Virus record (IMG/VR): IMGVR_UViG_3300011271_000004
Coordinates: 1 to 64,000 of that record
DNA: 64,000 nucleotides
Strand: one strand, 5' to 3'
Origin: a virus
Shown here: positions 1-64,000 of the stretch, piece by piece
Numbering within the stretch: the stretch's first letter is position 1
How the letters are laid out: each line of letters opens with the position of its first letter
Made by a program: the position numbers and the translations under genes
Notes under the pieces: generated by a model
The model's database searches: none
The model's input: only the letters and a program-made list of their open reading frames with translations
Told to the model about the DNA's origin: nothing

Positions 1-4
1 GCAA

Positions 5-949
5 GTGCAAGATGTCCCGGCTCTGGCAGCGGTGACTTTCGCTGGGGCGGCCACCCTGGCATCCGTCACCTCAATCACCGCCCCCGCCGTCCAACTGGCC
101 CCGGCCACCCTGCTTGACGCGGAGGTCGTTGTTGACTCGGCCACGCAACTATCCGCAGCGGTCACCCTAGCCGCAGCAGTCACGGTCAACGCACCACCAG
201 TCACCCAGCTTGCCCCGGCCACCCTGCTGGCCGGGTTCAGCGTCACCGACAGCGGAATCCTGCTCGCACCCGCCACCCTGGCCGCACTGTTCACCGTGTC
301 CGACTCCGCAGTGCAAGATGCCCCGGCCACCCTCGCCGCCACCGGTTCGGTCACCGCGCCCTTGTCCATCCTGAAAGCCCCCGCCACCTTGGCTGCCGGA
401 TTCACGGTCTCGGACACCGGGATCATCCTGGCCCCCGCCACACTGGCGGCGGCGTTCACGCTCACCGGCCTGGCGACACAACAAGCTGCCGCCACACTGG
501 CAGCCAGCACCACGGTTACCGACGCAGCGGTGCAGCAGGCCATAGCCACCTTGGCCGCGGCGTGGGCGGTGACCGCCAGCACCGGGGCGTCAGGCGCGGC
601 CACCCTGGCCGGCACCACCAGCATGGGCCTGGTGGTGGCCACCCAGGGCGCTGGGGCGGTGCTGGCCGCTGCTGCGGCGCTGCCTGCCCCCGTGGCCCGC
701 GAGGCCGCTGCCGCGCTGCTGGCTGCCTTGGCGGCGGTAGCTGCCGCTGAGGGCGCGCAGGCCCCGGCCGTGCTGGTGGCGGCGTGGGCGGTGCAGGCCG
801 CCGCGCTGGTCGCCGGCAGCATGGACCTGCTGGAAGGCATGGCCGCCGCCGCGCCGCATTCGCCATGGGCGGCTGGGCCGCCGCACGGCGCTGGTTATGC
901 TGCCGGTGCACCCCATAACCCGTGGGCCGCCCGGCCGCCGCACGGATAG
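5..949 (+). CDS. Ala/Thr-rich tandem-repeat protein, possibly truncated by the window edge
   Basis: The frame is open from the window edge. About 8 degenerate copies of a 22-25 aa unit (LAPATLAA.FTVSD...) are followed by C-terminal PH(S/N)PWAA..PPHG repeats. No family recognised. Confidence 0.5.
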   Translation: MQDVPALAAVTFAGAATLASVTSITAPAVQLAPATLLDAEVVVDSATQLSAAVTLAAAVTVNAPPVTQLAPATLLAGFSVTDSGILLAPATLAALFTVSDSAVQDAPATLAATGSVTAPLSILKAPATLAAGFTVSDTGIILAPATLAAAFTLTGLATQQAAATLAASTTVTDAAVQQAIATLAAAWAVTASTGASGAATLAGTTSMGLVVATQGAGAVLAAAAALPAPVAREAAAALLAALAAVAAAEGAQAPAVLVAAWAVQAAALVAGSMDLLEGMAAAAPHSPWAAGPPHGAGYAAGAPHNPWAARPPHG

Positions 950-964
950 TTACCGGAGGGTCAC

Positions 965-1270
965 GTGTACATAGTCACCACGGCCACCCCCTACATCTAC
1001 GTGCCCATCACCGCCCCGGTAGCCGACCCCACGACGCTGACCGCCGAACTGGCCCTGGTGCAGCAGGACATCACCGACTTGACGGCGGCCAACTGGGTGA
1101 CGGCCGCGTGGCGTGCACCGGCACCAGGCGCGGCGAAGGAGCTTGCCGTGCTGCGCGACACGGGCACGTGGCCTGATGGGGAGTACATGTGTTACGCGCG
1201 GCTGCACTCGCCGCCGGAACTGCTGGTGCTACCGGCAGGCCGGGTAAGGATCGGGGACACCCGTGGCTAA
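965..1270 (+). CDS. hypothetical protein
   Basis: GTG start shortly after the previous stop. GC-rich third codon positions. No motif recognised. Confidence 0.45.
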   Translation: MYIVTTATPYIYVPITAPVADPTTLTAELALVQQDITDLTAANWVTAAWRAPAPGAAKELAVLRDTGTWPDGEYMCYARLHSPPELLVLPAGRVRIGDTRG

Positions 1271-1922
1271 GGAGGAGGCATTGGACGGCACCCGGTTGAT
1301 GCACCAGGAGGCCCCGTACCCGCAGGTACTGGCCGGCCTGGTGGAAGAACTGCGCTACTGGCCCGGGTGGACTCTCACCCTGGAGGACATCGACCGGGGC
1401 CAAGGCAGCAAGGGCCTGACGTTGTGCATCCTGGTGGACACCCTGGACGCCTACGATCACACCAGCCGCCAGCAGACCATGCACTACTTCCCGGTGCCCC
1501 CAGCGGCCTACGACAGGCGCTCGTGGCGGCGGTGGCTGTTCAACCGGATAGGCGACGTGGACACCCACGAACGGATGGAAGCGTTCACCACCGGCACCAG
1601 CAAGCCTTATGCGCCCAGCCACGGGCCGGGCAACGACCCGTACATGGTGCGGGAGGTGGGCACCGTGGAGGACCAGCGCGAGTCGTACCGGGGCGGGGTC
1701 AACCCGCCCGCCATCGGCCCCGCGCTGGCCAGGGAACTGGAGGGCTACCGGGGCCGGTGGGTGGCGGTGCACAGCCAGCGGGTCATCTTCGCTGGCGACA
1801 ACGCCGCCACGGTGGCCGCCCATGCCGAGGACGCCGGGCACCCGCCGGGCTCATACCTGCTGCTCCGTGTGCCCAAGGCCCTGGCGGCGTTCCTGGGCAT
1901 CGGCCAGCAGCACGACGGGTAA
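1263..1922 (+). CDS. hypothetical protein upstream of terminase
   Basis: GTG start overlaps the previous gene, and the stop is 4 nt before the terL start. Coding-like codon bias. Confidence 0.55.
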   Translation: MAKEEALDGTRLMHQEAPYPQVLAGLVEELRYWPGWTLTLEDIDRGQGSKGLTLCILVDTLDAYDHTSRQQTMHYFPVPPAAYDRRSWRRWLFNRIGDVDTHERMEAFTTGTSKPYAPSHGPGNDPYMVREVGTVEDQRESYRGGVNPPAIGPALARELEGYRGRWVAVHSQRVIFAGDNAATVAAHAEDAGHPPGSYLLLRVPKALAAFLGIGQQHDG

Positions 1923-1926
1923 CCCG

Positions 1927-3552
1927 GTGGCCGCCCCGGCGACGGTGCCATGGCAGGAGTGGGCGGCCAGGCAGTGGGAAACCCAGCCCCGCCGGTACAC
2001 CACACCACGCGACCTGGCCCAGGCCCTCGATGTCACCGTGGGCACCACCGATGCGCTGGAAATGCTGAACGCCGCGCTGCTGGGGCTGATGGAGCAAGAC
2101 AGCGAGCACAACGCCTTGGCGGCGTTCTTGCCGCCGCAGGAAGGCAAGTCGCAACTGTGCTCGCGGCGGCTACCCGAATGGGCGCTGGATCATAACGCGG
2201 CGCTGCGTGTTGGCATCGTGTCGTATGAGATGGACCTGGCCACCAGGTGGGGCCGCGCCATCAAGGCCGACGTGGGCCAGTACACCTGCCCGAAGCTGAA
2301 AACCGGGGAGCTATGCGACGGCTCCTGCGGGCTGCTGCACATCGACATCCGCCGCGACTCCAGCGCGGCCAGCCGGTGGGAAACCCCCGCCGGGGGCGGG
2401 GTGTACTGCGTTGGCATCGGCGGCGCGCTCACCGGCCGGCCCATTGACCTGCTGATCGTAGATGACCCGGTTAAAGACCGGGCCGCCGCCGAGTCGGAGA
2501 AGCTGCGGAACACTGCGTGGGATTGGTGGGAGTCCGTGGCGTTGACCCGCCTTGCGCCTGGTGCGCGGGTGGTGCTGGTGCAAACCCGGTGGCATGAGGA
2601 CGACCTGGCCGGGCGCATCTTCTCCCGTCCTGGGCCGTTGAAGTGGCGGAAGCTGGTAATCCCCGCCATCGCCGTGAAGGATGACCCGCTGGGCCGCGCC
2701 CCGGGGCAGGAGCTTGTCAGCGTGCGCGGGCGGGAGCCGGGGTACTTCCACAACCTGCAAGCTGGCATGTCCAACTACGTGTTCGCCGGGGTGTTCCAGC
2801 AGAACCCCACCGCCGCTGAGGGCAACTTCTTCAGGCGGGCCACCTTCCGCTACTGGCGGCACACCAAGCCCTGGCCTGACGGGCGGGTGCGCATCGAGTG
2901 CGAGGGCCGGCTGGTCACCATGGCCGACACGTGGCGTTTCGCCACCGTGGACGTGGCCGCCTCCACCCGCACCGGGGCTGACTTCACCGTGGTGTCGGTG
3001 TGGGCCATCACCGTGGAAGGTGATCTGGTGCTGCTGGAGCGGGTGCGCAACCGGGTGCCCGAGCATGATCATTTCAGCCTGGTGCCGCCGCTGCGCACCA
3101 AGTGGGCCTTTGACACCTTGTACATCGAGAAGTCGTGGTGGTCCACCACCCTGGTGACCGACGCCCGCGCGGCGCAGGTGCCGGTGGCCCCGCTGATCGC
3201 GGACACCGACAAGGTGACCCGGGCCATCCCAGCGGCGGGCAGGTTGCACGCGGGCAAGGTGTGGTTCCCCGCCGAGACCAGCGGGTGCCCGTGCGGCAAC
3301 TGCCCCGGCGGGGTGTGGCTGGATGAGTGGTGCGATGAGTTGGCCGCGTTCCCCCAGGGCACCCACGACGACCAGGTGGACACCTTCAGCTATGCCGCCC
3401 GGGTGCAAGCCCACGAGTGGGTGCCCGCGCAGCAGCGCACCACCGAGCGCACCAAGCCCAGCGCGGCGGAGCAGGCGATTGCGGCGGCGCACCGCGCCGC
3501 CACGGGCAACGGCAGCCATGATGTGGACCTGATGTCGATACCGCTGGGCTAG
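1927..3552 (+). CDS. terL: terminase large subunit
   Basis: Walker A-like PPQEGKS, Walker B LLIVDDP and TRWHEDD motifs. Start placed at the in-frame GTG at 1927 just after the upstream stop; the ORF-track start at 1609 overlaps the previous gene. Confidence 0.9.
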   Translation: MAAPATVPWQEWAARQWETQPRRYTTPRDLAQALDVTVGTTDALEMLNAALLGLMEQDSEHNALAAFLPPQEGKSQLCSRRLPEWALDHNAALRVGIVSYEMDLATRWGRAIKADVGQYTCPKLKTGELCDGSCGLLHIDIRRDSSAASRWETPAGGGVYCVGIGGALTGRPIDLLIVDDPVKDRAAAESEKLRNTAWDWWESVALTRLAPGARVVLVQTRWHEDDLAGRIFSRPGPLKWRKLVIPAIAVKDDPLGRAPGQELVSVRGREPGYFHNLQAGMSNYVFAGVFQQNPTAAEGNFFRRATFRYWRHTKPWPDGRVRIECEGRLVTMADTWRFATVDVAASTRTGADFTVVSVWAITVEGDLVLLERVRNRVPEHDHFSLVPPLRTKWAFDTLYIEKSWWSTTLVTDARAAQVPVAPLIADTDKVTRAIPAAGRLHAGKVWFPAETSGCPCGNCPGGVWLDEWCDELAAFPQGTHDDQVDTFSYAARVQAHEWVPAQQRTTERTKPSAAEQAIAAAHRAATGNGSHDVDLMSIPLG

Positions 3553-3902
3553 CCTGCGGCCACGGGCCGTGGTTAGCTGGCAGCTAGAGCCCGGGGCCGG
3601 GGCTGCTACACGGTGGGCAACGACCGGCTGGCGGTCGCCGTCCTTGGCGGCACCTGGCCCCGGGCCGGTGGTTTACCACCACCGGCTAGGCTTTCCCCCT
3701 GGCAAGGGCCGCCGCTCCGGGCCTTGCCGCCCCCGGTAGCAGCCCCGCTGGCCAACCCCCCCGGTCGGCGGGGCTGTTGCACGCCGTGGCGTTGCCAGCA
3801 GCCCGCGCCAGGCGTGTAAGCTGCCGCCCATAAGGCCACCATGGCCCGCCTTGCCGGCGGGGGCCGCGACGTTCCGGCAAGCGAGGGGAACCCGGCCCGG
3901 TC

Positions 3903-6215
3903 ATGGTGGCAGCGCTCCAGCAGGCTGATGCGTTCGCTGCTGCGTCCAACACCAGCACGTTGCCGGGCAACCCGCCCACCCGGGACATCGGCAACACCGA
4001 CCTGTACTGGGGCACCTTCGGCCAGGGGCTGCTGACTGACTGGTGGGAAACCACCGCCGACCTGATCTGGCCTAACTCGGTAATCACGTACGGCCGGATG
4101 CGGCATGACACCCAGCTACGCGCGGTGCTGTACGCCTACCTGCTGCCCATCCTCAAGGCGCAGTGGTGGGTGGACCCGGAGGGGTGCCGCGATGAGGTGA
4201 CCCAGCATGTGGCCGATGACCTGGGGCTGCCCATCCTCGGGTACGACGCGCACCCCGGCCCCGCGCGGCGGCGCGGCGTCATCTGGAAACGGCACCTGCG
4301 CGACGCGGCCTACCACCACCTGGTGTACGGCCACATGCCTTTCGAGTTGCGGTACCGCATCGAGGAGGCCAAGCCCGGCGGGGTGCACCTGGACCACCTG
4401 GGCGGGCGGATGCCGTGGACACTGGCGCAAATCATGCTCCGCCCCGACAGCACCATCGACCACGTGGTGCAAACCACCCAGCGGGAGCCGATCCCGGCTA
4501 ACCGGCTGGTGTGGTACGTCCACCAGCATGAGGGCGCGAACTGGGCGGGCATATCCATGCTGCGCCCCGCGTTCGGCGCGTGGCTGCTGAAGCACGAAAC
4601 CCAGCGGGTGCACGCCACATCCATCCGCCGTTTCGGCATGGGCGTGCCCACGGTGGAGGCCCCCCCGGGTGCCACCGCGCAGCAGGTGGGCGAGGCCAAT
4701 GCCCTGGCCTCGGGGATGCGGGTGGGTGACCAGTCGGGGGTGGGCCTGCCGCAGGGGTACGTCTTCAAGCTGGCCGGCCTTTCCGGCAGCGTGCCCGACG
4801 CCCTGGCGTTCCTGAAGTTCCTCGATCAGGCCATGGCCAAAATGGCGCTGGCCGGGCTGATCGAGTTGGGCCAAACCGAGCACGGCAGCCGCGCGCTGGG
4901 CCAGACGTTCCTTGATTTGTTCCTGCTGAGTTTGCAGGCGGTGGCCGATGAGTTGGGGGAGACGGCCACCAGCGGCCAGGACGGCATGCCCGGCATCGTC
5001 ACCGACTTGGTGGATCAGAACTGGGGCGAGGATGAGCCCGCGCCGCGCCTGGTGTGCGCGGATCTTGGCAGCAACTACGAGGTGACCGCTGAGGCGCTGT
5101 ACCGGCTGACGCAAGCGGGGGCGCTGGTGCCTGACCCGGCGCTGGACCGGTGGATCAGGGACACCTGGCGGCTGCCTGAGCGGGAGACGCCGTGGGAGCC
5201 GATGAGCAAGGGCATCCCGGCCCCGGGGGAGCCGGCGGGGCCGGTACCAGGCACCGGGGGCGGGCTGCCAGCCCCGGCTAACCCGGTGGTGCCTGAGCCG
5301 CCGAAGGGCACTCCAAGCACCCCGGGGCCGGCCGGCCCGCCGGCCCCGGGTACCAAGGCACGCCGTGGGCAGCGCGGCGGGCGCACCGGGCGGCGCGGTG
5401 GTGCGCTGGCCGCTGCGCCGCCCGGTCACCGGCAGATGACCCCCACCGAGGTGGCCGCCGGGTGGCAGCCCGAGCAGCACCAGCAGGAGTGGGCCGACGC
5501 CCGCGATGCGCTGGTGGTGGCATACCGGCCGGTGCTGGCCGCGCAGCGCGGGCAACTGGTGGATGCGGTGGTGGCGGCGGTGGCCAGCGGGCAGACCGGC
5601 AAGCTGGGCGGGCTGAGCGTGCCGACCAGCGACGGGCAATCGCTGATCTACGCCAGCATGAAGCAGGCCGCTGACCTGGGCGCGCTGCGCGCTGCGACGG
5701 AGGCCGCGCACCAGGGCGTCGTCATCCCCATGGACAAGATCACCATTGCGGTGTCCCGGTTGCAGAAGGTGGCCAGCGCGCGTGCCCAGTTGATCGCCGC
5801 CCGCATGGCCCAAGCCGCTGGGGTGCGCGTCCTCCAGCAAGTCCGCGCCGCGCAGCCCCCGGCGCAGGCCCCCGAGCCGAAGTCGCTGGAGCAGCAGGCG
5901 GTGGACGCGGGGGATGACCTGGCCACCTGGCTGGCGCTGCTGAGCGAGCGGCCGGTGACCGACCAGCTTGGCGCGGCGATGACGGCCGCGCAGAATATGG
6001 GGCGGCTGGCCGCGTTCACCGCCGCCCCCGGCGGGCCGGTGTACTTCGCCAGCGAGTTGCTGGATGACAACACGTGCATCCCGTGCCAGGACGAGGACAG
6101 CGCGGAGTTCGGCAGCTTGGCTGATGCGGAGGCCGCCTACCCCAACGGCGGCTACCTGTATTGCGAGGGCGGCATGCGCTGCCGGGGCACCGTCTACGCC
6201 TACTGGGGCGGGTGA
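3903..6215 (+). CDS. portal protein fused to a MuF-like (SPP1 gp7-type) head morphogenesis domain
   Basis: The N-terminal part resembles a Mu gp29/DUF935-type portal (ITYGRMRHDTQLRAVLYAYLLPILKAQWWVDP). A Pro/Gly/Arg-rich linker follows. The C-terminal end (NTCIPCQD...YPNGGYLYCEGGMRCRGTVYAYW) is typical of MuF-like proteins. Confidence 0.8.
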   Translation: MVAALQQADAFAAASNTSTLPGNPPTRDIGNTDLYWGTFGQGLLTDWWETTADLIWPNSVITYGRMRHDTQLRAVLYAYLLPILKAQWWVDPEGCRDEVTQHVADDLGLPILGYDAHPGPARRRGVIWKRHLRDAAYHHLVYGHMPFELRYRIEEAKPGGVHLDHLGGRMPWTLAQIMLRPDSTIDHVVQTTQREPIPANRLVWYVHQHEGANWAGISMLRPAFGAWLLKHETQRVHATSIRRFGMGVPTVEAPPGATAQQVGEANALASGMRVGDQSGVGLPQGYVFKLAGLSGSVPDALAFLKFLDQAMAKMALAGLIELGQTEHGSRALGQTFLDLFLLSLQAVADELGETATSGQDGMPGIVTDLVDQNWGEDEPAPRLVCADLGSNYEVTAEALYRLTQAGALVPDPALDRWIRDTWRLPERETPWEPMSKGIPAPGEPAGPVPGTGGGLPAPANPVVPEPPKGTPSTPGPAGPPAPGTKARRGQRGGRTGRRGGALAAAPPGHRQMTPTEVAAGWQPEQHQQEWADARDALVVAYRPVLAAQRGQLVDAVVAAVASGQTGKLGGLSVPTSDGQSLIYASMKQAADLGALRAATEAAHQGVVIPMDKITIAVSRLQKVASARAQLIAARMAQAAGVRVLQQVRAAQPPAQAPEPKSLEQQAVDAGDDLATWLALLSERPVTDQLGAAMTAAQNMGRLAAFTAAPGGPVYFASELLDDNTCIPCQDEDSAEFGSLADAEAAYPNGGYLYCEGGMRCRGTVYAYWGG

Positions 6216-6218
6216 GCC

Positions 6219-8081
6219 GTGCCCGAGGCCGAGCTTGTGACGATGCCGGCGCTGGTGACGATCCCCGGCGTGGACCTGGTGGCCACCGGCACCTGGGCGC
6301 TGTCCACCGGGGAAGCAACGTTCACCACCGACGACCTGGCCAATGCGGTGGACGCCGCCCAGTGCCCGGCGGTGGGCGACCCGGTGATCAAGCTCGGGCA
6401 CGTGGACCGCCGTTTCGACGGCGAGCCCGCCATCGGGCGGGTGCGCAACCTGGCCCTGGCCGCCGAGGGCAACAAGGTGACCGGTGACCTGGCCGGGATG
6501 CCCGGGTGGCTGGCTGTCATCGCGGAATCGGCGTACCCCCAGCGGTCGATAGAAGGCGCGTGGGGCTTCACCTGCCAGATAGGCCACACCCACCCCTTCG
6601 TCATCACCGCCCTGGCGCTCCTGGGTGTCTCACCGCCCGGTGTGGGGGTGCTCGGCGGGCTGGACTACGTGGCCGCCTTGTACGGGGTGGCCGCTGCCGC
6701 TGGCGTGGCGGAGGCCACCTGGCAGACCCGAGCAGGAGGAGCTATGCCCGCACCAGCGCAGGCCGCAGCGGCCATCACCGTGGATGACGTGCGCAAGGCG
6801 TATTACAGTGCCGCGCCCATGTCGTACTGGATCACCGAGATCCAGATGGACCCGCCGCAACTGATCGTCTGCGACGACAACGAGGGCAAGGTGTACCGGG
6901 TGCCCTTCAAGATCACCAACGGCAGCGTGGTGTTCAGCGACGCGGTGTCGGTCGAGGTGGTCTATGAGGACATCGCTGCCATGGCCGCGCTGCGGGCGGG
7001 CACCCTGGTGGCGTTCGCCAGCGCCGAGCAGTCCCGCGCCGGGCTGGACCTGGTGGTGGCCTCCTGGTCCGCCTCAACCCAGATCAAGAACCTGGGCACC
7101 ACCCCCACCCAGGCGGCGCTTAACGCCATGTTCGCGCTGCCGGGTGACACCAAGTCGGCCAGCAAGCTGCCCCACCATGATGTGTCGGCCAGCGACCACA
7201 GCGTGGGCGCGGCGAACCCGGATGGGTGCCTGGCCGGCATCCAAGCCATCAACGGGGCGCACGGCGGGCTGAAGGACGTGGCTGCCGCCGATGCCAAGAA
7301 GGCGTACAACCACATGGCCGCGCACATGCGCAGCGCCGGGCAGGAGCCCCCGGAGTACGGCGGCCCCGCCGCCAGCGCGGCGGCCGAGCCGGGGGGGCAG
7401 GAGGAGCCGGGCGGCGGCCCAGGCCCGGTGCATCCGCCTATGAACACCACCCACGCCCACCCGCATTCCGCTTACGGCGCGCAAGGCGGCGACACCACCC
7501 ACGACCACTCGCACACCCATGCGGGTGATGCGAACCACGACCACGCCCACGCAAGTGCGGGGCCAAAGATGAAGGGAGCCGCTGACGTGGAACTCAGCGA
7601 CGAGCAGAAGGCCCAGATCCGCGCAGCGCTGGGCCTGGCTGACGACGAGGAAGTGACCGCCGAGCACGTGATGGCCATGGCGGCCAAGGTGGCCGAGGCG
7701 GCTGCCGCCGAGCCGGTGGCGGCCAGCGCGCTGCCCCCGGGCGTGGTGGCGGTGGACCGCGACGTGTGGGAGGACACCCAGGCGCGGATCGCCCGGGGCG
7801 AGGAAGCCCGCAGGGAGCAGTTGGTGACCCACCGGGAAACGGCCATCACCGCAGCGGTGCAGGCGGGCAAATTCTCAGCCGCCCGCGCCGACCACTGGCG
7901 GCGGGTGTACGACGCCGACCCGGAGGGCACCCGCCTGGTGCTCGCCGGCCTCACCCCAGGCGTGGTGCCCACCCAGGACATCGGGCACACGGGCGGCCCC
8001 ACGGCGCAAGCCGACGCGGAGGATTACGCGCGGCTGTTCCCGCCTGAGTACACCCGCACTGCGCTGTTCCACCGGGACTGA
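6219..8081 (+). CDS. capsid maturation protease / scaffold-like fusion with a His-rich insert
   Basis: The N-terminus resembles Mu gpI-type prohead proteases (position after the portal; DPVIKLGHVD..GRV). A His-rich segment is followed by a helical, acidic scaffold-like C-terminus. Confidence 0.65.
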   Translation: MPEAELVTMPALVTIPGVDLVATGTWALSTGEATFTTDDLANAVDAAQCPAVGDPVIKLGHVDRRFDGEPAIGRVRNLALAAEGNKVTGDLAGMPGWLAVIAESAYPQRSIEGAWGFTCQIGHTHPFVITALALLGVSPPGVGVLGGLDYVAALYGVAAAAGVAEATWQTRAGGAMPAPAQAAAAITVDDVRKAYYSAAPMSYWITEIQMDPPQLIVCDDNEGKVYRVPFKITNGSVVFSDAVSVEVVYEDIAAMAALRAGTLVAFASAEQSRAGLDLVVASWSASTQIKNLGTTPTQAALNAMFALPGDTKSASKLPHHDVSASDHSVGAANPDGCLAGIQAINGAHGGLKDVAAADAKKAYNHMAAHMRSAGQEPPEYGGPAASAAAEPGGQEEPGGGPGPVHPPMNTTHAHPHSAYGAQGGDTTHDHSHTHAGDANHDHAHASAGPKMKGAADVELSDEQKAQIRAALGLADDEEVTAEHVMAMAAKVAEAAAAEPVAASALPPGVVAVDRDVWEDTQARIARGEEARREQLVTHRETAITAAVQAGKFSAARADHWRRVYDADPEGTRLVLAGLTPGVVPTQDIGHTGGPTAQADAEDYARLFPPEYTRTALFHRD

Positions 8082-8087
8082 CCTGCG

Positions 8088-8495
8088 GTGGCTGATTACA
8101 CGCCAGTCACCATTGAGGGCGAGGTTGCCACCAGCACCGCCACCGCCACCATCAAGGGCGGCGATGTGCTGGAGGTGTCCGGCTCGGGCACCGTGGCACC
8201 CATCACCCCCGGGGCCACCCCCAGCGTCAAGGTGGTGGGCATGGCCGTGTCCGACACCAACAACGGCGGCCGGGTCAGCTTCTACTGCTTCGGCCCCATC
8301 CACGAGTCCATCGCGGATGGCACCGTGACCGCCGGGGACCAGGTGGTCACGGCCACCACCGCCGCCCGGCAAGTCCGCACCCTGGCAGCGGTCACCACCC
8401 CCACGGCGGCGGATGTGGTGGGCACCCGGGCCATCCTCGGCGTGGCCCTGACCACGGCGGCAGACAACACCAAGGTCCGGTGGATGACCAGGTAG
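8088..8495 (+). CDS. DUF2190-like head decoration/cement candidate
   Basis: 135 aa with the pattern IKGGDVLEV..VVGMAV..GRVSF..GTVTAGDQV..ILGVAL. It sits immediately upstream of the capsid gene, as in Mu-like heads. Confidence 0.6.
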   Translation: MADYTPVTIEGEVATSTATATIKGGDVLEVSGSGTVAPITPGATPSVKVVGMAVSDTNNGGRVSFYCFGPIHESIADGTVTAGDQVVTATTAARQVRTLAAVTTPTAADVVGTRAILGVALTTAADNTKVRWMTR

Positions 8496-8536
8496 CCGCC
8501 TGGTGATCATCTGCACGGCCCAAGAAAGGAGCCCCC

Positions 8537-8932
8537 GTGAGCGACTACACCCCGGTGAACGCTGACAAGGCGTACACCCTGACCGCCACCGCCGCCATCA
8601 CCGGCGGGCAGCTTGTGTCCGCCAGCGGCGCTGGCACCGCCGCCCCGTCCACCACTGGTGACCACTCCATCGGGGTGGCCATGCACGACGCGCCCAGCGG
8701 CGGCCGGTTCAGCATCTGGCCCCTGTCGGGCTACATCCACGAACTGGCTGTCCAGAACACGCTGGTAGTCGCGGCAGGTGGCCCGGTCGTCGCCGGCACC
8801 GCCGGGACGATTGGCCCCGGCAGCACCCTGGCCGCAGCGGCAGCCGCCGGCACCCTGCTCGGCATCGCCATCACCGGGGGCACCGGCAACGCCGGCCTCA
8901 CGGTCAAGGCCCGGTTCCTCGGCATCGCCTAA
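8537..8932 (+). CDS. DUF2190-like paralog
   Basis: 131 aa that begins MSDYTPV like the preceding gene (MADYTPV) and has the same overall motif layout. SD GAAAGGAG upstream. Confidence 0.6.
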   Translation: MSDYTPVNADKAYTLTATAAITGGQLVSASGAGTAAPSTTGDHSIGVAMHDAPSGGRFSIWPLSGYIHELAVQNTLVVAAGGPVVAGTAGTIGPGSTLAAAAAAGTLLGIAITGGTGNAGLTVKARFLGIA

Positions 8933-8994
8933 GAGGCGCAGCCCTAAACCCAAGGGGGCCAAGGTGGCCCGCCGCACGGAAGGAATGAACACCA

Positions 8995-9915
8995 ATGCCC
9001 GGTAGCTACCCGGCTCCCCCACCCACACTGACCGGTGACCTGGAAACCATCAGCCGTTTCCTCCAGTCACCCACCCAGATCAGGCGGCGGCTGCGCGACT
9101 ACATCGACCTGCGGTTCGTCGCAGACCAACTGCTCACCCAGCGTTTCCGCACCTCCGGTGGGGCGGCGCTGTACGAACTGTCCGAGCCGTTCATTACCGA
9201 CCGCACGGTTGAGGCGGTCGGCCCCGGCGCGGAGTACCCGTTCGCCAACCTGCCCACCGGCACCGCTGGCATCGCCTCGGTGTCCAAGTGGGGCCAGAAG
9301 GTGCGGCTCACCGACGAGGAGGTGGCCCGCAACGTGTATGCGGGCCAGACGGTGGACCGCAACTTGCGCAAGGTGGTCAACTCGATCATCCAGCAGGTGG
9401 ACGGGCAGGCCATGTCCGCCATCGCCTCGGCGGTTGTGGACACCACCACCGCCACGGCCGCCTGGTCGGTGCCCGCCACGCGGACGATCTTTCAGGACAT
9501 CCTGCTGGCCAAGGCGCACGTGTTCGGCAAGAACCTGGGTTATCACCCGGACACCATCCTGGTGGATGACACCCACTACGCCTACATGATGTCCGACACG
9601 GCCATCACCAACGCCCTGCGGCGTGAGACCACCGACAACCCGATTTACACCGGGGTGCTGGAGATCATCGCCGGGCTGGTCATCGTGGTCAGCCCCAGCA
9701 GCGTGGCAGCGCACCCCTACGTGCTCGACAGCACCCAGCTTGGCGGCATGGCCGACGAAATGGACAACGCGCCGGGGTACGCGATGGACCAGTTGGCGGT
9801 GCAGATCAAGAGCATCCGCCTCGACGCGAACGACGCCTGGGACCTCCAGGGGCGGCGCAAGACGGTGCCCATCGTGCAAGAGCCCGGCTCGGCCTGCGAG
9901 ATCCTGACCGCCTGA
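8995..9915 (+). CDS. major capsid protein
   Basis: 306 aa at the position expected after the protease and decoration genes. Its size and composition resemble Mu gpT/HK97-fold capsid proteins of actinophages. Confidence 0.7.
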   Translation: MPGSYPAPPPTLTGDLETISRFLQSPTQIRRRLRDYIDLRFVADQLLTQRFRTSGGAALYELSEPFITDRTVEAVGPGAEYPFANLPTGTAGIASVSKWGQKVRLTDEEVARNVYAGQTVDRNLRKVVNSIIQQVDGQAMSAIASAVVDTTTATAAWSVPATRTIFQDILLAKAHVFGKNLGYHPDTILVDDTHYAYMMSDTAITNALRRETTDNPIYTGVLEIIAGLVIVVSPSSVAAHPYVLDSTQLGGMADEMDNAPGYAMDQLAVQIKSIRLDANDAWDLQGRRKTVPIVQEPGSACEILTA

Positions 9916-9979
9916 GACCAGCGGCCAGTACCAGCGCGCTGGCTGCATGGCCAGCCCACAACGAACGGAGGGCCGCCCC

Positions 9980-10381
9980 ATGGCGACCAAGGCCAAGGCC
10001 AGGGAGTGGTGGCGGGTGTCAGGCCCGTACGTCACCGTCAAGACCAGCACCACCGAGGGCATGCGCATCATCGGGCTGCACCGGGGCGCGCCGCTGCCGC
10101 TGGACGTGACCCCCGACGCCATCGAGCACCTGGCCAGCCACGGCCTCATCGAGTCGTTCCCGCTGGGGCCGGCCGAGGAGGAGCACCTGGCCGAAGACCC
10201 GCCCGGCGGCCCGGGTGCCCCGCCGCCGCCGGATGAGCCGCCAGCGGGCGTGCTGGACCCGGATGCCGGTGGGCAGGCCCCTACCCAGCCCGCTGGCGAG
10301 GGCTCCTCGCCGGCGGGCAAGGGCGGCGGTTCCTCGGCCCGCTCGGGGAGCGGTAGCGGCACCAGGACGGCCAGCAAGTAG
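9980..10381 (+). CDS. hypothetical structural-module protein with a Pro/Gly-rich C-terminus
   Basis: ATG at 9980 is preceded by ACGGAGGG. The ORF-track start at 9947 lacks an SD. Confidence 0.5.
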   Translation: MATKAKAREWWRVSGPYVTVKTSTTEGMRIIGLHRGAPLPLDVTPDAIEHLASHGLIESFPLGPAEEEHLAEDPPGGPGAPPPPDEPPAGVLDPDAGGQAPTQPAGEGSSPAGKGGGSSARSGSGSGTRTASK

Positions 10382-10833
10382 TGGCCGAGGCGTGGGCACC
10401 GACCACGGGTGAGGTGGCGGAGAAGATTCCGACCCGCACCCGGGACAAGGCCGCGCCTGGCAGCACCGCGCTGCTGGGGCAGTTCACCGCAACCACCACC
10501 CCGAACGCCAGCCAGGCCCAGGGGTTCGTGGACAACGCGGTGGCGTGGGTGCTGGCGGCGGTCGGCAAGCTGCCTGCCGCAGGCCAGTTGCTCGATGACA
10601 TTGAGGCGGCAGCCCGCGACGCGGCGGCGTGGCGGGCGGCGGCCGACATTGAGTTGGCCTACCCCGAGCGCACCGCCAACGTCAACGTGGCCGCCACGCT
10701 GGACGCCAGGGCCAACAGCGCGCTGGCGGCGCTGCGCACCGCGCTGGCCACCGAGGTGGGCGGCCCGGTGGAACTGGTGCCCATCTGGCAATCCCCCGAC
10801 CCGCCGAAGTGGGCGGACAACCCGTTGCTTTAG
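10381..10833 (+). CDS. head-to-tail adaptor candidate
   Basis: 150 aa with GTG start abutting the previous stop. The layout (F..TTTPNASQAQGFVDNA...AADIELAYPE) resembles gp6-like connector proteins. Confidence 0.5.
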   Translation: MAEAWAPTTGEVAEKIPTRTRDKAAPGSTALLGQFTATTTPNASQAQGFVDNAVAWVLAAVGKLPAAGQLLDDIEAAARDAAAWRAAADIELAYPERTANVNVAATLDARANSALAALRTALATEVGGPVELVPIWQSPDPPKWADNPLL

Positions 10834-10847
10834 GGAGGTGCAGGGCC

Positions 10848-11405
10848 GTGGCAGTAAGCAGGGTGGTGTGGAACCAGGCGGCGCTGCGCGCCTGGTATGA
10901 GGGCGAGCCCCGCGAGGCGCTGCGCTTGCTGGCGGGGCTTGCCATGGTGGCGATGAAAGCGGCCTGCCCGGTGTCGCCGGTGTACCCGGTGTACGCCTAC
11001 CCGCTGCCCCCCGGCCGCTCCAAGGGCAGCACCTACCAGGTGCCCGGGGCGTTCGGGCGGGGCCTGGCGCTGCCCAAAGGGCCGGCGGTGAGCCGGATCC
11101 GGTACGCCGGGGACCTGCCGCTGCGGCCCAGCGGGTACCTGCGCAACTCGATCACCATCGTGCCCATCCCGTTGCCGCTGTGGGCCGGCGGCGGGTACCT
11201 GATCGGCCCCACCGCCACCTATGGCAAGTACGTCAACGACGGCACCCCGCCGCACATCATCCGCTCCCGGGGCACCTGGCCGCTGCGCAGCCGCGCCACC
11301 GGCCAGGTGTTCGGCCGCGTGGTGCACCACCCCGGCACCAAGGGCGCGTTCTTCGTGGAACGCGCGGCGCTGGAGCTACGGGGGAAGGTGTTCCGGTTTG
11401 GCTAG
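10848..11405 (+). CDS. HK97 gp10-like head-tail joining protein
   Basis: GTG at 10848 follows SD GGGAGGTG. Motifs SGYLRNSI and GKYVNDGT..H are typical of the gp10 family. Confidence 0.6.
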   Translation: MAVSRVVWNQAALRAWYEGEPREALRLLAGLAMVAMKAACPVSPVYPVYAYPLPPGRSKGSTYQVPGAFGRGLALPKGPAVSRIRYAGDLPLRPSGYLRNSITIVPIPLPLWAGGGYLIGPTATYGKYVNDGTPPHIIRSRGTWPLRSRATGQVFGRVVHHPGTKGAFFVERAALELRGKVFRFG

Positions 11406-11409
11406 CGCG

Positions 11410-11826
11410 GTGGAGCTTGCGGTATCCCAGTGGACCAACGCGGTGACCGGCCTGGTGGGCCAGGGCAACCCGCTGGCCGTGGGGTGCTTCTTGCAGCCGC
11501 CTGTCCGCAGCCCGGCGGAAGGGGCGTGGTCGCTGGTGTCCCGCATAGCTGGCGGCGGCGGCCTGGTGGCTGAGGACGGGCTGGTGACCACCGCCCGCAT
11601 GCAGTGGGACGTGTATTGCGATGACGAGGTGGCCGCTGAGCGGGCCGCCGCCGCCATCGCCCGCGCGGTGGAAACGCTGACCGGCGCACCGCAAGCCGCC
11701 GGGGATGGCATGGCGGTGCTCGTGCACGACAACCTCGCTGGCCCGGTGTACGTGCCGCAGCCCGCCAGCACGGATGAGCCGTACTTGTTCCAAGTCCAGG
11801 CCGACCTGGTGCTGGCACCAACCTGA
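11410..11826 (+). CDS. neck/tail terminator candidate
   Basis: In-frame GTG at 11410 just after the previous stop. 138 aa. Function inferred from position only. Confidence 0.4.
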   Translation: MELAVSQWTNAVTGLVGQGNPLAVGCFLQPPVRSPAEGAWSLVSRIAGGGGLVAEDGLVTTARMQWDVYCDDEVAAERAAAAIARAVETLTGAPQAAGDGMAVLVHDNLAGPVYVPQPASTDEPYLFQVQADLVLAPT

Positions 11827-11836
11827 GGAGTAGAAC

Positions 11837-12196
11837 ATGGCAGCACTGACCCCGGTTGTCGCCTCCCGTGCGGGCGGCGGCAGCCTCACCACCGGCCTGG
11901 TGGCAAGCGGCGCGGCCGGTGACACGTTCCCCGCCGGGCCAAACACGTTCCTGCTGGTGCAAAACACCGGGGGCGCGGCGGTGACCGTCACGGTTACCCC
12001 GCCGTCCACCAGCGGCCCCTACGGGACGACCATCGCCCCACTGGCCCTGAGCCCGCAGGTGGAGTTGACCACCGGGCTGCGCATGTACGGCCCGTTCCCC
12101 CAGAACCCGTTCGGGGACGCCAACGGCAACGTGACGGCCACCTGCTCGGTGACCGGGGCCACGTGCAAGGTGTGCCCCGTCATCGTGAGCGCGTGA
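11837..12196 (+). CDS. hypothetical structural-module protein
   Basis: ATG follows SD GAGGAG. 119 aa with beta-rich composition. Confidence 0.5.
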   Translation: MAALTPVVASRAGGGSLTTGLVASGAAGDTFPAGPNTFLLVQNTGGAAVTVTVTPPSTSGPYGTTIAPLALSPQVELTTGLRMYGPFPQNPFGDANGNVTATCSVTGATCKVCPVIVSA

Positions 12197-12201
12197 CGCG
12201 C

Positions 12202-12507
12202 ATGGCACCGCCGAAGGCCCGCAGCAGGGCAGCCGGGGCAGCCGAGGAGGATGCCCCGCCGCGCCCCTCGCATTACGTGGCCACCGCTGATGTGTACACC
12301 GAGCCGGCGGAGGACCGGATGCCGGTGGCGGTGTTCCGCGCCGGGGACCACGTGCCGGTTGACCTGTACGACAACCACCCCATGTGGCAGCCGTTGCTGG
12401 CCGCCGCACCCGATGACGCCGAGGCCGCCAGCGCAGCCAAGGAGGACACCACGGCCCCCGGCGGGGGCACCGATAGCACTGGCGGCGGCCAGGGCGAGGA
12501 GGAGTAA
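12202..12507 (+). CDS. hypothetical acidic protein
   Basis: In-frame ATG at 12202 just after the previous stop. The gene ends with an overlap onto the next ATG. Confidence 0.5.
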   Translation: MAPPKARSRAAGAAEEDAPPRPSHYVATADVYTEPAEDRMPVAVFRAGDHVPVDLYDNHPMWQPLLAAAPDDAEAASAAKEDTTAPGGGTDSTGGGQGEEE

Positions 12508-13067
12508 TGCCAGCACGTGGCAACCCGGCGGCCCTGTCGCTTGGCCCCGGTTTTCTGTACTTGGCCCCGATCGGCACCACCGAGCCGGTGGACGTGGCGA
12601 CCAGCATCGCCGCCGTCTCAGCGGCGTGGGTGCTGATGGGGTACACCGATGTGGGCAGCGAGTTCCACTACCAGACGCAGACCACCACGGTGGATGTGGC
12701 TGAGGTGCTGGACCCGCTGTCCTACCAGCCGACCAGCCGGGCGGGCACCGTGCAGTTCTCCCTGGCGCAAATCACCATCGCCAACCTCAAGGCCGCGTTC
12801 AACGGCGGCGTGGTGTCCTCCGGTACCGGGGTGACGTTCTACGAGCCGCCGGATCTGGGCACCGAGGTGCGGGCCATGCTGCTGTTTGAAAGCGAGGACC
12901 ACACCGAGCGGTGGGTGTGGCGGCAGTGCTTCCAATCCGGCGATGTGGCGATTGTGCGCGCCAAGGGCGGGGCCAAGGCCGTCATCCCGTGCGTGTTCAA
13001 CCTGGAGCTTCCCGCCACCGGGCTGCGGCCGTGGCGGGCCATCCTGGCCACCCCGCAGCGTTCCTGA
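12507..13067 (+). CDS. major tail (tube) protein
   Basis: 186 aa immediately upstream of the chaperone pair and the tape measure. Beta-rich sequence typical of siphovirus tube proteins. Confidence 0.6.
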   Translation: MPARGNPAALSLGPGFLYLAPIGTTEPVDVATSIAAVSAAWVLMGYTDVGSEFHYQTQTTTVDVAEVLDPLSYQPTSRAGTVQFSLAQITIANLKAAFNGGVVSSGTGVTFYEPPDLGTEVRAMLLFESEDHTERWVWRQCFQSGDVAIVRAKGGAKAVIPCVFNLELPATGLRPWRAILATPQRS

Positions 13068-13095
13068 TCCCAACTAGCGGAAGGCACACCAGCGC

Positions 13096-13662
13096 ATGCG
13101 TTCCTACGACAGCATCCCCGAAGGCAGCGAGCCCCTGGGCAACCCCCTGGAGGGCGTCAAGTTCACCCTGGACGGTGAGGAGTTCCGGTGCGAAGGCCAG
13201 CCCGACCTGCTGGACCAATCCGAACTGGCGCTCCTCGCCTCCAGCGCAACAGACATACGCCGCCCCGAGGCGCAGGCGGCCATCGCCGCGTTCCTTCAGA
13301 TGGCATTCGGGCCGCGCGAGTACGCGCGGTTCCGCATGCACACCAAGCAGGCCGGCACCCGCGCCGAGGTGATCTTGGCCATCATGGCCGGGATCAACGA
13401 GGAGTTGGAAGGGTTCCTGGTGGAGGCCACCGGCCGCCCTACCATGCCGTCCTCGCCCTCCTTGCCTGGGGGTGCGGAGAGGGCCGGGCAGCTACAGAAG
13501 GTCATCTCCTTGGGCACTGGGGAGGTGACGCTGCTGCCGCCGGGTGGGAAGGCGACGGCTGGGCGGAGTGGCACGCCGCGAAAGGCCCGGTCGGCGCGGC
13601 CCGCCGCCAGCGGGCGCGGCGCATCGAGCAAGCCCGGGGACGGCTCCTCCAAGGCCGGCTAG
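13096..13662 (+). CDS. tail assembly chaperone (G-like)
   Basis: Position between the tube and tape measure genes. An overlapping -1 ORF extends beyond its stop. Confidence 0.65.
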   Translation: MRSYDSIPEGSEPLGNPLEGVKFTLDGEEFRCEGQPDLLDQSELALLASSATDIRRPEAQAAIAAFLQMAFGPREYARFRMHTKQAGTRAEVILAIMAGINEELEGFLVEATGRPTMPSSPSLPGGAERAGQLQKVISLGTGEVTLLPPGGKATAGRSGTPRKARSARPAASGRGASSKPGDGSSKAG

Positions 13663-13904
13663 CGCTGCGGCAGCGGTGCGACCTGATCGAGTACGTGATG
13701 CTGCGGGCGCACGAGGCCGAGGATGTGCTGCGGCTGCTGTCGGTGGTGGGCCAGGGCGTAGGTGCTAAGAACCTGGCCGAGGAGTACGAGACACCCAGGG
13801 AGGGGTGGGCCGCCAAGGTGGAGGAAATGGGGTGGGTGCCGGGCGATGCGGCAGCCGAGCGGCTGGCGCGCGTCCAGGCGTTCCTGGCCGTGGCTGAGGC
13901 GTAG
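13096..13904 (+). CDS. putative -1 frameshift product of the tail assembly chaperone (G-T-like)
   Basis: The -1 frame is open from 13188 to 13904 and becomes coding-like by third-position GC from about 13537. The slippery heptamer was not identified. An alternative is a separate 68-aa gene starting at 13696/13699. Confidence 0.45.
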
Positions 13905-13920
13905 ATGCCCGCTTACCTGC

Positions 13921-13973
13921 GCACACACGTGGACCACCGGGCGCACCCGTTGTGGGTAACCCGATGGTTTACC
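13921..13973. promoter_or_regulatory. operator-like dyad plus GGTAACCC-N3-GGTTTACC palindrome in the chaperone/tape-measure gap
   Basis: GCACACacGTGGAC at 13921-13934 has one mismatch to the early-region dyad. GGTAACCCgatGGTTTACC lies at 13955-13973. Confidence 0.35.
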
Positions 13974-14000
13974 GTGTCCGGGCTGGGGGCGGTGGTTTAG

Positions 14001-17000
14001 GTGCCTGGCCTTACCGTGGCTGACGCCTACCTGCGGCTGCGTGTCGATGGCGCACAGTTGCGCCGGGAAGTGTCCCGCGATGTGCAGGCCGGTGGTGCCC
14101 CCGCCGGGGCTGCTTTCGGCAAGGCGTTCAAGGTGGCGGCCGTTGCCGCCCTGGCCGGCATCGGCGCGGCTATTGGCATTGGCGCTATAGCGGTGGAGCA
14201 GGCGTCGAAATTCCAGCAGGCCATGACGCAGATACGCACCCAGGCTGGTGGCACGGCCAAGGATGTGGCGGTGCTGTCGGCGCAGGTGCTGAAGCTGGGC
14301 GGCACCTACGCCGAGCAGGGGCCACGGCAACTGGCCGCCGCGTTGTACCACCTCAAGAGCGTGGGGCTGGACAACGTGCAGGCGATGAAGGCGCTGCGGG
14401 TGACCAGCGACCTGGCGGCGGTGGGGCAAGCCGACCTGGAGTCCACGGCCAACGCGCTGGCCGGGGCGTGGCGTGTGGGCATCCGGGGGGCTACCAGCTT
14501 CAGCCAGGCCGCCGGCACGGTCAACGCGATCATCGGCGCGGGCAACATGCACCTACAGGATTTTGTGTCGGCCATCGGCACCGGCATCCTGCCAGCGGCT
14601 AAGACGTGGGGCCTGTCTTTGGGGCAGGTGGGTGCGGCGCTGGCGCTGATGACCGACGAGGGGCAAAACGCCGCTGAGGCGGCCACCCGGCTGCGGATGA
14701 CGTTTGCGTTGCTGGGCGCGCCCAGCGCGGCGGCGGCCAAGCAACTGGCCATCATCGGCATCACCGGCCTGCAACTGGGCAACGCCATGCGTTCCCCCGG
14801 CGGGCTGATCGCCGCCATAACGTTGCTGAAAACCCACTTGGACGCCTCGGGGCTGTCGGCCAGCGAGTCGGCGGCGCTGCTGGCCCACGCCTTCGGCGGT
14901 GGCCGGTCATCGGCCACCATCTTGGGGCTGATCAACAACCTGGAGGTGCTGCGCAAGAAGCAGGACCAGATCAACCGCACCACCGGGCGGTACACCTCGG
15001 CGGTGATCGCGCAGCGGCAGACCGCCGGGGCGCAGTTCGCCCGCCTGGGGGCCATCGTGGACACCTTCGGCATCCGGCTGGGCCTGGCGCTGCTGCCCCC
15101 GGTGACCGCGTTCGTGGGGTTCCTGGTGAACACGGCGGTGCCAGCGGCGGTGGGGTTCGCCCACACCGTGGGCGTGGCGTTCCACCAGATCATCCCGGTG
15201 GATGCGATCAAGCGGGACTGGCGTTCGCTGCTGTTGTTCCTGGGGCTGGCCCGCCCGCCGCCGGCCAAGCTGTCCACGGCGGACCTGCTGCACATGCCCG
15301 CCCCGGCCAAGCTGTCCGTGGCGGACCTGCTGCACCCCCTGGCCCCGGTGACGGTGCCCATGACGGTGGACTTGCTGCACCGCGCGGGTGGCAGCGGGCG
15401 CACCGGGGGGCTGACCAACACCATCGCCAACGCGGTGCAAGGCATCAACTGGACGCGGATCACCGGCCTGCTGGGCGCGCCGCTGGGCGATGCGCTGGGC
15501 AAGGCGTTCGGGTGGATCACCCAGCACGCCGCCACGCTGACCAGCCAACTGGTCACCGCCTTGGCCGGGCTGGACTGGGTGAACATTGGCAAGCAAGTAG
15601 GCGGCCACACCCTCGGCTTCGCCATCGGCCTGGTGTCCAGCTTCGGCGCTGAGTTGTTCTCCCCCAGCTTCTGGCAGCACCACTGGTGGGATGTGATCGT
15701 GGCCGCGCTGTCGGTCACCGGCATAGGCCGCATCGGCGGCGCGCTGGCCAAGGTGCTGGAGCACATCCCGGTCCTGCGGCTGTTCGCCCCGCTGCTGCGC
15801 GGCCTGGCCACGGTGACCGGCCCGGTGAACAAGGGCATTGACAAGATCGTCAGCGCGGTGTGGCGCGGGCTGTGGGACGGTTTCAGGACGGTGTTCCCCC
15901 GCGCGGCGGCGTTCTTGGAGCGCGAGTTCCACCTGATCACCGACCGCATCGTGGGCGCGGCGGGGGTGGTGCGGTACGACGCGCTGATGCTGGGGCGCGG
16001 GCTGCTGCAAGGCATCGAGCATGGCACCAGCAACCTGGTGCAACTGATCGCCTCGCTCATCGGGAAGCTGGTCAACCCGTTCCGCCCAGCCGGTGGCTGG
16101 CTGGTATCCCACGGCGGCGATCTGGTGGCGGGGCTGCTGCGGGGCATCGCCCGAGCGGCCGCCGGCGTCGGCCCGTGGATCAACGCGCACCTGGTGCAGC
16201 CCATCATCCATGCGGTGATGAACTACTTCGGCATCCACTCCCCCAGCCGGGTCATGGCCGGGCTGGGCTCCAACATCATGACCGGCCTTTTCCAGGGGAT
16301 CATGTCGCATAACCCGCTGGCGGTGGTGCGTAAGGTGTTCGGCTCCATGCCCGCCGCGCTGGGGCACCTGGTGGAGCGGGGCCTGGTGTCGGTGGCCAGC
16401 TTGCCGGGGCGGGCGCTGCGGGCGCTGACCGGCCTCGGCGGGTCGCTGCTGGGGAAGATCGGCGGCTTCCTGGGCAGCTTGTTCGGCGGCGGCGGCGGCG
16501 TGCAGCAGTGGGCTCCGATGGTCCTTCAGGTGCTGAAGATGCTGGGGCAGCCCGCCGGGGCGCTGGGCATCGTGTTGTCCCAGATCGCCACCGAGTCGGG
16601 GGGCAACCCCCGGGCCATCAACCTGACCGACATCAACGCCCAAATGGGGGTTCCGTCCAAGGGCCTGCTCCAGGTGATCCGGCCTACGTTCAACGCCTAC
16701 GCCGGGCCGTTCCGCAGCCTGGGGCAGTTCAACCCGTTTGCCTCGATTTACGCCGGGCTCAACTACGCCATCCACCGGTACGGCACCACGGGGTGGATGA
16801 ACGTGCTGGGCCACGGCCACGGGTACCTGCATGGCGGGTGGGTCACCGAGCCGGTGCGGGGCATCGGGCTGCGCAGTGGGCACGCCTACAGCTTCGCGGA
16901 GGACGGCCGCGCAGAGTACGTCTCACCCGCTGGCGCTGTGGGCGGTGGTGGTGGCGTGGATGCGCTGCTGGCCAAGCTGGACCGGGTGATCAAGGCCGTG

Positions 17001-17093
17001 GAGAAGAACGCGGCGCAAACCGGGGCGGCGCTGGCGCAGGCACTGGACCGGGGCGGCCGTCGTGCCGCTTACGCGGGCATCTACGGAGGCTGA
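14001..17093 (+). CDS. tape measure protein with C-terminal lytic transglycosylase (SLT) domain
   Basis: 1030 aa with Ala/Gly-rich helical and TM-like segments. SLT motif IATESGGNPRAIN..GVPSKGLLQVIRPTF. Confidence 0.9.
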   Translation: MPGLTVADAYLRLRVDGAQLRREVSRDVQAGGAPAGAAFGKAFKVAAVAALAGIGAAIGIGAIAVEQASKFQQAMTQIRTQAGGTAKDVAVLSAQVLKLGGTYAEQGPRQLAAALYHLKSVGLDNVQAMKALRVTSDLAAVGQADLESTANALAGAWRVGIRGATSFSQAAGTVNAIIGAGNMHLQDFVSAIGTGILPAAKTWGLSLGQVGAALALMTDEGQNAAEAATRLRMTFALLGAPSAAAAKQLAIIGITGLQLGNAMRSPGGLIAAITLLKTHLDASGLSASESAALLAHAFGGGRSSATILGLINNLEVLRKKQDQINRTTGRYTSAVIAQRQTAGAQFARLGAIVDTFGIRLGLALLPPVTAFVGFLVNTAVPAAVGFAHTVGVAFHQIIPVDAIKRDWRSLLLFLGLARPPPAKLSTADLLHMPAPAKLSVADLLHPLAPVTVPMTVDLLHRAGGSGRTGGLTNTIANAVQGINWTRITGLLGAPLGDALGKAFGWITQHAATLTSQLVTALAGLDWVNIGKQVGGHTLGFAIGLVSSFGAELFSPSFWQHHWWDVIVAALSVTGIGRIGGALAKVLEHIPVLRLFAPLLRGLATVTGPVNKGIDKIVSAVWRGLWDGFRTVFPRAAAFLEREFHLITDRIVGAAGVVRYDALMLGRGLLQGIEHGTSNLVQLIASLIGKLVNPFRPAGGWLVSHGGDLVAGLLRGIARAAAGVGPWINAHLVQPIIHAVMNYFGIHSPSRVMAGLGSNIMTGLFQGIMSHNPLAVVRKVFGSMPAALGHLVERGLVSVASLPGRALRALTGLGGSLLGKIGGFLGSLFGGGGGVQQWAPMVLQVLKMLGQPAGALGIVLSQIATESGGNPRAINLTDINAQMGVPSKGLLQVIRPTFNAYAGPFRSLGQFNPFASIYAGLNYAIHRYGTTGWMNVLGHGHGYLHGGWVTEPVRGIGLRSGHAYSFAEDGRAEYVSPAGAVGGGGGVDALLAKLDRVIKAVEKNAAQTGAALAQALDRGGRRAAYAGIYGG
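15261..15335 (+). repeat. 42-bp tandem duplication inside the tape measure gene
   Basis: CCGGCCAAGCTGTCC(A/G)(C/T)GGCGGACCTGCTGCAC occurs twice, 42 nt apart. It encodes AKLS(T/V)ADLLH twice. Confidence 0.8.
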
Positions 17094-17096
17094 GCC

Positions 17097-20000
17097 ATGG
17101 CGTGGGGACCACTGGGCGTGTACGGCGGCGGCCTGCTCCAGGCCATGGACATCTCCGCCGGGAAGATGTTCGGCGGCACCGACACCCAGGGGTTCAACTA
17201 CTGCGACAACACCCCGGCCAGCGGCTTGTACGGCGACAACTGGGTGGCCCGCAACCCCGGGCTGGGCGCGTCCGGCAACTACAACCAGATCGCCGCCGTG
17301 CTGGCCTCCACCTTGCACCCGGGCACCACCGTGGCGGCCGGGTCGAACGGGGGCAACATCGCCAACATCGCCACCTGGGGCACACCGGGTGCGGGGGTGC
17401 TGGCGGTGGCGTCCACCACCGGCTATGCCGCCTCGGGCTCCGTGTCGGTGGCCACGTCCGGCGGCAACGCCGTCATTGCCTACACCGGCATCACCGGCAA
17501 CACGCTGACCGGCTGCACCCTGGTGTACGGGTCCGGCACGGTCAGCACGGGCGGCACGGTCAGCGGCACCACCTACATAGCCACCGGGGATGGGCTGCTG
17601 AAAACCACCACTGATGGGTGCTCGTGGACGCCGCTGGCCACCTCGGTTGTGTTCGCCGCCAACGGGGCCAACAGCGCGGACCCGATACCGTCACTCAACT
17701 GGGCGCGGCCGGTGGGCAGGCTGCTGCTGGAGGACTCCGCTGGGGCCACCCAGTTCTTGTGGGCGGCCACGTACAAGCAGGGGATCAAGCGCAGCACCGA
17801 TGGCGGGGTCACGTTCCCGGTGGTGGCCAACATGGCTGGGGTGGCCCCGGGCACCAACTATTTCGCCCGCACCATCGCTCAGGACCCCGATCAGACCACC
17901 ACCTGTTACGCCGGGTTCATCGACCACAGCAGCGGCACGACGGGGTTCGGCGGGATCTGGCGGTGCACCAACGCGCATACCACCACCAGCGCCCCCAACT
18001 TCATCCGCCTTGCCGGGCTGAACGTGGCGGCGGTGGAGGACATCAAGGTGCTCGGCGGGATCATCTATGCGGCGTGCGGCACCGATGGCGTGTTCATGGC
18101 CGACAAGACCGCCGACCTGTCCAATGCGGCCAACTGGGTCAACATTGGCACCATCGGCGGCACCGGCACGGGGATCGTGCTGAACGCGGCCAGTATCTGG
18201 ATGAGCCTGGATGTGGTGGTGGACTCGGGCAACCATCTGGTGGCGGTGACCTGCTCCCAGCCGGCGGATACGGCCAAGACGTGTGCGGTCAAAATCGTGG
18301 TCAACCCCACTGCCAAGACGGTCACCTCCCGTTCGATGCTGGCCAACAACACCAACGTGTCCACCTCCACGCTGCCTCCGGTGGGGCAGACATGGTGGAA
18401 CAGCGGCAGCGGCCTGGTGCTGGGTGCCAGCAACTTCCGCAACCCGCAGGTCATGTGGGACCCGGCTGACGCCACCCACAACCGGATCTACATTTGCGCT
18501 GATCAGGGGCTGTACCGCACCAGCAACGGCGGCACCACCTGGACTATCGCCTGCGCCGGGATGCGGATGTTCCTGGGCCGCGACATGTGCACCGACCCGA
18601 ACACCGCCGGGTGGGGCGCGGTGTGCTCCAGCGACTGGCTGGTGGTGTTCTGGAAGGACGGGGTGGCGGCCAACGCCAGCACCACAGCCCAAAGCGGCTC
18701 CGGGCTGCCCGGCAGCAGCCAGGGGTTTGCGGTGGCGGTGGACCCGGTGGATTCCACCGTGTACCTGGCGGTGGGCAACAAGTACGGCAAGGCCCCCACC
18801 GCCGGGCAGATATACCAGGGCGCGGGCGGGGCCACATTCCCGCCCGGCCCGTTCACCACCGTGGGGCCGGGGGCCGGCGACTGGGGCACAGCGGTGTCCA
18901 ACAAGACCCCGATTGGGCTGTGCGCGCTGCGCGACGGGTCCAACAACAAGGTGCTGCTGGCCGCCGCATGGCAGGGCGGCGGGCTGTGGCGCAACGTGCA
19001 AGCCGCCGGGGCGTGGACCGCGTGGACCCAGGTGGGGGCGGCCACCAGCGTGGCCACCAGCACCGGGGCCACCGGGTTCAACATCCGCTTCCAGGTTGGC
19101 CCCGGCGGCACCGGCAACCCGCCGGTGATCTACTGCTACGACCCGAAGACAGGCATTTACCGGTCGCTGGACTACGGGCTCACCTGGGCGACGGTGATCA
19201 GCACCATCACCTCGGGCACGGCCGGGTCGGCGGAGATCGCCGCCCACCCGGTCAATGTGGGCGAGTTGTGGGTGACCGCCAACTACAACATGCGCAAGCT
19301 CACCAACGCGCACGGCACCGGCACCCTGGGCAACACCCTGATCAGCACCCTGGGCAATCCGGGGGCCTTGGCGATCCGCCCCACCGATGCGGCCATGTTC
19401 GCCACCACCCGCGACACCGGCAGCGGGCAAACGGCGGTGAAGTCCACCGATGGCGGCCTCACCTGGCCGCTGGCGGTGCCCGGCGACGTGCTGTTCGGCC
19501 AGTTGGACAACACCAGCGAGCACATCCGGTTCGACCAGGGCGGGGTCAGCGGCCGGGTGTATGTCAGCGGCTCCAACATTGTCACCCAGGCCCTGTTCGG
19601 CGCGGGGGCGGGCGGCAGCTTCACGCTGGTGCAGCAGTCCAACAACATCGTCGGCGCGGCCGGGTCGTTCAGCGCCTGGTTCAGCGCCACCAGTGTGGGC
19701 TCCACGCTCAACAACCTGCTGTCGGTGCGGCTGCTCATGGACGACTGTGCCATGACCGTCACCGCGCCCAATGCCAACTGGGAGTTGGTGGCGGACGGCC
19801 CGTCCGGCACGGCCTCGGGGTTCGCCAGGGCGCAAACGTGGTTGTACCGCCGCTGCGCCGCCGGCATCGGCGCGCTGGTGGGCTCGGCGGCAGTGTTCAC
19901 CTACTCCAACACTGGTGCCACCGTCAAAGGGCGCATCCACGAGCATTCGTCGGCGGCGGCATTCCAGTACGTGGACCGCACCGGGGTGGCCTCGGCGCAG

Positions 20001-23000
20001 GTGTCGTCTGCTACGCCGGGGCCGGTGACCGGGGGGGCGGCGGCCAGGGTTACCGGCGGCCTGGCGCTCACCGCCACCGCCGTGGTGCACTCCAACGTCC
20101 CCACCGGGCAATCGTGGGGCACGCCGGGCGGGTGGACCACGGATGGCAGCACCCCCAACGCCGCCCTGATCTTCCACCTGATGGAGCAGGCGGTGCCTGG
20201 CGGCACGGAGACGTTTACCGACTCGCTCACCCTCGGCACCGGGGTAATGACCTCCTGGGCGGAAACCCTGGTCACCTTGTGGTGCTCAGCGGTGCAGGTC
20301 ACCACCGCCAGCTTGCCCGGCGGCAACCAGGGCACGGCGTACAGCCAAGCGCTGGCCGCCGCTGGGACCACCGGGGCGGTCACCTGGTCGCTGTGGTCGG
20401 GGGCGCTGCCACCCGGGCTGGCCATCAGCGGGGCCAACATCACCGGCACGCCCACCGCTGCGGGCACGTTCACCTTCCGGGTGCTGGCCACCGACACGGC
20501 TGGGGCCATGGGCTATTCGGCGCTGTTCTCGGTCACCATCGCCGCCGGGGTGACGATCACCACCTCAAGCCCGCTGCCCGATGGGGCGGTGGGTGATGCC
20601 TTCAGCCTGACCCTGGCGCTGACCGGCGGCAGCCCGGCCTACACGTGGACCAGGCCCAGCGGGACGCTGCCCACCGGGCTGTCGCTGTCCACTGCCGGGG
20701 TGATCAGCGGCACGCCCAGCGTGACCGGGCCGTTCACCTTCGACGTGCTGGTGACCGATGGCAACGGCTCGACTGACCGCACCACGCTGGCCATCACCAT
20801 CCGCCCAGCCGTGCTGGTGACCACCACCACGGTGCCGCATGCCATCGCCGGGGTGGCGTATTCCGCCGCGCTGGGCGCGGACGGCGGCCTGCCCGCCTAC
20901 TCGTGGGCCATCACCAGCGGGGCGCTGCCGGCGGGGACCGCCTTGGACCCGGTGGCGGGCATCATCGCGGGCTCGGCGGCCACACCGGGCAGCTACCCGT
21001 TCACCGCCCAGGTCACCGACGCCGGCGGCTCCACCGCCGCCCAGGCCCTCATCCTGGTGGTGGACTCCCCGCCCGCGCCCGGTGCGGTGTCCGATTCGCT
21101 GGTTGTCGCCGGCCAGTTTGAGCTAGCCGGCGATGGGGTGGTCTCGGATCACCCGGCGTGCCCCGGTGCGATATTCCGCCTTGGCCGCGCCGGGGGTTCC
21201 CTGGATTACGACTTGGGGATGCCGCAGCCGGTGACTGACTTGCTGGCCAGCTTGGCGCTGGACGGGGAGCGGCCGATGGGCCGGCGGGCGTCGAACCGCA
21301 CCATGGTGCTGCCGGTGGTGATCGTGGTCCCGCCCAGCGGCGATGCGGTAGCTGACCGCTCACTGCTGGCGGCGGCGCGCGAAACGCTGTGGCAGGCCAT
21401 TGACGGCGACCGGTGGGAGCTTACGTGGGCGCGGGCCGGCGGGCAGCCGGTGGTGTTCGACTGCTTCCGCGCAGCGGCCACCACCTACCACTACTCGCTG
21501 ATCCGCGATAAGCAACTGGTCTCGGTGATGGACCTGACCTTCCAGGCGCTGCCTTACGGGCGCAGCACCGACCTGGAAACGCTGGCGTTTGCCGCGCCCT
21601 CGGCTAGCTGGCAGATGCCCGCCGACCCGATCACCATTGACGATTTCACCACCGTGGCCAGCGCCACCAACGCCGGGCAGTGGTCCCGCTCGACGCAGGC
21701 AGCAGTGGGCGCGTTCTCCGCGCACTGGTCGCGGCGGTGGCGGGACCGGCCGAACTATACCCACGGCCTGGCCGCCCCGGTGGGGATGGGCACCCGGCCC
21801 AAGGTGAGCTTCTGGGTGGGCCTGGGCACCAGCGCGGACCAGTACCACGTGTGGCACGGCGGGAAGGTCACCGCTGATGTGCAGTTGACCGACACCAGCG
21901 GCACCACCATCCAGATGGCGGCCACGGTGACGTGCGCGTGCTCCGGGCTGCCCGGCCAGCCGGCGTGGACGCGGGTGAGCGTGGCCATGCCGCTAACGAC
22001 ACTGTTCGACAACACGGCGGTGGCCAGCTACAGCATCAAACTGTGGAACACCACCGACAACGACACCGGCAACCGCATCCTGCAAGCGGAGTGTTACATT
22101 TCGGGGCTGGAGGCGTCGGCGGCGGCGGTGGGCGCGCCAGCCGGGCGGGGGGCGGTGTACCAGCTACGCGGCGTCATCGGCACCGCCCGTGCGCCGCTGA
22201 ACATCCAGGTGCAGCCGGGGCCGACCGTGCAAAAGCAGGTGCACCAGCGGGACGCCTCGGGGGCGTCGGCGTTCCTGGTGCCCGCCGGGGTGACGGTGGG
22301 CATGGCCGAGGTGTGGGCCGGCGGCAACGGCGGCGGCGGCGGGGCCGGCAGCGGCCTGGGCATCGGCGGCGGCGGCGGGCCTGGTGGCGAGTACGCCTGC
22401 GAGCCGGCGATGCCGTTCACCCCCGGGGCCAACGTAACGGTCATTGTGGGCGGCGGCGGCGGCGGCGGGGCCATCGGGGCTAACGGGCAACCGGGCGGGA
22501 TGTCGCAGATCACCAGCACCGGCATGACTGTGACGGCCAGCCCCGGTAACGATGGCGGCTTCTCCGGTCAGCACGTTGGCTTTGTGCTCCCGCAGGGCGG
22601 CACGGGCAGCCAGGCCACTATCCACTACGACGGCGGGGCCGGCGCATTGCAGGAAGCCGCCGGCCAGGCGCACTCCAATGGCTCCGGTGGTGGCGGCTCG
22701 GGTGGCCAATTCCAGGCGGGCCGGCCAGGCTCACGTGGCACCGGCACCGGGCCGGGGCCTGGCGCTACTGCGGTGCCTGGCGGCGGCCCCGGCGGCAATG
22801 GTGCCCACGATGGCCGGGCCGGGTCGCCGCCAGCTAGCGGGCCAGGCGGCGGTGGCGGCGGTGGCGACTCGCTGGGCGCTGGCGGCCCAGGCAGCGTGGG
22901 GCGGGCCAGGATCACCTACGGGGTGACCGTGGGCATCCCGCTGAAGTCGCTGTTGTTGCACCGGGCCGGGCCGAACGCCCCCGGCACGCTGCAACCGCTG

Positions 23001-23678
23001 GTGAGCGTGTTCGGCACCGGCACCGACGTGCCGGACGGGTCGATTGAGTACCCGGTGGTTTCGTACGCCCCCGGCGTGCAGCCGAAGTTCAGCGGCACCT
23101 ACACCGTGGTGGCGGTGGCTCAGTCGTGGCACGGGGCCGTGGGCACCACGCGCACCTTGACGGTGCAGGTGAAGCAGTACGACGGGGCCTCGGGGAGCCC
23201 GCCGGCCACCGGCACCGGGCGGGTGTCGATCAACTCTGTGGCCCGCACCTTCGCCCCGCAGGACGCGCCCAACGGGCTGGTGGTGCTGGGTGACATCACG
23301 TTGCCGGTGCGCGGGGTGGCCCCCGACCAGGCCGATGCCACGTTCACCTTGACGGTCAACTCCACCGACACCGCCGACCTGTTTTACGACGTGATGCTGC
23401 TCGACACCGAGGGCAGCACCATCCTGCTGAACGGCACCGCCGCCGGGTACGCCAACCTGTTCGTAGACGCCCCGGATGCTGACCGGGCGCTCGGCCCGGT
23501 GCTGGGCTCCTACACCGACCGGGACGCGGCCTCTTCGGTGCTGGATGACACGATTGTCAGCGGGCCGCCGCTGTCGGTGGACCCGGGGGATAACTGGCTG
23601 CTGGCCTACTCCCCGCAAGGTGTGCCGGCGATGTTCGCCACCTACCTGCCACGCTGGTGGCTGGACCGGCTGAGGTGA
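17097..23678 (+). CDS. giant multidomain tail protein (BNR/Asp-box propeller + 4 Ig-like repeats + Dit-like region + Gly-rich domain)
   Basis: Single 2193-aa ORF. Asp-boxes are STDGGVTF, SNGGTTW, SLDYGLTW and STDGGLTW. Four units of about 85 aa have the form LP.G..G.AYS..L.A.GG..AY.W....G.LP.GL.L...G.I.GTP...G.F.F. Gly runs (GGGGGAGSGLGIGGGGGPGGEY) resemble actinophage minor tail proteins. Confidence 0.8.
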   Translation: MAWGPLGVYGGGLLQAMDISAGKMFGGTDTQGFNYCDNTPASGLYGDNWVARNPGLGASGNYNQIAAVLASTLHPGTTVAAGSNGGNIANIATWGTPGAGVLAVASTTGYAASGSVSVATSGGNAVIAYTGITGNTLTGCTLVYGSGTVSTGGTVSGTTYIATGDGLLKTTTDGCSWTPLATSVVFAANGANSADPIPSLNWARPVGRLLLEDSAGATQFLWAATYKQGIKRSTDGGVTFPVVANMAGVAPGTNYFARTIAQDPDQTTTCYAGFIDHSSGTTGFGGIWRCTNAHTTTSAPNFIRLAGLNVAAVEDIKVLGGIIYAACGTDGVFMADKTADLSNAANWVNIGTIGGTGTGIVLNAASIWMSLDVVVDSGNHLVAVTCSQPADTAKTCAVKIVVNPTAKTVTSRSMLANNTNVSTSTLPPVGQTWWNSGSGLVLGASNFRNPQVMWDPADATHNRIYICADQGLYRTSNGGTTWTIACAGMRMFLGRDMCTDPNTAGWGAVCSSDWLVVFWKDGVAANASTTAQSGSGLPGSSQGFAVAVDPVDSTVYLAVGNKYGKAPTAGQIYQGAGGATFPPGPFTTVGPGAGDWGTAVSNKTPIGLCALRDGSNNKVLLAAAWQGGGLWRNVQAAGAWTAWTQVGAATSVATSTGATGFNIRFQVGPGGTGNPPVIYCYDPKTGIYRSLDYGLTWATVISTITSGTAGSAEIAAHPVNVGELWVTANYNMRKLTNAHGTGTLGNTLISTLGNPGALAIRPTDAAMFATTRDTGSGQTAVKSTDGGLTWPLAVPGDVLFGQLDNTSEHIRFDQGGVSGRVYVSGSNIVTQALFGAGAGGSFTLVQQSNNIVGAAGSFSAWFSATSVGSTLNNLLSVRLLMDDCAMTVTAPNANWELVADGPSGTASGFARAQTWLYRRCAAGIGALVGSAAVFTYSNTGATVKGRIHEHSSAAAFQYVDRTGVASAQVSSATPGPVTGGAAARVTGGLALTATAVVHSNVPTGQSWGTPGGWTTDGSTPNAALIFHLMEQAVPGGTETFTDSLTLGTGVMTSWAETLVTLWCSAVQVTTASLPGGNQGTAYSQALAAAGTTGAVTWSLWSGALPPGLAISGANITGTPTAAGTFTFRVLATDTAGAMGYSALFSVTIAAGVTITTSSPLPDGAVGDAFSLTLALTGGSPAYTWTRPSGTLPTGLSLSTAGVISGTPSVTGPFTFDVLVTDGNGSTDRTTLAITIRPAVLVTTTTVPHAIAGVAYSAALGADGGLPAYSWAITSGALPAGTALDPVAGIIAGSAATPGSYPFTAQVTDAGGSTAAQALILVVDSPPAPGAVSDSLVVAGQFELAGDGVVSDHPACPGAIFRLGRAGGSLDYDLGMPQPVTDLLASLALDGERPMGRRASNRTMVLPVVIVVPPSGDAVADRSLLAAARETLWQAIDGDRWELTWARAGGQPVVFDCFRAAATTYHYSLIRDKQLVSVMDLTFQALPYGRSTDLETLAFAAPSASWQMPADPITIDDFTTVASATNAGQWSRSTQAAVGAFSAHWSRRWRDRPNYTHGLAAPVGMGTRPKVSFWVGLGTSADQYHVWHGGKVTADVQLTDTSGTTIQMAATVTCACSGLPGQPAWTRVSVAMPLTTLFDNTAVASYSIKLWNTTDNDTGNRILQAECYISGLEASAAAVGAPAGRGAVYQLRGVIGTARAPLNIQVQPGPTVQKQVHQRDASGASAFLVPAGVTVGMAEVWAGGNGGGGGAGSGLGIGGGGGPGGEYACEPAMPFTPGANVTVIVGGGGGGGAIGANGQPGGMSQITSTGMTVTASPGNDGGFSGQHVGFVLPQGGTGSQATIHYDGGAGALQEAAGQAHSNGSGGGGSGGQFQAGRPGSRGTGTGPGPGATAVPGGGPGGNGAHDGRAGSPPASGPGGGGGGGDSLGAGGPGSVGRARITYGVTVGIPLKSLLLHRAGPNAPGTLQPLVSVFGTGTDVPDGSIEYPVVSYAPGVQPKFSGTYTVVAVAQSWHGAVGTTRTLTVQVKQYDGASGSPPATGTGRVSINSVARTFAPQDAPNGLVVLGDITLPVRGVAPDQADATFTLTVNSTDTADLFYDVMLLDTEGSTILLNGTAAGYANLFVDAPDADRALGPVLGSYTDRDAASSVLDDTIVSGPPLSVDPGDNWLLAYSPQGVPAMFATYLPRWWLDRLR

Positions 23679-23681
23679 GCC

Positions 23682-24812
23682 GTGCCGGTACCAGCTAGCG
23701 CGCAAGTCCGCACCCAGGCCCCCGGCGGTGGTGACATCCGGTGGCTGGGGCAGGCGGGGCTGGTGGCGTCGCTGAAGTGGTCGTCGGTGGTGCCCGGCGG
23801 GGCGGACCAGTTCTCGGGCCTGCTCCAGGTGCCTGCCGGGCGGCGGGATCCGGCGGTGGCGGTGGGCCGGCAGGTGCAGGTGTACCGGGGGCTGCAATGC
23901 GTGTGGGATGGGCAGTTGGATGAGCCGACGCCGCAGCAGGACGGGTGGCTGATCACCGCGCATGGGGCGGGCACGTTCGGCAACCAGTTCCGGGCGCTGT
24001 GGACGGCCACCTGGGCGTCGGGTGACGGCCCCGACTCAGCGGTGAACGGGGCCATCGGGCGGGGCATGCGGTGGGTGAACCCGGGCATTGGCCACACCGT
24101 GCTGCCAGCCAGCGCGTGGCTGGGGCAGACCCCGGATAACTCCTCGCTGGCCATCACCGATGTGATGACGCTGATCTGCGCGCGGGGCGGCCTGTTGTGG
24201 AAGGTCACTACCGGGGTGTCGGGCAACCTGCTGAGCATCTACCCGCTGCCCACGGCCACCACCCGGCTGCTGGTGGCCACCACCCCGGTGGCGCGGCAGG
24301 TCGCCGGGCTGGTCAACGCGGTGTCGGTGCGGTACCAGGACAGCGGCACGCCCACGTTCAACACGGTGTGGGCCACCAGCCCGGCGCTGATCGCCGCCTA
24401 CGGGCGCATCGAGCAGTACATAGACATCTCCAGCGCGGGCACCGTGCTGGCGGCGGTGGCCACCAGTGTGGGCAACTATGCCCTGGCCCGCTACCAGCAG
24501 GTGGCGTGGGGCGGCCCGTTCGTCGTGGCCCCCGGGCAGTACTTGACCAACCGGGGCAGCCCGGTGGATCTGGGCACTGAGCGCGCCGGGGAGGTGGTTC
24601 GGCCCCTGGGGGCTGATTTTGGCGGGCAGGTGAACCTGGGGCTGCCGCCGACGTTCATCGCTGGTCAGGTGGAGTATGACGATGAGACCGGCACGCTGGC
24701 GGTAACGCCGTGGGGTTCGGTGCGCACCGACTGGCAGGCGCTGGTGGCCGCGCGAACCACTTTCCACCCGGGCCGGGGTGACCCGTTCGGTTTCAAGGGC
24801 ACCACGGTCTAA
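23682..24812 (+). CDS. minor tail protein
   Basis: GTG start 4 nt after the previous stop. 376 aa. Function inferred from position in the tail module. Confidence 0.55.
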   Translation: MPVPASAQVRTQAPGGGDIRWLGQAGLVASLKWSSVVPGGADQFSGLLQVPAGRRDPAVAVGRQVQVYRGLQCVWDGQLDEPTPQQDGWLITAHGAGTFGNQFRALWTATWASGDGPDSAVNGAIGRGMRWVNPGIGHTVLPASAWLGQTPDNSSLAITDVMTLICARGGLLWKVTTGVSGNLLSIYPLPTATTRLLVATTPVARQVAGLVNAVSVRYQDSGTPTFNTVWATSPALIAAYGRIEQYIDISSAGTVLAAVATSVGNYALARYQQVAWGGPFVVAPGQYLTNRGSPVDLGTERAGEVVRPLGADFGGQVNLGLPPTFIAGQVEYDDETGTLAVTPWGSVRTDWQALVAARTTFHPGRGDPFGFKGTTV

Positions 24813-24826
24813 AGGGAAGGGGAGCG

Positions 24827-25243
24827 GTGGGGCTTAACACGTGGGTCTCTGTTGTGCTCATCGTGGGCGTGGCCATCACGGCGGCGGCGGCCATCGGCGG
24901 CAGCTTCCGCACCGGCCGCGCGGCGATGGCCATTGCCAACTACCGCACCTTGGCTGAGTCGTGGGAGGCCAAGGCGCATGAGGCGGAGGCGCAGAAACTG
25001 GTCATGGCCGAGCAGGTGGCCGACCTGACTGCGCGGGTGGGTGTGCTCCAAGACCTGGTAACCGGCAAGGCGCAGGTGGACACTCTTACCACCCGGGTGG
25101 ACCGCATCACCGCCTTGCTAGATGACCGGGCGGCCCGCATGGATGCCCGGGTGAGTGAGATTCTTCAGCAGATAGGGGCCAGCCGCGCCGACCTTCGCAA
25201 GCTGCTGGCAGCGGCGGCCCCGGAAGGGCGGCCACGTGGGTGA
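24827..25243 (+). CDS. membrane-anchored coiled-coil protein
   Basis: SD GGGAAGGGGAG. N-terminal TM (VSVVLIVGVAITAAAAIGG) followed by a heptad-like helical region. Confidence 0.6.
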   Translation: MGLNTWVSVVLIVGVAITAAAAIGGSFRTGRAAMAIANYRTLAESWEAKAHEAEAQKLVMAEQVADLTARVGVLQDLVTGKAQVDTLTTRVDRITALLDDRAARMDARVSEILQQIGASRADLRKLLAAAAPEGRPRG

Positions 25244-25721
25244 TGACCAGTCCCCGCAGCGGGGCGGGCCGGTGCCGCCCGCGCCGCCGCCCGTGGGTGA
25301 TTTGGATGATGACCTGCGCACCACCTTGCGGCGGATGAACCAGGGGCGGTGGGTGGCGCTGCTGGTGTTCGCCGCCGTGGCGCTCCTCGGCCTGGTGGCC
25401 TTGGGGTTCCTCGCCTACCAGCAGGCTGGGCGGCTGCAAGCCTCCTGCCACTTTTACCGGGATGTGGCCACCTCGCCTGTCGCGGCGGCCCCCGGTGCGG
25501 CCCGCCCGGGGCTGCTGGGGGTCAAGATCGTGGTGGACTCGCGGGAGGCGTATGCGCGGGAAAGCTGCGGGCTGCTGCCGCCGCCGAGCGTGGCGCTGCT
25601 CCGCTGGGCCGCCTACTACCACCTGCACCTGCTGGCCGGGGCTGTGCCGAACGCCACGCCGGCACCCGTGGCTGACACCCTCCGGTTAGCCGAAAGGTGC
25701 GAGGATGCCCGGTGGAGGTGA
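25236..25721 (+). CDS. membrane protein
   Basis: GTG start overlaps the previous stop. One clear TM (WVALLVFAAVALLGLVALGFLAY). Confidence 0.5.
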   Translation: MGDDQSPQRGGPVPPAPPPVGDLDDDLRTTLRRMNQGRWVALLVFAAVALLGLVALGFLAYQQAGRLQASCHFYRDVATSPVAAAPGAARPGLLGVKIVVDSREAYARESCGLLPPPSVALLRWAAYYHLHLLAGAVPNATPAPVADTLRLAERCEDARWR

Positions 25722-25727
25722 CCCTCA

Positions 25728-26144
25728 ATGAGGCTGTATGGGTTCCGGTTCTACCCCGCCGCATGGTCGGGGGCATTGGCCACGGCGCTGGCGGCTGTGG
25801 TCGCGTTCGGGTTCTTGCCCAAGTCCACGGCGGACTACGTGTCGGCGGCTGGGGTGGCGCTGCTGGGCCTGGTAACGATGGTCCTGGCCCGCCCGGTGGT
25901 GGTGCCCGCAATCGCGGCGGCCATGTCCACGTTCCTGGTGTCCCTCGGCGGGTTCGGCCTGCACCTCACCGATGCGCAGCTTGCCGGTGTGATGGGCGTG
26001 GCCACCATGATCCTTACCTGGGCGGTGCACAAGAACGTGGTGCCCGCCGCCGGTTCCCCCTCGGTGGCTGACCCCCGGCTGCACCCGCTCGTGCACGCCC
26101 CCGAGCGGATCGGCGCATACCAGGCCCAGGTGCCCCCCGGGTGA
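25728..26144 (+). CDS. holin-like multi-TM protein
   Basis: SD GGAGGTG. About 4 hydrophobic helices in 138 aa, directly upstream of the lysin with a GTGA overlap. Confidence 0.55.
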   Translation: MRLYGFRFYPAAWSGALATALAAVVAFGFLPKSTADYVSAAGVALLGLVTMVLARPVVVPAIAAAMSTFLVSLGGFGLHLTDAQLAGVMGVATMILTWAVHKNVVPAAGSPSVADPRLHPLVHAPERIGAYQAQVPPG

Positions 26145-27172
26145 CGCCCAAGTTCCTGATCGACGCCGCCAGCTTCCAGGGCACGGTGAACTGGTGGACG
26201 GTGGCTATCGGCTGCTCAGGCGGGTGGGAGAAGGTCACCCAGGGCACCACGTACGCCAACCCGTTCTGGGCCGCCGCGCAGCCCGCCATGGCCGCGCAGA
26301 TCGCCCACGGGTTCACCCCCGGGGCGTACCTGTTCATGGAAGCTGGCGACGGCGCGGCGCAGGCCGACTGGTTCGCCGCCCGCGCGGGGCCGCTGCCCGG
26401 CTTCGGGGTGGCCATCGACGCGGAGCCATCGTTCGGGCTGCGCCGCCTGGCGCACGTCTTCCCCGAGGTGCTCACCGCCGGCGACGAGGCGGCGGCGCGC
26501 GCCACCATCGCCCGCGCCACCAGCGTGCCCACCTTGGCGGAGGTGCGGGCGTGCAAGGACCGCCTGGCCCAGCACTACCCGGGCAAGCCTGTCGGCGGGT
26601 ACCTGCCGCACTGGTTCTGGGGTGAGCAGGACACCACGTTCGTGGACTACTTGTGGGCGTCTGACTACGTGCTGGGCCAGGGCCGCCCGCAGGATCTCTA
26701 CCAGCATGTGGTGCCGGCGCAGTGGGCACCGTACGGCGGGCGCGCCCCGGCGCTGCTCCAGTTCACGTCCTCGGCCACCGTGCCGGGTGTCAACGGCCTG
26801 GTGGACTGCTCGGTGTATGAGGGCAGCGACCTGGTCACGCTGATGGTCGGCGCGGCGGCCCCCGGGCTGCCTGGTGAGGAGGAGGACATGGGCGCATCAT
26901 GGCTGCCCAACGCGCGGGTGGCACCGCTGGCGCTGCCGAACGGGGTCAAGCGGCTCCGGTTCGTGGGGCTGGGCGGCACGGAGACGCTGAAGGTGGACTG
27001 GATCATGGGCGTCAGCCCCGACGCGCCGACCCAGACCGTGGATGTGTCGTACGCCATCGGCGCGGCTGGGCTACCTGTGCCGGCTAATTGCACCAGCGCG
27101 CGGGTGGTGCGCGCTGACCTGCCCGCAGGTGCAGCCGACTATCCTTTGGTCGGCATCGCCTACGTGTTCTGA
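26141..27172 (+). CDS. endolysin, GH25 muramidase-like N-terminal domain
   Basis: IDAASFQGTVNW...KVTQGTTYANPFW...AIDAE matches the GH25 pattern (D.S..QG.I.W...K.TEG..Y.D..F ... D.E). The extra C-terminal domain of about 90 aa was not recognised. Confidence 0.7.
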   Translation: MTPKFLIDAASFQGTVNWWTVAIGCSGGWEKVTQGTTYANPFWAAAQPAMAAQIAHGFTPGAYLFMEAGDGAAQADWFAARAGPLPGFGVAIDAEPSFGLRRLAHVFPEVLTAGDEAAARATIARATSVPTLAEVRACKDRLAQHYPGKPVGGYLPHWFWGEQDTTFVDYLWASDYVLGQGRPQDLYQHVVPAQWAPYGGRAPALLQFTSSATVPGVNGLVDCSVYEGSDLVTLMVGAAAPGLPGEEEDMGASWLPNARVAPLALPNGVKRLRFVGLGGTETLKVDWIMGVSPDAPTQTVDVSYAIGAAGLPVPANCTSARVVRADLPAGAADYPLVGIAYVF

Positions 27173-27178
27173 GCCCCG

Positions 27179-27555
27179 GTGGGGGTGGTGTTGTGGCTGA
27201 TGAGCCCGGCCGTCGTGCTGGCGGCGGTGGGCGTGGTGGGCATCTGCGGCGTGCTGCTGATCGGGTGGGGCCTGGTGCACCGGGAGCCGTACGAGTCGCG
27301 GCAGATGGACCAGGCGTACTGGGCCAGCCAGAGGCGCAGCGGCGCATCCAGGCCACCGTTGCCGAGGCGTTCGCATGTGCCTGGGCGGGGAACCTCCGGG
27401 GGATGGCCGAGGCGTTGAAGGCCCTGGATTACCAGCAGGCCATGCGCCTGGCCAACGCCATGGGCGCGTTGTCCCGGGCGGCCCGTTTCCGGGCCGGCGA
27501 CGCCAAGGTGCGGGAGCACCGCCAGGCGGCCCCAGGACGGCCGCTGGCGGGCTGA
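27179..27555 (+). CDS. small membrane protein with an apparent -1 frame change near 27320-27335
   Basis: Frame A (27179-) encodes a TM helix and shows strong coding bias until about 27325. After that, the coding bias moves to the -1 frame (RRIQATVAEAFACAWAGNLRGMAEALKAL...), which ends at 27555. Confidence 0.4.
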
Positions 27556-27756
27556 GTGCCGTCCGGGGGTGGCGGCCCGCATGGTGGCCTGGCTGGCTGA
27601 TAGCGCCCCGTGTGGCTACGCCCAGGGTTTACCTGGCGGGGGCGCTGCCCTTGGCTGTTGGGAGTGCGTGTGTCTGCCCCGGGTGCGGGGCGCTTGGCCG
27701 GTAGGGTTCCGCGTGTGGCCCTGCGCAACCTCCGAGGCTGTGGGGACACAAGCGAC

Positions 27757-27795
27757 GGCCCCCCACCGCTCCTCCATGGTGCCCGGTGGGGGGCC
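27757..27795. terminator. GC-rich hairpin in the convergent gap
   Basis: GGCCCCCCACCG ... CGGTGGGGGGCC forms a 12-bp perfect stem. Confidence 0.5.
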
Positions 27796-27802
27796 GTTCC
27801 TG

Positions 27803-27825
27803 CCCCAGGGGCTGACGCCCTGGGG
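27803..27825 (-). terminator. hairpin just after the last minus-strand gene
   Basis: CCCCAGGG-gctgacg-CCCTGGGG lies 4 nt from the stop at 27829. Confidence 0.5.
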
Positions 27826-27828
27826 GGC

Positions 27829-27981
27829 TTAGCCGAACAGGCGGCGGGCCAGGCGGCCTGCACCACGGCCGTAGGCGCGGCGGGCCAGGCGGCGGGGCAC
27901 CCGGCCACGGCGTACGGCGCGCACGTCGTTGCTGGCGCGCAGGGCGGCGTACGCCCAGCCCCTAGCTGTGCGGCGGCGCAT
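27829..27981 (-). CDS. small Arg-rich protein
   Basis: ATG at 27981 is preceded by GAAGGAGG. 50 aa, very basic. Weakly supported. Confidence 0.35.
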   Translation of the reverse strand: MRRRTARGWAYAALRASNDVRAVRRGRVPRRLARRAYGRGAGRLARRLFG

Positions 27982-28153
27982 CGCTGCCTCCTTCGGGGGG
28001 CCACTCATAAGCCCCGGCTGGCGGGGTGCGGGGGTTCCACACCATGCCCTCTTGGTACCCGCTGGCCTTGCGGTGCTTGGCCACCTCGCGGTGCACGTCT
28101 TCCACCAGGTGGGGGGCCACGTACACCCCGGCCTCACGCTTGTGGTGCGGCAT
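27962..28153 (-). CDS. hypothetical protein
   Basis: ATG at 28153 overlaps the upstream gene end. 63 aa. Confidence 0.45.
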   Translation of the reverse strand: MPHHKREAGVYVAPHLVEDVHREVAKHRKASGYQEGMVWNPRTPPAGAYEWPPEGGSDAPPHS

Positions 28154-28475
28154 GGCCGTCCTCGGGGTGCTCGTAGTACCCGTGGTCTTCGCCGCCGCCG
28201 GGGTGGGCGTGGGTGAGCGTCTGCCCGCTGGGGTGCCGGTGGACGTGCACCGTCTCCCCGGCCTGCTCGGCGGCCACCAGGCGGCGGCGGGTGGCTGACA
28301 CGGTGACCGTGCCGGTGCCGTCTGTCCACGTGCTGGCGGCATAGCCGGTGATCGTCTCCACGAACGCCTCAGCCAGCCGCACGTACGCGGTGCCGGCGCA
28401 ACCCCGGGCCAGCACCACCACGGCGGCAGGGCTGGCACCGCCTGCGATTTTGCCGTTGACCATGACCTGCACCAT
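28134..28475 (-). CDS. hypothetical protein with His-rich C-terminus
   Basis: ATG at 28475 follows GGAGAGGAA. The C-terminus reads HVHRHPSGQTLTHAHPGGGEDHGYYEHPEDGH. Confidence 0.55.
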   Translation of the reverse strand: MVQVMVNGKIAGGASPAAVVVLARGCAGTAYVRLAEAFVETITGYAASTWTDGTGTVTVSATRRRLVAAEQAGETVHVHRHPSGQTLTHAHPGGGEDHGYYEHPEDGHAAPQA

Positions 28476-28477
28476 GG

Positions 28478-28765
28478 CTACCGTTCCTCTCCGCTGGTGT
28501 CCTCGCCGCGCAGCAGCGCCTCCACGCGCAGCAGCGCGGCCAGGTCCCGGGTGCCCAGACCGTGGCCGGGCAGGTGGGCCTGGTGCAGCAGCATGGCCAC
28601 ATCGGGCCACGTCAGCAGCACCTGGGCCATGCGGCCTTGGAGGACGGCCAGCCCGGCCACGTCCACCATGTGCGCGATCACCGCCGGGGGCTGCCCGGGG
28701 GCGGGGTGCGCTGAGGACATGCGGCTCAGCTTGATGTCGCGGGGGGCCACACCGCGCCGCCCCAT
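28478..28765 (-). CDS. hypothetical protein
   Basis: ATG at 28765 forms an ATGA overlap with the upstream stop. 95 aa. Confidence 0.5.
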   Translation of the reverse strand: MGRRGVAPRDIKLSRMSSAHPAPGQPPAVIAHMVDVAGLAVLQGRMAQVLLTWPDVAMLLHQAHLPGHGLGTRDLAALLRVEALLRGEDTSGEER

Positions 28766-28935
28766 CACGCCTGGGCCGCCTTTGCCAGCCAGGTGACGCC
28801 GATCACGGCATCGGGGCTGCCGCCCAGCATGACCTCCCGCGCCAGCGCTTGCACGCTGTGCCAGGGGTGCCGGGTCACGGTCATGGTGAACACCGGCATG
28901 CCGTTTAGCTTGATCAGGTGCGTTTCGGTTTGCAC
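28765..28935 (-). CDS. hypothetical protein
   Basis: GTG at 28935 lies 6 nt after GGAGAGGAGCAG. It is the first gene after cassette P4. Confidence 0.5.
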   Translation of the reverse strand: MQTETHLIKLNGMPVFTMTVTRHPWHSVQALAREVMLGGSPDAVIGVTWLAKAAQA

Positions 28936-29005
28936 CGCCTGCTCCTCTCCACTGCCCACCAGTGTGTACCGGCGGGGCCTGCCAGGGCCTAAGTGCCCAC
29001 CAGGG
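28936..29005 (-). promoter_or_regulatory. promoter/operator cassette P4 (degenerate dyad)
   Basis: Minus-strand read: TTAGGC-N18-TACACA, with dyad GCCCAC-CA-GTGTGT (28954-28967) overlapping the -10 and followed by AGTGGAGAGGAGC. Confidence 0.4.
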
Positions 29006-29037
29006 CGGCCACCATGGGGTGGCCGCCCGCAGGGCCA

Positions 29038-29778
29038 TCAGGAGCCGAGCAGGGCCGCCTGGCGGGCGTGGCACACCGGGCCGATGCCCCGCTCCACGCT
29101 CTCCGCCACCCGCAGGTGCCGGCCGCACACCAGGCACGATTCCCACTGGATGCTCAGGGCGGTCACCTCGGCCATGGGCAAGGCGTCGGCCTTGGTGAGG
29201 CGGTACTGCATGCCCGGCACCTTGCGCTCCTCGATGCGCACCCGGTTGCCCTGCTGGTTGAGGCGGTCGCCTTGGGCGTCGGTCAGCGGCACGATCTCCC
29301 GGGCGTACCGCACCTTGCGGTGCTCGCCCTGGGGGGTGAACTCGCGCACCACGTACAGCTTGCCGTCTTGGCGGTACACGCCCACCTCGGCGGGGGTGTC
29401 ATTGCGGGGGGCCTGCGGCTGCGGCGCGGCCTGGCGGGGGCTGTCGCCACCGTCCAGGGCCGCCCACACCGGCTGGTAGCCGGCGGCGGTCAAAGTGTCG
29501 ATCCAGCGGCTGGCGGTGGCCCTGGCCATCGGGGTGCCGTCACCAGGGGTGCGCTGGTTGGTGTCGTGGGCCTCAAGCTGCGCCCAGCACCGCTCCCAGT
29601 CGCCGTCGCCTTGGCCGGCGAACAAGGCGTTGCCCAGCAGGGTGGCCTTGATGCGGCGCACCTGGGGCTCGGTGGCCCCACCCTGGTAGCCGCCGCGCTG
29701 GTAGTGGCGCGGGGCCTGGGCGTAGCCGTTGCGGTAGCGGTACTGGCTGGCGTCGCGTGGTGCGTAGATCCGGTTCAT
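29038..29778 (-). CDS. protein with C-terminal zinc-ribbon (DUF6011-like, GIGPVC motif)
   Basis: ATG at 29778 follows GGAGAGGAGCACAAC. The C-terminus reads CLVCGRHLRVAESVERGIGPVCHAR. Confidence 0.6.
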   Translation of the reverse strand: MNRIYAPRDASQYRYRNGYAQAPRHYQRGGYQGGATEPQVRRIKATLLGNALFAGQGDGDWERCWAQLEAHDTNQRTPGDGTPMARATASRWIDTLTAAGYQPVWAALDGGDSPRQAAPQPQAPRNDTPAEVGVYRQDGKLYVVREFTPQGEHRKVRYAREIVPLTDAQGDRLNQQGNRVRIEERKVPGMQYRLTKADALPMAEVTALSIQWESCLVCGRHLRVAESVERGIGPVCHARQAALLGS

Positions 29779-29850
29779 GTTGTGCTCCTCTCCACCACCG
29801 ACAATACGCACACCAGTGTGCGGGCGCAAGGGGTTCCGCGCAGATTGCGC
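29779..29850 (-). promoter_or_regulatory. promoter/operator cassette P5
   Basis: Minus-strand read: TTGCGC-N17-TATTGT, with perfect dyad CGCACAC-TG-GTGTGCG (29807-29822) in the spacer, followed by GGTGGAGAGGAGCACAACATG. Confidence 0.55.
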
Positions 29851-29856
29851 GTATGC

Positions 29857-29903
29857 GGCGGCCCCGCCGCGCCCCTTGGAGAGGAGCACGCGGCGGGGCC
29901 GCC
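29857..29903 (-). terminator. 15-bp perfect-stem hairpin
   Basis: GGCGGCCCCGCCGCG-17 nt-CGCGGCGGGGCCGCC lies just downstream of the stop at 29915. The loop contains TTGGAGAGGAGCA. Confidence 0.55.
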
Positions 29904-29914
29904 TCCGTGTTGGT

Positions 29915-30385
29915 CTAGCAGGGGCCGCGCTGGCCGGGGGCGTGGCCGTCGTGTGGGTAAGGCCCTGGCCCGCACGGGTCGCCGGGCTGCCCGCAGTAGT
30001 AGTAGCCGGCCTGCGCCTGCGCGCAGTGGCGGGCGCGGGTGGCGGCCAAGGCATCGCTCGGCGGGTACAGGTAGCCGCCATCTGGGCGCTCCCATATATC
30101 ACCGGCCGGGCAGGCCCACAGCGTGGCGTGTGACCCCACGTGGGCCAGGCCCAGCGGTGCCCCGTGCTGCGGGCAGGTGGGGCCGCCCACGTCCACCGGG
30201 TACCCCGGCTCGCTGCGGGTGGCCTGCCGGCACATGTCCACGGCCAGCAGCCACTGGGTGGCGTTGAGGCCGTGGCGGTCGAGGCGGGCCAGCATGGTGG
30301 CGGCCTGGGGGCTGGCGGCGGCGTTGGCGCGCAGCCAGTGCTCGGCCTGCTGCCGGGTGATCCCGGGGCGGGTGGTGGTGTTCAC
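29915..30385 (-). CDS. hypothetical Cys/His-containing protein
   Basis: GTG at 30385 forms a GTGA overlap with the upstream stop. 156 aa. Confidence 0.5.
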   Translation of the reverse strand: MNTTTRPGITRQQAEHWLRANAAASPQAATMLARLDRHGLNATQWLLAVDMCRQATRSEPGYPVDVGGPTCPQHGAPLGLAHVGSHATLWACPAGDIWERPDGGYLYPPSDALAATRARHCAQAQAGYYYCGQPGDPCGPGPYPHDGHAPGQRGPC

Positions 30386-30549
30386 AGTGGGGTACCAACC
30401 TTCGTCATGTGGGCGTCGGTGCACCGGCCGGCCTCGTAGTAGAAGACCTGCCGCCAGGTGCTGCCATCGGGGCTGCTGAACGGCTGACCGTACAACGTGC
30501 CGGTCCAGCGGGCTGCTATGGCCTGCGCGTGGCTGATGCTGGGGCTCAT
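30382..30549 (-). CDS. hypothetical small protein
   Basis: ATG at 30549 follows AGTGGAGAGGAGCACCCA. 55 aa. Confidence 0.5.
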   Translation of the reverse strand: MSPSISHAQAIAARWTGTLYGQPFSSPDGSTWRQVFYYEAGRCTDAHMTKVGTPL

Positions 30550-30613
30550 TGGGTGCTCCTCTCCACTACCCATCATGCGCGCACACTGGTGTACCGCGCA
30601 AGAGGGTGGGGGC
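30550..30613 (-). promoter_or_regulatory. promoter/operator cassette P1
   Basis: Minus-strand read: TTGCGC-N18-CATGAT, with dyad GTACAC-CA-GTGTGC (30581-30594), followed by AGTGGAGAGGAGCACCCAATG. Confidence 0.5.
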
Positions 30614-30656
30614 ATAAAAGCACCGGAGCCCCGGCGTGGTACCGGAGCCCCGGTGC
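30614..30656 (-). terminator. intrinsic terminator after the DUF1996-like gene
   Basis: On the minus-strand RNA: a 15-bp stem with 2 G-U pairs, a 7-nt loop, then UUUUAU. On the plus strand the same positions are A-C mismatches. Confidence 0.65.
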
Positions 30657-30676
30657 GTGGAGGGGGCGCGCCAGGG

Positions 30677-31753
30677 TTACGTGGGCATGTTGTTGCCACG
30701 TGGCCCGGTGTGCGGGTTCGGCGGACAGGTCTGCCCGGCGATGAGACAGTCCTGCACCAGGTCGTCCAGGCCGCCGAGGTTGTCACCCGCGCCGAAGTTG
30801 CCCCGCTGCCAGCCGTTCATGAAGTCGGCATGCGCCTGATACCAGGGCATCATCGTGCCGTCCGCGTACTCGAAACCGAAGGCGGGGGCCACCGCCGACC
30901 CGGCCAGGCAGGACTGGCCAGGGCACGGGGTGACGATGCCGGTGTGGAAGTGCAGGCCCACCACCGGCAGGCGGATGGGGAACCCAGCCGGGCAGGTACC
31001 GGATACCGGGTAGGCGTAGCTGGCACGATCCGATGCGGCCAGCCCGGTCCAGCAGGACGGCAGCAGAACAACCATCACCACGCCGTCAGCGTCGCTGGCC
31101 AGGTTGATGTAAGGCCCGCAATCGTACGGGTGCGCCTCATGGGGGCTTGTGTTCCCGCAAGCCCAGTACACGGCATTCTGCCCCTGCACCCCGGTGGCGG
31201 CGGGGTTCCCGCCGACAGCCTCCATCTGCGCCGGGAGGCCGGTGATCAGGGAGCGGCTGGCCCCGCCCAGGCCGTAGTAGGCGCGGATGTTCGTGTAGTG
31301 GCAGGCGGGCAGCCCGGCCGCGCCGGTGACGCAGGGTCCGCCCGCGCCGTGGTACGTCTGCGTCTCCCTAGGCCCCAGGGTCAGAGTCGGAGCCCAGTAG
31401 GCGGCGGTGTCGGTGGAGGTGGTGCATGATGTGGCCCCCAGGCCAGCGGCCCGCAGGCTGTCTGGGGTGGAGGCGGGGCTGATGCCGGTGGCCCCGAAGA
31501 AATCGTGGAAGTGGGGGGTTGTGGTGCTGCCCGGGTCCACAACCGGGTCGAACGTGCCGGATATGACAAAACCGCACTTGGTCCAGAAGTCCACGCCGTT
31601 GCCCGCCAGGGCGGGGGCGGCCAACGCCGCCGTGAGGGCCAAGGCGGCGGCCAGGGCCAGCAGGCCCAGCCAGACGCCGGGTGTTCTCGTGCCAGTTGGT
31701 TTTCCCATGCTGCCCATGCTGGGTGGCCGGCGGGTGCTGTGCCAGCGGGACAC
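30677..31753 (-). CDS. secreted DUF1996-like protein (moron candidate)
   Basis: Signal peptide ...GVWLGLLALAAALALTAALAAPALA|G. The motif FDPVVDPGSTTTPHFHDFFG is like DUF1996. Cys-rich. The likely start is an internal ATG at 31717 or 31708. Confidence 0.6.
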   Translation of the reverse strand: MSRWHSTRRPPSMGSMGKPTGTRTPGVWLGLLALAAALALTAALAAPALAGNGVDFWTKCGFVISGTFDPVVDPGSTTTPHFHDFFGATGISPASTPDSLRAAGLGATSCTTSTDTAAYWAPTLTLGPRETQTYHGAGGPCVTGAAGLPACHYTNIRAYYGLGGASRSLITGLPAQMEAVGGNPAATGVQGQNAVYWACGNTSPHEAHPYDCGPYINLASDADGVVMVVLLPSCWTGLAASDRASYAYPVSGTCPAGFPIRLPVVGLHFHTGIVTPCPGQSCLAGSAVAPAFGFEYADGTMMPWYQAHADFMNGWQRGNFGAGDNLGGLDDLVQDCLIAGQTCPPNPHTGPRGNNMPT

Positions 31754-31775
31754 ACCAAGGGGGGGAAAGATCGGG

Positions 31776-31803
31776 GGCCACCGCGCTTCCCTGCGCGGCG
31801 GCC
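31776..31803 (-). terminator. hairpin after the upstream operon
   Basis: GGCCACCGCGC-ttccct-GCGCGGCGGCC has one G-U pair on the minus-strand RNA. It lies between the stop at 31818 and the DUF1996-like gene. Confidence 0.45.
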
Positions 31804-31817
31804 CCGGGCCTGGGCGA

Positions 31818-32063
31818 TCAGCCCACCGGCACTGGGGGGCTGGCCTGGCGCGGCCACACCACGGTGCCGGTGCCGGCCTCGGCGGTGCAGATCACCTGGC
31901 TGGTGCCGCGCTGCACGTGGCGTACCACGTAGTTGCGGTCGCGGGCCTTGGCCTGCTGCGCGGCCACGGCCACCATGGTGTCGAAGTCCTCACGGCGGCC
32001 CTGGGCGGTGTGGTCCCACGCCTCCCGGTGGCCCTCCTGGCGGGTCTCGTAGTAGTCCATCAC
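31818..32063 (-). CDS. hypothetical protein
   Basis: GTG/ATG at 32063/32060 follows GGAGAGGAGCAC. 81 aa. Confidence 0.5.
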   Translation of the reverse strand: MMDYYETRQEGHREAWDHTAQGRREDFDTMVAVAAQQAKARDRNYVVRHVQRGTSQVICTAEAGTGTVVWPRQASPPVPVG

Positions 32064-32266
32064 GTGCTCCTCTCCTGCCGTGCGTGCATGGCGGTGGCTG
32101 CTGCTGCGCGGGCCTGGGCGGCACGCTCGTAGGCGTCGCGGGCGTCGCGGGCCACCGGGTGGTCCTCGCTGCCGTGGCGGGCCACAGCTACCTGCCAGGC
32201 GTAGTGGGCCTGCCCTGCGGTGCGGTCGGCGGCCTTCAACGCGGCCAGGGTGCCCAGGCGGGCCAT
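32060..32266 (-). CDS. hypothetical helical protein
   Basis: ATG at 32266 forms an ATGA overlap with the upstream stop. 68 aa. Confidence 0.45.
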   Translation of the reverse strand: MARLGTLAALKAADRTAGQAHYAWQVAVARHGSEDHPVARDARDAYERAAQARAAAATAMHARQERST

Positions 32267-32559
32267 CACGCCACCGCCTTGCGCATGGTGCAGGTGAAGC
32301 TCGCCGGGTAGTCGATGCTGCCGCCGGCGGGGGTGGCCACGGTCAGCTTGACGCCGGGCACGTTCTGGCGGCGGCCACGGCGGCCACGGATCGGCGCAGG
32401 GGTGTACTGCTCCCACCGCCACGACGGGGCCACCTCCAGCACGGTGCTGCGCACGTCGGCGCCGGCCACGCGCTCCTGGGTGGGCACGGCCACCAGGAAG
32501 TCGCCGGGCTGCACGTCGGCCAGGGTGGCCTGCTGGGCTTCGGCCCACACTCCGGTCAC
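32266..32559 (-). CDS. hypothetical protein
   Basis: GTG at 32559 forms a GTGA overlap with the upstream stop. The ORF-track start is 32574. Confidence 0.45.
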   Translation of the reverse strand: MTGVWAEAQQATLADVQPGDFLVAVPTQERVAGADVRSTVLEVAPSWRWEQYTPAPIRGRRGRRQNVPGVKLTVATPAGGSIDYPASFTCTMRKAVA

Positions 32560-32759
32560 GGCAGCACCACCCACTCACCTGCGGGCAGCGCGGCCTTGGC
32601 CTGGGTGTAGGTGCCGCGCTGCCACACCACCTGGGTGTAGTCGCCGGCGGCCAGGGCGGCCTTGGCGGCGCGGGTGTTGGGCAGGAAGGCCCAGCAGCCT
32701 TCGCCGCGCGGGTCGGCCAGGTGGCTGGCCCGGTACTGGCTGGTGTCGAAACGCTTCAT
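32556..32759 (-). CDS. hypothetical small protein
   Basis: ATG at 32759 follows AGTGGAGAGGAGCACCCA. 67 aa. Confidence 0.55.
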   Translation of the reverse strand: MKRFDTSQYRASHLADPRGEGCWAFLPNTRAAKAALAAGDYTQVVWQRGTYTQAKAALPAGEWVVLP

Positions 32760-32832
32760 TGGGTGCTCCTCTCCACTAACGAACCTACCGCCCACTGGTG
32801 TGCGGGCGGTAGGGGTTCGGCGGAGAAACTTG
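32760..32832 (-). promoter_or_regulatory. promoter/operator cassette P2
   Basis: Dyad CGCACAC-CA-GTGGGCG (32789-32804, one mismatch), a -10-like TAGGTT, then AGTGGAGAGGAGCACCCAATG. Confidence 0.45.
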
Positions 32833-32838
32833 GGCAGA

Positions 32839-33180
32839 TTATGCGGCGGCGTACCGGGCGGCGTTGGCGCGGTACCGGGCGGCCAGGTCGCGGTAGAACG
32901 CCGCCAGGCCGGTGGTGTGGAACGACGCGCGCAGGTAGGTATTGCCGATCCGCTCCCAGCAGCGGGCGCGGGTCTCCACCTCGGCCGGGGTGTACCGCAG
33001 GGCGGTGTCCCACATGTCGGGGCGGCGGGTCAGCCACCGGGCTTCGCGCCACGCCTTGGCGGCGGTCTGGTAGAACTCCTCGGCCTGGCGGGCCTCGCGC
33101 TCGGCGCGGCGGGTGAAGTTGCCGGCCTTGCGGCTGGCGCTGGTGGCCTCGCGGCGGCTGTCGTTGCTGTAGTAGCTCAT
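32839..33180 (-). CDS. hypothetical helical, Arg-rich protein
   Basis: ATG at 33180 follows AGTGGAGAGGAGCACCCG. 113 aa. Confidence 0.55.
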   Translation of the reverse strand: MSYYSNDSRREATSASRKAGNFTRRAEREARQAEEFYQTAAKAWREARWLTRRPDMWDTALRYTPAEVETRARCWERIGNTYLRASFHTTGLAAFYRDLAARYRANAARYAAA

Positions 33181-33260
33181 CGGGTGCTCCTCTCCACTGC
33201 CGAAGGTACACGTGTGTACCGGCCCGCGCAACCCTGGGCGGTAAACCATCCGGTTACCGT
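33181..33260 (-). promoter_or_regulatory. promoter/operator cassette P3
   Basis: Minus-strand read: TTGCGC-N17-TACCTT, with dyad GGTACAC-AC-GTGTACC (33205-33220). GGTAAACCatccGGTTACC lies upstream at 33240-33258. Confidence 0.55.
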
Positions 33261-33279
33261 GAACCGGCTGGGCATGGCA

Positions 33280-33313
33280 GCGGCCCCGCACCCGGCACTC
33301 GGGGCGGGGCCGC
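33280..33313 (-). terminator. hairpin after the HTH gene
   Basis: GCGGCCCCGC-14 nt-GCGGGGCCGC lies downstream of the stop at 33334. Confidence 0.45.
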
Positions 33314-33333
33314 GCCAGCGGGGGCCTGTCAGG

Positions 33334-33768
33334 CTACCGTGCGGCGGCGTATTGCTGGTGGCCGCTGAAGTACCGGTGCCACTGCTCGGCGGCCTGCACC
33401 GCCCCCTCGGGGCCAGCGCCGGCCTCCAGTGCGGCGGCCACCGGGTCCGCGCCGGCGTCCACCAGTTCGCGCCACCGGTCGCGGGCGTGGCGGATGCCAG
33501 AGATCGGGCGGCGGCCCCGCAGCCACTGGTGGCCGTCGCCGGGCTCGGGGGCTGCGGCGTGCCAGGCGGCGTCCTGCGGGTGCTCATCCAGGTAGGCCAG
33601 CCAGCGGGCTATGGTGCGGTCCACGGCGTCCTCAGGCACGTCCAGGCGCAGCGCTGCGGCGCGCTGGGTCATGCCCATCACGGTGGTCAGGAAGACCCAT
33701 TCCTCGCGGCGGGCGGTGGCCTTGGCCATGTGCGCTTGGATCATGGCGGGCACGTGGGTGGTGGTCAT
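33334..33768 (-). CDS. HTH DNA-binding protein
   Basis: ATG at 33768 follows GGAGAGGAGCAAGCACA. HTH-like segment MTQRAAALRLDVPEDAVDRTIARW. Confidence 0.55.
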   Translation of the reverse strand: MTTTHVPAMIQAHMAKATARREEWVFLTTVMGMTQRAAALRLDVPEDAVDRTIARWLAYLDEHPQDAAWHAAAPEPGDGHQWLRGRRPISGIRHARDRWRELVDAGADPVAAALEAGAGPEGAVQAAEQWHRYFSGHQQYAAAR

Positions 33769-33829
33769 TGTGCTTGCTCCTCTCCGGTTGCCGGGCGGCC
33801 CCGCCGGGCTGGGCGGGAGCCGCCCGGGT

Positions 33830-34792
33830 CTAGCTGTCCTCGGCCAGCAGGGCCAGCACCAGGCCGGTCACGCGGGCGCTTTCCTCGGCGGCCTCATCGT
33901 CGTTGTCCTGGCGCACCTGGGGGTCCTGGCGGGCATCGATGGCATCGGTGATGATCTGGTCCATCACCGGCACCGGCAGGCCGTCCGCCTCGGCCTTGCC
34001 CGCGTCGTCCAGCAGGTCGGCGGCCTGCGCCTGGTCGAGGGTGAGCGCGATCCGCTCAAACTCCAGCCACCCCTCGTCTAGGTAGTGGTGGTTGGCGGCC
34101 CACGCCTTGCTGTCCTCGGCGCTGGTCTCTGCGATCATCAGCCCGTGCGGGTCGTAGTCGCTGATGCGCAGCACCAGCGTGGGCACCAGGCGGTCGGCGG
34201 CGCGTTCCGCGAAGGCCCGCTTGCCTTTCAACCCGTCAAACCCGCCCCCGGAGTACACCGGCACGCCGTAGGGGCCAGCTATGCGGGCGCAGCGGCCCAT
34301 CAGCCCGGCGGCCTCCACCACCAGTTCCAAGAAAACGGCCTGGCCGCGCTGGGGGCTGTAGGTGATGCGCGGGGCGCGCACCTGGTCGGCCAGGTACTCC
34401 GCCTCGGTCTCGGCGGTCTCCTCGTTGTAATACGGCACGTCGGGGCGTGGTGCCCGGGTGTCCTCAATCCACCCCTCGGGCACGATCCCCGCACGGCGCA
34501 AATTGGCCAGCATTTCCTGCACGTGCACCGGGGCGGTCTCGGTGGGGTCCACCCGGCGGCGCTTGCCCGCCGAGCCGGGCACGGGTTCCATGCGGGGCTG
34601 CTTCACGTAGGTCAGGCCGTGGCCCATGCCGTGGGGGCGCAGGTCGTAAAACAGGCCCCGGGGGCTACGCGGCAGCGTGTCCTCCCGCTGGTGCTGTTGC
34701 AGGCGCTCCAAGATGTCCAGCATCAGCATGCGGCCCACGGTGGTGCTGGGCCGCCAATCGCCGGGCATTGGCCCCTTCGGGCGTACGGGCAT
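33830..34792 (-). CDS. Spo11/Topo VI-A-like protein (5Y-CAP-like + Toprim-like), 'mini-A'-type candidate
   Basis: RGLFYDLR is a candidate catalytic Tyr. LELVVEAAG supplies the Toprim Glu. SGGGFDG...LVLRISDYDPHGLMI matches the D.DP.G Toprim motif. 320 aa. Confidence 0.55.
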   Translation of the reverse strand: MPVRPKGPMPGDWRPSTTVGRMLMLDILERLQQHQREDTLPRSPRGLFYDLRPHGMGHGLTYVKQPRMEPVPGSAGKRRRVDPTETAPVHVQEMLANLRRAGIVPEGWIEDTRAPRPDVPYYNEETAETEAEYLADQVRAPRITYSPQRGQAVFLELVVEAAGLMGRCARIAGPYGVPVYSGGGFDGLKGKRAFAERAADRLVPTLVLRISDYDPHGLMIAETSAEDSKAWAANHHYLDEGWLEFERIALTLDQAQAADLLDDAGKAEADGLPVPVMDQIITDAIDARQDPQVRQDNDDEAAEESARVTGLVLALLAEDS

Positions 34793-34805
34793 GGTGTTCT
34801 CCTCC

Positions 34806-35033
34806 CTAGTCGGCCAGCAGCCACGGCGGCAGCCCATGAGCCAGGCGCGCGGCTGGGGTCTGCTCGACCGCGAGGGCCAGGCCATCGCAGCGGTCCGCTG
34901 CGGCGCGCAGCCTGGCCCGGTAGTCGGCGTGCTGCGGGCCAGCGTTGGCGTGCGACTTGGCCAGGCGGCGGCTGGCGGCGGCCTGATTGACCAGGGCGGC
35001 GTAGACGGTTTCCTTGATCACGGCAGGGGTCAC
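34806..35033 (-). CDS. hypothetical protein
   Basis: GTG at 35033 follows GGAGAGGAGCGCAC. 75 aa. Confidence 0.5.
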   Translation of the reverse strand: MTPAVIKETVYAALVNQAAASRRLAKSHANAGPQHADYRARLRAAADRCDGLALAVEQTPAARLAHGLPPWLLAD

Positions 35034-35113
35034 GTGCGCTCCTCTCCAAGGGCCAGGCGGGCTGCCTGCCCGGTTGGGTGCGCGGCCGGTGGTGGCCCGT
35101 GCACCCTCGGGGC

Positions 35114-35386
35114 CTACAGGGCCTCCAACTCCTCCGGGTCGAAACCCACCGGCTCGGGCTGGGCGTAGGTGCGGCCTGCGGCCAGGTCTTCGGCGTGGTC
35201 AGCGGCCTGCGCGTCCATGTACACCCATACCGTGCCGGTGAAGTCGGGGGCACCGGGCTGGGCCATCATGGCCACCAGCGCGGGGGTTGCCGCCACGACG
35301 GTGCCATACTCGCCGTCCAAGATGCCGTACCTGGTGTCCGTCACGCGCACCCGGGTGCCGGGCTCGTGGCTGCTGTGCTCGCTCAT
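35114..35386 (-). CDS. hypothetical acidic protein
   Basis: ATG at 35386 follows TTGGAGAGGAGCGCCCA. 90 aa. Confidence 0.55.
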   Translation of the reverse strand: MSEHSSHEPGTRVRVTDTRYGILDGEYGTVVAATPALVAMMAQPGAPDFTGTVWVYMDAQAADHAEDLAAGRTYAQPEPVGFDPEELEAL

Positions 35387-35462
35387 TGGGCGCTCCTCTC
35401 CAAGGCCCGACAGTACACCAGTGTGCGGGGCGCGGGAAGGGGTTTGCCCAACCTGCGCCCCG
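35387..35462 (-). promoter_or_regulatory. promoter/operator cassette P6
   Basis: Minus-strand read: TTCCCG-N17-TACTGT, with dyad CGCACAC-TG-GTGTACT (35412-27). Confidence 0.5.
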
Positions 35463-35510
35463 CGCCCTTGGCCGCTGCACGCCCGGAAGGGGCCGGGCCT
35501 GCACCCTTCC

Positions 35511-35714
35511 CTATCCAGGTTCGGCGGCGTTGGTGCGAGCCTCGCCGGTGGCCGCACCTTCCGGTCGGCCGTATGCCAGGAAGTCACAGTGGTTCTCAGC
35601 GGCGGTGATAAGTAGCTGGCGCATGGTGGTGTCCCGCTCGGCGGCGTACATGCGCAGCTTGCGCCGCAGGTCGCTGGGGAACTTCTCAACGGTCAATGCC
35701 CGATCAGTGGCCAT
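35511..35714 (-). CDS. ribbon-helix-helix (CopG/Arc-like) DNA-binding protein
   Basis: RALTVEKFPSDLRRKLRMYAAERDTTMRQLLITAAENH fits a beta-strand/helix/helix layout. ATG follows GGAGAGGAGCACACTGCCG. Confidence 0.55.
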   Translation of the reverse strand: MATDRALTVEKFPSDLRRKLRMYAAERDTTMRQLLITAAENHCDFLAYGRPEGAATGEARTNAAEPG

Positions 35715-36081
35715 CGGCAGTGTGCTCCTCTCCGTAGGTGGCCTGGTGCAGCACCGACCCCGGCCACGCCTTGAATCCGTACTCGTCATCAAGCAGGTAG
35801 AACCCCTGCCCGTAGGGGCCGGCCTCGTACCACACCCACACCTGCGCCGGCTCAGCAGTGTGCCGGCTGATCGTCCACCCGTTGGCGTTGGCGCGTGCCC
35901 AGTTGCCTTCGATCCATCCGTGGCCCCCGGTGGTGCCCGAGCCGCACACACTGATGCGGTTAGAGGGCCGGTCGTCGCGGTGGCGGTGGTTGCGGTGGTG
36001 CACGGTTTGCGCGCGGTCGCCGTGCACCACGCACCGGCCGCCGTCCCGGGCGTGGATGGGGTTTCCGTCATCGCCGGTCAC
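35704..36081 (-). CDS. HNH endonuclease
   Basis: CVVHG...HHRNHR...NRISVCGSG..GCH-like pattern. GTGA overlap with the upstream gene. Confidence 0.65.
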   Translation of the reverse strand: MTGDDGNPIHARDGGRCVVHGDRAQTVHHRNHRHRDDRPSNRISVCGSGTTGGHGWIEGNWARANANGWTISRHTAEPAQVWVWYEAGPYGQGFYLLDDEYGFKAWPGSVLHQATYGEEHTADGH

Positions 36082-36275
36082 CGGTAAACCCTCCGGTCAC
36101 CGGTAGCGGTCTCGCCGGACGGCCGGTCGGTGATAACCACCATGCGCCGCCGCTTGTGGTGGCGGGTCAGGTACTCGCGGACCACCACCAAGGCGGCGCA
36201 TGCGTGTGGCAGGTATTCCCCGCACGCCGCGCACGTCCGGGTCGGGCGCGCTGCCCAGGTGGCGGCCTTAGCCAT
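36078..36275 (-). CDS. small zinc-ribbon-like protein
   Basis: ATG at 36275. CAACGEY..C motif. 65 aa. Confidence 0.4.
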   Translation of the reverse strand: MAKAATWAARPTRTCAACGEYLPHACAALVVVREYLTRHHKRRRMVVITDRPSGETATGDRRVYR

Positions 36276-36630
36276 GGCCGGTGACCGGCACCGGGGTGAA
36301 GCCGGCCGGGTAGCAGGCCCGGCTGACCCGGTGCTTGTGGCCCTGGCCGCTGGGGCACACAACACCAGCCGTACACCAGGCGTCGGTAGCGGCCTGTTGC
36401 GCCCCGGCGCTGGTGATGGCCGCCCAAATGGCCTGCTCGTCCACGTCCGCCTGGTCGGCATGGACGGAGCCCAGGTGCACGACGTGGCCGAGCATGGCCC
36501 ACTTGTGCAGGTGGTATTGCAGCGTCCTGGAGGGGAAGTCCTCATCCGTGTCAAACATCACCGGGGTGGGGCTTGGCGTGGTCACCACGCGCCCAGCCAT
36601 GGGGCCATCCACCATCAGCCAGCCGTTCAC
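36268..36630 (-). CDS. hypothetical protein
   Basis: GTG at 36630 overlaps the upstream stop. 120 aa. Confidence 0.5.
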   Translation of the reverse strand: MNGWLMVDGPMAGRVVTTPSPTPVMFDTDEDFPSRTLQYHLHKWAMLGHVVHLGSVHADQADVDEQAIWAAITSAGAQQAATDAWCTAGVVCPSGQGHKHRVSRACYPAGFTPVPVTGHG

Positions 36631-37925
36631 TGGGGCTCACCACCCGCCGGGGGGGCCTGCGCGGCGGCGATGATGGCCTCAGCCGCACCGGCCAGGGCGG
36701 CCAGCCGCTCGTGCGGGTCCTGCTTGGCGGCATCGGCCAGAATGGCATCCAACCGCCCGGCCACCCGCTCGGCCTGCTCGGCGTCCAAGGCGGTGGCGTT
36801 GGCCACCAGGCCCAGCGGGTCCGTGTCGGCGTGGCGCAGCAGCATGGACACCACCAGGCGGCGTGCCTCCATATCCGCCTTGGCCTTGCCACCGTAACCG
36901 GCCTGCCGGAACGCGGCCTGGATGGAGCGCAGCGCGTTGGCACGGCGCACGTCCTCAGGATCCGCGCCGACACCCTGGCCGCCCTGCGCCTGCTGGCCGC
37001 CGGGCGTGCCCTGCGCCGCGTCCCGCTCGGCCTGCGCCAGTGTGGCCGCCGCGCTGGTGCCCGCACCGCCGCCATCGGGGAACGCTTCCTCGCGGGTGGT
37101 CTCCCCGCGCTGGATCGAGCGGTATGCCACCGTCAAGCCGGCCAGGTCCACCGTGCCCCACGTGGCGAACGGCAGGCCCACCCGGGCCTCCAGCATCTGC
37201 TGGGTGACGCCAACGGCGGCGAACTTGGCCACCGCGTCCTTGCGCCGCGCCGGCAGCGTGTCCGGGTCACCAGCCAGCGTCTTGTAGCACAGGGCCTTGG
37301 CCATTTCCACGAACCAGGCGGGCAGGATCCGCTCGATCATGGCCCGCTCGCGGCGGCTGGCCAGGTTGGCATTGTTCTCGTAGATGTCCCGGTCGCTGTC
37401 CAGGTCGGCCTGGCCGCCCTTGCGTTCGCTGCGGTCACGCACGTGGCGCACCAGGAACGTGGTGGACATGCGGGTGTTGGTTTCCATGTCCCACGCCCAT
37501 GACTGCATTTCGCTGCTGCCCGGCTCGGTGGCGCTGGGCGCGTGGCGCTGTAGCTCGATGATCCCTGATTGGGCGTTGCCCCAGCAGCGCAGCAGTTCAC
37601 GGGCCAGTTGCACGGTGATGCCGGTGACCCGCTGGTTGCCCCGGGGGAACTCGTAGAACGCCTGGTCGGCCATGAACGGCTGCTCGCAGGAGCGGCGCAT
37701 TTCCTGCTGGGCGGCCACCTGGTTGCGGCGGTGCGCCTTGGCGGTGACCACCATCGCCTGCACCTCTGCGATGGCGGCGGCCATCTGCACCCGGGTGGCC
37801 TGGGTGTAACCATCCGGCGGCCCCATGATCGGGGCCATGGCCACCTGCTGCGGCCTGCCGTTGGGCTCCTCGTGCCCGGCCACCTCAGCCGGGTGCGGTG
37901 CCTGGTCTGCCTGGTCTGCTGACAT
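36627..37925 (-). CDS. putative single-strand annealing / recombination partner protein (family not recognised)
   Basis: 432 aa immediately downstream of the PD-(D/E)XK exonuclease. The conserved-looking core is FYEFPRGNQRVTGITVQLARELLRCWGN...AWDMETN. It does not look like canonical RecT to me. Confidence 0.45.
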   Translation of the reverse strand: MSADQADQAPHPAEVAGHEEPNGRPQQVAMAPIMGPPDGYTQATRVQMAAAIAEVQAMVVTAKAHRRNQVAAQQEMRRSCEQPFMADQAFYEFPRGNQRVTGITVQLARELLRCWGNAQSGIIELQRHAPSATEPGSSEMQSWAWDMETNTRMSTTFLVRHVRDRSERKGGQADLDSDRDIYENNANLASRRERAMIERILPAWFVEMAKALCYKTLAGDPDTLPARRKDAVAKFAAVGVTQQMLEARVGLPFATWGTVDLAGLTVAYRSIQRGETTREEAFPDGGGAGTSAAATLAQAERDAAQGTPGGQQAQGGQGVGADPEDVRRANALRSIQAAFRQAGYGGKAKADMEARRLVVSMLLRHADTDPLGLVANATALDAEQAERVAGRLDAILADAAKQDPHERLAALAGAAEAIIAAAQAPPAGGEPQ

Positions 37926-37939
37926 GTGGTGCTCCTCTC

Positions 37940-38773
37940 CTACCTGGCCCACCGGGGCCAATCCAGCGTGGTTATGGCCTGGCCGGGCTGGTACCCCGGC
38001 CACTCACCAGCCTCAACGCACCGCGCATATTCGCGCCGCGCGCGGGCTATGTCCGCCTGGGCGGCCTCAATGGCCTCCCACGGCAGTTCGTAGATGCCCA
38101 CCAGGTACGGGGGCTCTTTCTCCTGGGCGACGAACAAGAACCGTGGGTCCGCATCGCCCAGGGTGTGGGTGACACCCTGGGCGTACCACACGCCTTGCCA
38201 GTGGTAGCGGTAGTTGGCCGCAGCCTTGGCGAACCCCTCCGGGTCGGCGTGCGCCGCCGACTTGAAATCGGTGATCACCACCCGCCCGGCCAGCTTCACC
38301 GCATCGAACCGGGCGCGCAGCATGATGCCGGTGTCCGGGTCCTCCCAGAAGAAACTGTGCTCGGCCAGCACGTCCTCAGCCGACAGCAGCAACGCGGCGG
38401 TGGGGTGGGTGCGGATAGCTGCGGCCATGGCCACAATCCGCTCCCGCTGCTCAGGCTTGATCGGCACCTTGCCGACGTCGCGCTGCTCGGCGGCCCACTC
38501 CTGGGCGGCCTTGGTCTTGTAATCGGCCCACGGGGACACCACGTAGGGCCAGCCTGCGCCAAGCACCTCACGGTGCGCGGCGGTGCCGAACTCCATTGCG
38601 CTGGTAGGCGGCCGGGGTGTTTTGCGTGACCACTGATACAGCGCCGGGCAGCCCGGTGGCAGCAGCAGCTTGGCCCCCGAGCACGACAGGGAGCCCCCGG
38701 GCCACGGGTCGGCGTGGTAGTCGGCCTCAGCCAGGTCCGGGTACACCCCTGGCTTACTCAGGATCGCTGGCAT
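37940..38773 (-). CDS. PD-(D/E)XK exonuclease (RecE/Cas4/YqaJ-like)
   Basis: Motifs ARFDAV...VITDFKS (D...D.K) and HWQGVWY (Q...Y). 277 aa. Confidence 0.7.
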   Translation of the reverse strand: MPAILSKPGVYPDLAEADYHADPWPGGSLSCSGAKLLLPPGCPALYQWSRKTPRPPTSAMEFGTAAHREVLGAGWPYVVSPWADYKTKAAQEWAAEQRDVGKVPIKPEQRERIVAMAAAIRTHPTAALLLSAEDVLAEHSFFWEDPDTGIMLRARFDAVKLAGRVVITDFKSAAHADPEGFAKAAANYRYHWQGVWYAQGVTHTLGDADPRFLFVAQEKEPPYLVGIYELPWEAIEAAQADIARARREYARCVEAGEWPGYQPGQAITTLDWPRWAR

Positions 38774-39122
38774 GGCCGCCTTCTGGTGTGCCGCTGGTGA
38801 GCGTGTGGGCGACCACGGACAGGCCGCCTGGGCCGCTGGGGTATGTCACGGTACCGGCCCCCAGCGGGCCAACAATGTAATCGACTGGCTTCTTGGCCGA
38901 CTGGGCGCGGCGCACCGCCACGGTGTGCTGGTCACCATTCACACTGGGCACCGCCACGGTGCGGGGCCACCGCCACTGGTTGCGGATCAGCAGGTACACC
39001 GGGTCACGCGGTGACGGCCACGCGGGTAGCACATTGCCATGCGGGCAGGCGGGCACCAGCAGCGACGCCAGGCCCTGGCCGCGTAGCTCCAGCGCGGTGT
39101 GCAGCTTCAGCGGCTCAGGCAT
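38754..39122 (-). CDS. hypothetical protein
   Basis: ATG at 39122. 122 aa. Overlaps both neighbouring genes. Confidence 0.45.
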   Translation of the reverse strand: MPEPLKLHTALELRGQGLASLLVPACPHGNVLPAWPSPRDPVYLLIRNQWRWPRTVAVPSVNGDQHTVAVRRAQSAKKPVDYIVGPLGAGTVTYPSGPGGLSVVAHTLTSGTPEGGHASDPE

Positions 39123-39321
39123 CGGGGGCCGCCTCCGCGCCGAACCAGGCAGGCAGTACCACCAGCCGGCCCGCGCGGGACTCCAGCACCACCACCGGGC
39201 CGCTGTGGTAGCCCACCAGGTGGCCGGTCCAGGTGAACCCGGTGGGGCTGGTCACCCGCACCCGCTGCCCCCACAGCGCGTCCACGACGGTTGGCACCGC
39301 CTGGGGGTCGTGGTCAGGCAT
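39115..39321 (-). CDS. small beta-rich protein
   Basis: ATG at 39321. 68 aa. Confidence 0.45.
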   Translation of the reverse strand: MPDHDPQAVPTVVDALWGQRVRVTSPTGFTWTGHLVGYHSGPVVVLESRAGRLVVLPAWFGAEAAPDA

Positions 39322-39883
39322 TGCTGCCCACCTCCCGCAGGCACATGTTGCACACTGGCAGCCGCGCGGCCACCGCCTGCTGCTTCTCACCGGCCCAGCC
39401 CAGCCACCCATCCTCGGGGGGCTCGGCCCCGCACTGGGCGTTGGCACCAGCCAGCCGCAGCGCCAGGTGGCCCATGCGCGCCCCGGGCTGGTACACCCGG
39501 GTGATGTCGGGCAGCGGCGGCCCCTGGTGCATGGGGTTGTCGTTGGTGCAGTACCCGACGACGTGGGCCAGAGCGTGCAGCCGGGCCGGGGTGTCGTGCT
39601 GGCATTGGCGGGCGGCCACCCGCTGCCAGGAGCAGCCGCAGCCGAACACCACAGTGCACCGCCGGCAGCCCTGGCCGCGCATGAAGGCATGCGTGGCGTC
39701 GTCCACCGGCAGGTACTGCACCGCCCAGCCCTTCACGCCCAACCACGAGTACAGGGTGTGCAGTTGGGTCACCGTGGCCTCCAGGGTGCCCCGGTTGGCC
39801 AGGCTGCCCACATGCCCGTCGTCGTGGACCATGGACAGCACAATCTCCCGGCCCAGCGCGTCGCGGCGCATCGTGCCGGCCAT
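39314..39883 (-). CDS. Cys-rich hypothetical protein
   Basis: ATG at 39883 forms an ATGA overlap with the upstream stop. It has several CxxC-like clusters (CRRCTVVFGCGCS, CNMC). Confidence 0.5.
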   Translation of the reverse strand: MAGTMRRDALGREIVLSMVHDDGHVGSLANRGTLEATVTQLHTLYSWLGVKGWAVQYLPVDDATHAFMRGQGCRRCTVVFGCGCSWQRVAARQCQHDTPARLHALAHVVGYCTNDNPMHQGPPLPDITRVYQPGARMGHLALRLAGANAQCGAEPPEDGWLGWAGEKQQAVAARLPVCNMCLREVGSNA

Positions 39884-40311
39884 CACAACTCCTCCACCCG
39901 GTAGGGCCGACCGCTGGCACCGTAGGCCACCCAGTAGCCGCCGCTGGTGCGCTTGGCGTCCTCGGGCACTTCCATCAGCGTGTCGGGACAGTGGGCTGTG
40001 CGGCGCGGCTGCGGCGCTGGCATGGGGGCTGGCGGCGGCGGGGACGCCATGCTGGGCAGCGCGCGCACGGTGCGGCGGCGGCTGGGCTGGTAGTAGAACG
40101 TGCCAGCGCGCTGGTGGCCGGTGCGGGTTAGCTCGGTGCCATAACGGGCCATGCGGCCCAAGATCGTGGACACCAGGCCCACCGGCAGCCCGGTGGCCTC
40201 GGCCACCTCGGGCACGGTCACCGCACCTGGGCCGGTAGCGGCCAGGTGGTTTTCTATAACCGGCTGGGCGTTCTTGTTCGGTCCTCGCCCCGGTTCGGGC
40301 ACACTGTTCAT
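39883..40311 (-). CDS. winged-HTH DNA-binding protein
   Basis: ATG at 40311 follows GTGGAGAGGAGCAGCGC. VTVPEVAEATGLPVGLVSTILGRMARYG resembles a MarR/wHTH recognition region. Confidence 0.55.
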   Translation of the reverse strand: MNSVPEPGRGPNKNAQPVIENHLAATGPGAVTVPEVAEATGLPVGLVSTILGRMARYGTELTRTGHQRAGTFYYQPSRRRTVRALPSMASPPPPAPMPAPQPRRTAHCPDTLMEVPEDAKRTSGGYWVAYGASGRPYRVEEL

Positions 40312-40539
40312 GCGCTGCTCCTCTCCACAAGGCGGCCACCGGGGGTACCCCCGGGGCCTGCGGTGTCGAGTATGGCATGGGCTACCCACATTCTCAGCCA
40401 GCCGTACGACAGAACCCCAGGTCGCACCGCCCGCCACGGCGGCAGGTACCTTGTAAGAGTCAGCGCAGCGAAGGTTGAGGGCGGCGAGCCCTCCCGCCCC
40501 AGTTGCAACGCTCCTCTCCAAGAAGCGACTGACGCCCCC

Positions 40540-40566
40540 GAGCCCCGGTCTCATACACCGGGGCTC
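40540..40566. other. 10-bp perfect-stem hairpin in the divergent region
   Basis: GAGCCCCGGT-ctcatac-ACCGGGGCTC. Confidence 0.5.
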
Positions 40567-40604
40567 CTGGGTTTACAGGGTGCTGTGTGGTGCACCCTTG
40601 GGGC

Positions 40605-41351
40605 ATGAGAACACTACGCACCGCCGCCGCGCTGCTCGCTGTTGCACTGCTCGCCGCCTGCGCCACCACCACCGCCACGGCCCCACGTGGTGATCATGGC
40701 AACGTGGAGGCCACCGCCCCCGGCCCGGCTACCGCACCACACTGCGGCGTCGAACGGTGGGCGGTGAAAACGGGCACCGACCCCGGCGCGGCCAGTGTTG
40801 ACCTGGCGCACGTGGTGCCAACGACGGTCACCACCCTGGCTGGCTTGCCGGTGCCGCCGGGCATCGACCAGAACCCCGACCAGCGGGCCGCCCCGGCCGA
40901 AACCACCGTGTACCAGGTGCACGCGATCTTGGTCGAGTACAAGCAGGAAGGCGACAATGACTGGCACCTGGTGATCCGCGACGATCAGGGCAGCACAATG
41001 ATTGCCGAGATCCCCGCGCCGGCGTGCGTTGGCCCCGGGTCGCCGTTCGCCACGCTGATCGCCCAGGCGCGGGCCGCGTTCGCCGCGCAGTACGCGCCGG
41101 GGGATTACTGGCAGCCCGCCGGGGTGCCGGTGGTCCTCACTGGGGTGGGGTTCTTCGACCGGCTGCACGGCCAAACCGGTGTCGCGCCGAACGGCATCGA
41201 GTTGCACCCGGTGCTGGGCGTTGTCCTCGGCGGTGGCCCGCAGCCCACCGCGTCACCCAGCCCAGCGCCGACCGGCCCGCAGCCCAGCCCGTCACCATCG
41301 GGATGCCGCCGGCACCTCCGGGGCTCGTGCAAGCCCACCGGCATCCCCTAG
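40605..41351 (+). CDS. secreted lipoprotein (moron candidate), plus strand inside the minus-strand arm
   Basis: MRTLRTAAALLAVALLAAC is a lipobox (LAAC). Conserved-looking blocks are ERWAVKTGTD, DNDWHLVIRD, TGVGFFDRLHGQTGVAPNGIELHPV. The ORF-track start at 40587 is less likely. Confidence 0.65.
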   Translation: MRTLRTAAALLAVALLAACATTTATAPRGDHGNVEATAPGPATAPHCGVERWAVKTGTDPGAASVDLAHVVPTTVTTLAGLPVPPGIDQNPDQRAAPAETTVYQVHAILVEYKQEGDNDWHLVIRDDQGSTMIAEIPAPACVGPGSPFATLIAQARAAFAAQYAPGDYWQPAGVPVVLTGVGFFDRLHGQTGVAPNGIELHPVLGVVLGGGPQPTASPSPAPTGPQPSPSPSGCRRHLRGSCKPTGIP

Positions 41352-41361
41352 ACGAGGGGAA

Positions 41362-41396
41362 GCCCCCGGGGCCACCTAGCTGGTGGCCCCGGGGGC
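41362..41396. terminator. bidirectional 15-bp perfect-stem hairpin
   Basis: GCCCCCGGGGCCACC-tagct-GGTGGCCCCGGGGGC lies between the convergent lipoprotein gene and the minus-strand operon. Confidence 0.65.
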
Positions 41397-41503
41397 CAGG
41401 CCGCCCGGGAGCGGTTGTTTACCGGGTGGCCTTCGGCGGGGTGGAGGCCCCCGATGAGGGGGGGTAGGCGGCCCGATCAATGCCGCCCTGGCCCCGCCGC
41501 CGT

Positions 41504-41797
41504 TTAGGGCACTGCCTCGTCGTAGCGGACGGTGGCCCACACGGTCAGGCAGTTGGCGCAGTGCAGGCACACCTCCGCCTGCTGGCCACGCAGCCCCGGC
41601 TCGGCGTAGGGGCCGCGCAGCCCCGGCACCGGGCGGGCGCAGCACCTGGGCAGCCGCAGCACCTGCCCGCTGTCCAGGGTCAGCCGGGTAGTGGGCCAAT
41701 GCTCGTGGCCTTCGGGGCGGTCCAAGCTGGTGGCCCCCGCACGTACCCACACGGGGGCCATGCCGTCTCCTACCCGCTCGGGATCGGGGCTAGCCAT
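41504..41797 (-). CDS. small Cys-containing protein
   Basis: ATG at 41797 overlaps the upstream stop. CC...CLHCANC motif. Confidence 0.45.
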   Translation of the reverse strand: MASPDPERVGDGMAPVWVRAGATSLDRPEGHEHWPTTRLTLDSGQVLRLPRCCARPVPGLRGPYAEPGLRGQQAEVCLHCANCLTVWATVRYDEAVP

Positions 41798-42287
41798 CGG
41801 CCAGCAGGCCCAGCCGGGTGGCTGCCGCCCGCTCGGCGGGGGTCAGGGTGATCTGGTCGGTAACCCGGGGAAGTACCAATCGCAGATCACCCACCAGGCC
41901 CGTCATGTCCACGGCTGCCTGGTCATCAGGTAGCGGGCCATCCACTACGCGGGCGGCTTCCTTTGGCAGGTCGCGCACCGCCTGGGCCAGCGCCAGCACG
42001 GCGTACGCGGTGGCCACCTGGGCCTGCACGGCGGGCACCTGCTGGGCGGGCACCACGCCAGGTATGTCCTGCTCGGCCCGTTCGGCCAAGGTGCCAGCCA
42101 TGGCCATCAGGCCCTCCGCCCCGTACCCGGCGGCCTTGCTCGGGTAAGTCTCGGTGGCCCCAAACTGCTCAGTCGGGATACCAGGGCACTCCCAGGTGTC
42201 GGGGCTACCGCCGCCCCAAGCGGGGCCACTGTCGCCCCATACATGCGGCGCGTGGGGGGCCTTGCTAGTGCAAGGTGCGTGCATCAT
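41790..42287 (-). CDS. hypothetical protein
   Basis: ATGATG at 42287 follows GGAGAGGAGCGA. 165 aa. Confidence 0.5.
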   Translation of the reverse strand: MMHAPCTSKAPHAPHVWGDSGPAWGGGSPDTWECPGIPTEQFGATETYPSKAAGYGAEGLMAMAGTLAERAEQDIPGVVPAQQVPAVQAQVATAYAVLALAQAVRDLPKEAARVVDGPLPDDQAAVDMTGLVGDLRLVLPRVTDQITLTPAERAAATRLGLLADG

Positions 42288-42466
42288 TCGCTCCTCTCCG
42301 TCACCCGCACGACGCGGGTAAGTTCATCCGGTACCGCCGACGCCTGGATGGGCACCCCGCCATCGGTGAAGTGCACCCAGGCCCGGCCGTTCTCCATGTG
42401 CACGATGATGCCAGGCCGCCAGTCCAGCACCACCCGCTGCGCCTGGCGCATGTCCTTGGCCCTCAC
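42284..42466 (-). CDS. hypothetical small protein
   Basis: ATG at 42466 overlaps the upstream stop. 60 aa. Confidence 0.45.
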   Translation of the reverse strand: MRAKDMRQAQRVVLDWRPGIIVHMENGRAWVHFTDGGVPIQASAVPDELTRVVRVTERSE

Positions 42467-42678
42467 CGGGCACCGGCCGCCAGCACCGGGGTGCCCTGAG
42501 CGTATGCCTCGGCACCGTCACCCAGCATGGCCACCAGCAGCAAGGCCACCAGCTTGGCGGTGCGGTCAGCCGCCGCGTCCCCCTCGTCCATCTGGGCGCA
42601 GATCGACGCCGCGAACGCCTCAACCCGGGCCACCCGCACGGGGTCGCCCGACTCGTAGTCCTCCTGGGGCGTGGGCAT
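42463..42678 (-). CDS. hypothetical acidic protein
   Basis: ATG at 42678 follows TTGGAGAGGAGCAACCAC. 71 aa. Confidence 0.5.
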   Translation of the reverse strand: MPTPQEDYESGDPVRVARVEAFAASICAQMDEGDAAADRTAKLVALLLVAMLGDGAEAYAQGTPVLAAGAR

Positions 42679-42710
42679 GTGGTTGCTCCTCTCCAAGGCT
42701 GGGGCTGATG

Positions 42711-43061
42711 CTACGCCTGGGCGGGGGCACCGGCCTGGCGGGCGGCCACACGGCTGCGCGCCGGGCTGGCCGGCCCCCACCGCTTGTTCACGGCCTGCTT
42801 GCTGGTGCCGGTACCAGAGGCCACCAGCGTGCCGCCCACCTGGTCCATCAGGGCCACAGCGGTGTCGTCCACCAGGTCCGCCAGCAGCGCCTGCACCTGG
42901 AGCAGCATGGCCAGGCCGTTCTCCGGGTCTTCCTCGGCGCAACGGCGGGCGGTGCTGCGGATCATGCGGCCCAGGAACTTGGCCTGCTCAGCCGGCTCGC
43001 GCTTGCGAAGCTGCGCGGCGGTCATTTCGGGCTTGGCCTGGGGGGTGCGGGTGGGGCTCAT
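42711..43061 (-). CDS. HTH DNA-binding protein, first gene of the leftward operon
   Basis: ATG at 43061 follows AGTGGAGAGGAGCACCCA. HTH-like segment LVASGTGTSKQAVNKRW. It is divergent from the replication genes. Confidence 0.55.
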   Translation of the reverse strand: MSPTRTPQAKPEMTAAQLRKREPAEQAKFLGRMIRSTARRCAEEDPENGLAMLLQVQALLADLVDDTAVALMDQVGGTLVASGTGTSKQAVNKRWGPASPARSRVAARQAGAPAQA

Positions 43062-43125
43062 TGGGTGCTCCTCTCCACTACCCAAGGTACACGGGTGTGC
43101 GGGGTAAACCAAGGGTTTACCGGAG
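43062..43125 (-). promoter_or_regulatory. promoter/operator cassette P7
   Basis: Minus-strand read: TTGGTT-N17-TACCTT, with dyad CGCACAC-CC-GTGTACC (43086-43101). The perfect palindrome GGTAAACC-aag-GGTTTACC lies at 43103-43121. Confidence 0.55.
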
Positions 43126-43359
43126 ATTTATGGCACCAATTCAACCTGGGGCGGCCAGGTAATGGGGGTGGCAAGGCGTACAGTCAGACCCCAGACATGG
43201 CTGGGGGCCGGTCCTGTAGCCCAGGGAACCGGCCCCACAAAATGCAAGCCACTTCGGAGGCGCTGCATAACACCCGTGAAGGAGGCACTGCATGCACAGA
43301 CTACACCGCTCGGCCGACAGTGGCTGGGCCGTGCCCCGCACAGCCCTGCGGGAGGCGTG

Positions 43360-44220
43360 ATGTGGGCCAATGTTGATGACGCATTCTGGGCGCACCGTAA
43401 GGTGCTGGCCCTGATGGAGCACCCGGACGGGCTGGCCGCCATCGGGCTGTGGACCCTGGCCCTGGGATGGGCGCGGCACCAGGAGGCCAACGGCAGCCAC
43501 GGCACACCAGGGCAGGTGCCAAGCGCCATGGTGTACCGCCTAGCTGGCGAGCAAGGCCCCCACCTGGCTGCGCTGCTGGTGCAGCAGGCGCGGCCACCCG
43601 GTTACGACCATGGCCTATGGGACGAATGCCCAGCCGGTGGCTGGCTGTTCCACGACTTCGCCTTCTGGCAGCAGCTAGAGCAGTGGCAGGCCAAGCGGGA
43701 CCAGGCCAAGCGGGCGGCCCGTAAGCGGTGGGGACAGGATGGGCCGGGGCTGTTCGATGCGGGCGCAGATGCCTCCGCAGATGCGGGCGCAGATGCGGAT
43801 GCATCACCAGACGCACATGCGGGCGCAGATGCGGACGCAATGCCCACTACACCCCACCCCAATACAAGGGAAGCTAACGCTTCCCTAGATGCCCACCTGG
43901 CAACTGCGTCCTTCGACGCCTTCTGGGGTGCATACCCCCGGAAGGTCGGTAAGCGGAAGGCCCAGCAGGAGTGGGAGCTTGCGCTACGGCAGCGGCGGGC
44001 TACCCCCGAGGTCATCGTGGCGGGGGCTATGCGGTACCGGGACGACCCGCACCGGGTGGCGCAGTACACCAAGCACCCGTCCACCTGGTTGCATCAGGAT
44101 TGCTGGGGTGATGACCCCATGCCCTCACGGGGCGGCCGGGGCCGCAGCGGCGATGAGGAGTTCACGGATGGCCTGCGCAGGGCAGCCGAGCTTCAGCAAC
44201 AGGAGAGGGGCACCAGGTGA
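43360..44220 (+). CDS. replication initiator/organizer-like protein (DUF1376/YdaU-like N-terminus, from memory)
   Basis: ATG at 43360 follows GGGAGG. C-terminal block FDAFWGAYPRKVGKRKAQQEW...TWLHQDCW. An internal (G)ADA low-complexity region is encoded by 16-bp repeats. Confidence 0.5.
   Translation: MWANVDDAFWAHRKVLALMEHPDGLAAIGLWTLALGWARHQEANGSHGTPGQVPSAMVYRLAGEQGPHLAALLVQQARPPGYDHGLWDECPAGGWLFHDFAFWQQLEQWQAKRDQAKRAARKRWGQDGPGLFDAGADASADAGADADASPDAHAGADADAMPTTPHPNTREANASLDAHLATASFDAFWGAYPRKVGKRKAQQEWELALRQRRATPEVIVAGAMRYRDDPHRVAQYTKHPSTWLHQDCWGDDPMPSRGGRGRSGDEEFTDGLRRAAELQQQERGTR
43757..43832 (+). repeat. three perfect 16-bp direct repeats (ATGCGGGCGCAGATGC)
   Basis: Copies at 43757-43772, 43781-43796 and 43817-43832, with spacing of 24 and 36 nt. 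Confidence 0.85.
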
Positions 44221-44642
44221 GCGCAGATTTCGAGCTTTCCCCCGAGGACGCGGCAGCACCGATCACCCGGGCGGGGTGCGTGCTGCTGCTGACGCTGGCG
44301 CGGGCTGCTGACCGGCGGGTGGATGCGGGTGACGCGGCGGCGTTTATGTGGCACATGCTGCTGGGCGCTGACGGTCAGGGCGCAGCGGTCAGGGCGGGGG
44401 ATGCGATGGCGGCCATGGTGGCGCACTACCAGCAGCCGGATGCCAGGCCGGTGATGCCAGGTGACATCATCGGCGCGGTGGAGGAGTGGTCGGTGCAGTG
44501 GGTGCAGGGGAACCGGGCGGGGCTGCGGCCACCTGGGTGGCCCGAGGCGGCCGAGGAGTTGATCAGCGGCCCAGAGTTGGCGCGGCGGTCAGGGCTGCCG
44601 CTGGCGCAGCCGTTGCGCGCGCTGCCCGGTGGTGCGTCATGA
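44217..44642 (+). CDS. hypothetical protein
   Basis: GTG at 44217 follows GGAGAGGGGCACCAG. 141 aa. Confidence 0.5.
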   Translation: MSADFELSPEDAAAPITRAGCVLLLTLARAADRRVDAGDAAAFMWHMLLGADGQGAAVRAGDAMAAMVAHYQQPDARPVMPGDIIGAVEEWSVQWVQGNRAGLRPPGWPEAAEELISGPELARRSGLPLAQPLRALPGGAS

Positions 44643-45958
44643 CCGCCACGGCGGAGGGCAACGGGCACGCCCCGTGGGCGGTGGACCGGCCCGCGCCAGC
44701 GCAGGCCATACCGGCGGAGCGTGCGGTGTTGGGGGCCATGCTGTCATCGCCGCTGGCGGTGGAGGCCGCCGGGGCGGCGCTAATCCCGGGGGACTTCCAC
44801 CGGCCCGCGCACCAGGTGATCTACCAGGCGATGATCGTCATGCACGCCATGGGCGTGCCCATCGACGCCATCACCGTGCGGGAGCACATCGACACCGACA
44901 TGGGCGAGATCAAGGCCCTTGGCGGGCACCAGGCCGCTGCGGCGTACCTGGTGGACTTGTGGACCAGCACCGAGGCACGCGGCGCGGAGCAGGTGCCGCA
45001 CCACGCCAGGATCATCCGCGAGCGCGGCGCGCGGCGGCTGGGCGTGGAGGCCCTGGACCGGGCGTACCAGATGCTGGCGGAAGGCGACGGCAACGCCACC
45101 GAACTGCTGGCCCGGTGTTCGGCGGAGTTGGATGTGGCGCTGCGCCGCGCCACCGAAGACGTGGACCCGATGGGCGCGCAGATGACCGGGCGGGCGTTCG
45201 TCACCCGCCACCGGGTGCACCGCCGGCCGCTGATACCCGGCCTGCTGCACGCCTTGGACCGGCTGGTGCTGATCGGCGGCGAAGGCGGCGGCAAGTCCAC
45301 GCTGCGCGACCAGTTCGCCTGCTGCGCGGTGGCCGGGGTGCACCCGTTCCTGGGCACGGCCACACCCCCGCTGCGGGTGCTGATCGTAGACCTGGAAAAC
45401 CCGGCGGACCTGCTGCAAGACCGGCTGGAGCACCTGATGGACCTTGGCGGCCAGCACCCCGGCTGGTCGGATGAGGCGCTGCGGGTGTGGTCGCACCCGG
45501 CGGGGCTGAACTTCCGCGACCCGGCGGACGTGCACCGGCTGGCGGTCAACATCCGCCAGGCGGCCCCGCACCTGGTGATGGCCGGGCCGATCAAGAAAAT
45601 GTACCGGGACACCGGGGAGACCGCCGATCATGGGCTGGTCACTGAGGTGTGGGATCAGTTGCGGCTGCGGCTGGGCTGCGCGCTGGTGCTGGAGCACCAT
45701 GCGCCGATGGGGAACATTCGCCGGCCGTGGCGGCCCGCCGGATCGGGTATCTGGTCAAGCTGGCCTGAGTCGGGCATCGCGCTGACCCCCGGCGGTAAGG
45801 ACGACCCGGCGGGGGCGCTGCGGGTGAAGTCGTTCCGGGGGCACCGCCGACCGGGGATCATGTGGCCTGAGAAGCTGCACCGGTCGGTGACCAGCGCCAC
45901 GTGGCCGTGGGAGGGCCGGTACCCGCAAGGCACCCTCACCGACCCGCAGGGGGCGTGA
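44639..45958 (+). CDS. DnaB N-terminal-domain / RecA-like (AAA_25-type) replicative ATPase
   Basis: In-frame ATG at 44639 forms an ATGA overlap. N-terminus AERAVLGAMLSSP...HQVIYQAM. Walker A GGEGGGKST. Walker B-like VLIVDLE. Confidence 0.7.
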   Translation: MTATAEGNGHAPWAVDRPAPAQAIPAERAVLGAMLSSPLAVEAAGAALIPGDFHRPAHQVIYQAMIVMHAMGVPIDAITVREHIDTDMGEIKALGGHQAAAAYLVDLWTSTEARGAEQVPHHARIIRERGARRLGVEALDRAYQMLAEGDGNATELLARCSAELDVALRRATEDVDPMGAQMTGRAFVTRHRVHRRPLIPGLLHALDRLVLIGGEGGGKSTLRDQFACCAVAGVHPFLGTATPPLRVLIVDLENPADLLQDRLEHLMDLGGQHPGWSDEALRVWSHPAGLNFRDPADVHRLAVNIRQAAPHLVMAGPIKKMYRDTGETADHGLVTEVWDQLRLRLGCALVLEHHAPMGNIRRPWRPAGSGIWSSWPESGIALTPGGKDDPAGALRVKSFRGHRRPGIMWPEKLHRSVTSATWPWEGRYPQGTLTDPQGA

Positions 45959-46569
45959 TGATTGTCGGTGGCCTGGACCAGTCGCTGCGGTCCTTCGGCC
46001 TGGCCAAGGCCCACACCGGCACGCGGCAGATCATCACCCGCTGCCTGCGGACCACGGTCACCGGCCACCCCCGGCTGGAAATGCTGGTACGCCACGCCCT
46101 GGGGTGGTGCGGCGCACCTGACCGGTGCGACCTGGTGGTGATGGAGGGCCTGGCCATGGGCGCGCAGGGCAACAGCCTGCTGGACCTGGCCGGGCTGCAA
46201 ACGATGATCCGCCACGAGCTATGGCGCGCCGGCATCCCCTACGCCATGATCGGCCCCACCTCGCTGAAGCTGTACGCCACCGGCCACGGCCACGCGGACA
46301 AGGCGGCGATGATGGCGGCGGCGTACCGGCTGCTGCCGCAGGTGACGACCCGCACCCACGATGAGGCCGATGCGGTGTGGCTGGCTGAGGCGGGCTGCCG
46401 GCACTACGGGCACCCGCTGTGTGAGCTACCCGAGCGGCAGGCCGGGGTTCTGACCGCGTTGCGCGCCAAGGGCCGCCACAAGGGCAAGCCAATGATCACC
46501 TGGCCCGCGCTGGGCGTGGCCGAACCGGTGCAAGGCGCACTGGACGGCCTGGCGGTGCCCCGTGGGTGA
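45958..46569 (+). CDS. RuvC-like Holliday junction resolvase
   Basis: Acidic catalytic pattern GLDQS (D), VVMEG (E), THDEADAVWLA (D/D). The start overlaps the helicase stop. Confidence 0.65.
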   Translation: MIVGGLDQSLRSFGLAKAHTGTRQIITRCLRTTVTGHPRLEMLVRHALGWCGAPDRCDLVVMEGLAMGAQGNSLLDLAGLQTMIRHELWRAGIPYAMIGPTSLKLYATGHGHADKAAMMAAAYRLLPQVTTRTHDEADAVWLAEAGCRHYGHPLCELPERQAGVLTALRAKGRHKGKPMITWPALGVAEPVQGALDGLAVPRG

Positions 46570-46591
46570 GCTTGGGTGGGGCCGCTGCCCC

Positions 46592-46840
46592 ATGTCCCAC
46601 CAGGCCCCGGTGCCCGGGTACGTCGTGGCGTTCTCGGTAGGCGCGAGGTTTACCGAAGGGCTGGCGGTGCGGCTGGGCATCCACCCCGCCGAGCACGTGC
46701 ACGGGGAACCGTGCATCGGCAGCCACCAGCCCGCCCCGCCGCTGCCGCTGTCCCCGCCCACAGCAGCCCTTGGGCTGGCCCTCCAGCGGGCCGTCACGGA
46801 GCCCGCGCAAGCCCCGTTGTTTGACCTGCCCGCCACGTAG
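46592..46840 (+). CDS. hypothetical protein
   Basis: Coding-like third-position GC but a poor SD. Confidence 0.35.
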   Translation: MSHQAPVPGYVVAFSVGARFTEGLAVRLGIHPAEHVHGEPCIGSHQPAPPLPLSPPTAALGLALQRAVTEPAQAPLFDLPAT

Positions 46841-46873
46841 GGTGGCGGGCGTACCCACAAAGGAGGCGCAGCA

Positions 46874-47200
46874 ATGCCAAGACCGGACTACACGCTGTCG
46901 GGCAACGTGCCCGAGGTGCACGGCCTGGGCGCGGGCCGCAAGCGCTGGCTGGAGGAGCCCCGCGAGGAGCAGTGGGTGATCTGCCGCGTGGTCAACCTGG
47001 CCACCACCACCCACCACCCGCAAGACGAGGACGATAAGCGCACCATGGTGCTGGCAGCCACCAGCATGGATGTGGTGCGCATCCCCGACGACATCACCAC
47101 CATCCACGAGTTGGTGTCGCGGGCCAGGGCCGACCGCCCCGGCCAAGGCACCCTCGAAGACGCAGCCGCCGCCACGGGGCAAGAAGGGACTGGTAGCTGA
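46874..47200 (+). CDS. hypothetical protein
   Basis: ATG follows AAGGAGG. 108 aa. Confidence 0.55.
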   Translation: MPRPDYTLSGNVPEVHGLGAGRKRWLEEPREEQWVICRVVNLATTTHHPQDEDDKRTMVLAATSMDVVRIPDDITTIHELVSRARADRPGQGTLEDAAAATGQEGTGS

Positions 47201-47406
47201 TGGCCACCCGCAGCGCCGAACTGGCCGCCGAGGTGGCGGCCATGGACCGCATCGAACGCGCCATGGCCGCCTTGAGCGACTTGCCCGATGCGGCGCAAGC
47301 CCGGGTGCGCAGGTGGGTCAGTGAGACCTACCCCAGCCCCGATGGCCTGCTGGCCGCCACCAACGGCGGTCCCGGCCGCCCCGTCGCGGATGCGCCGCAA
47401 GCATGA
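47200..47406 (+). CDS. hypothetical helical protein
   Basis: Start and stop overlap the neighbouring genes. 68 aa. Confidence 0.5.
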   Translation: MATRSAELAAEVAAMDRIERAMAALSDLPDAAQARVRRWVSETYPSPDGLLAATNGGPGRPVADAPQA

Positions 47407-48326
47407 CCGGCTGGAGCACCTACCACGAGGTAATCCCCGAGCAGGTGGTCCCGGGCAAGCGGCTGGGCCGCCACATCCTGCGCGACACCCGCGCCCTGGC
47501 CTACCCCCACCCGCCGCTGGCCTACGGCCGCGTGCTGTCAGACGCGCTGCACACCCGCTACATCCCCATCCTCGACCAGGGCAACACGGGTTCCTGCACC
47601 GGCAACGCCGAGACCGGGGCGCTGGGTACCACCCCGGTGTACGACGCCTTGCCCCCCGGGCACCCGGTGCTCAATGAGGCGTTCGCCCGCGACACCATCT
47701 ACCACCTGGCCACCACCTTGGATGGCTACCCCGGCACCTTCCCGCCCGATGACACCGGCAGCGACGGGCAGTCAGCGGCCAAGGCGGCGCAGAAGCTGGG
47801 CCTGCTGTCCGGGTACACCTGGGCCGCCACGGTGCAACTGATCGCCGTCGCGCTGCAAGACGGCCCGGTGTGCATCGGCATCAACTGGTACGACTCCATG
47901 GACAGCCCTGGTGCGGGCGGCCTGATCACCATCAGCCCCGGTGCGCAGGTGCGCGGCGGCCACGAGTTGGTGCTGCGCGGCGTCATGGTGCTCGGCAGGC
48001 TGTTCCGGGGCGACAACTCCTGGGGGGCCTGGGGCGACAAGGGCTCGTTCGACATCGGCTGGGATGACATGGCCCGCCTGCTGGCCGAAGGCGGCGACGC
48101 CACCGTGCCTGTCCCGCTGACCCAGCCCGCCCCGGTGCCGGTGCCGCCGCTGCCCGCCCCGGTGGACGACGACGCCGCCGACACCTTGTTCGCCACGGTG
48201 CTGCTGCGCCAGAACGCCGCCGGGCAGGCGTGGGTCCACCAGCGCCACGACGGCTACGCCACCAACGTGGCCCGCCACGGCGCTGAGTGGCTGCTGGCCC
48301 GGGGCTTCACCCCAGCCGGCAGGTAG
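47403..48326 (+). CDS. papain-like (C1 family) cysteine peptidase, no signal peptide
   Basis: QGNTGSC has Gln six residues before the Cys, as in papain Q19/C25. GGHELVLRG supplies the His. DNSWGAWGDKGSF matches the Asn-Ser-Trp block. Confidence 0.7.
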   Translation: MTGWSTYHEVIPEQVVPGKRLGRHILRDTRALAYPHPPLAYGRVLSDALHTRYIPILDQGNTGSCTGNAETGALGTTPVYDALPPGHPVLNEAFARDTIYHLATTLDGYPGTFPPDDTGSDGQSAAKAAQKLGLLSGYTWAATVQLIAVALQDGPVCIGINWYDSMDSPGAGGLITISPGAQVRGGHELVLRGVMVLGRLFRGDNSWGAWGDKGSFDIGWDDMARLLAEGGDATVPVPLTQPAPVPVPPLPAPVDDDAADTLFATVLLRQNAAGQAWVHQRHDGYATNVARHGAEWLLARGFTPAGR

Positions 48327-48353
48327 GCAACTGTCGGCACCGCGCGCAACGAT

Positions 48354-48395
48354 GTACCCGGTGGGGCTGGACAAAATGGCAGACCCACCGGGTAC
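48354..48395 (+). other. 12-bp perfect-stem hairpin overlapping cassette P8
   Basis: GTACCCGGTGGG-18 nt-CCCACCGGGTAC. The loop holds TGGACA and the 3' arm overlaps the dyad. Confidence 0.5.
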
Positions 48396-48453
48396 ACTCG
48401 TGTACGGGGCAAGCGGAAAGGCCGCCAAGGCCCCGCACGGAGAGGAGCACCAC
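48366..48453 (+). promoter_or_regulatory. promoter/operator cassette P8 (plus strand)
   Basis: TGGACA-N19-TACACT, with perfect dyad GGTACAC-TC-GTGTAC (48391-48406). GGAGAGGAGCACCAC precedes the GTG at 48454. Confidence 0.45.
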
Positions 48454-49764
48454 GTGAGCGCAATCGAGACCACCGCCCGCAACGCCGACATGCAAACCAT
48501 CCTCGGCATCCTGAACAACCAGCGGGCACGCCGCCTCGACGTAGTGGCCAACTCAGCCGCCATCCACGCCGTGGATGGCAACCTGGTTGTGGCCGACGCC
48601 ATGGTGGGCATGAGCCTTGAGGGCGGCGTCGGCCGCCAGGACGGCACCTTCCAGCCCACCGCGATCTGCGATGAGAAGCTGGCCGCCCGCCTCGACATCC
48701 CCACCGCCTACCTCAAGAAGCTTCGCGGCTCGGGCCGCACCGACTTGTGGGATGCCAACGTGAACGGGCTGCTGCACGGCGGCGGCGACGTCATCGTGAC
48801 CGACGACGGGCCGACCCTCCAGCACGCCGCTGACCCCCGCAAGCACCTGCTGCGCCTGCTGGCCGGCGACCCCGGCGAAATGGGCGTGGCCCGCGCGGTG
48901 ATGAGCCAGCGGTACCGGTTCATCGAGACCCTGGACTGGGCGCTGGCCGTGCTGGCCGGTATCAACGACAGCGGGGCCACCCCGCTGCCGCCCATCTGCG
49001 ACTTGTCGGACCGCCGGTTCTACATGCGCATCGAAATGCCCGAGATCGCCATGCTGGCCCCCAAGCTGCTGGACGGGTACCGCAACCCCTTCGGCGGCCA
49101 GCAGGCCCGTGAGCGCGCCGGGCTGGGTGACAACGCCCTGCGCATGCAGGAGCGGCACGGGCAGTGGACGGTGGCTGAGGCGCTGGCCGCCGCGCAGGCC
49201 GAGGGCATGGGTTACAAGCCCGGTGAGGAGCCGGTGGTGTGGGCCGGCATTGTGGCCTCCAACTCCGAGACCGGCGACGGCTCGGCCTCCATCGCCCCCC
49301 AGATCCGCGTCAAGGTGTGCCGCAACGGGCTCACCATCGACGCGGCGGCTGACCGCAAGATCCACCTGGGCGGCGCGCTGGCCGAGGGCCAGGTCGAGTG
49401 GTCGCAGGAGACCGCCGAGGCCGAGTTGGCCCTGGTGACCGCGCAGGTCCGCGACGCGGTGCGCACCTGGTGCAAGCCCGAATGGCTGGCCGAGAGGGTG
49501 GCGGAGATCGAGGCGCTGGCCTCGGCCCCCATCGCCAACCCGCAGGCCACCATCAAGGAGGTGGCCAAGGCCACCGGGTTCACCCAGGCGCAGGCCGATG
49601 CGATCCTGGCGTTCTTCATCGACGGCGGGCAGGCCACCGCTGGCGGCCTGGCCAACGCGGCCACCGCGTACGCGCAGACGGTGGCCAGCCCCGAGGTGGC
49701 TAACTTCACCGAGCGGCACGCGGTGGAGTTGATGCAGCGCGCGGCCACCCTGGCCCGCCGCTAA
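48454..49764 (+). CDS. DUF932-like phage/plasmid protein
   Basis: GTG at 48454 follows GGAGAGGAGCACCAC. ARAVMSQRYRFIETLDWALAVL resembles the DUF932 core (from memory). Confidence 0.5.
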   Translation: MSAIETTARNADMQTILGILNNQRARRLDVVANSAAIHAVDGNLVVADAMVGMSLEGGVGRQDGTFQPTAICDEKLAARLDIPTAYLKKLRGSGRTDLWDANVNGLLHGGGDVIVTDDGPTLQHAADPRKHLLRLLAGDPGEMGVARAVMSQRYRFIETLDWALAVLAGINDSGATPLPPICDLSDRRFYMRIEMPEIAMLAPKLLDGYRNPFGGQQARERAGLGDNALRMQERHGQWTVAEALAAAQAEGMGYKPGEEPVVWAGIVASNSETGDGSASIAPQIRVKVCRNGLTIDAAADRKIHLGGALAEGQVEWSQETAEAELALVTAQVRDAVRTWCKPEWLAERVAEIEALASAPIANPQATIKEVAKATGFTQAQADAILAFFIDGGQATAGGLANAATAYAQTVASPEVANFTERHAVELMQRAATLARR

Positions 49765-49771
49765 CAAGGCT

Positions 49772-49812
49772 GGCGGCCCCGGGCTACGCCTCCTCGGCAG
49801 CCCGGGGCCGCC
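49772..49812 (+). terminator. 14-bp perfect-stem hairpin
   Basis: GGCGGCCCCGGGCT-13 nt-AGCCCGGGGCCGCC lies 8 nt after the stop at 49764. Confidence 0.6.
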
Positions 49813-49821
49813 TCTGGCGGT

Positions 49822-49858
49822 GGCCGCCCAGCACACACCTGGCAGGTGCTGGGCGGCC
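49822..49858 (+). terminator. second tandem hairpin (13-bp perfect stem)
   Basis: GGCCGCCCAGCAC-11 nt-GTGCTGGGCGGCC. Confidence 0.55.
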
Positions 49859-49900
49859 TCCGTGAGAGGGGAGCAGGCCGTGGGGCAGTTGGAGGACGTT

Positions 49901-50212
49901 ATGGGCGCGCACCCGCTGGATTGGGCGGCGCTGCTCGATGGCCGCGACGTGCGGCAGTGGCTGGTGGCTATGGGCGCGCTGCCCTTCGGCTCGCCGGGGC
50001 TGCCGGATTCCATGGTGGCCGCGCTGCTGTCCGTGGTGGCCGCTGGCCTGGTGGGCCTACCCGCCGGCTGGTGCGTGTGGCGCGGCGTCGGCCCCCAGCG
50101 GCCCTGGTACGCGCGCAGGCGCCGCACCAGCCCCCCAAGGGTGGTCTGGGGCGGCACACTAGAGCAGGTGGTTCAGCGGGCCGCCGGGTACGGAGAGGAG
50201 CCAACCCGATGA
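49901..50212 (+). CDS. membrane protein
   Basis: ATG at 49901 follows GGAGGA. TM helix MVAALLSVVAAGLVGLPAGW. Confidence 0.5.
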   Translation: MGAHPLDWAALLDGRDVRQWLVAMGALPFGSPGLPDSMVAALLSVVAAGLVGLPAGWCVWRGVGPQRPWYARRRRTSPPRVVWGGTLEQVVQRAAGYGEEPTR

Positions 50213-50523
50213 TTGTGGACAAGGGCCGCCGGTTGTGGGCCGAGGACGTGGCCGCCCTGCTGGGCGTGCTGCCCCGCACGGTGATCTTCTCGGCGTCCAA
50301 GACCAAGCGGAAGCCCGCCCGGGAGCGCAGCCTGGTGGACATGCCGCTGCCCGCTGGCCGCAGGCGCAGGCAGGTGGAAACCAACGCGGGGCAGCCGCGC
50401 ACCGTGGTGTCGCCGTGGTGGCATGAGGCGGACATCCTGGCCTGCCAGGCCGCGCGCCGCGCAGCGGGCACCTTGGCCGTGGACCGCACCCCCGGCGGCC
50501 AGTTCATCAAGGCGGCCGGCTGA
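50209..50523 (+). CDS. HTH DNA-binding protein (excisionase/MerR-like HTH)
   Basis: ATG at 50209 follows GGAGAGGAGCCAACCCG. HTH-like segment WAEDVAALLGVLPRTV. Confidence 0.5.
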   Translation: MIVDKGRRLWAEDVAALLGVLPRTVIFSASKTKRKPARERSLVDMPLPAGRRRRQVETNAGQPRTVVSPWWHEADILACQAARRAAGTLAVDRTPGGQFIKAAG

Positions 50524-51095
50524 TGGCCGCCGCTGCTGGCGTGCAGCCAGGCGACTGGTTTGTGGTGGACCCGGGCAGCGACCTGTTCGACTGGGTGGAG
50601 GCCGCCGAGCGGATGGCCGAGCACCTGACCCACCCCGATGTGCACCAGCGCGAGGGAGAGAAGTGGGGCCACGCCGGGGTAGCCACCCGGTGGGTCGGCG
50701 CGGTGCTGCTGTGCGCGGAGGCTGAGCCCGGCGGGGCGGTGGAGCGGCCGTGGCGGTGGGAAGGCCGTCCCCACATGTGGTCCACCCGCACCGGCCTGTC
50801 GGTGCCCGCCATGGGGCCAGCCGCGCAGCGGTACACCCAGCCTGGCCCGTGGGGGCCTCACGGGGTGCCCTACAGCTTCCTTGACTACGCGGTCATCGGC
50901 GGCCACGCCATGGGCGTGGAAACCGACGAGGTGACCCAGCGGCTGGCCGACTGGCACCACATGATCTGCTCCCAGTTGACCGATCAGGCCGCCCAGGACT
51001 GCGGGGTGCACCTGTTCAGCGACGGCCGTCCCCCGGGGCTGGTTACCCCGCTGGACCTGGGCCTGCTGTTGGAGGCCCACGGGGTGCGGCCGTGA
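50523..51095 (+). CDS. hypothetical protein
   Basis: ATGA overlap with the previous gene. 190 aa. No confident family. Confidence 0.5.
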   Translation: MAAAAGVQPGDWFVVDPGSDLFDWVEAAERMAEHLTHPDVHQREGEKWGHAGVATRWVGAVLLCAEAEPGGAVERPWRWEGRPHMWSTRTGLSVPAMGPAAQRYTQPGPWGPHGVPYSFLDYAVIGGHAMGVETDEVTQRLADWHHMICSQLTDQAAQDCGVHLFSDGRPPGLVTPLDLGLLLEAHGVRP

Positions 51096-51268
51096 AGCTG
51101 GTAGACACCCGGCAGGAGCATTACGCCGAAGCGGAGCGGCTGGTCGCCGGCTACACCAACCGGGACCTGCTGGCCGCAGAAGTCGCGGCAGCCATGACGG
51201 TGGCCCAGGTGCACGCGGCCCTGGCTGCCGCCCCGGCGGAACTGTTCACCGAGGAGCCCCGTGCCTAG
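51092..51268 (+). CDS. small helical protein
   Basis: GTGA overlap at 51092. 58 aa, below the ORF-track cutoff. Good codon bias. Confidence 0.4.
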   Translation: MKLVDTRQEHYAEAERLVAGYTNRDLLAAEVAAAMTVAQVHAALAAAPAELFTEEPRA

Positions 51269-51845
51269 CGTGCACCTGGTAGGCCCCGCCCCCACCGGCT
51301 GGGGTGAGGCGTGGTTCACCGAGGACCGCCGGTACCGGTGGAAGCTGCGCCGCTCGTGGCCGCCCGCCCTTGGCGGCGCTGAGCGCGGCGCGGTGTTCGC
51401 CATGTGCAACCCTTCCGATGCCAGCCACCGCCGCGACGACGCCACCGTGCGCAGGTGCGCCGGGTACGCCAAGGCGTGGGGCTGCGCCTACTTCGAGGCG
51501 GTCAACCTCTCCCCCAAGGTGGCCCACCGGCCCCCGGTGATGCTGGCCGACCTGGCCGCCGCCGGGGACCCGCCGTGGTGGCATGAGGAGAACATGCGCA
51601 CCATTGTGGCCACCTGCGCTGGCGTGGACGCCCCAGCGCAGCCCCTGGTGGTGCTGGCCTGGGGCGGCATAGCCACCCGCCCCGCCGTGGCCCCGCTGGC
51701 CGCCCTGGTGCGCGACAGGCTGGCCCTAGAAGGCATCCCCTGGCACGCCCTCGGCTTCACCAAGGACGGCGAGCCCAAACACCCCTTGTTCCAGCCAGCC
51801 GCCGCACCCTTGCTCACGGCAGATGGCCAACCGTGGCCGTTCTAA
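51261..51845 (+). CDS. DUF1643-like protein
   Basis: RYRWKLRRSW...AVFAMCNPSDAS...DDATVRRC...AVNLSP matches the DUF1643 layout as I recall it. Confidence 0.55.
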   Translation: MPSVHLVGPAPTGWGEAWFTEDRRYRWKLRRSWPPALGGAERGAVFAMCNPSDASHRRDDATVRRCAGYAKAWGCAYFEAVNLSPKVAHRPPVMLADLAAAGDPPWWHEENMRTIVATCAGVDAPAQPLVVLAWGGIATRPAVAPLAALVRDRLALEGIPWHALGFTKDGEPKHPLFQPAAAPLLTADGQPWPF

Positions 51846-51913
51846 GCTGGCTGTACCGCGCCGCCCCGGCCACCGCCCGGGGCGGCGCGGCTGATTGACA
51901 GGGAGCCCCGGTT

Positions 51914-53503
51914 GTGACCGTGCCCGCGTTCCGCCTGGCCGAGCAGCGGTACGACGAGGCCATAGAACTGGCCACCATCACCGAGCACCCCGACAACGCC
52001 AACGAGGGCGAGGTTGGCGTCATCGAGGAGTCGCTGGGCGAACTGGGGTTCTACGGGGCCATCCTGGTGCAAGAGGCCACCCGGCACATCCTGGTAGGCA
52101 ACCACCGGTACCGAGAGGCGCTGGCCCTAGGGGCCACCCACCTGCCCGGCTTCTGGTACACCGGCCCCGACGAGCAGGCCCGCAAGATCATGGCCGTGGA
52201 CAACCGGTCCACCCGCCTGGGTAAGGACAACCGGGCCAAGCTGCTGGCCTTGCTGCGGCCCTTGGGCACCTTGGCAGGCACCGGGTACCGCGAGCGGGAC
52301 ATGCTGGCGCTGCTGCGCGGCCAGGCCCCCGGCAGCGACGGCGCGCCCAGCTTGGCCGACCGGTTCATGGTGCCCCCGTTCGACGTGCTGGACGCCCGCT
52401 CCGGGTGGTGGCGGGCACGCAAAGCCCAATGGCTGGCCACCGGCATTCAATCCGAACTGGGCCGGCTGGGGGGGCTCGCGTACAAAGATCTGCGGCAGAG
52501 TCCTGCACCAGGCAAAGCGATGACGCACGCCCGCGCCGACCCTCGCTACTACGACCTGAAGGCCGCCGCCGAGGTGCGCGCCGGGCGCAAGCTGACCACT
52601 GAGGAGTTCGGTGCCGACTGGTACGAGGCCCCCACCGAGGGTCATGCCACCGGCACCAGCATCTTCGACCCGGTGTTGTGCGAGTTGGCGTACCGGTGGT
52701 GGTGCCCGCCTGGTGGCCAGGTGGTAGACCCGTTCGCTGGCGGCAGCGTGCGCGGCCTGGTAGCCGCCATCTTGGGCCGCGACTACCTGGGGGTGGACCT
52801 GTCCGCCGCCCAGGTAGCAGCCAACGAGGCGCAGGCGCAGGCGTTCCTGGTCGCCGGGCTGCTAGCGCAGCGCCCCGACACCACCGCGCTGGGCGTGGCT
52901 GGGCTGCGCGCTGCCATGGCCGCCGTGCCGCCGCCCCGGGTGCCCCGCTGGAAGACCGGCGATAGCGCCGAGTACCAGTGGCGGCGCGGCTGGGCCGACC
53001 TGCTGTTCACCTGCCCGCCGTATTACGACCTGGAGCGGTACTCCGACGACGAGGCAGACCTGTCGGCCATGGCAGAAGCCGAGTTCGACAAGGCGTACAC
53101 CGCCATCCTGGGCAACGCCACCACCGCGCTGCGCCGCCACCGGTTCGCCGTCGTAGTGGTGGGCGACGTGCGCACCTCAGACGGCCGCCTGCGGGACCTG
53201 CGCGGGCTGACGGTGCGGGCGATGGAACGCGCTGGGCTGACCCTGGCCTCCGGGGCGGTGCTGCTCACCCCCGTGGGCTCGGTGCGGATCGCCGCCGGGC
53301 GCGTCATGGACGCTACCCGCACCCTGGGCCGCGTCCACCAGGATGTGCTGGTGTTCGCCAAGGGCGACCGGGGCAAGGCCGCCAAGGCATGCGGCCACGT
53401 AGACACCTATGTGCCTGACGCCGTGGCAGAAGCCATGGCGACCGCTGGAGAGGAGCAAAGCAATGGCGTACCCAACCGCACCGGCCCCTGGGACGGCGGC
53501 TAG
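51914..53503 (+). CDS. ParB-like N-terminal domain fused to a DNA (N6-A/N4-C) methyltransferase
   Basis: ParB-like HPDNANEG...ILVGNHRYREA. SAM motif VVDPFAGGSVRG. Catalytic motif TCPPYYD. Confidence 0.75.
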   Translation: MTVPAFRLAEQRYDEAIELATITEHPDNANEGEVGVIEESLGELGFYGAILVQEATRHILVGNHRYREALALGATHLPGFWYTGPDEQARKIMAVDNRSTRLGKDNRAKLLALLRPLGTLAGTGYRERDMLALLRGQAPGSDGAPSLADRFMVPPFDVLDARSGWWRARKAQWLATGIQSELGRLGGLAYKDLRQSPAPGKAMTHARADPRYYDLKAAAEVRAGRKLTTEEFGADWYEAPTEGHATGTSIFDPVLCELAYRWWCPPGGQVVDPFAGGSVRGLVAAILGRDYLGVDLSAAQVAANEAQAQAFLVAGLLAQRPDTTALGVAGLRAAMAAVPPPRVPRWKTGDSAEYQWRRGWADLLFTCPPYYDLERYSDDEADLSAMAEAEFDKAYTAILGNATTALRRHRFAVVVVGDVRTSDGRLRDLRGLTVRAMERAGLTLASGAVLLTPVGSVRIAAGRVMDATRTLGRVHQDVLVFAKGDRGKAAKACGHVDTYVPDAVAEAMATAGEEQSNGVPNRTGPWDGG

Positions 53504-53885
53504 CTACACCACCCACGGTCAGGTGGCCCTGGTCCTGGACCTGTTGCCGGGGGTCGGCAACCCGCGCCTGATGACCCCATGGGAGGCCATGACCCTGGCC
53601 ACCGCGCTGCGCGCCGCCGCAGCCGCCCACCCCGGGTTCATCCCCTGCACCAGTTGCGGCGCGCCGATGATCTTCGGCTCCACAACGGCGAACAAGCGCA
53701 ACATGCCCTTGGACCCCGGCGACCACCCCGGGGGAAACCTGGTGGCCTGGTGGCACGACGACCGGCTGTGGGTGCGCGGCCACAAACCCGGCGAGGTGCT
53801 GGCCGCCGGGGAGCACCGCGTGGTGTCGCACTACGCCACCTGCACCAAACCCGATGCTCACCGCCGCCGCCCAGCGGCCCGGTAA
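53463..53885 (+). CDS. zinc-ribbon-like hypothetical protein
   Basis: ATG at 53463 follows GGAGAGGAGCAAAGCA. CTSCGAP...H..C pattern. It overlaps the methyltransferase 3' end. Confidence 0.5.
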   Translation: MAYPTAPAPGTAASYTTHGQVALVLDLLPGVGNPRLMTPWEAMTLATALRAAAAAHPGFIPCTSCGAPMIFGSTTANKRNMPLDPGDHPGGNLVAWWHDDRLWVRGHKPGEVLAAGEHRVVSHYATCTKPDAHRRRPAAR

Positions 53886-53954
53886 ACACCCGCCCAACAC
53901 CCCGCCTGGCGTGCTGTCCCGGCGGCACACCCCTGCGCTAATCTGGTGCCCTCA

Positions 53955-53993
53955 TGCGGGGGGTTGATGCCCGGGGCGGGCCGGCCCCCCGCA
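53955..53993. terminator. hairpin in the convergent gap
   Basis: TGCGGGGGG-21 nt-CCCCCCGCA. Confidence 0.4.
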
Positions 53994-54109
53994 CCCCTCC
54001 CCGGCAAGGTGGTGTCCGCCGTGTGCGCTCCTGGCCCCCATGACCCGTCAGACCAAGCTCTGCTAGCCCACGCCCGCCGCGCCAAGGCCCTGGGCATGTG
54101 CCCCCAGCT

Positions 54110-54334
54110 TCACAAGCTGGCCGCCGATGGCACCTGCCCCGAAGGCTGCGCGGTGCCCGACGACGACAACGGCCACGCGGCCACCACCGCCTCCAACACC
54201 GGGTCACCCGACAGCCACCCATCCAGCAGCGCGTTTATCGCCTCGGCCCTGTTAGTGCCTTGAAGCCGCGCCTTGGCGGCAGCGGCATCCCACCGCACCT
54301 GCGGCACGCGGACGTGTCGGACGGGTGTCGCCAT
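54110..54334 (-). CDS. ribbon-helix-helix regulator candidate, divergent from the transfer genes
   Basis: MATPVRHVRVPQVRWDAAAAKARLQGTNRAEAINALLDGWL fits an RHH layout. It competes with the plus-strand ORF 53946-54263, which shares third codon positions, so codon bias cannot decide between them. Confidence 0.45.
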   Translation of the reverse strand: MATPVRHVRVPQVRWDAAAAKARLQGTNRAEAINALLDGWLSGDPVLEAVVAAWPLSSSGTAQPSGQVPSAASL

Positions 54335-54707
54335 GCCCCCAAGGATGACACGCCCCAGGGCTATTGTGGGTGGACCTGTACCCACAACCTTGGAGGCCGC
54401 CGTGGTGCGCAAGCTTGCAGCCGCGTGGGCGTGGCTGGCCACCTGGCACCACCTGCGCCAGGCCGCCACCGTCCTGCTGGGCTGCCTGGCGCTTGGCGCA
54501 ACCGTGGCCGCATTCGGCCAGTCGTACTGGGCGCTGGTGGAGTGGGCGCGTAACCACCACATCCCCTGGCCCGCCACCTGGCCCCTGCTGGTGGACTCGT
54601 TTATGGCCATGGGCGAGGTGCGGCTATTCATCGCCGCCCTGGACGGCAAGCCCCAAGGCTCCCGGTGGGCGCGGTGTGGCGGGTACTGGCGTGGGCGTGG
54701 GCGCTGA
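54333..54707 (+). CDS. DUF2637-like membrane protein, N-terminal part (frame A)
   Basis: FGQSYWALVEWARNHHIPWPATWPLLVDSFMAMGEV resembles the DUF2637 core. The start is uncertain (ATG 54333 or GTG 54366). Confidence 0.5.
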   Translation: MPPRMTRPRAIVGGPVPTTLEAAVVRKLAAAWAWLATWHHLRQAATVLLGCLALGATVAAFGQSYWALVEWARNHHIPWPATWPLLVDSFMAMGEVRLFIAALDGKPQGSRWARCGGYWRGRGR

Positions 54708-55171
54708 CCGCTGTGGGCCTGGCCGCCAGCCTCGCCGGCAACATCGGCCACGCCGGGTGGCGCATGCCACCGGGCACCCTGGCCACCTTCGCCGTGGCCC
54801 CCGTAGCCGCTGCGGCGGCCCTGGGCACAGCGCTGGGCCTGGTGAAGGTGGCAGCCCCCGACACGGCCAAACCGGTAAACCCGGCGGCTACCGCCCAACC
54901 CCACCAGGAGGCGCACACCAGTGGTCCGGTGTCCCCGCCTACCGGGGGGGCGCAGAAGGCCGCACAGCGCCGCGCGCCGGCAACTGCCGCCCAGCGGGGC
55001 GGCGACGACCCGGCGGCCGTGGCGCAGGCCCGCAAGGCAATCATCAACGCAACATCAAGCGGCGAGGTGCTTACTGACCGTAAGCTCGCCCGAGCAACCG
55101 GTGTCACCAGGTACCGCGCGGCCGTGCTGCTGGCCGAGCGCGCCAACGGGCACCGGCCAGGAGAGGAGTAA
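54665..55171 (+). CDS. DUF2637-like membrane protein, C-terminal part (frame -1) with C-terminal HTH-like tail
   Basis: Two further TM helices (VLAWAWALTAVGLAASLAGNIGHA, LATFAVAPVAAAAALGTALGLV) would complete the domain. Confidence 0.5.
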   Translation: MGAVWRVLAWAWALTAVGLAASLAGNIGHAGWRMPPGTLATFAVAPVAAAAALGTALGLVKVAAPDTAKPVNPAATAQPHQEAHTSGPVSPPTGGAQKAAQRRAPATAAQRGGDDPAAVAQARKAIINATSSGEVLTDRKLARATGVTRYRAAVLLAERANGHRPGEE

Positions 55172-55173
55172 CC

Positions 55174-55563
55174 ATGGCCGCACCGGCCCCCGACCCGCAA
55201 GGCCCCGCCTACTCGATTGCCGCCCTGGCCCGCATCCCCGTCCGCGACGGGATGAAGGCCAGCGAGATCGCCTACCTGTGCAACTCCCAGGCCCACACCG
55301 CAGAGACCCTGGCCGGGGTGATCGACCAGCAGGCCCATGCCCTCCAAGGGATTATGGCCCGCACCCAAGGCAACATGTGGGACGCCTTCCGGGCGCGGCA
55401 GGCCGCCCGCCGCGCCACCCGCCCCATGCGGCAGGCCGCCGACCGGATCCGCGCCGGGGCTGCGTCGTCGCGGGCGTGCTGGCGGGTCACCTCCCAGGTG
55501 TTCGCCTCGGTGATGAACCCGACGCCTAAGCGCCAGCGCAAGGGACCGGACTGGACCAAGTAG
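55174..55563 (+). CDS. hypothetical protein
   Basis: ATG at 55174 follows GGAGAGGAGTAACC. 129 aa. Confidence 0.55.
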   Translation: MAAPAPDPQGPAYSIAALARIPVRDGMKASEIAYLCNSQAHTAETLAGVIDQQAHALQGIMARTQGNMWDAFRARQAARRATRPMRQAADRIRAGAASSRACWRVTSQVFASVMNPTPKRQRKGPDWTK

Positions 55564-55591
55564 CCACACCCCCGCTCGGAGGAAACCAGGG

Positions 55592-57703
55592 ATGGCAGCG
55601 AAACGCCCCCGCCCGGCCAGCATGGCCGAGCAGACCATGGAGCACGTGGTGGCCCATGAGGCCCGCCGGCTGGTCGTCATGGGCTGGCCGTGGCCGCTGT
55701 GGCTGTTGCTGTGGGCCGCCGGGTGGCGGCTGCACCAGGCGTGGCACACCTGGGGGACCGCCTGGATGGTTGTGCTGGCCGGCCTGGCGCTGGCCGGCCT
55801 GGCGCTGCACCTGACCCACCACCGCAAGAAGATCACCGGCCGGCTGCTGGCCCCGGTCACCACCCTGGCCGCCGCCGACTGGCTGGCGCTGGCCGAGGTG
55901 TACGGGGCGGCCACCCGCACCGAGCTATTCCGGGTGTGGCTCATCGGCGGCGGCACGGTGGCGCTGGGCTGGTCCATGTGGTTGCACATCCACGATGGCG
56001 GCGACGAAGCCGGGCACGCCCTGGGCCTGGATGAGGCCAGCACGCATACCAGCGTGCCGGGGCTGCGCGCCTGGGTGACTGAGCGGCTGCCCAACAAGGT
56101 AGCCGGGGTGATCCGCCACGCCCCCGGCATCACCACCGCCGAGGTGGTCAAGGCCACCGGGTCGCTGGAGTCGGCGCGGGGCCTGCCGCCGGGCACCTTG
56201 CAGGTGACCCAGCACCCGGACAACGCGCAGCTATCCAAGTTCGTCATGACCAATCCCCGGCTGCTGGACAAGCCCGCACTGTGGCCCGGTGCGTCGCGCC
56301 CCGGCGGCAGCTTCGCGGCCCCGATCCGGTACGGCCTGTTCACCGATGGCACCACCTGCGAGGTGCCGGCGAACAACTACCACGTGCAGATCATGGGCAA
56401 AACCGGGGCGGCGAAAACCACCGGGCCGGGGTACAACGAACTGGCGGAGACGATCACCCGCACCGACGCCGCCGTGCTGGCATGCGACCCGGCGAAGCGG
56501 CAGCAGTTCCTTGGCCCCTTGGCCCCCGCCTTGCACGAGTTCGCCACCACCCCCGGCGACACACGCGAGTTGTTCCACGCGGTGCTGTCGGACATGGTGC
56601 CGCAGCGCACCGACTACCTGGCCACCCAGGGGCTGACCCAGTGGCAGAAAGGCTGCGGGCTGACCCACTTGACGCTGTGGTGCGAGGAAGCCTCGTGGGT
56701 GTTCAACAAGTGCCTGACCGACCGGGACATCGAAAAGTGGGTGGTACCCGGGGTGGTGGCCGCCCGCTCCGCCGCCATCCGGTGCGCGTTCTCCATCCAG
56801 CGCGCCGACTTCACCATGATGCCCACCGTCATCCGCGCGCAGATGTGCCGCATCACCTGCGGGTGCGCTGGCAAAGACGACGCCGCCTTCGGCCTGACGG
56901 ATTACCAGGATGACCACGGCTGCGACCCCGCCCGGTGGGGCAGCGAGAAGCCGGGCATGTTCTACATCGACGTGGACGGGGTGCCCGACACCTACAAGGT
57001 GATGGCCGCACGCTCCTACTGGTGGGGGCCAGACTCAACCATGATCGCCCAGCACGCCCGCCAGTGGGCCATCGACGCCGGCCAGCGCCAGCCACTCGAC
57101 CGGCTGGCCGCCGCAACCCTAGGCGGCATGCACCACACCATGGCCCAAGCGGCCGAAACCAGCGGCCAGCCAGCCGCACCGGCCAAGGCTAGGCCGTCCA
57201 CCACCCTCACTGGCGGGCAGGCGCAGCAGCCACCCGCAGCCGCAGCAGCGGCCACCCAACAGGAGGGCCAAGCCATGGCCGACTACGAACCAGAAGACCC
57301 CGACGAGCCCACCGGGGCCGCCCACGACGATGGCCGGCTGTGGGCCGCCGCCGCCGGGGCCAGCGCTGGCGATTACGCCCCCGGCGACGTGGCCGCCGAC
57401 CCGGCCGTGGCCGACTTCGCCTTCGGCGACCCAGGCGCTGCCCCGGACAACGTGACCCGCCTGCCCCAAACCCTCGACCAGGCCATCGCCGCGCTGCGCC
57501 GCCAAGTCCGCACCTGGTGGACCCAAGGCGCAACCGAGATCACCATGGACATGGTGCTGGGCCTCACCGACGACCCCGACCACGAAAACTACATCGACCG
57601 CTCCCGCCCCTGGCTGTACCCGGCGATGGCCGCCTTGGTGGACGACCCGGAAATGCACCTGGAGCAGCACGACGGGCCGCGCAGGTGGACCCGCGCCGCA
57701 TGA
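55592..57703 (+). CDS. FtsK/SpoIIIE-family DNA translocase (Streptomyces TraB-like)
   Basis: N-terminal TM helices. Walker A-like IMGKTGAAKT. Walker B LTLWCEEAS. Acidic linker followed by a C-terminal region of about 90 aa. Confidence 0.75.
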   Translation: MAAKRPRPASMAEQTMEHVVAHEARRLVVMGWPWPLWLLLWAAGWRLHQAWHTWGTAWMVVLAGLALAGLALHLTHHRKKITGRLLAPVTTLAAADWLALAEVYGAATRTELFRVWLIGGGTVALGWSMWLHIHDGGDEAGHALGLDEASTHTSVPGLRAWVTERLPNKVAGVIRHAPGITTAEVVKATGSLESARGLPPGTLQVTQHPDNAQLSKFVMTNPRLLDKPALWPGASRPGGSFAAPIRYGLFTDGTTCEVPANNYHVQIMGKTGAAKTTGPGYNELAETITRTDAAVLACDPAKRQQFLGPLAPALHEFATTPGDTRELFHAVLSDMVPQRTDYLATQGLTQWQKGCGLTHLTLWCEEASWVFNKCLTDRDIEKWVVPGVVAARSAAIRCAFSIQRADFTMMPTVIRAQMCRITCGCAGKDDAAFGLTDYQDDHGCDPARWGSEKPGMFYIDVDGVPDTYKVMAARSYWWGPDSTMIAQHARQWAIDAGQRQPLDRLAAATLGGMHHTMAQAAETSGQPAAPAKARPSTTLTGGQAQQPPAAAAAATQQEGQAMADYEPEDPDEPTGAAHDDGRLWAAAAGASAGDYAPGDVAADPAVADFAFGDPGAAPDNVTRLPQTLDQAIAALRRQVRTWWTQGATEITMDMVLGLTDDPDHENYIDRSRPWLYPAMAALVDDPEMHLEQHDGPRRWTRAA

Positions 57704-57906
57704 CCGAGCACCGGCCGGCGCTCATCGTGGGCAACCCGGCCCCATCGGAACGGCCGCCGCCCACATGTAGCCGCTGCGGCGACCGGCTGGTCTGCATCCG
57801 ACGCGGGGTATGGCTGTACTGGTATTCCGCCCGGGGCACCCTGATGGCGCTTGAATGCCACGGGGCCGCCGAACCCGCCCGCGCAGGCGCACGCGGGTGC
57901 ACCTGA
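57700..57906 (+). CDS. small zinc-ribbon-like protein
   Basis: ATGA overlap with the translocase stop. CSRCGDRLVC motif. Confidence 0.45.
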   Translation: MTEHRPALIVGNPAPSERPPPTCSRCGDRLVCIRRGVWLYWYSARGTLMALECHGAAEPARAGARGCT

Positions 57907-58065
57907 CAAGATCACCTAGCGGGTGCCCGCTCGCGCGCATCTGTCAGGCTGTGCGCGGGCGGGGGCTGGGGGAGGGGTTCTCTCCCAGGCCACGCGGTTG
58001 TCAGATGGCCTGACAAGATCGTCTGACAGTCCCCTGACGTAGCCTTCTGACAAGGCGCTGACAAC
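57902..58065. repeat. array of 8 (C/T)CTGACA(A/G) repeats (6 direct, 2 inverted)
   Basis: TGAC(A/G) cores at 57905, 58011, 58024, 58035 (TGACG), 58047 and 58059 (direct), and at 57942 and 57999 (inverted). The last five are spaced 13/11/12/12 nt. CCTGACAAGATC occurs twice exactly. Confidence 0.85.
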
Positions 58066-58080
58066 CGGGAGGAGGCCAAG

Positions 58081-58449
58081 GTGGCTAAGCCTTTGAAGGA
58101 GCGGAAGCCGGCCCACGTGTGGGCCTGGGTGTGGGGTGCGTGGGGGGTGGCTGCGCTGGCGCTGCCCGCCTGGGTGCCCATCCTGGGGGTGTTGGCCATC
58201 CTGGGGTTCTACGCCCTGGTGTGCCGGGTGCTGCCCACCTACGACTGCCCGAGGTGTGCCGGTAAGGACCGTTCCGCCAGGCTGGTGGTGGCTGCCTTGG
58301 CCGCCCTGGTCGGCGGCCACCGGGCCGGGTGCCGCTCCAAGCGGTGCCACGGCGGCGAGCGCATCCGCCTGGGGGTGCGGCTGCTACAGCCCGCACGGGC
58401 GGAGTGGCTGGCACGCAACCCCGGCCGGCCCGAGCGGATTAGCGCATGA
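58081..58449 (+). CDS. membrane protein with Cys-rich cytoplasmic part
   Basis: GTG follows GGGAGGAGG. TM helices, then CPRCAGK...C..KRCHGG. Confidence 0.55.
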   Translation: MAKPLKERKPAHVWAWVWGAWGVAALALPAWVPILGVLAILGFYALVCRVLPTYDCPRCAGKDRSARLVVAALAALVGGHRAGCRSKRCHGGERIRLGVRLLQPARAEWLARNPGRPERISA

Positions 58450-58715
58450 GCGGCTACCACCCGCACCCGGTCACAACCGGGGCACCGGGGTGGGTGGTGC
58501 TGGCCGGCTGGGCGGTCATCCTGCTGGCCGGTGGAATCCTGGCCGGCTGCGCGCTGACGGTGGCTGGCCGGTGGGCGGCCACCCGGCTGCGGCTGATCGC
58601 CCGGCCGATGCACGACGACCACGGCCGTCAGCCACCCGTGGCTGGCTGGCCGGACTTCATGGCCGGGCATGCTGAGCTTCAGCCACCCGGAGAGGACAAG
58701 CCGTGGACCTGTTGA
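58446..58715 (+). CDS. membrane protein
   Basis: ATGA overlap with the previous gene. TM helix WVVLAGWAVILLAGGILAGCALTV. Confidence 0.5.
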   Translation: MSGYHPHPVTTGAPGWVVLAGWAVILLAGGILAGCALTVAGRWAATRLRLIARPMHDDHGRQPPVAGWPDFMAGHAELQPPGEDKPWTC

Positions 58716-58966
58716 CTGAACCGCCGTTCGTGGTGCTGCGCGCCGCGCGGGGCGTGCCGCCCGGGTGGATGCCTACGGAGCTAGAGGGCCGCTGGTATTC
58801 CCGCACGGACCTGCTTGGGGTACCACCGGCCAGCCACCTACAGCCACCCGGCCCGGCGGTGGCCATCCCGACCAGCCGCATCGAGCACCGCGACAGCGAC
58901 GGAGCGACGGCGCAGGTGTGGGAAGTGCACCCACGTGACGGCAACTACGCCAACGATGGCGACTAA
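58703..58966 (+). CDS. hypothetical protein
   Basis: GTG at 58703 follows GGAGAGGACAAGCC. 87 aa. Confidence 0.5.
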   Translation: MDLLTEPPFVVLRAARGVPPGWMPTELEGRWYSRTDLLGVPPASHLQPPGPAVAIPTSRIEHRDSDGATAQVWEVHPRDGNYANDGD

Positions 58967-58986
58967 CCTGGAGAGGAGCAGCCACG

Positions 58987-59667
58987 ATGATGGGCGAAAC
59001 GCACATGCTGGGCGGCGTGGCCGCCTGGGCCGGCATCTGCGCCCTGGCGCAGCCAACACCAGGGGTGGTGGTGGCCGGTGCGGGGCTGGCCGTAGCTGGC
59101 GGCCTGGCCCCCGACATCGACCACCGCCGCGCCGACGCCGCGCAGATCGCACGCGGCGCAGGGTGGGCCGCCGTGGCCGCCGGGGGTCTGCTGGCCCTCG
59201 CCGCCACCTCGGTGTCACCGTGGCACCGGTACTGGCCGGCCATCGTGGCCGCCGGGCTGCTGGTGGCGTCGCTGCCGTGGGTGACCCGGCCCCGCTGCGG
59301 CGGCCACTTCCGTGGCCCCGTCCACTCCATGTGGGGCCTGGCCGCCGCCATCGCCCTGGCCCTCGGCCCCGCCGCGTTCGGGCTGTGGCCCGGGTGGGCT
59401 GGCGTAGCGGTCATAGCCGGGTGGTGCAGCCACCTGGTGCTGGACGCCATGACCAAGGAAGGCATCCCGCTGGCGTGGAACCTGCTGACCGGCGACCCTG
59501 GCCCCCGGTTCGCCTTCCTGCCCCGCGACGCCTCTATGACCACCGGGGGCAAGCGGCGCGGCAGGAAGTGGCGGCGGCGCAGCGGCCCCGAATACTGGCT
59601 GGTGCAACCCGCACTGATCTGCATTGCCGTGGTGGCAGCGTTCGCCACCCTGGGCAGCTACCGGTGA
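58987..59667 (+). CDS. membrane-bound metal-dependent hydrolase (YdjM/DUF457-like)
   Basis: ATG follows GGAGAGGAGCAGCCACG. THMLGG...PDIDH...HFRGPVHS...HLVLDAMTKEGIPL is His-rich motif spacing like DUF457. Confidence 0.55.
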   Translation: MMGETHMLGGVAAWAGICALAQPTPGVVVAGAGLAVAGGLAPDIDHRRADAAQIARGAGWAAVAAGGLLALAATSVSPWHRYWPAIVAAGLLVASLPWVTRPRCGGHFRGPVHSMWGLAAAIALALGPAAFGLWPGWAGVAVIAGWCSHLVLDAMTKEGIPLAWNLLTGDPGPRFAFLPRDASMTTGGKRRGRKWRRRSGPEYWLVQPALICIAVVAAFATLGSYR

Positions 59668-59972
59668 ACGCCGCCCGGTACGACGTGGCCGACCTTGGCG
59701 GGCGGGTGCTGGCCGTGGACGTCACCGCCAAGGAAGCCACCCGCCTGGTGGAAGCCTTCGGCGGCGCAGCCCGCGTCCGGTTCCACGGCGACGCCAGTAA
59801 CCAGGTGCCCCCAATGGCTGACCGTCATCCCCGGAGCTGGTGGTACGGGCTGGCCGGTGACATCGAGAACCTTGGGTACTGGTACAAGGCCGGCAGCCTG
59901 CGGCGTCGGCTTCACGACCGGCTGGCTGACGCCTGCCGCTGGTGGGGCCGGACTGGGGCACCCCGTGACTAG
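59664..59972 (+). CDS. hypothetical protein
   Basis: GTGA overlap at 59664. 102 aa. Confidence 0.45.
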   Translation: MNAARYDVADLGGRVLAVDVTAKEATRLVEAFGGAARVRFHGDASNQVPPMADRHPRSWWYGLAGDIENLGYWYKAGSLRRRLHDRLADACRWWGRTGAPRD

Positions 59973-60495
59973 CCGCTACCCCACCCCGCCGGATCTGCTG
60001 GCCGAGTACGAGGCCGCAGCCGGTGATCCGTTCGCCCAGGCCGCAGCCGTGCTCAAACTCAACCAGCGGCGCGGCCACGCCTATGCGCCGCTGCCTACAG
60101 GAGGTGTGCGCACTGTGACCGGCCCGACGATCCCACCGGATCTGTCGATCGTTGCCCACCGCGAATACGTGGGGGAACGGCCCCGCTCATCGCGCTGCCC
60201 GTGGCGCATCCACTGGGGCACCACCCCGGAAGCAACCACCCAGTGTGACAAACCCGAACACGTCACTACCGTGGCCGTGGACACCCTGGCCGGCGGGCGG
60301 CTGGCAGTCACCGTAGAAGGCGATGGCCACCACGACGGGCCGGGGCTGTATGACCACCAGCGGATTAGCTGGCTGGCCGGCGACCGCCGCGAATACCGGG
60401 GGGAATGGCCCGGCCCATGCGCCAAACTGCCCGGCCAGCCCCTAGCCGGCGGCTGCACCCTGCACACCGGCCACCACGGAAGGTGCGCGCCATGA
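59965..60495 (+). CDS. hypothetical Cys/His-containing protein
   Basis: In-frame GTG at 59965 overlaps the previous stop. 176 aa. Confidence 0.45.
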   Translation: MTSRYPTPPDLLAEYEAAAGDPFAQAAAVLKLNQRRGHAYAPLPTGGVRTVTGPTIPPDLSIVAHREYVGERPRSSRCPWRIHWGTTPEATTQCDKPEHVTTVAVDTLAGGRLAVTVEGDGHHDGPGLYDHQRISWLAGDRREYRGEWPGPCAKLPGQPLAGGCTLHTGHHGRCAP

Positions 60496-60845
60496 CCGGC
60501 CCCTACCCGTTTAACCCGGATTGGACGGTGGCCCCAGCCGCCGCCCTCCACGAGCTAATGACCGAACGGGGCTACACCGTGGCCCGCCTGGCCGCTGATA
60601 TGGCCACCACCACCTACGGCACCGGGCACTACTGGCCGGTGGCTAAGGCCGCCGCCGGCATCCGTGCCGTGCTGGCCCGCGAGCCGATGCCCGGGGAGTT
60701 CCCCGCCGCCATGTTCTACGCCCTAGGCGGCGTACCCTCGGCTAGCTTCTGGGCCAACTATGAGGTGCAGTACCGCACTGATCTGGCCGCCGGGCGCAAA
60801 GACACCACCGGCCCAACACCCGAGCCAAAGGAACGGGAGCAATGA
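60492..60845 (+). CDS. possible HTH protein
   Basis: ATGA overlap with the previous gene. LHELMTERGYTVARLAADM is HTH-like. Confidence 0.45.
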   Translation: MTGPYPFNPDWTVAPAAALHELMTERGYTVARLAADMATTTYGTGHYWPVAKAAAGIRAVLAREPMPGEFPAAMFYALGGVPSASFWANYEVQYRTDLAAGRKDTTGPTPEPKEREQ

Positions 60846-60976
60846 GCGCGGAGGCGGTCGCCGTCCTGGTCGCTTGCGTGGCCCGCCTGATCTCAGTGGC
60901 GTCGCTGGCGCACAACGTGCGTACTTACCACCGGCAGACCGGCTGGTGGGTACCCCCCAAGCCTGGGAGGCAGTGA
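60842..60976 (+). CDS. small hydrophobic protein
   Basis: 44 codons, below the ORF-track cutoff. Overlapping start and stop. Confidence 0.3.
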   Translation: MSAEAVAVLVACVARLISVASLAHNVRTYHRQTGWWVPPKPGRQ

Positions 60977-61473
60977 TGCCATCAGCTACCGCCACCGTGG
61001 CCACCCCCACCGGGGAACTGCGATGCGAGCGCACCCTGGAGGAGGTGCATTGGGAAGACGGCCCGGTGGAAACCTGGCAGCACACCGACGACCACGGCCA
61101 CGCCCACGCCTACCAGCAGCAGGCCGTACCCGGTGAGGTGTGGCGCAAAGGGAAACGGCGGCACGACCGCACCACCCACTACCCCACCCTGCGGCTGGTC
61201 ATCGACCGCCGGTACCGGTGCAACTGCACGGGCGACCCGCATTGGGTAGAAACCTCCCACTACGAGTGCACCCAGTGCCGCCAGGCCATTGAGCCCGCCC
61301 ACGGCCCCGGGTGCACGATGATCCCCACCTACGAGGCGTGGACCCTGGACGGGCAGCCCATCACCCGCGAACGCGGCCACGAACTACTCCAGGCCGCCCT
61401 GGCCGAACGGCAGCACCAGGCCCACACCGAGGTGGCCGCCCGCCTCGGCTACCCCGAGGAGTTCACCCGATGA
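60976..61473 (+). CDS. Cys/His-rich hypothetical protein
   Basis: In-frame ATG at 60976. CNCTGDPHW...YECTQC motif. Confidence 0.5.
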   Translation: MPSATATVATPTGELRCERTLEEVHWEDGPVETWQHTDDHGHAHAYQQQAVPGEVWRKGKRRHDRTTHYPTLRLVIDRRYRCNCTGDPHWVETSHYECTQCRQAIEPAHGPGCTMIPTYEAWTLDGQPITRERGHELLQAALAERQHQAHTEVAARLGYPEEFTR

Positions 61474-61880
61474 AAGGCACCTGGCAAACCACCAGCGGCG
61501 GAGGCGGCGCGGCCGTGGGCACCGCCCTGGTAATCCTGGGCGCGGCGTACCTGCTGGCCAAGGCCCCCGCCGCGCTCCACGCCGGCGGCGCATTCCTAGG
61601 CAACCTGGTCAGGCTAGCCGTCATCACCGCAGCCAGCCTCGCCACCCTGGCCGCCACCGCAACCGCCGCCGTGGTGCTGTACCGCCGCAGGCCCCCCCGC
61701 CAGGTGACACCGGCCTACCGGGCACGAGCCACCATGCTGCCATCCAGCCACCTGCCCATGCCCGCACCGCCACCAGCCAAGGCGCTGCCCGCCGCCCGCC
61801 AGGACGTGCACCTACACTTCCACGGCATGACCCCCGACCAGGTAGCCGAAGCCATCCGCCAAGCCCAGGCCCCCCAGTGA
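61470..61880 (+). CDS. membrane protein
   Basis: ATGA overlap with the previous gene. Two TM helices. Confidence 0.5.
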   Translation: MKGTWQTTSGGGGAAVGTALVILGAAYLLAKAPAALHAGGAFLGNLVRLAVITAASLATLAATATAAVVLYRRRPPRQVTPAYRARATMLPSSHLPMPAPPPAKALPAARQDVHLHFHGMTPDQVAEAIRQAQAPQ

Positions 61881-62050
61881 ACCGCGCCGCCGCCGCTGTC
61901 ACCTGGGCCATGGCCTGGCTCACCTGGCCCTACCTCACCCGCCAGCTACGCCGCGAAGGCTGGCACCGTGTGGGCTGGGCCACCTGGGAATCCCCCGACC
62001 CCATAAGCGGCGGCACCACCTGGATCCACCCCACTAAGGCCACCCCATGA
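61877..62050 (+). CDS. small Trp-rich protein
   Basis: GTGA overlap with the previous gene. 57 codons, below the ORF-track cutoff. Confidence 0.3.
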   Translation: MNRAAAAVTWAMAWLTWPYLTRQLRREGWHRVGWATWESPDPISGGTTWIHPTKATP

Positions 62051-62250
62051 CGCACGGCCCCAAAGCACGCCTTGCCTGGTACTGGCGCAGGCTCCGCCGC
62101 CAGCCCGCAACCGTGACCCGCCACCACGGCAGCGCATGGTTCACTGCCGTACTAGACCCCCGCCCACCCTGGCGCAGGCCCCGCCCACCTGACTGGACCG
62201 GCTGGCAAGAGCTAGGCGCAACCGAGGACGACCACCGGGGATGGCTATGA
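62047..62250 (+). CDS. small basic protein
   Basis: ATGA overlap with the previous gene. 67 aa. Confidence 0.4.
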   Translation: MTHGPKARLAWYWRRLRRQPATVTRHHGSAWFTAVLDPRPPWRRPRPPDWTGWQELGATEDDHRGWL

Positions 62251-63236
62251 CCCTGCCCGCACCACCACCCGGCCTCCCCCCAGAACAAGCCACCATCTGG
62301 GCCACCACCACCACCCAACTAACCAACCTCGGCATCACCCAAGTAGACCCACGCCATCTACGCGCCTACACCCGCACCGCCCACACCCTCGACCAAGCCA
62401 CCTACCTACTCGACCAAGCCGGACCCCTCATCAACCACGACGGCCGCGTAACCCCCAACCCAGCCGCCACCACCCACCGCACCGCCGCACGCGACCTAGC
62501 CCGCCTCGCAGTAACCCTCGGCCTCACCAGGCCCGCCGCCGCTCCTGCCAGGCATGATGCCGGGGTACCCATGGAAACGCCGCCGCCCCGGGCGCATGGT
62601 GCGCACGACCACTGGGGCGCGCGGTACTGCGAGGATCACAAGCGGTGGGAGTGCACCGGCCAGCGGTCCAAGGGCCGGGGGCAGTGCCACAAGCCAGCGT
62701 CGCGCGGGCTCAACACGTGCAACATGCACCAGGGCCGGGGCGGCAAGATCAAGCACCTGGCGGCGGTGGCGGAGCAGGAGGCGGTGCGCCTGGGCGGCCG
62801 GCTGCCCGGTGGGCGTGAGGCCCCGGAGATCCACCCGGCTGATGCGCTGTTGTACCAGGTCAGGTACTGGGCGGGGCTGTGCGGGTGGCTGGATGACATG
62901 GTGGCCGCGTTGGAGCAAGGCACCATGGTGTGGGGGCTGGTGCGGGAAACCGACGCCAGCGGCGGTGAGTACCCGGGGCGCACGACGATTCATGGGGCGG
63001 GCCTTGCGGTGTGGGTGCAGTGGCATGAGCGGGCGCACAAGCAACTGGCGTGGGTGTGTGAGATTGCGTTGCGCGCGGAGGTGGATCAGGCGGCGCTGGC
63101 GTTGCAGCAGGCCCAGGGGATGCAGGCGTTCCGCGCCTTCCAAGCTGGGCTCCAGCGGCTGGGCCTGACGGCGGATCAGTGGGCCACCGCCAGGGCGGTC
63201 ATGCCCCAGGTGCTGCGGGCGCTGGTGGCGGCGTGA
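62241..63236 (+). CDS. terS: terminase small subunit (P27-family N-terminal domain) with a long C-terminal extension
   Basis: LPPEQATIWATTTTQLTNLGITQVDPRHLRAYTRTAHTLDQATYLLDQAG...TPNPAATTHRTAARDLARLAVTLGLT fits the P27 small-terminase pattern. About 220 extra residues include a Cys/His cluster. Confidence 0.65.
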   Translation: MAMTLPAPPPGLPPEQATIWATTTTQLTNLGITQVDPRHLRAYTRTAHTLDQATYLLDQAGPLINHDGRVTPNPAATTHRTAARDLARLAVTLGLTRPAAAPARHDAGVPMETPPPRAHGAHDHWGARYCEDHKRWECTGQRSKGRGQCHKPASRGLNTCNMHQGRGGKIKHLAAVAEQEAVRLGGRLPGGREAPEIHPADALLYQVRYWAGLCGWLDDMVAALEQGTMVWGLVRETDASGGEYPGRTTIHGAGLAVWVQWHERAHKQLAWVCEIALRAEVDQAALALQQAQGMQAFRAFQAGLQRLGLTADQWATARAVMPQVLRALVAA

Positions 63237-63316
63237 ACGGGGAGGTGGCCGTAATGCTGGCGTTCATCGGGCTAGCAGCCCTAGCACTGCTGTTGATTGC
63301 GCTGGTGGCAGCGTGA
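63233..63316 (+). CDS. 27-aa hydrophobic peptide
   Basis: GTGA overlaps at both ends. Sequence MLAFIGLAALALLLIALVAA. Confidence 0.3.
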   Translation: MNGEVAVMLAFIGLAALALLLIALVAA

Positions 63317-63563
63317 ACCCGGGCGAATGGTTCCGCATTCTCTCTGGTGAGCACGAGGGGCGGTGGCACCTAGCCGGGTGGATGCTGACCGCGATCAAGA
63401 CGGAGCCGACCGGCCGCCTCGACACTGGCTGGGGCTTGGGATCTGCCCGCGCTGCCATGCGACAGTTATCACCGAGAACGCACCTGCCTACGGTGACCAG
63501 ACGTGGGCGCATGAGGACTGGCACGCCGCGACGGATTACCCGCACCCGGTGAAGGTGGCGTGA
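63313..63563 (+). CDS. small protein with an apparent -1 frame change near 63425-63440
   Basis: Frame A (VNPGEWFRILSGEHEGRWHLAGW...) loses coding bias near 63430. The -1 frame then reads ICPRCHATVITENAPAYGDQTWAHEDWH... up to 63563. Confidence 0.35.
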
Positions 63564-63718
63564 TCAGCGACGATGTTGCCCAGGCGCGGCGGGCGTGGCA
63601 GGCGCTGCTGATAGCCATGGTGCAACCGGCGTTCGCGCTGCCGATGGCCTGTTTGTGGCTGGCCTACGCTACCGGGTGCGTGGTGTGGTGGCTGTGGCTG
63701 CCGCTGCTGCGCGGGTAA
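63560..63718 (+). CDS. small membrane protein
   Basis: GTGA overlap with the previous gene. 52 codons with one TM helix. Confidence 0.35.
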   Translation: MISDDVAQARRAWQALLIAMVQPAFALPMACLWLAYATGCVVWWLWLPLLRG

Positions 63719-63912
63719 CCGGAGGGTGTACCGGCAGCGGCGGCCCGCAGGGTAGTTGCCGGCCGGTGAATGCCGGTAAGAACGATCAAGGGATGGGCTG
63801 GTGGGCAAATGCTAGCGGTAAACGGAGGCTGTGACTGCCGGTGCCACTTGTGGAGGCCGCGACGGTGGCGGCTGTGCCTGCGGTGTGGCCGCTACCCGGC
63901 GCAGGCGGCGGC

Positions 63913-64000
63913 ATGACGCGCCGGACGCTGGCCGAGGAGGCCGAGGAGGTGCGGGCCGCTGCCCGCGTACTGTTGGCGGCCATGCTGACCCGGGGCTACT
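63913..64000 (+). CDS. 5' end of a gene running off the window
   Basis: ATG at 63913 (an upstream in-frame GTG is possible). MTRRTLAEEAEEVRAAARVLLAAML... is still open at the window end. Confidence 0.3.
   Translation, partial: MTRRTLAEEAEEVRAAARVLLAAMLTRGY

Follow-up and report, generated by a model that had tools for sequence, protein, structure and literature searches.

Promoter-like modules at the starts of short gene units

At least six short gene units in the DNA of an uncultured soil phage, analysed here over a 64,000-nucleotide stretch that we call the window, open with one shared module of ~55 bases, made up of promoter-like hexamers, a 14-base palindrome (GYACAC-NN-GTGTRC) and a very strong ribosome-binding site, here termed the start-associated sequence (SAS). 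The source genome is about 73 kb long with 71% G+C, and its host is probably an actinomycete. All eight sites listed by an earlier, sequence-only reading of the window are present, with −35 and −10 hexamers as it gave them; the single layout it assigned to them describes the six cassettes, whereas the geometry differs at 28954 (P28) and 48392 (P48; Table 1). Within the cassettes the hexamers are separated by 17 nt (18 nt at P30), a TANNNT-type hexamer lies 7–8 nt before the ribosome site, and the ATG follows the SAS by 5 nt. At P32, where a search for a −35 found no match, the palindrome is embedded in a longer one of 30 bp (CCTACCGCCC...GGGCGGTAGG).

In 100 Markov-2 simulations of the 64-kb window 0.04 exact palindromes are expected against six observed: GYACACNNGTGTRC is exact at 29808, 30581, 33206, 35413, 43087 and 48392, and carries one mismatch at 32790. 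Its 10-bp core, ACACNNGTGT, expected 1.2 times in 64 kb, is found nowhere but at the six exact-palindrome places. The leader AGTGGAGAGGAGCACCCAATG recurs with at most three mismatches in five copies, all on the minus strand (30547, 32757, 33178, 35384 and 43059), where none is expected; the leader length in this chance calculation is 21 nt. The further claim that several units end in their own hairpins holds for four of seven, strong hairpins preceding P33, P30, P29 and P28 (the last is weak against shuffles). Because hairpins end several units, the leftward arm is most likely read as a string of short units, each started separately.

Table 1. Cassettes, atypical sites, hairpins, SAS-only sites and associated features in the window
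Feature	Position	Strand	−35	Palindrome	−10	SAS	Start codon	Remarks
P43, type A	43059..43112	−	TTGGTT 43112-43107	GCACACccGTGTAC 43100-43087	TACCTT 43089-43084	GGAGAGGAGC 43076-43067	ATG 43061-43059	−10 overlaps palindrome; heads 116-aa gene
P35, type A-like	35384..35438	−	TTCCCG 35438-35433	35426-35413	TACTGT 35415-35410	35401-35392	ATG 35386-35384	−10 to SAS 8 nt
P33, type A	33178..33231	−	TTGCGC 33231-33226	GTACACacGTGTAC 33219-33206	TACCTT 33208-33203	33195-33186	ATG 33180-33178	
P32, type B	32757..32811	−		GCACACcaGTGGGC 32803-32790, 1 mismatch	TAGGTT 32787-32782	32774-32765	ATG 32759-32757	
P30, type B	30547..30601	−	TTGCGC 30601-30596	GTACACcaGTGTGC 30594-30581	CATGAT 30577-30572	30564-30555	ATG 30549-30547	
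P29, type B	29776..29829	−	TTGCGC 29829-29824	GCACACtgGTGTGC 29821-29808	TATTGT 29806-29801	29793-29784	ATG 29778-29776	
P28	28933..28967	−		28954-28967, degenerate, 2 mismatches		28950-28941	GTG 28935	
P48	48392..48456	+		GTACACtcGTGTAC 48392-48405, perfect		48439-48448	GTG 48454	
Second palindrome	43103..43121			GGTAAACC-N3-GGTTTACC, perfect match				Overlaps P43 −35
116-aa gene	42711..43061	−						First gene behind P43; preferred candidate for palindrome binder
Intrinsic-terminator-like hairpin with U-tract	30620..30656	−						Ends P32 unit, just upstream of P30
GC-rich hairpin	29857..29903	−						Ends P30 unit, upstream of P29; z −4.9
GC-rich hairpin	33272..33319	−						Ends P35 unit, upstream of P33; z −3.8
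Hairpin	29002..29029	−						Ends P29 unit, upstream of P28; z −1.4
SAS-only	42685..42694	−				GGAGAGGAGC		Before gene 42463-42678; no palindrome, no −10
SAS-only	42290..42299	−						Before gene 41790-42284
SAS-only	40317..40326	−						Before MarR-like gene 39883-40311
SAS-only	37931..37940	−						Before gene 36627-37925
SAS-only	35724..35733	−						Before RHH-like gene 35511-35714
SAS-only	35038..35047	−					GTG	Before gene 34806-35033
SAS-only	33776..33785	−						Before HTH_23-like gene 33334-33768
SAS-only	32066..32075	−						Before gene 31818-32060
SAS-only	50192..50201	+						Before gene 50209-50523
Other SAS copies	53447-53456, 58970-58979	+						
Other SAS copies, 1 mismatch	55160-55169, 44202-44211	+						

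Conservation in related metagenomic phages

An nhmmer profile of 18 cassettes, all from related metagenomic phages and none from the window, returns as full-length matches in the window exactly the six cassettes (P43, E = 7.6e-17; P29, 1.2e-16; P30, 2.9e-14; P33, 5.3e-13; P32, 2.5e-12; P35, 5.2e-8), with P28 (0.0015) and P48 ranked after them as partial matches. In orthologous intergenic regions from four to five lineages the upstream sequence is unalignable and conservation runs from the −35 (about −45) to the ATG. The P43 layout is kept upstream of the orthologous gene in relatives L042, L044, L059 and L060; P35 has orthologues in L048 and L044, P33 in L045, L044 and L043, and P29 in L045, L044 and L001, while at the positional counterpart of P32 (L045, 7958) the −35 is a normal TTGCGC. 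Cassettes are also gained and lost among relatives—L042 and L059 carry a full one at the position matching the SAS-only site 42685..42694—as might be expected were the repeats functionless, whether relics of a recent duplication or small mobile element or products of chance. Such an origin is extremely improbable, given that chance expectation is practically nil for leader and palindrome alike, that the motif persists in five or more lineages with flanking sequence too diverged to align, that it is strictly placed with respect to start codons, and that it has neither terminal repeats nor target duplications; conservation in diverged lineages and recovery by the relatives-only profile effectively refute it.

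Across the window and relatives the −35 is TTGC-like with a 17–18 nt spacer, and the −10 varies among TACCTT, TATTGT, TATATT, TATTTT, TAGTGT, CATGAT and CATTAT. A hexamer of the form [TC]A...T stands 7–8 nt ahead of the SAS at 21 of 26 palindrome-bearing sites versus 1 of 28 SAS-only sites, an association that is partly non-independent, since in type A the palindrome itself supplies the ‘TAC’ of the −10. The proposal of promoter hexamers with an embedded dyad and a short leader draws support from these comparisons: orthologous conservation, the fixed 7–8 nt gap between −10 and ribosome site, and a dyad always lying over the core promoter are all consistent with it. Its assignment of the leader to the cassette did not survive, as GGAGAGGAGC stands before ~20 genes across the non-structural set.

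A translation signal shared beyond the cassettes

The 10-mer is perfect at 21 places in the window, 16 on the minus strand and five on the plus, and precedes start codons on both strands, mostly with no palindrome. It lies ahead of 20 of 62 non-structural genes versus none of 26 structural genes, and 17 of those 20 start with ATG. Potential pairing with the anti-Shine-Dalgarno tail at the 3′ end of 16S rRNA (nine contiguous pairs) is worth −12.4 kcal/mol, versus about −9 for other genes, the host 16S rRNA, like its sigma factor, being assumed to be of the general actinobacterial type. The SAS, present also inside promoterless operons, clearly acts in translation.

That property would suit a conserved block acting as RNA, with transcription starting further upstream and dyad plus SAS folding, within a long polycistronic mRNA, into a structure for processing, attenuation or translational control; so would the hairpin that precedes P29 and is kept in L045 and L044, whose upper part holds the reverse complement of the SAS and hints at possible SAS/anti-SAS pairing. 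We nevertheless judge an RNA role very unlikely. Arms of 6 bp set 2 nt apart cannot close a hairpin loop, mirrored variable positions lack co-variation (C/A, a non-pair, is the commonest combination, at 12 of 30 sites), the central dinucleotide is free, and an Rfam search gave no match; moreover, with strong hairpins, one bearing a U-tract, directly upstream of four cassettes, termination and re-initiation fit better than read-through.

The palindrome as a putative operator

The palindrome lies 10–11 nt from the SAS, over the −10, in 12 cassettes from the window and relatives, and 14–16 nt from it, upstream of the −10, in 14 tabulated sites that include two (L046 and L052) looking like unrelated chance matches. 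Two further registers exist, and every register overlaps the core promoter; relative L059 has two palindromes (7639 and 7664), one on each side of the −35. Because its offset from the hexamers shifts by ~4 bp from type A to type B, the palindrome is, on this comparative evidence, an element separate from them and most likely an operator.

Taken together, the cassettes are quite probably compact transcription–translation start modules, each combining a housekeeping-sigma promoter, the SAS and a palindromic operator of one dimeric protein. The promoter would be of SigA/HrdB type (TTGCnn, 17–18 nt, TAnnnT), with the 14-bp palindrome laid over its core; transcription would start 0–3 nt ahead of the SAS, giving an mRNA leader of ~18–20 nt that is nearly all ribosome-binding site, and the cassettes would presumably act early. 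Bound at −28 to +1, the protein would exclude RNA polymerase and turn all these promoters off together. A global repressor of this kind might serve temporal shut-off or lysogeny; searches of the phage for an integrase and for a recognisable immunity repressor found neither.

Were the palindrome instead a positive element, a phage activator, sigma-like or appropriator protein would guide RNA polymerase to weak promoters, and the cassettes would be middle rather than early, switched on together. The hexamers are indeed weak by E. coli standards, agreeing with TTGACA/TATAAT at ~6 of 12 positions, and a strict scan recovers none of the sites, its criterion being E. coli-type; P32 has no −35 at all, conservation upstream of the −35 (AACCCC-TTGCGC) extends beyond a hexamer, and the product of 33334-33768 is faintly similar to sigma region 4 and HTH_23. 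Yet activator sites are normally fixed relative to the −35, and the palindrome shifts between types A and B and more so at P28 and P48, always covering core-promoter DNA that polymerase must contact. Spacers of 17–18 nt are already optimal, so MerR-type remodelling is unneeded, and P43, the first promoter at a divergent junction, could not start if a phage product were required. On balance activation appears unlikely.

The candidate regulator

The four binders suggested from the sequence (42711-43061, 33334-33768, 39883-40311 and 35511-35714) gave only weak HTH, MarR or RHH matches, and none stood out; family and fold searches found no candidate protein with a significant DNA-binding match. 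This would accord with a host transcription factor that makes the gene arm answer to a physiological signal of the host, as would a palindrome that is identical across all relatives while identity among the candidate phage proteins has fallen to 40–80%. TetR-type host regulators, KstR (TnnAACnnGTTnnA) being one, employ the 6-2-6 geometry. Against such a factor, no actinobacterial regulator site is known to match the motif, and the combined SAS and palindrome pattern, which requires the phage SAS, is absent from 185,579 species represented by one genome each. A host-encoded binder seems to us a decidedly slim prospect.

For the operator reading we favour, the binder is probably phage-encoded, and our best guess is the 116-aa protein encoded by the gene directly behind P43, in which case P43 would be self-regulated. 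This protein is the most conserved candidate (63–82% identity in relatives), and its gene always has a P43-type cassette in front, in the window and relatives alike. The predicted structure (pLDDT 81.5) has a pair of long helices and, at the C terminus, a three-helix unit; a family search gave no match and a fold search no significant one. Since the palindrome is the same in all relatives, co-variation between protein and site cannot be used.

Resemblance to Cluster K motifs and atypical sites

The sequence-only reading did not recognise the cassette from described phages, but the same architecture appears in the ESAS and SAS motifs of Cluster K mycobacteriophages, which are still unexplained (PMC3203893, PMC11373665); the ESAS of Adephagia has been read as a SigA-like promoter with an inverted repeat, possibly for an unknown repressor (PMC11373665). 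SigA-like promoter, inverted repeat and start-associated sequence are common to both (PMC3203893, PMC11373665), and the start-associated cores are identical at 9 of 10 positions, whereas palindrome, geometry and phage lineage differ and no protein homology was found between this phage and Cluster K phages. The cassette is a genuine feature that related phages share, but its design resembles these already described motifs.

P28 and P48 may not be promoters of the same kind as the six cassettes. At P28 the palindrome adjoins the ribosome site, with a gap of 3 nt to the SAS, and neither a −10 nor a −35 was found where the cassettes have theirs; the L045 orthologue (4996) likewise has GTACACtgGTGGGC 3 nt from its SAS, and a site in L057 (13551), just past the window end, shows P28-like geometry with a 2-nt gap. 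At P48 the SAS lies 33 nt downstream of the palindrome, which is the same in L042 and L059, central TC included, amid different flanks; TACACT within the left half-site could possibly serve as a −10, with TGGACA 19 nt upstream.

A second, different palindrome overlaps the P43 −35, is kept in the P43 orthologues and recurs directly upstream of P33 (33240-33258). Allowing up to three mismatches it has nine matches versus 0.04 expected, and its half-site occurs nine times versus 0.5.

Conserved cassettes in an uncultured soil phage

A profile HMM built from 18 cassettes of related contigs only, with the window genome excluded, recovered exactly six full-length matches in the window (E 7.6e-17 to 5.2e-8), corresponding to the minus-strand cassettes that we call P43, P35, P33, P32, P30 and P29, each of which joins promoter-like hexamers and a 14-bp palindrome to a purine-rich start-associated sequence (SAS) and a start codon. 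Two atypical sites, P28 on the minus strand and P48 on the plus strand, gave partial matches. The sequence-only reading, which had described a repeated promoter-palindrome-leader module, is borne out by the counts: the palindrome GYACAC-NN-GTGTRC has six exact copies where 0.04 are expected, five copies of the 21-nt leader are present when up to three mismatches are allowed (none expected), and the hexamers and spacers assigned there are correct, P32 having no -35 match. Because an extra palindrome (GTACACtgGTGTGT), 2 nt from a SAS and with a geometry like that of P28, was found just outside the window on the metagenomic locus L057, the full 73-kb genome has at least nine palindrome sites. The cassette is a real, conserved regulatory element; a reading of the palindrome as a methylation or restriction site was rejected, since its 10-bp core is confined within the 64 kb to the six regulatory sites.

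Relatives of this phage were seen in metagenomes only, no isolated phage being close. A terminase search of IMG/VR returned contigs whose terminase is 79% identical; a pattern search (SAS, a gap of 2-20 nt, palindrome) retrieved the syntenic soil contigs Ga0070707_100000672 (seven pattern matches) and Ga0126379_10000407 (four); and homologues of the 116-aa protein encoded first behind P43 added two contigs, L059 and L060. Genes of the relatives are ~65-88% identical to those of the window at the nucleotide level. When orthologous intergenic regions are compared, the DNA upstream of the -35 is not alignable, and from the -35 to the end of the ATG the sequence hardly varies; all relatives found have the same palindrome. 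A search of 185,579 species, one genome each, found neither the SAS-gap-palindrome pattern nor any prophage copy of the cassette; the exact 21-mer leader was absent from these genomes and from IMG/VR, and blastn of the 70-nt cassette against 50,697 phage records gave chance-level matches only. Searches for more distant non-structural arms with a 432-aa protein and an exonuclease as queries gave two remote loci or none.

Cassettes and other features of the window and of the adjoining sequence
Feature	Position	Strand	Remarks
Virion and lysis genes	1 to ~27.5 kb	plus	
Large terminase	1822-3552	plus	Near left end of window, virion block
GH25 lysin	26141-27172	plus	Virion/lysis block
Leftward arm	43.1 to 27.9 kb	minus	~31 genes, mostly small
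P28, atypical site	28971-28940		Partial HMM match, E 0.0015
P29, full cassette	29839-29776	minus	Type B
Hairpin closing P30 unit	29857-29903		Plus-strand GGAGAGGAGC at 29878-29887
P30, full cassette	30610-30547	minus	Type B
358-aa protein	30677-31753		Last gene of P32 unit; signal-like N-terminus, DUF1996 domain (Pfam 2e-28)
30-bp palindrome enclosing P32	32782-32811		CCTACCGCCC-GCACACCAGT-GGGCGGTAGG
P32, full cassette	32822-32757	minus	Type B
P33, full cassette	33242-33178	minus	Type A
P35, full cassette	35451-35384	minus	A-like
Gene with lipoprotein-type signal (LLAAC)	40587-41351	plus	Embedded in minus-strand arm
P43, full cassette	43127-43059	minus	Type A
Second palindrome, GGTAAACC-N3-GGTTTACC	43103-43121, 33240-33258, 13955-13973		Weaker at 36083, 54874, 27615, 46636
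Rightward arm	from 43360	plus	Replication initiator, DnaB helicase, RuvC-like protein
P48, atypical site	48416-48391		Partial HMM match, E 0.0025
Small-terminase-like gene	62241-63236		Close to right end of window
Further palindrome	L057 13551-13576	plus	~526 nt past window position 64000

Cassette anatomy

Over all loci, relatives included, there are 30 unique palindrome-SAS sites. Of 26 sites with a palindrome, 21 have a -10-like hexamer upstream of the SAS at a distance of 7 (rarely 8) nt, versus 1 of 28 SAS-only sites; its variants (TACCTT, TATTGT, TATATT, TATTTT, TAGTGT, CATGAT and CATTAT) all have A as second and T as sixth base, a spread typical of a -10. With a TTGC-type -35 located 17-18 nt upstream, the arrangement TTGCnn, N17-18, TAnnnT/CATnAT recurs in five of the six window cassettes and in nearly all relatives. 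A strict scan with the E. coli promoter consensus found none of the cassettes.

Relative to these hexamers the palindrome takes more than one register. In type A cassettes (P43, P33 and the A-like P35) it starts 6 nt past the -35, and its final three bases double as the TAC of the -10; type B palindromes (P32, P30 and P29) start 1-2 nt past the -35 and leave a gap of 1-3 nt to the -10. The palindrome abuts the SAS (2-3 nt apart) at P28 and at the site just past the window, and at P48 it lies 33-42 nt upstream of the SAS. The element is dyad-symmetric, is repeated at gene-unit starts and overlaps the core promoter within about -28 to +1; because it slides by several bp yet always covers core-promoter DNA, it behaves like an operator, and the shifting register is unlike that of a promoter part or a fixed-register activator site. 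An RNA stem formed by the dyad was also considered and rejected, since the arms are only 2 nt apart, leaving a 2-nt loop, and do not co-vary; C/A is the commonest combination at the mirrored variable positions (12/30), and the central dinucleotide is unconstrained.

From sequence comparison we favour, with moderate confidence, a reading in which each cassette would combine a host-sigma promoter, an operator embedded in it and a leader that itself supplies an extended Shine-Dalgarno site. If transcription starts 6-8 nt past the -10, the mRNA would begin 0-3 nt ahead of the SAS, with a predicted leader of ~18-20 nt. Strong hairpins lying just upstream of P33, P30, P29 and P28, one of them with a U-tract, fit termination followed by re-initiation.

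Comparison of orthologous positions shows that cassettes are gained, lost and elaborated among close relatives. At L059 7639-7677, two palindromes 25 bp apart flank the -35 of a cassette that follows the orthologue of the 116-aa gene, and the matching position in the window (42685-42694) has a SAS only. The longer, 30-bp palindrome enclosing P32 supplies the -10 (TAGGTT) and takes the place of the -35; in a relative, P32 corresponds to a type B cassette of the ordinary kind.

A second palindrome is over-represented, with nine matches with up to three mismatches against 0.04 expected, its half-site occurring nine times versus 0.5 expected. One copy overlies the -35 of P43, another is situated shortly upstream of P33, and a third precedes the tape-measure gene. 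The element is kept at the P43 and P33 orthologues, with a version in the P43-type cassettes of five lineages, and a second regulator may bind it.

Further conserved blocks, among them a GGGGCCGGT...ACCGGCCCC hairpin, TGCAGCGCC and GTACGCC...CACCCCCA, are present at 43122-43360, between P43 and the divergently oriented replication-initiator gene. Relatives carry a GGTGATGCTAT block there, the other strand of which reads a possible rightward -10, TAGCAT.

The start-associated sequence

The leader had been presented as part of the cassette; its sequence stands, but its cassette-specificity does not. Since the SAS that it contains precedes 20 of the 62 non-structural genes (and 0 of the 26 structural ones), mostly without a palindrome, the leader is a start-associated sequence used across the non-structural genes and therefore not confined to cassettes. 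The sequence-only reading had missed the SAS core, GGAGAGGAGC, of which there are 21 perfect copies, 16 on the minus and 5 on the plus strand; some of the SAS sites additionally carry the promoter-palindrome block. Spacing from SAS to start is mostly 5 nt, and ATG is the start codon of 17 of the 20 SAS genes versus 39 of the 68 others. With the well-known 3' tail of actinobacterial 16S rRNA the SAS can form nine contiguous pairs, two of them G-U, in a duplex of -12.4 kcal/mol versus about -9 for other genes, the tail being the general actinobacterial one and perhaps not that of the host.

The hairpin that closes the P30 unit holds the exact reverse complement of the SAS plus flanks (GTGCTCCTCTCCAAG). 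This 5' side is kept in two relatives, in which the 3' side is altered with pairing maintained, and the hairpin is a possible anti-SAS.

An orphan SAS at 40510-40519 (minus strand), adjoining the embedded plus-strand gene with the lipoprotein-type signal, lacks a start codon at a suitable distance and forms part of a small hairpin that follows a terminator-like stem.

Comparison with Cluster K phages

The cassette had not been recognised from described phages, but its architecture is also that of the SAS and 'extended SAS' (ESAS) of Cluster K. There, a 13-bp SAS, GGGATAGGAGCCC, is confined to the non-structural arm, where it stands 3-7 nt ahead of 11-19 start codons, mostly ATG, and about half of the sites have an upstream 'extended SAS' containing inverted repeats (PMC3203893). 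The Adephagia ESAS is a 46-47-bp motif in seven intergenic copies, with SigA-like -35 and -10 elements 17-18 nt apart and an imperfect inverted repeat, through which repression by an unidentified regulator was considered 'plausible' by its authors (PMC11373665); the roles of SAS and ESAS were still called unverified in 2025, in the Yasnaya_Polyana study (PMC12699233). Read directly, the sites of Anaya run TTGACA, left arm, TACTGT, right arm, ~8 nt and then SAS.

The two systems share a purine-rich, asymmetric SAS before non-structural genes only (here 20 genes, 17 of them with ATG), which in both lies 3-9 nt from start codons, is almost always gene-oriented and is ATG-enriched. An upstream block of ~46-50 bp is carried by about half of the Cluster K SAS genes and by 6-8 of the 20 here; the Cluster K block, at ~7 intergenic copies per genome, has SigA-like hexamers 17-18 nt apart and an inverted repeat, and promoter-like hexamers with a 17-18-nt spacer are present in five of the six window cassettes, the repeat there differing from that of Anaya in sequence and position. 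The copy-number pattern is the same in both. Each system also has one reverse-orientation SAS unlinked to a gene start (the window copy at 29878), and the 10-nt SAS cores are 9/10 identical (GGATAGGAGC in Cluster K and GGAGAGGAGC in the window).

The 13-mers, however, match at only 10 of 13 positions: all window SAS copies have exactly three mismatches to GGGATAGGAGCCC (for example TGGAGAGGAGCAC), one beyond the published limit of two, and the total count at three mismatches equals chance. Whereas the Cluster K repeat consists of two 15-17-bp arms, 4-14 bp apart, over the -35 and the -10/+1, the window has one compact 6-2-6 palindrome of unrelated sequence, in the spacer or over the -10, and the Cluster K -10 stands ~20 nt before the SAS versus 7 nt in the window. 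The phage itself is unrelated to Cluster K, with no nucleotide match that would place it there, and tblastn of the arm's proteins against the Anaya right arm gave no significant match. The cassette would work like SAS/ESAS yet falls outside that sequence family, and the system offers a second, independently found instance of this design.

The roles of these elements in Cluster K have been an open question since 2011 and were still called unproven in 2024-2025. Set beside them as an independent comparator, the cassette suggests that the features common to both (a GGAxAGGAGC core, confinement to non-structural genes, and linkage to a SigA-like promoter that has an inverted repeat) are the likeliest to matter; the repeats differ in sequence and register, suggesting a lineage-specific DNA-binding protein. 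With the cassettes, transcription units and true start codons can also be mapped directly in an uncultured ~73-kb soil-phage lineage whose non-structural genes are nearly all without assigned function, aiding their annotation, and the ~55-bp module (promoter, operator, 9-bp Shine-Dalgarno site and ATG) could be tried as a compact, naturally standardised part for high-G+C actinomycetes.

The 10-mer GGA(T/G)AGGAGC is almost identical in Cluster K and the soil lineage, and its last C cannot pair with 16S rRNA. It is conceivable, though we think it improbable, that the SAS is more than a strong Shine-Dalgarno site and marks a dedicated initiation route in two unrelated actinophage lineages. Such a route might, for example, load ribosomes right at the 5' terminus of very short leaders, or the SAS might be recognised by a factor of phage or host origin that favours these mRNAs during takeover; the conserved anti-SAS hairpin might then modulate it.

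Other known systems

For the putative promoter-operator block there are further parallels, among them the early promoters of Streptomyces phage phiC31, which carry conserved inverted repeats. The operators of lambda, 434 and P22 and the stoperators of mycobacteriophage L5 and Cluster A (PMC3203893) likewise repeat one short site in the non-structural region, at or adjoining promoters; because one recognition sequence recurs at promoters, a single protein could control many units. An L5 stoperator is an asymmetric 13-bp site that acts in a single orientation, with many copies inside transcribed regions, whereas the window site is symmetric, lies in the core promoter and is restricted to gene-unit starts, which sets it apart from the Cluster A class. 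Lambda-type operators are clustered at two promoters versus 6-9 in the window phage, in which, unlike the lambda and L5 regulons, no repressor gene or lysogeny functions were identified. T7-type promoters and the intergenic repeats of halovirus HF2, which carry promoters (PMC8707807), are likewise near-identical intergenic modules, each starting a short unit, often after a terminator. The present system differs from this group: the large proteins tested included no recognisable phage RNA polymerase, and the window hexamers resemble host housekeeping-sigma elements.

Candidate binding proteins

Four candidate binders had been proposed from the sequence, and all are conserved in relatives. Searches against Pfam, PHROGs, NCBIfam and PDB sequences yielded sub-threshold matches only: HTH_23 for 33334-33768 (0.0024), MarR_2 for 39883-40311 (0.0016) and RHH for 35511-35714 (6.7e-5), with no family match in these collections for the 116-aa protein (42711-43061). 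The latter is the most conserved candidate (63-82% identity in relatives), and its gene is preceded by a P43-type cassette in five of five lineages. Its predicted, HTH-like model (pLDDT 81.5) has two long helices followed by a three-helix unit, and the model's weak structural neighbours are almost all HTH proteins (Fis, sigma region 4, Cro), every one at E > 1. Because domain hits are sub-threshold or none and fold matches have E > 1, we name the 116-aa product as a best guess only, a candidate for the palindrome binder.

Genome and host

The same sequence as that of the window, which has 71% G+C, is present on JGI soil-metagenome contigs of 73.4-73.6 kb, circularly permuted relative to it; contig coordinates thus show the window to be a rotated 64-kb piece of a circularly permuted ~73.4-kb assembly. 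Megablast of 28000-44000 against 50,697 phage records gave no match to isolated phages, and the large terminase shares no more than 35% identity with that of any isolated phage (Arthrobacter, Brevibacterium and Microcystis phage terminases). No integrase, immunity repressor or tRNA was detected in the phage, and Rfam covariance models at gathering score gave 0 matches across the whole window. The DUF1996 gene, which is followed by the strongest terminator of the region, looks acquired and accessory, since it is absent from the relatives examined.

A 703-aa protein (55174-57703 region), without PDB match, is similar to TraB, the translocase of Streptomyces plasmid transfer, with an NCBIfam E of 6.6e-80 that falls below the cut-off of the family, and a 129-aa gene upstream of it matches a TraA-like Pfam family. 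Because of this TraB-like protein with its TraA-like neighbour, the sequence gives a hint of an actinomycete host. The pair is an unusual cargo in a tailed phage.

Follow-up and report, generated by a model that had tools for sequence, protein, structure and literature searches.

The window analysed here, 64,000 nt of IMG/VR virus record IMGVR_UViG_3300011271_000004, raises the question of why a tailed phage should carry what looks like the conjugative transfer module of an actinomycete plasmid. Judging from its gene content, the window belongs to a siphovirus-type tailed phage from soil: it encodes the terminase TerL (1927-3552), the portal (3960-6215), a protease (6219-8081), the capsid protein MCP (8995-9915), the tape measure protein TMP (14193-17093) and an endolysin (26141-27172), as well as an exonuclease, a DnaB-like helicase and RuvC. 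The replicon is thus, as a sequence-only reading of this DNA had stated, a tailed-phage genome (~73.5 kb), and the transfer module spans 54.1-58.5 kb of the window, with genes for a ParB-methylase and a DUF1643 protein upstream and the Terminase_4 small subunit ~4.5 kb downstream. Our preferred answer, held with middling confidence, is that the region is a phage-borne actinomycete TraB/clt system that would carry the dsDNA of the phage from one hyphal compartment or cell to another.

The largest gene of the module encodes a 703-aa dsDNA translocase of the TraB family (55592..57703, plus strand), which matches the plasmid_TraB model NF041214 (E = 6.6e-80) over residues 33-696 and phrog_24831 (E = 1.3e-50); the NF041214 score, 269 bits, is well under the equivalog cut-off of 800. 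The start at 55592 is favoured because the N-terminus, MAAKRP, aligns with P0002. The Walker A (MGKTGAAKT), Walker B (LWCEE) and SIQRAD motifs, the first two of which had been noticed earlier, proved invariant across the homologues, and both Walker motifs and the QR motif recur in the TraB proteins of pJV1 and pSN22. In the GAAKT form of Walker A, Ala replaces the last Gly of the canonical motif, a variant also found in the TraBs of the Thermobispora and Nonomuraea plasmids. In the AF2 model, an N-terminal membrane region is followed by an FtsK-like RecA motor, which a disordered linker joins to a C-terminal winged helix with the topology alpha1-beta1-alpha2-alpha3-beta2-beta3; a motor followed by a C-terminal winged helix is the published architecture of TraB (PMC4447253).

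The motor domain has its best structural match in FtsK/SpoIIIE (top Foldseek match, the FtsK motor 2ius/6t8g, E = 1e-13, TM 0.64), whereas the two are unlike each other in the membrane domain and in the C-terminal domain for DNA recognition. When a profile of the TraB alignment (A1) was compared with the PDB sequence set, FtsK was the sole match (E = 1e-3); the protein itself had no Pfam FtsK_SpoIIIE match at E<=0.1 and no FtsK_gamma match. A phmmer search of 1.84 billion representative proteins returned only 464 relatives, whose matches are unannotated. The FtsK family is too large to fit within 464 representatives, which argues that these relatives exclude it. Sequence comparisons support the assignment of the translocase to the TraB family and not to chromosomal FtsK. 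The HMM search and phylogeny that had been proposed as a check point the same way: the plasmid_TraB match is full-length, and in the tree the phage TraBs are monophyletic and nested among the TraBs of plasmids and AICEs.

Upstream of TraB lies, as previously described, a gene for a 129-aa protein (55174..55563, plus strand), which can now be recognized as TraA-like from its matches to plasmid_TraA (NF041213, E = 1.1e-6) and, in precomputed annotation, to PF28214. Its AF2 model (pLDDT 70) contains helices at residues 29-63 and 68-109, a predicted long helical hairpin. TraA was found on 13 contigs; it lies beside TraB in 25 of the 27 TraB loci, pJV1 included, and is immediately adjacent to it in nearly all of them.

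The next gene upstream had been described as a single multi-TM DUF2637-like gene. The relationship to DUF2637 held up and the single reading frame did not: a frame change near 54650-54690 breaks the gene into two plus-strand ORFs, one for the N-terminal half of a Spd-like membrane protein (54333..54707; the start codon, ATG at 54333 or TTG at 54390, is uncertain) and one, in the -1 frame, for its C-terminal half (54665..55171), with two predicted TM helices in each half. In tblastn searches with the intact 257-aa orthologue from the related phage contig L003 as the query, the N-terminal half aligned with residues 28-142 and the C-terminal half with residues 97-257 (48% identity). The orthologue matches PF10935 (DUF2637) at 2.7e-11; the repaired protein of the window had no Pfam DUF2637 match at E<=0.01. 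A C-terminal stretch of this protein looks helix-turn-helix-like by eye.

On the minus strand, pointing away from the transfer operon, is the small RHH gene of the sequence-only reading (54110..54334), a JGI-called gene for a 74-aa Arc/MetJ-type ribbon-helix-helix regulator. Its match to an Arc-like repressor family (phrog_6506, E = 1e-5) and its conservation at the same position in relatives (89% identity in L003, ~42% in L011 and L008) make it a candidate 'Kor' repressor. The divergent promoter region contains a perfect 8-bp inverted repeat, TTGTGGGT-N8-ACCCACAA (54364..54387), that occurs only once in the window and might, from its sequence and position, be the operator that the regulator binds. 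This region is 79% identical to that of L003, in which the right-hand part of the repeat (ACCTGTACCCACAACC) is kept and the left arm has several mismatches.

The module had been thought to close at 57906 with a 68-aa zinc-ribbon gene. This CxxC ORF (57700..57906, plus strand) has weak coding statistics (GC3 0.81, GC2 0.68), was not called by JGI, has no counterpart in related loci and gave DUF6300 as its sole family match (E = 0.059); it is unlikely to be a conserved gene. The conserved zinc-ribbon gene lies further on, at 58093..58449 (plus strand), and encodes a small membrane protein that combines a single predicted TM helix with a four-cysteine zinc ribbon (CPRC...CRSKRCHG). No Pfam, PHROG or NCBIfam family matched it, and 8 loci have a homologue on the downstream side of TraB, either as the next gene or a short distance of a few genes away. 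A YdjM-family inner-membrane protein gene (58987..59667, plus strand; PF04307, E = 1.1e-15) likewise recurs on the downstream side of TraB, in 10 phage-like loci and in none of the plasmid loci; its membership of the module is uncertain.

Between TraB and 58093..58449, which is the first gene past it, the module continues through a repeat array (57903..58063) of eight YCTGAC(A/G)R copies, one direct, two inverted and then five direct at 13/11/13/11-bp spacing. Seven of the 17 CTGACA copies in the window fall within these 161 bp (Poisson P about 1e-15). The same array, with the same layout, follows TraB in the sampled related phage contigs L003, L013 and L008, while in L005 TraB is followed by a CTGACG array that is related to it; no CTGAC array was found after TraB in L006/L014, L011 or L024. 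In pJV1, nine CCGCACA(C/G) copies occupy the equivalent position after traB, and the direct repeats of this plasmid are essential for clt function according to Franco (2003), as cited in PMC4447253. More generally, in 14 of 26 other TraB loci the strongest 6-mer cluster of the locus lies -2 to +70 bp from the TraB stop, each of the 14 with its own repeat motif; loci with similar winged-helix sequences have a common motif, so that the motifs co-vary with the C-terminal domain of TraB and not with the downstream genes. From this comparison, the array is a candidate clt. It also abuts the start of the next operon and could be a regulatory site, which would speak against its being clt.

The TraB-type actinomycete architecture recognized at the outset is therefore borne out by the plasmid_TraB match, the TraA partner, the divergent repressor and an array at the position of the pJV1 clt. 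A like module, in the order divergent repressor, traA, traB, short direct repeats and membrane/spread genes, is present in pJV1 and pSN22 (for pSN22, the adjacency of traA and traB is taken from annotation), to whose TraB the TraB of pSVH1 and KilA of pIJ101 are functional equivalents. The TraBs of pJV1, pSN22 and the phage have in common the N-terminal membrane region, MGxTGxxK(T/S), W-x-EE, S-x-QR and a GR-x-R-x-W winged helix, although identity is 27-29% and the phage protein scores under the equivalog cut-off of that family. The two systems differ further in the regulator (RHH in the phage, GntR-type TraR in pJV1/pSN22-type plasmids), in the repeat (YCTGACAR versus CCGCACA(C/G)), in the disruption of the Spd-like gene in the phage, and in the replicon, which is here a phage genome, with no Rep or Int among the scanned ORFs, and not a plasmid or AICE. 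Among the matches listed, the closest non-phage TraBs (32-43% identity) come from Streptosporangiales, namely a Thermobispora bispora plasmid, Nonomuraea gerenzanensis p1 and chromosomal loci of Actinomadura and Streptosporangium. These plasmid or integrated elements use the same GAAKT variant, and in the Nonomuraea plasmid a TraA-like gene adjoins TraB and a cluster of six GTGTCA copies lies at +70 after it. They have only TraB (and, by clustering, TraA) in common with the window, and carry GntR regulators, ParA/ParB and SsgA genes, with no phage structural genes in the examined flanks.

In the transfer reading, the RHH protein would repress the divergent operon for TraA, TraB and the Spd-like membrane protein, the last of them partly disrupted. 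TraB would enter the membrane via its N-terminal helices and build a hexameric FtsK-like pore, and its C-terminal winged helix would recognise the YCTGACAR repeats downstream of its own gene, acting as clt. ATP hydrolysis could then drive the phage genome, as double-stranded DNA, through a septal cross-wall or a hyphal contact, and a single infection would colonise neighbouring compartments or hyphae without virions. We infer here DNA binding, pore formation and transfer, as well as a benefit to the phage; if this is true, virion-free passage through the mycelium may be a second way in which this phage lineage spreads its genome. Several observations tell against this reading: the frame split in the Spd-like gene, the lesions of the relative L013 described below, an RHH regulator in place of GntR-type TraR, the NF041214 score under the cut-off, the Ala in Walker A, and the relatives with no CTGAC array after TraB.

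It is possible, though not likely, that the role of TraB and the array lies in segregation or maintenance, like that of FtsK, SpoIIIE or SffA at sporulation septa, and not in intercellular transfer, with replicating or latent phage genomes being cleared or delivered into hyphal compartments and spores in a phage-plasmid-like carrier state. The FtsK-motor fold would suit this role, as would the activity in intramycelial spreading across septa that TraB is thought to have besides transfer (PMC4447253). Assembly ends differ in position between assemblies, consistent with a circular or permuted genome, and, in line with the earlier reading, no integrase was found among the window ORFs >250 aa, all but one of 2186 aa being scanned, or among the larger ORFs of a close relative in the corresponding stretch from TraB to TerL (its remaining 17.7 kb). 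However, the scanned ORFs included no gene for Rep, ParA or a ParB of the classical partition type, and the ParB domain in the window is a fusion with a DNA methylase; there is thus no sign of the plasmid lifestyle that the earlier suggestion of a phage-plasmid hybrid would imply. Nor was a close relative present as a plasmid or prophage among the GTDB species-genome matches listed, the best of which was 43% identical and had TraB alone in common. The mechanism also overlaps with that of transfer.

Rather doubtful is the view that the cassette is a passenger, a plasmid or AICE fragment captured by the phage that is functionless or decaying, with TraB inactive or relevant only for its 'Kil' toxicity. 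The frame split in the DUF2637-related gene is unchanged in five independent assemblies of this phage, the presence and position of this membrane partner vary among relatives, and the close relative L013 lacks the upstream DUF2637 gene and has an in-frame stop in TraA; because of these lesions, the accessory parts of the module may be decaying or dispensable. The closest cellular relatives, among the matches listed, are the Streptosporangiales elements. TraB, however, is intact with invariant catalytic residues in all phage-clade members examined, forms a clade of its own instead of scattered recent acquisitions, and stays in one place across the phage relatives, with the replication genes on one side and the small terminase on the other, while diverging to 48-53% identity (MCP, 88-96% in the same comparisons). 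The array, too, is co-conserved with TraB.

We consider it unlikely that the CTGACA array, instead of loading TraB, controls transcription of the membrane-protein operon downstream, in which case TraB would act on DNA without specificity or on that of the host (for instance in host takeover, competitor exclusion or host-marker mobilisation). In the window, as in L003, L013 and L008, the last repeat does end at the ribosome-binding site of 58093-58449, and CTGACA resembles the TTGACA -35 hexamer, but a sigma-70 consensus scan found no promoter in 53800-58500, repeats also follow traB directly in plasmids where they are the genetically defined clt, and the motifs track the TraB C-terminal domain. 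An assembly artefact, whether a chimera of phage and plasmid/AICE or a prophage beside an AICE in a host chromosome, is highly improbable: the data are metagenomic and, apart from these phages, TraB proteins come from plasmids and chromosomal elements, but the 4-kb module is 100% identical across JGI, Logan and NCBI assemblies of different samples, phage genes flank it on both sides, no host housekeeping genes were seen, and in two further IMG/VR contigs TraB is accompanied by the same MCP (96% and 88% identity) and TerL (79% and 63%), which makes three contig lineages with TraB physically linked to phage structural genes.

Searches of 50,697 GenBank phage records with tblastn, even at E<=5, gave no homologues of TraB and TraA, and in the literature search we found no description of a TraA partner or clt-like array beside a phage FtsK-like gene. 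Annotated 'FtsK-like' proteins and SpdB2/DUF2637 homologues are known from cultured actinophages (Mandalore, Naboo and Geonosis; phiC31, VWB, phiSASD1 and Dubu) and belong to the same superfamily or Spd-like membrane family as the proteins of the window, and BFVD includes phage proteins with a fold similar to that of TraB.

The 703-aa translocase encoded at 55592–57703 matches the NCBIfam family plasmid_TraB (NF041214) from end to end (residues 33–696 against profile positions 12–629 of 639) with an E-value of 6.6e-80. The score of 269 bits lies below the equivalog cut-off of 800 bits, which makes the protein a distant member of the family and not an orthologue of the pSN22-type protein. It has no Pfam match at E ≤ 0.1, neither to the PF01580 motor nor to the PF09397 gamma domain of FtsK/SpoIIIE proteins, and the Pfam scan of the module also returned nothing for the adjacent TraA-like protein or for the two halves of the DUF2637-related gene. 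In an alignment with 13 homologues, the invariant residues include G269, G272 and K275 of Walker A (MG-x-TG-x-x-KT), E365 and E366 of Walker B, Q403 and R404 of an FtsK-type S-x-QR motif, and the C-terminal R672-x-W674-x-Y676; the TraB proteins of plasmids pJV1 and pSN22 carry all of these motifs.

The same alignment served for an AlphaFold (AF2) model (mean pLDDT 73, ~ 90 in the motor), which predicts N-terminal helices (residues 11–150, with a hydrophobic transmembrane segment at 56–74), an alpha/beta domain (159–250), a RecA-type ATPase (255–500), a disordered linker (515–624) and a C-terminal alpha-beta-alpha-alpha-beta-beta winged helix (628–701). This is the TraB architecture of an N-terminal membrane region, an FtsK-like ATPase with Walker A and B, and a C-terminal winged helix. 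In a Foldseek search of the PDB, the top match was the FtsK motor (2ius and 6t8g; E 1e-13, TM 0.64), followed by the conjugative coupling protein TcpA, EssC/EccC and HerA, and among PDB sequences the alignment profile matched only FtsK (E 1e-3); the resemblance to FtsK is one of fold and profile only. Searching 1.84 billion representative proteins with phmmer yielded only 464 relatives at E ≤ 1e-3, all without annotation; from this number we infer a compact family whose size leaves no room for the FtsK proteins. The 50 plasmid records returned by tblastn were all from actinomycetes (25–36% identity) and are annotated as traB, in many cases, or as FtsK/SpoIIIE. The profile match, the motifs, the fold, the compact family and the plasmid matches therefore identify the protein clearly, if distantly, as a TraB-family member, in agreement with the sequence-only reading, which had compared the module with TraB-type transfer systems; the placement with chromosomal FtsK that would have refuted that reading was not observed.

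Relatives of the protein exist elsewhere. A match at 1.3e-50 to phrog_24831, whose function is unknown, shows that related proteins are already present, unnamed, in phage or prophage collections. Two unnamed viral proteins in BFVD, I4AZH4 (853 aa) and I4AZH2, resemble the TraB model along its whole length (E 4e-22, 13% identity, 805 columns); their accession block may belong to an actinophage. One 1051-aa homologue (P0012), which occurs on 13 contigs, the longest of 141 kb, has a match to LAGLIDADG_3 (PF14528) and is probably an intein-containing TraB.

Immediately upstream, a 129-aa protein (55174–55563) matches NCBIfam plasmid_TraA at 1.1e-6 and has a precomputed match to the TraA-like family PF28214. 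Clustering of ORFs showed that a TraA-like gene accompanies TraB in 25 of the 27 loci compared and is directly adjacent to it in nearly all of them, including pJV1; the same adjacency is seen in the pSN22 record. The TraA-like proteins of these 25 loci are predicted to form long helical hairpins and end in a conserved aromatic-x-aromatic tail (e.g. PDWTK, FDFKS or FNWDD). A Foldseek search with the TraA model gave nothing significant (best E 0.48), and the top matches at this non-significant level (E 0.5–2) were the type VII secretion substrates EsxB and PE/PPE. Such substrates are handled by the FtsK-like ATPases EccC/EssC, and one may speculate from the models that TraA docks on TraB in the manner of type VII substrates on EccC/EssC.

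At the upstream end of the module, the 74-aa ribbon–helix–helix (RHH) regulator encoded on the minus strand at 54110–54334 matches a PHROG family of Arc-like repressors at 1e-5, and its orthologues on related contigs (89%, 42% and 42% identity) occupy the same divergent position. The divergent region contains a perfect palindrome, TTGTGGGT-N8-ACCCACAA, at 54364–54387, the right-hand part of which (ACCTGTACCCACAACC) is kept in L003, a related contig. The plasmids pJV1, pSN22 and pTFSG2 and a Thermobispora plasmid have a GntR gene where the window has the Arc-like RHH gene; the arrangement of the Kil-Kor regulons, a GntR-family TraR/KorA repressor divergent from traA-traB, is thus replaced here by a different regulator.

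The DUF2637-related gene between the regulator and traA is split into two ORFs (54333/54390–54707 and 54665–55171). Residues 28–142 of the intact 257-aa orthologue in L003 align in frame 1 and residues 97–257 in frame 3, which places a change of frame, in the –1 direction, near 54650–54690. Because this change lies within 4 kb that five assemblies, derived from different samples and by different pipelines, share at 100% identity, it represents a real genotype and not an assembly error. The two halves together have four hydrophobic segments, and the tail of the protein looks helix-turn-helix-like by eye. Pfam DUF2637 matches the L003 orthologue at 2.7e-11 but not the repaired protein, for which the threshold was E ≤ 0.01. 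Of the DUF2637-like multi-TM protein described in the sequence-only reading, the membrane protein, with four predicted TM helices, stands and the single ORF does not. Programmed –1 frameshifting was considered for the break, but inspection of the overlap revealed no X XXY YYZ slippery heptamer; the gene may be a pseudogene that has become fixed, it may encode a split protein, or the break may be a recoding site of an unconventional type. Streptomyces plasmids have intact integral-membrane Spd (spread) proteins next to traB, and this split gene may be a counterpart; its orthologue in L003 is intact, and plasmid pTFSG2 has a DUF2637 gene downstream of TraB. Among phages, only weak and partial matches to the DUF2637 protein were seen, in phiSASD1 and Dubu.

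The broken DUF2637 gene favours a rival reading, that of a decaying passenger cassette. So does the close relative L013 (IMGVR_UViG_3300010366_000024), where the TraA gene (5094–5483) is interrupted in frame by a TAA stop and no DUF2637 gene lies upstream; TraB is intact there, as is the CTGACA array that follows it. The module itself is real and well-delimited and is conserved across the phage lineage; its regulator differs from that of the plasmids, and its repeat motif is its own.

The transfer of double-stranded DNA by TraB is commonly attributed to actinomycete plasmids and AICEs. The system described here is of a familiar kind, actinomycete TraB conjugation, but its carrier, a tailed phage, is of a new one, and it is very probable that the module belongs to the TraB family, has a cognate repeat locus and lies in a genuine phage genome. 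In the best-supported reading, for which the chances are about even, this phage-borne TraB/clt system serves to move phage DNA: the translocase and its locus would transfer the double-stranded DNA between hyphal compartments or cells, and the RHH protein would control the process. More tentatively, and with the balance somewhat against it, this soil siphovirus lineage of mycelial actinomycetes may be 'conjugative', with TraA-TraB and the clt-like YCTGACAR array pumping phage dsDNA that has not been packaged across septal cross-walls and points of hyphal contact, so that the phage would spread through or between mycelia without an extracellular stage, in addition to forming virions. If true tailed phages carry a complete and conserved TraA-TraB-clt cassette, the distinction between phages and conjugative elements would become less sharp in a new way, and phages of multicellular bacteria would have a path through the mycelium that needs no virions. 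An older speculation, in which the Spd-like genes of actinophages assist the spread of phage DNA (PMC4447253), would also become directly testable.

A role of the TraB system in segregation or in a carrier state is a further rival. The observation that no integrase is visible holds for the window ORFs of more than 250 aa (the 2186-aa ORF apart) and for the larger ORFs in the equivalent TraB-to-TerL region of a close relative, where the Terminase_4 small subunit is the only Pfam match. Neither Rep nor ParA was found among the ORFs scanned, the sequence of a syntenic relative standing in for the ~ 5.8 kb of the ~ 73.5-kb genome that lie beyond the window (an exact 42-mer from the window start had no match among metagenome contigs), and the ParB-like domain in the window is fused to a methylase. 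The combination of Rep, ParA/ParB and structural genes that characterizes phage-plasmids is therefore represented in the scanned ORFs by its structural genes, with Rep and ParA missing; on this evidence a phage-plasmid lifestyle is unsupported but conceivable.

Eight copies of YCTGAC(A/G)R follow traB and occupy 57903–58063, a 161-bp stretch with seven of the 17 CTGACA hexamers of the window plus one CTGACG, where ~ 0.025 CTGACA would be expected (Poisson P ~ 1e-15). Generic repeat finders missed the array because its unit is too short; it was spotted by eye and then tested statistically. One direct copy and two inverted ones are followed by five direct copies at 58010, 58023, 58034, 58047 and 58058, i.e. 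at spacings of 13, 11, 13 and 11 bp. In pJV1, read as a positive control, nine copies of CCGCACA(C/G) begin 5 bp after the traB stop, an equivalent position. The direct repeats of pJV1 are genetically essential for clt, the cis-acting transfer locus, according to Franco et al. (2003) as cited in PMC4447253, and TraB is described to assemble at clt through recognition of 8-bp TRS repeats (PMC4170104). At the sequence level, direct repeats of this short 8-bp type accompany the TraB gene on one replicon in the window, and we regard the array as a candidate clt.

A scan for clusters of 6-mers across whole loci of 12–22 kb, made without prior assumptions, placed the strongest cluster of the locus at –2 to + 70 bp from the TraB stop in 14 of the 26 other loci. 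The motif differs from locus to locus, and near-identical C-terminal winged helices go with the same or similar motifs: GTGGCA in L015 and L020, GCGACA in L019 and L021, CTGTTC in L025 and L026, and GTTGCA and GTGCAA in L016 and L023. CTGACA is shared by the window, L003, L013 and L008, all with the array and its direct/inverted layout, and L005 has a related CTGACGTGATCATCC array; no CTGACA-type array was found after TraB in L006/L014, L011 or L024. Such a pattern is the one expected for a cognate TraB recognition locus. As a rival reading, the array might instead be a regulatory site for the downstream operon; it runs up to the GGAGG that serves as the ribosome-binding site there. Against this reading, a scan of 53800–58500 for sigma-70 promoters found none. 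The rule that emerges from the loci compared, namely a strongest short-repeat cluster directly after traB that co-varies with the winged helix, could predict clt/TRS motifs at scale in uncharacterized elements. Another repeat, a 12-nt tandem array at 43756–43843 (GATGCGGGCGCA, ~ 7 copies), was rejected as a recognition locus, as it lies inside a 286-aa ORF (43360–44220), just upstream of the DnaB-like helicase gene, and encodes its low-complexity (DAGA)n linker.

The zinc-ribbon gene that had been taken to close the module needs to be replaced. The 68-aa CxxC ORF at 57700–57906 has poor coding statistics (GC3 0.81, GC2 0.68) and no counterpart in relatives, and was not called by JGI; a conserved zinc-ribbon gene is found instead at 58093–58449, encoding one TM helix and CPRC...CRSKRCHG, with homologues downstream of TraB in eight loci. 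Further downstream, at 58987–59667, lies a gene for a YdjM-family inner-membrane protein (PF04307 at 1e-15), which follows the phage-type TraB in ten loci (the window and nine others) and none of the plasmid loci. In L005, a related phage-like contig (61.6 kb, also known in a 123-kb version), GIY-YIG, NUDIX and PLD-like genes lie near the TraB module, and 13509–14849 encodes a full trigger-factor homologue with Trigger_N and Trigger_C.

The carrier is a tailed phage, as the sequence-only reading had maintained. With a G + C content of 71%, the window has, on the same molecule as the module, a Caudoviricetes/siphovirus-like gene set identified by PHROG scan: the large terminase TerL (1927–3552), portal (3960–6215), head protease (6219–8081), HK97-type major capsid protein (MCP, 8995–9915), tape-measure protein (14193–17093) and endolysin (26141–27172), the structural and lysis genes having E-values of 1e-21 to 1e-97. 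The same scan identified an exonuclease (37940–38746, within a minus-strand early block), the DnaB-like helicase (44639–45958), RuvC (45955–46569) and the ParB-domain/DNA-methylase fusion (51914–53503). A Terminase_4-type small terminase (62247–63236) lies ~ 4.5 kb downstream of TraB; this assignment is a weak match in locus L204, and the L013 homologue matches at 1.7e-6. The capsid protein has at most 47% identity to those of cultured phages, Gordonia phages being the closest.

The sequence of the window also occurs on a 73,554-bp JGI soil-metagenome contig (Ga0137392_10000006), which differs from it by one nucleotide across an 18.4-kb overlap (G versus C at window position 50121); the window therefore stems from a sibling assembly, and a contig of 73,572 bp is recorded as well. 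Assemblies by JGI, Logan and NCBI together contain 13 contigs with the TraA protein of the window. The break points of the assemblies differ from one another, a pattern that fits a genome of ~ 73.5 kb that is circular or circularly permuted. An alignment-based scan of IMG/VR (an exact-peptide scan with a single protein returned none) found two contigs that join TraB with the same phage structural genes: UViG_3300010366_000024 (TraB 53%, MCP 96% and TerL 79% identity to the window) and UViG_3300031912_000007 (48%, 88% and 63%, respectively). TraB and TerL are 17.7 kb apart in the former and would be 17.8 kb apart in the window genome if it is circular and 73.5 kb long. Within the loci compared, the window, L003, L005, L006, L008 and L011–L014 form a subgroup that shares DnaB, RuvC, DUF1643, ParB-methylase and YdjM genes. 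Neighbour-joining groups the phage TraBs in one clade, which lies within the TraBs of plasmids and AICEs and adjoins Streptosporangiales elements; among the matches listed from GTDB species genomes, mainly Streptosporangiales loci (32–43% identity) were seen, with only TraB in common with the window. Judged by these closest TraB relatives, the phage probably infects a mycelial actinomycete of the Streptosporangiales type. Given this linkage, clade and context, it is very unlikely that the assembly is chimeric or that an AICE sits next to a prophage, and an assembly artefact is essentially excluded.

Searches of 50,697 GenBank phage records (megablast/tblastn) gave no match to the module, TraB or TraA, even at E ≤ 5, and a full-text literature search found no TraA-TraB-clt cassette and no TraB-like gene described in a phage; the Streptomyces phages Mandalore, Naboo and Geonosis have genes annotated as 'FtsK-like'. 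Two further features of the genome deserve mention. The small and large terminase genes are separated, across the genome junction, by ~ 12 kb of genes. Directly after the tape-measure gene, a 2186-aa ORF (17118–23678), overlain by many spurious antisense ORFs, presumably encodes a giant tail or host-recognition protein.

Follow-up and report, generated by a model that had tools for sequence, protein, structure and literature searches.

A putative clt locus of CTGACA repeats at the end of a traB-like gene in a tailed-phage genome

What could a compact cluster of short repeats be doing at the end of a gene for a TraB-like DNA translocase, in the genome of a tailed phage? We have addressed this question in a window of 64,000 nucleotides, which is the whole stretch of DNA analysed here (positions 1 to 64,000 of the IMG/VR virus record IMGVR_UViG_3300011271_000004). 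An earlier note, made from the letters alone, had singled out the repeats as a candidate clt/TRS locus, with replication or partition iterons or a stack of promoter-like elements as alternatives. To our knowledge, the repeat arrays that TraB recognises have so far been defined by experiment in no more than a few plasmids of Streptomyces. The homology of the neighbouring protein to TraB, the presence of arrays at the traB stop codon across the family, the covariation of the repeat word with a predicted recognition helix and the known clt loci of plasmids pWTY27 and pJV1 all support the first of these readings, and we consider it likely that the array is the clt of the adjacent traB module, with its eight 7-8-bp CTGACA(A/G) units as putative TraB recognition sequences.

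The genes and protein domains on the upstream side of the array, and the elements that follow it, are listed here.

55174-55563, plus strand: traA-like small gene (NCBIfam NF041213 plasmid_TraA, E 1.1e-6, under the curated cut-off; PF28214 TraA-like in the JGI annotation)
55592-57703, plus strand: traB, 703 aa, FtsK-like dsDNA conjugative translocase (NF041214, FtsK motor match, tblastn)
57443-57700, plus strand: predicted C-terminal winged-helix domain of TraB, aa 618-703 (AlphaFold2)
57605-57643, plus strand: predicted recognition helix H3 of TraB, aa 672-684, RPWLYPAMAALVD
57700-57906, plus strand: 68-codon open reading frame (the “zinc-ribbon gene”), a doubtful gene absent from the JGI calls
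58069-58076, plus strand: ribosome-binding site (RBS) GGAGGAGG, conserved together with the start codon in the alignment of the window with loci L037 and L047
58081 (GTG) to 58449, plus strand: gene for a 122-aa membrane protein, with homologues after the array in L037, L047 and L040

Several searches converge on the identity of the 703-residue protein. NCBIfam NF041214 plasmid_TraB aligns with residues 33-696 (E 6.6e-80, 269 bits); because this alignment is nearly full-length and the score stays under the equivalog cut-off of 800 bits, the protein should be regarded as a distant full-length TraB homologue and not as an equivalog. Searches by tblastn retrieved the TraB proteins of pJV1 (29% identity, 2e-26) and pWTY27 (27%, 5e-25), and matched annotated TraB and FtsK/SpoIIIE genes in 50 actinomycete plasmid records, while the nucleotide search against plasmids gave one weak match only and Pfam gave no family for TraB at E ≤ 0.01 (TraB and nine neighbours were searched). 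A profile of 13 TraB homologues matches the FtsK motor structures 2IUU, 2IUT and 2IUS in the PDB (E 1.8e-4 to 5e-4), and the same 13 homologues keep as invariant the Walker-A residues G269, G272 and K275, and also E365/E366; profile match and invariant residues thus identify an FtsK/SpoIIIE-like P-loop motor. Two hydrophobic stretches visible in the translation (aa 30-75 and 85-130) are candidate N-terminal membrane segments. The family is moderate in size, with 489 clusters (50% identity, E ≤ 1e-30) in a set of 1.84 billion representatives. A traA-like gene also precedes traB in pWTY27 and pJV1, and its homologues stand in the same place in L037, L047, L040 and L045.

The other end of the protein is of more direct concern for the repeats. 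AlphaFold2, run on 13 sequences, predicts for the last 86 residues (mean pLDDT 86.6) the topology H-S-H-H-S-S, and the best Foldseek matches of this model in the PDB are nearly all winged-helix domains, with TM values of ~0.5-0.6 and every E above 0.1. The gamma domain of FtsK is absent from the top 50 of these matches, one TraB homologue (P0015) carries the Pfam family FtsK_gamma (PF09397), and a profile of the C-terminal domain compared with PDB sequences returned compositional noise, mostly calmodulin. On its predicted fold, the TraB C-terminus is a winged-helix DNA-recognition domain.

Between traB and the array, the earlier note had also placed a zinc-ribbon gene, whose existence we now doubt: the open reading frame at 57700-57906 is not called by JGI, has no homologue by tblastn in 65 related loci, and shows a weaker codon GC profile than traB (.68/.68/.81 vs.69/.54/.91 at codon positions 1/2/3). 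The JGI gene caller leaves the interval from traB to the following gene of the same contig empty, and by these independent calls the array stretch is non-coding. The TGA stop codon of the doubtful frame falls inside the first repeat unit. In the window, 199 nt separate the traB stop from the start of the array; the corresponding distance in the closest relatives, L037 and L047, is 42 bp.

Sequence reading and pattern searches agree in that the cluster is real, with eight units of the CTGACA(A/G) type between 57902 and 58064, six of them direct and two inverted. The units and the two hairpins found among them are as follows.

57902-57913, plus strand: unit 1, CCTGACAAGATC, an extended 12-mer kept in L037 and L047
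57927-57962, no strand assigned: GC-rich hairpin/inverted repeat with a 13-bp stem and unit 2 in its loop, kept in L037 and L047
57941-57948, minus strand: unit 2, CCTGACAG on the minus strand, found by pattern searches
57966-57988, no strand assigned: second conserved hairpin, CTGGGGGAG...CTCTCCCAG, within the 57-bp spacer between units 2 and 3 (RNA fold and alignment)
57998-58005, minus strand: unit 3, TCTGACAA on the minus strand, which pairs with unit 4
58009-58020, plus strand: unit 4, CCTGACAAGATC, the same 12-mer as unit 1, which opens the direct run
58022-58029, plus strand: unit 5, TCTGACAG
58033-58040, plus strand: unit 6, CCTGACGT, a variant core with G at core position 6
58046-58053, plus strand: unit 7, TCTGACAA
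58057-58064, plus strand: unit 8, GCTGACAA, preceded by G

Most of what had been noticed by eye holds at the level of single nucleotides, including the identical 12-mers at 57902 and 58009, the inverted copies at 57941-57948 and 57998-58005, and the 7-bp inverted repeat TTGTCAG-N5-CTGACAA formed by units 3 and 4 (57998-58016). The direct copies at 58022, 58033 and 58057 are equally well placed, and only the seventh unit, which had been put at 58045, starts in fact at 58046. The general form (C/T)CTGACA(A/G) describes the units except for the sixth, with its variant core, and the eighth, which has a G in front. The spacing has to be corrected: the cores of the direct run (units 4-8) start at 58010, 58023, 58034, 58047 and 58058, which gives steps of 13, 11, 13 and 11 nt, with a mean of 12 bp, instead of 13, 11, 12 and 12. 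Since a 12-bp mean on B-DNA of 10.5 bp per turn drifts by about half a turn over 48 bp, the notion that the last five cores lie on one face of the helix was overstated; the units of the direct run are evenly spaced, without strict helical phasing.

The region around the units is also structured. RNA folding of 57860-58080 gave a z of -3.8, and Rfam returned sub-threshold eukaryotic or viral noise only. A consensus scan of 57500-58400 detected no intrinsic terminator, and the hairpin at 57927-57962 was not called by that scan because it has no U-tract. Unit 8 ends 4 nt ahead of the RBS of the next gene, which heads a series of small genes, among them YdjM at 58987-59667 (PF04307, E 1.1e-15).

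How exceptional is such a cluster in this genome? Counted over the two strands of the 64 kb, there are 17 copies of CTGACA, of which seven fall inside 161 bp. Dinucleotide shuffles predict 25.9 ± 4.7 copies over the whole window, so that the ten copies beyond the array make the word rarer than expected elsewhere; pattern searches in the window found no orientation bias of CTGACA. In a scan of all hexamers in 180-bp windows, the array ranks first among the local clusters (Poisson -log10 p = 12.9) and is the sole CTGACA cluster of its kind. This ranking comes from the background-corrected version of the scan, which was used in place of raw counts that are dominated by GC-rich words. Chance origin of the array is ruled out by the shuffles, by the hexamer-cluster p and by the family-wide position described below.

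The same scan was extended to related traB loci, namely 36 from Streptosporangiales and other actinomycete genomes, the metagenome contigs that encode the closest homologues, 19 IMG/VR contigs and the plasmids pWTY27 and pJV1. As positive controls, it recovered the experimentally defined clt of both plasmids. In 32 of the 52 non-redundant loci the single best hexamer cluster lies between -200 and +450 bp of the traB stop, where chance would place it in ~5% of cases per locus (binomial p ~1e-28 for the 52 loci), and in many of the remaining loci the array at the traB end is the second-ranked cluster. No clear array was seen in L041/L046, L048 and L058, and the one in L045 is weak. The median offset from the traB stop is 26 nt over 47 loci. 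The related arrays hold 5-12 copies (median 7), with same-strand spacings that are most often 12 bp, with multiples at about 23, 34 and 45, a best-fitting period of 11.25 bp, and a layout “+ - - + + + +” that recurs in many loci. The window and L037 share nearly the same spacing series (39/38, 57, 11 ...) though their TraB proteins are only 53% identical. When the window is aligned with L037 and L047, the array region has a mean column identity of 80%, and conservation extends to the cores, both GC hairpins and the RBS that follows; nucleotide identity is 77-87% in this region vs 72-81% in traB, and on these alignments the array region is conserved no less than the flanking genes. Judged by comparison of some 50 Streptosporangiales, metagenomic and viral loci, an array at the stop codon of traB is a trait of the whole family.

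The position of the array is constant in the family and its word is not. By lineage, the repeat reads CTGACA, GTGACAC, GTGGCAC, GTGGCCCC, GTTGCAC, GTGCACA, GCGACA or GGGGTATC, and the lineage words are also written CGTGACAC, CGTGGCAC, CGTGGCCCC, CGTTGCAC, GGTGCACA and CGCGACA beside CTGACA and GGGGTATC. A separate “GTGCCA” class was discarded, as it is the GTGGCAC class on the opposite strand. We compared motif distances with the sequence distances of TraB segments over 47 loci by partial Mantel correlation. The motif follows H3 with the motor controlled (r = 0.47) and does not follow the motor with H3 controlled (r = -0.05). Moreover, H3 retains r = 0.35-0.44 after control for H1, S1-H2 or the wing, and control for H3 leaves the remaining winged-helix segments at 0.03-0.19. 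Some positive partial correlation with the motif is seen for each of the TraB segments, and therefore ancestry inflates the Mantel statistics and permutation p, so that only the ranking of H3 is informative.

Single pairs of loci tell the same story. The window and L037 have motors 50% identical, an H3 with 16 of 16 identical residues and the same repeat word, and L010 and L006 have motors 88% identical, H3 helices 69% identical, and the words GTGGCAC vs GTTGCAC. The residue after an invariant Trp is V/A in the GTGGCAC class vs F/I in the GTGGCCCC class. The repeat word thus appears to follow H3 better than it follows the motor or the other winged-helix segments, in a correlation that is partly confounded by ancestry. 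With at least eight words across the relatives, this is a correlative sign of an element-specific word matched to its cognate recognition helix.

Could the array instead control the expression of its neighbours? As an operator, it would be bound by a regulator, or by an autoregulating TraB, that governs the downstream membrane-protein operon or the termination/anti-termination of traB, and it would not be a transfer origin. The array ends 4 nt ahead of the RBS of the gene at 58081, contains the conserved GC hairpins and has a core similar to the -35 hexamer TTGACA; the tra/spd genes of Streptomyces are moreover under Kil-Kor control (PMC4447253). However, the stacked -35-like elements suggested in the earlier note find no support in a consensus scan, which gave no sigma-70-type promoter in 57500-58400 and no -35/-10 pair with usable spacing in the array, and no GntR/KorA-type regulator appears among the scanned open reading frames of the window. 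Five to twelve direct copies at ~12 bp would be atypical of a repressor operator, the word tracks the TraB recognition helix, and the homologous arrays of pWTY27 and pJV1 are proven clt loci. An operator in place of a clt is accordingly improbable, though it keeps some weight because the array abuts the RBS of the next gene; such a role fits the clt as a second function, not as its replacement.

Two further explanations seem to us very improbable, and to the same degree. The recognition sites of small terminases are often arrays of short repeats close to the terminase gene, as in lambda cosB or SPP1 pac, and the array might then be a packaging site (pac or cosB-like) of this tailed phage, recognised by its small terminase, whose gene lies 4.2 kb further downstream (terS, 62241-63236). 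Between the array and terS there are about a dozen genes, however, and in 32 of 52 loci, among them chromosomal and IMG/VR loci without a terminase homologue in their flanks by tblastn, the array is found at the traB stop; the terminase-free plasmids pJV1 and pWTY27 have the same kind of array, whose word co-varies with TraB. The other possibility, that of a partition centromere or replication iterons bound by a Rep protein or by the ParB-domain protein at 51.9 kb, draws on the evenly spaced direct repeats typical of plasmid centromeres (parC of R1) and iterons. The protein encoded at 51914-53503 does have a ParB-like N-terminal domain, as had been noticed, but it is a fusion of this domain with a DNA methyltransferase (phrog_498, phrog_12517, PF01555), and no ParA was found among the scanned open reading frames. 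A cognate partition or Rep protein linked to the array was not found, and in the relatives the array goes with traB, also in small plasmids and chromosomal elements without an annotated or detected ParB fusion. A better candidate origin lies elsewhere in the window, in a tandem array of the 12-bp GATGCGGGCGCA (~8 copies, 43756-43851) that occupies a 1.4-kb gap upstream of dnaB. The iteron alternative is thus disfavoured by the methyltransferase fusion, the missing ParA and this separate array beside dnaB.

The clt reading raises in turn the question of what a transfer module would do in a phage. Profile and PHROG matches identify the window as part of a tailed-phage genome, with a large terminase, a Mu-type portal, a head maturation protease, a capsid protein, a tape measure protein and a GH25 lysin, as well as a 2193-aa Ig-domain fibre protein, a PD-(D/E)XK nuclease, DnaB, a RuvC-like resolvase and the small terminase. 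The portal shares ~40% identity with its counterparts in Gordonia phages and has matches in 428 phage records. No tRNAs were found in the window, nor an integrase, partition ATPase or repressor among its scanned open reading frames of at least 100 aa. The traA-traB-clt segment has dnaB on one side and terS on the other, all on one strand, in a synteny common to L047 (with a terS 65% identical), L045 and L037/L038. By tblastn, no TraB homologue occurs in 50,697 GenBank phage records, and 19 IMG/VR contigs carry one; the TraB of the window itself matches an unannotated PHROG family, phrog_24831.

These observations could fit a lineage of tailed actinophages or phage-plasmids, made up of the present contig of 73.5 kb, L045 and L047 from IMG/VR and the metagenome contig L037/L038, that carries a complete and functional module of traA, traB, clt and small membrane-protein genes as an integral part of the genome, between the replication and packaging genes. 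We put the chances of this somewhat short of even. If true, the phage genome could move as naked dsDNA through a TraB pore, between mycelia or across hyphal cross-walls and without virions, which would give the phage a second, virion-independent route of transmission. An active module could explain the spread of such genomes within the mycelium and would make it harder, in mycelial actinomycetes, to tell conjugative elements and phages apart.

How would such a clt operate? In the mechanism that we infer, the winged-helix C-termini of the adjacent TraB would read the units via H3 (RPWLYPAMAALVD), and the domains of one TraB hexamer, or of several hexamers, would fill the run spaced at ~12 bp and the flanking inverted units. 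Occupancy of the units would lead to the assembly of an FtsK-like ring on the double-stranded element, and the membrane-anchored motor would then pump the DNA to the neighbouring hypha or hyphal compartment. The two GC hairpins may end the traB transcript, add to the architecture of the clt, or both. Binding by this TraB, activity in cis and translocation in a phage context are all parts of the proposed mechanism.

Sites of the clt kind are already known, and what stands out here is the phage setting and the family-wide covariation of helix and motif. The array offers a putative eight-unit clt map for a very divergent TraB, and the joint change of word and H3 could serve as raw material for a recognition code between winged helices and DNA.

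Other systems bear a resemblance to this one. The gamma domain of FtsK is also a C-terminal winged helix of a hexameric dsDNA pump, which reads the 8-bp KOPS GGGNAGGG and directs loading; KOPS are, however, scattered over the chromosome with a strand skew, whereas the word of the window is concentrated in a ~165-bp locus, is rare elsewhere and has no orientation bias, and FtsK gamma is missing from the Foldseek matches of the C-terminal domain of this TraB. In the ParR/parC centromeres (R1 parC, pSK41), about ten direct repeats near helical spacing are bound cooperatively by a small domain, but no ParM/ParA-ParR genes were found among the scanned open reading frames of the window, and its array, like those of the relatives, goes with traB. 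Actinomycetes are also known to have plasmid-phages that transfer by conjugation, such as pZL12/PhiZL12 of Streptomyces and PhiNon1 of Nonomuraea gerenzanensis; in comparison with them, no partition genes or integrase were found among the scanned open reading frames of the window, and none of the 50 plasmid records matched by TraB is that of Streptomyces sp. ZL12.

The closest parallels in kind come from the clt loci of Streptomyces plasmids. Those of pJV1 (reportedly described by Servin-Gonzalez in 1996 and by Franco and colleagues in 2003) and pSVH1 (reportedly by Reuther in 2006 and by Vogelmann and colleagues in 2011, the latter of whom are said to give the TRS as GACCCGGA) belong to rolling-circle plasmids, unlike the phage genome of the window. 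In pJV1, our hexamer scan found nine copies of CCGCACA starting 7 nt past the traB stop; its word, CCGCACA[C/G][C/G], differs from the CTGACA of the window, and the TraB proteins are only 29% identical. In general, clt loci consist of direct 8-bp repeats recognised by the C-terminal domain of TraB (PMC4447253, PMC11571958, PMC3429521), and two sources describe those of pJV1 and pSVH1 as direct repeats of 8-9 bp next to traB, indispensable for transfer and read by the alpha-3 helix of the winged helix (PMC4447253, PMC3583192). The window has eight short units and two hairpins in the corresponding place beside the 3′ end of traB, at 199 nt from its stop; in L037 the array starts at 42 nt.

The clt of pWTY27 spans 175 bp, 16 bp of the tra gene and 159 bp downstream of it, is needed in cis for transfer, and contains four TGACACC repeats on which the Tra protein leaves a footprint (Wang et al. 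2012, PMC3583192); inverted repeats add to the architecture of the clt in this plasmid and in pIJ101, according to the same source. In the sequence record, the pWTY27 stretch reads CCTGACAC, CGTGACAC, CCTGACAG and CCTGACGG, with (C/G)TGACAC as its units. Its differences from the locus described here are several: the two TraB proteins are only ~27% identical and their H3 helices 25%, the units end in CC in pWTY27 vs A/G in the window, four repeats in the plasmid stand against eight units and a 57-bp hairpin-bearing spacer in the phage, and the host element is a theta plasmid of 14 kb instead of a phage genome of more than 64 kb. Both loci nevertheless lie at the end of homologous TraB-type genes with a small traA gene ahead, and both combine 7-bp direct repeats and inverted repeats built on the same TGACA core.

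The window as a whole is a tailed-phage genome, and it encodes TerL, a Mu-type portal, a protease, a capsid and a tape measure protein, together with a 2193-aa fibre protein, a GH25 lysin, a PD-(D/E)XK nuclease, DnaB, RuvC and TerS. Replication genes lie on one side and packaging genes on the other, with the traA-traB-clt module embedded between them. Phage genes and other features of the window are arranged as follows:

1600-27200, phage gene block
28700-43100, minus strand, phage gene block
44500-63300, phage gene block
30531-30575, 32747-32790, 35368-35412 and 43043-43087, repeated element of about 30 bp, reading TAGTGGAGAGGAGCACCCAATGAG on the minus strand
43756-43851, 12-bp tandem array, unit GATGCGGGCGCA, about 8 copies
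51914-53503, ParB-like N-terminal domain fused to an N6/N4 DNA methyltransferase (phrog_723/620, phrog_498/12517, PF01555)

The TraB of the window has no counterpart in any of the GenBank phage records searched, and a homologue is present in 19 IMG/VR contigs. By coordinate arithmetic, the ends of the 73,554-bp JGI contig Ga0137392_10000006 map to window positions 41223/41224, a junction that falls within an uninterrupted ORF; the window and this contig would therefore be different linearisations of one genome, an indication that the molecule is circular or circularly permuted.

Among the TraB homologues, the 1051-aa protein P0012 contains a LAGLIDADG-type domain (Pfam PF14528), suggesting that an intein or homing endonuclease is inserted within this translocase. 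In the small conjugative plasmid pWTY27 (L043), RefSeq annotates a “phage major capsid protein” (10642-12102) immediately downstream of clt, which again hints at exchange between phages and elements carrying TraB.

Other repeats accompany the phage genes. The GATGCGGGCGCA array occupies a 1.37-kb non-coding gap, flanked by the leftward gene block on one side and dnaB on the other, and may represent a set of iterons at a replication origin or else a regulatory array. The TAGTGGAGAGGAGCACCCAATGAG element, which comprises an RBS and a start codon, heads several of the leftward genes; they may have a translation-initiation or leader cassette in common. As for the product of 51914-53503, its identity as a partition ParB was rejected, given the fusion of its ParB-like domain to a methyltransferase.

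Related chromosomal elements carry additional dense hexamer arrays distant from traB, frequently stronger than the clt-like array, with copy numbers such as 10-18 for GATCGA, 11-12 for CCGTAC and 8-12 for CGTCCC. These arrays may serve as operators for regulators or as iterons for replication, and were located in the following traB loci:

L021, L023, L024, L031 and L036, hexamer arrays about 3.7-4.2 kb upstream of the traB stop
L007, L008 and L009, CCGTAC arrays
L010, L035 and L033, CGTCCC arrays
L030 and L023, TCCGCA arrays

An extended unit, TGACA(A/T)GATC, which contains GATC, recurs at one array end in lineages with differing core words (CTGACA versus GTGACA), and may be a special site:

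57902-57913 and 58009-58020, window
8335, L015
8444, L025
7986, L026
8233, L037, a metagenome contig with the CTGACA word

Beyond the array, CTGACA itself is under-represented, with 10 copies against the approximately 26 expected for the entire window from dinucleotide shuffles. The word shows no strand bias, whereas KOPS-type guide words, read by the FtsK gamma domain, are strand-biased.
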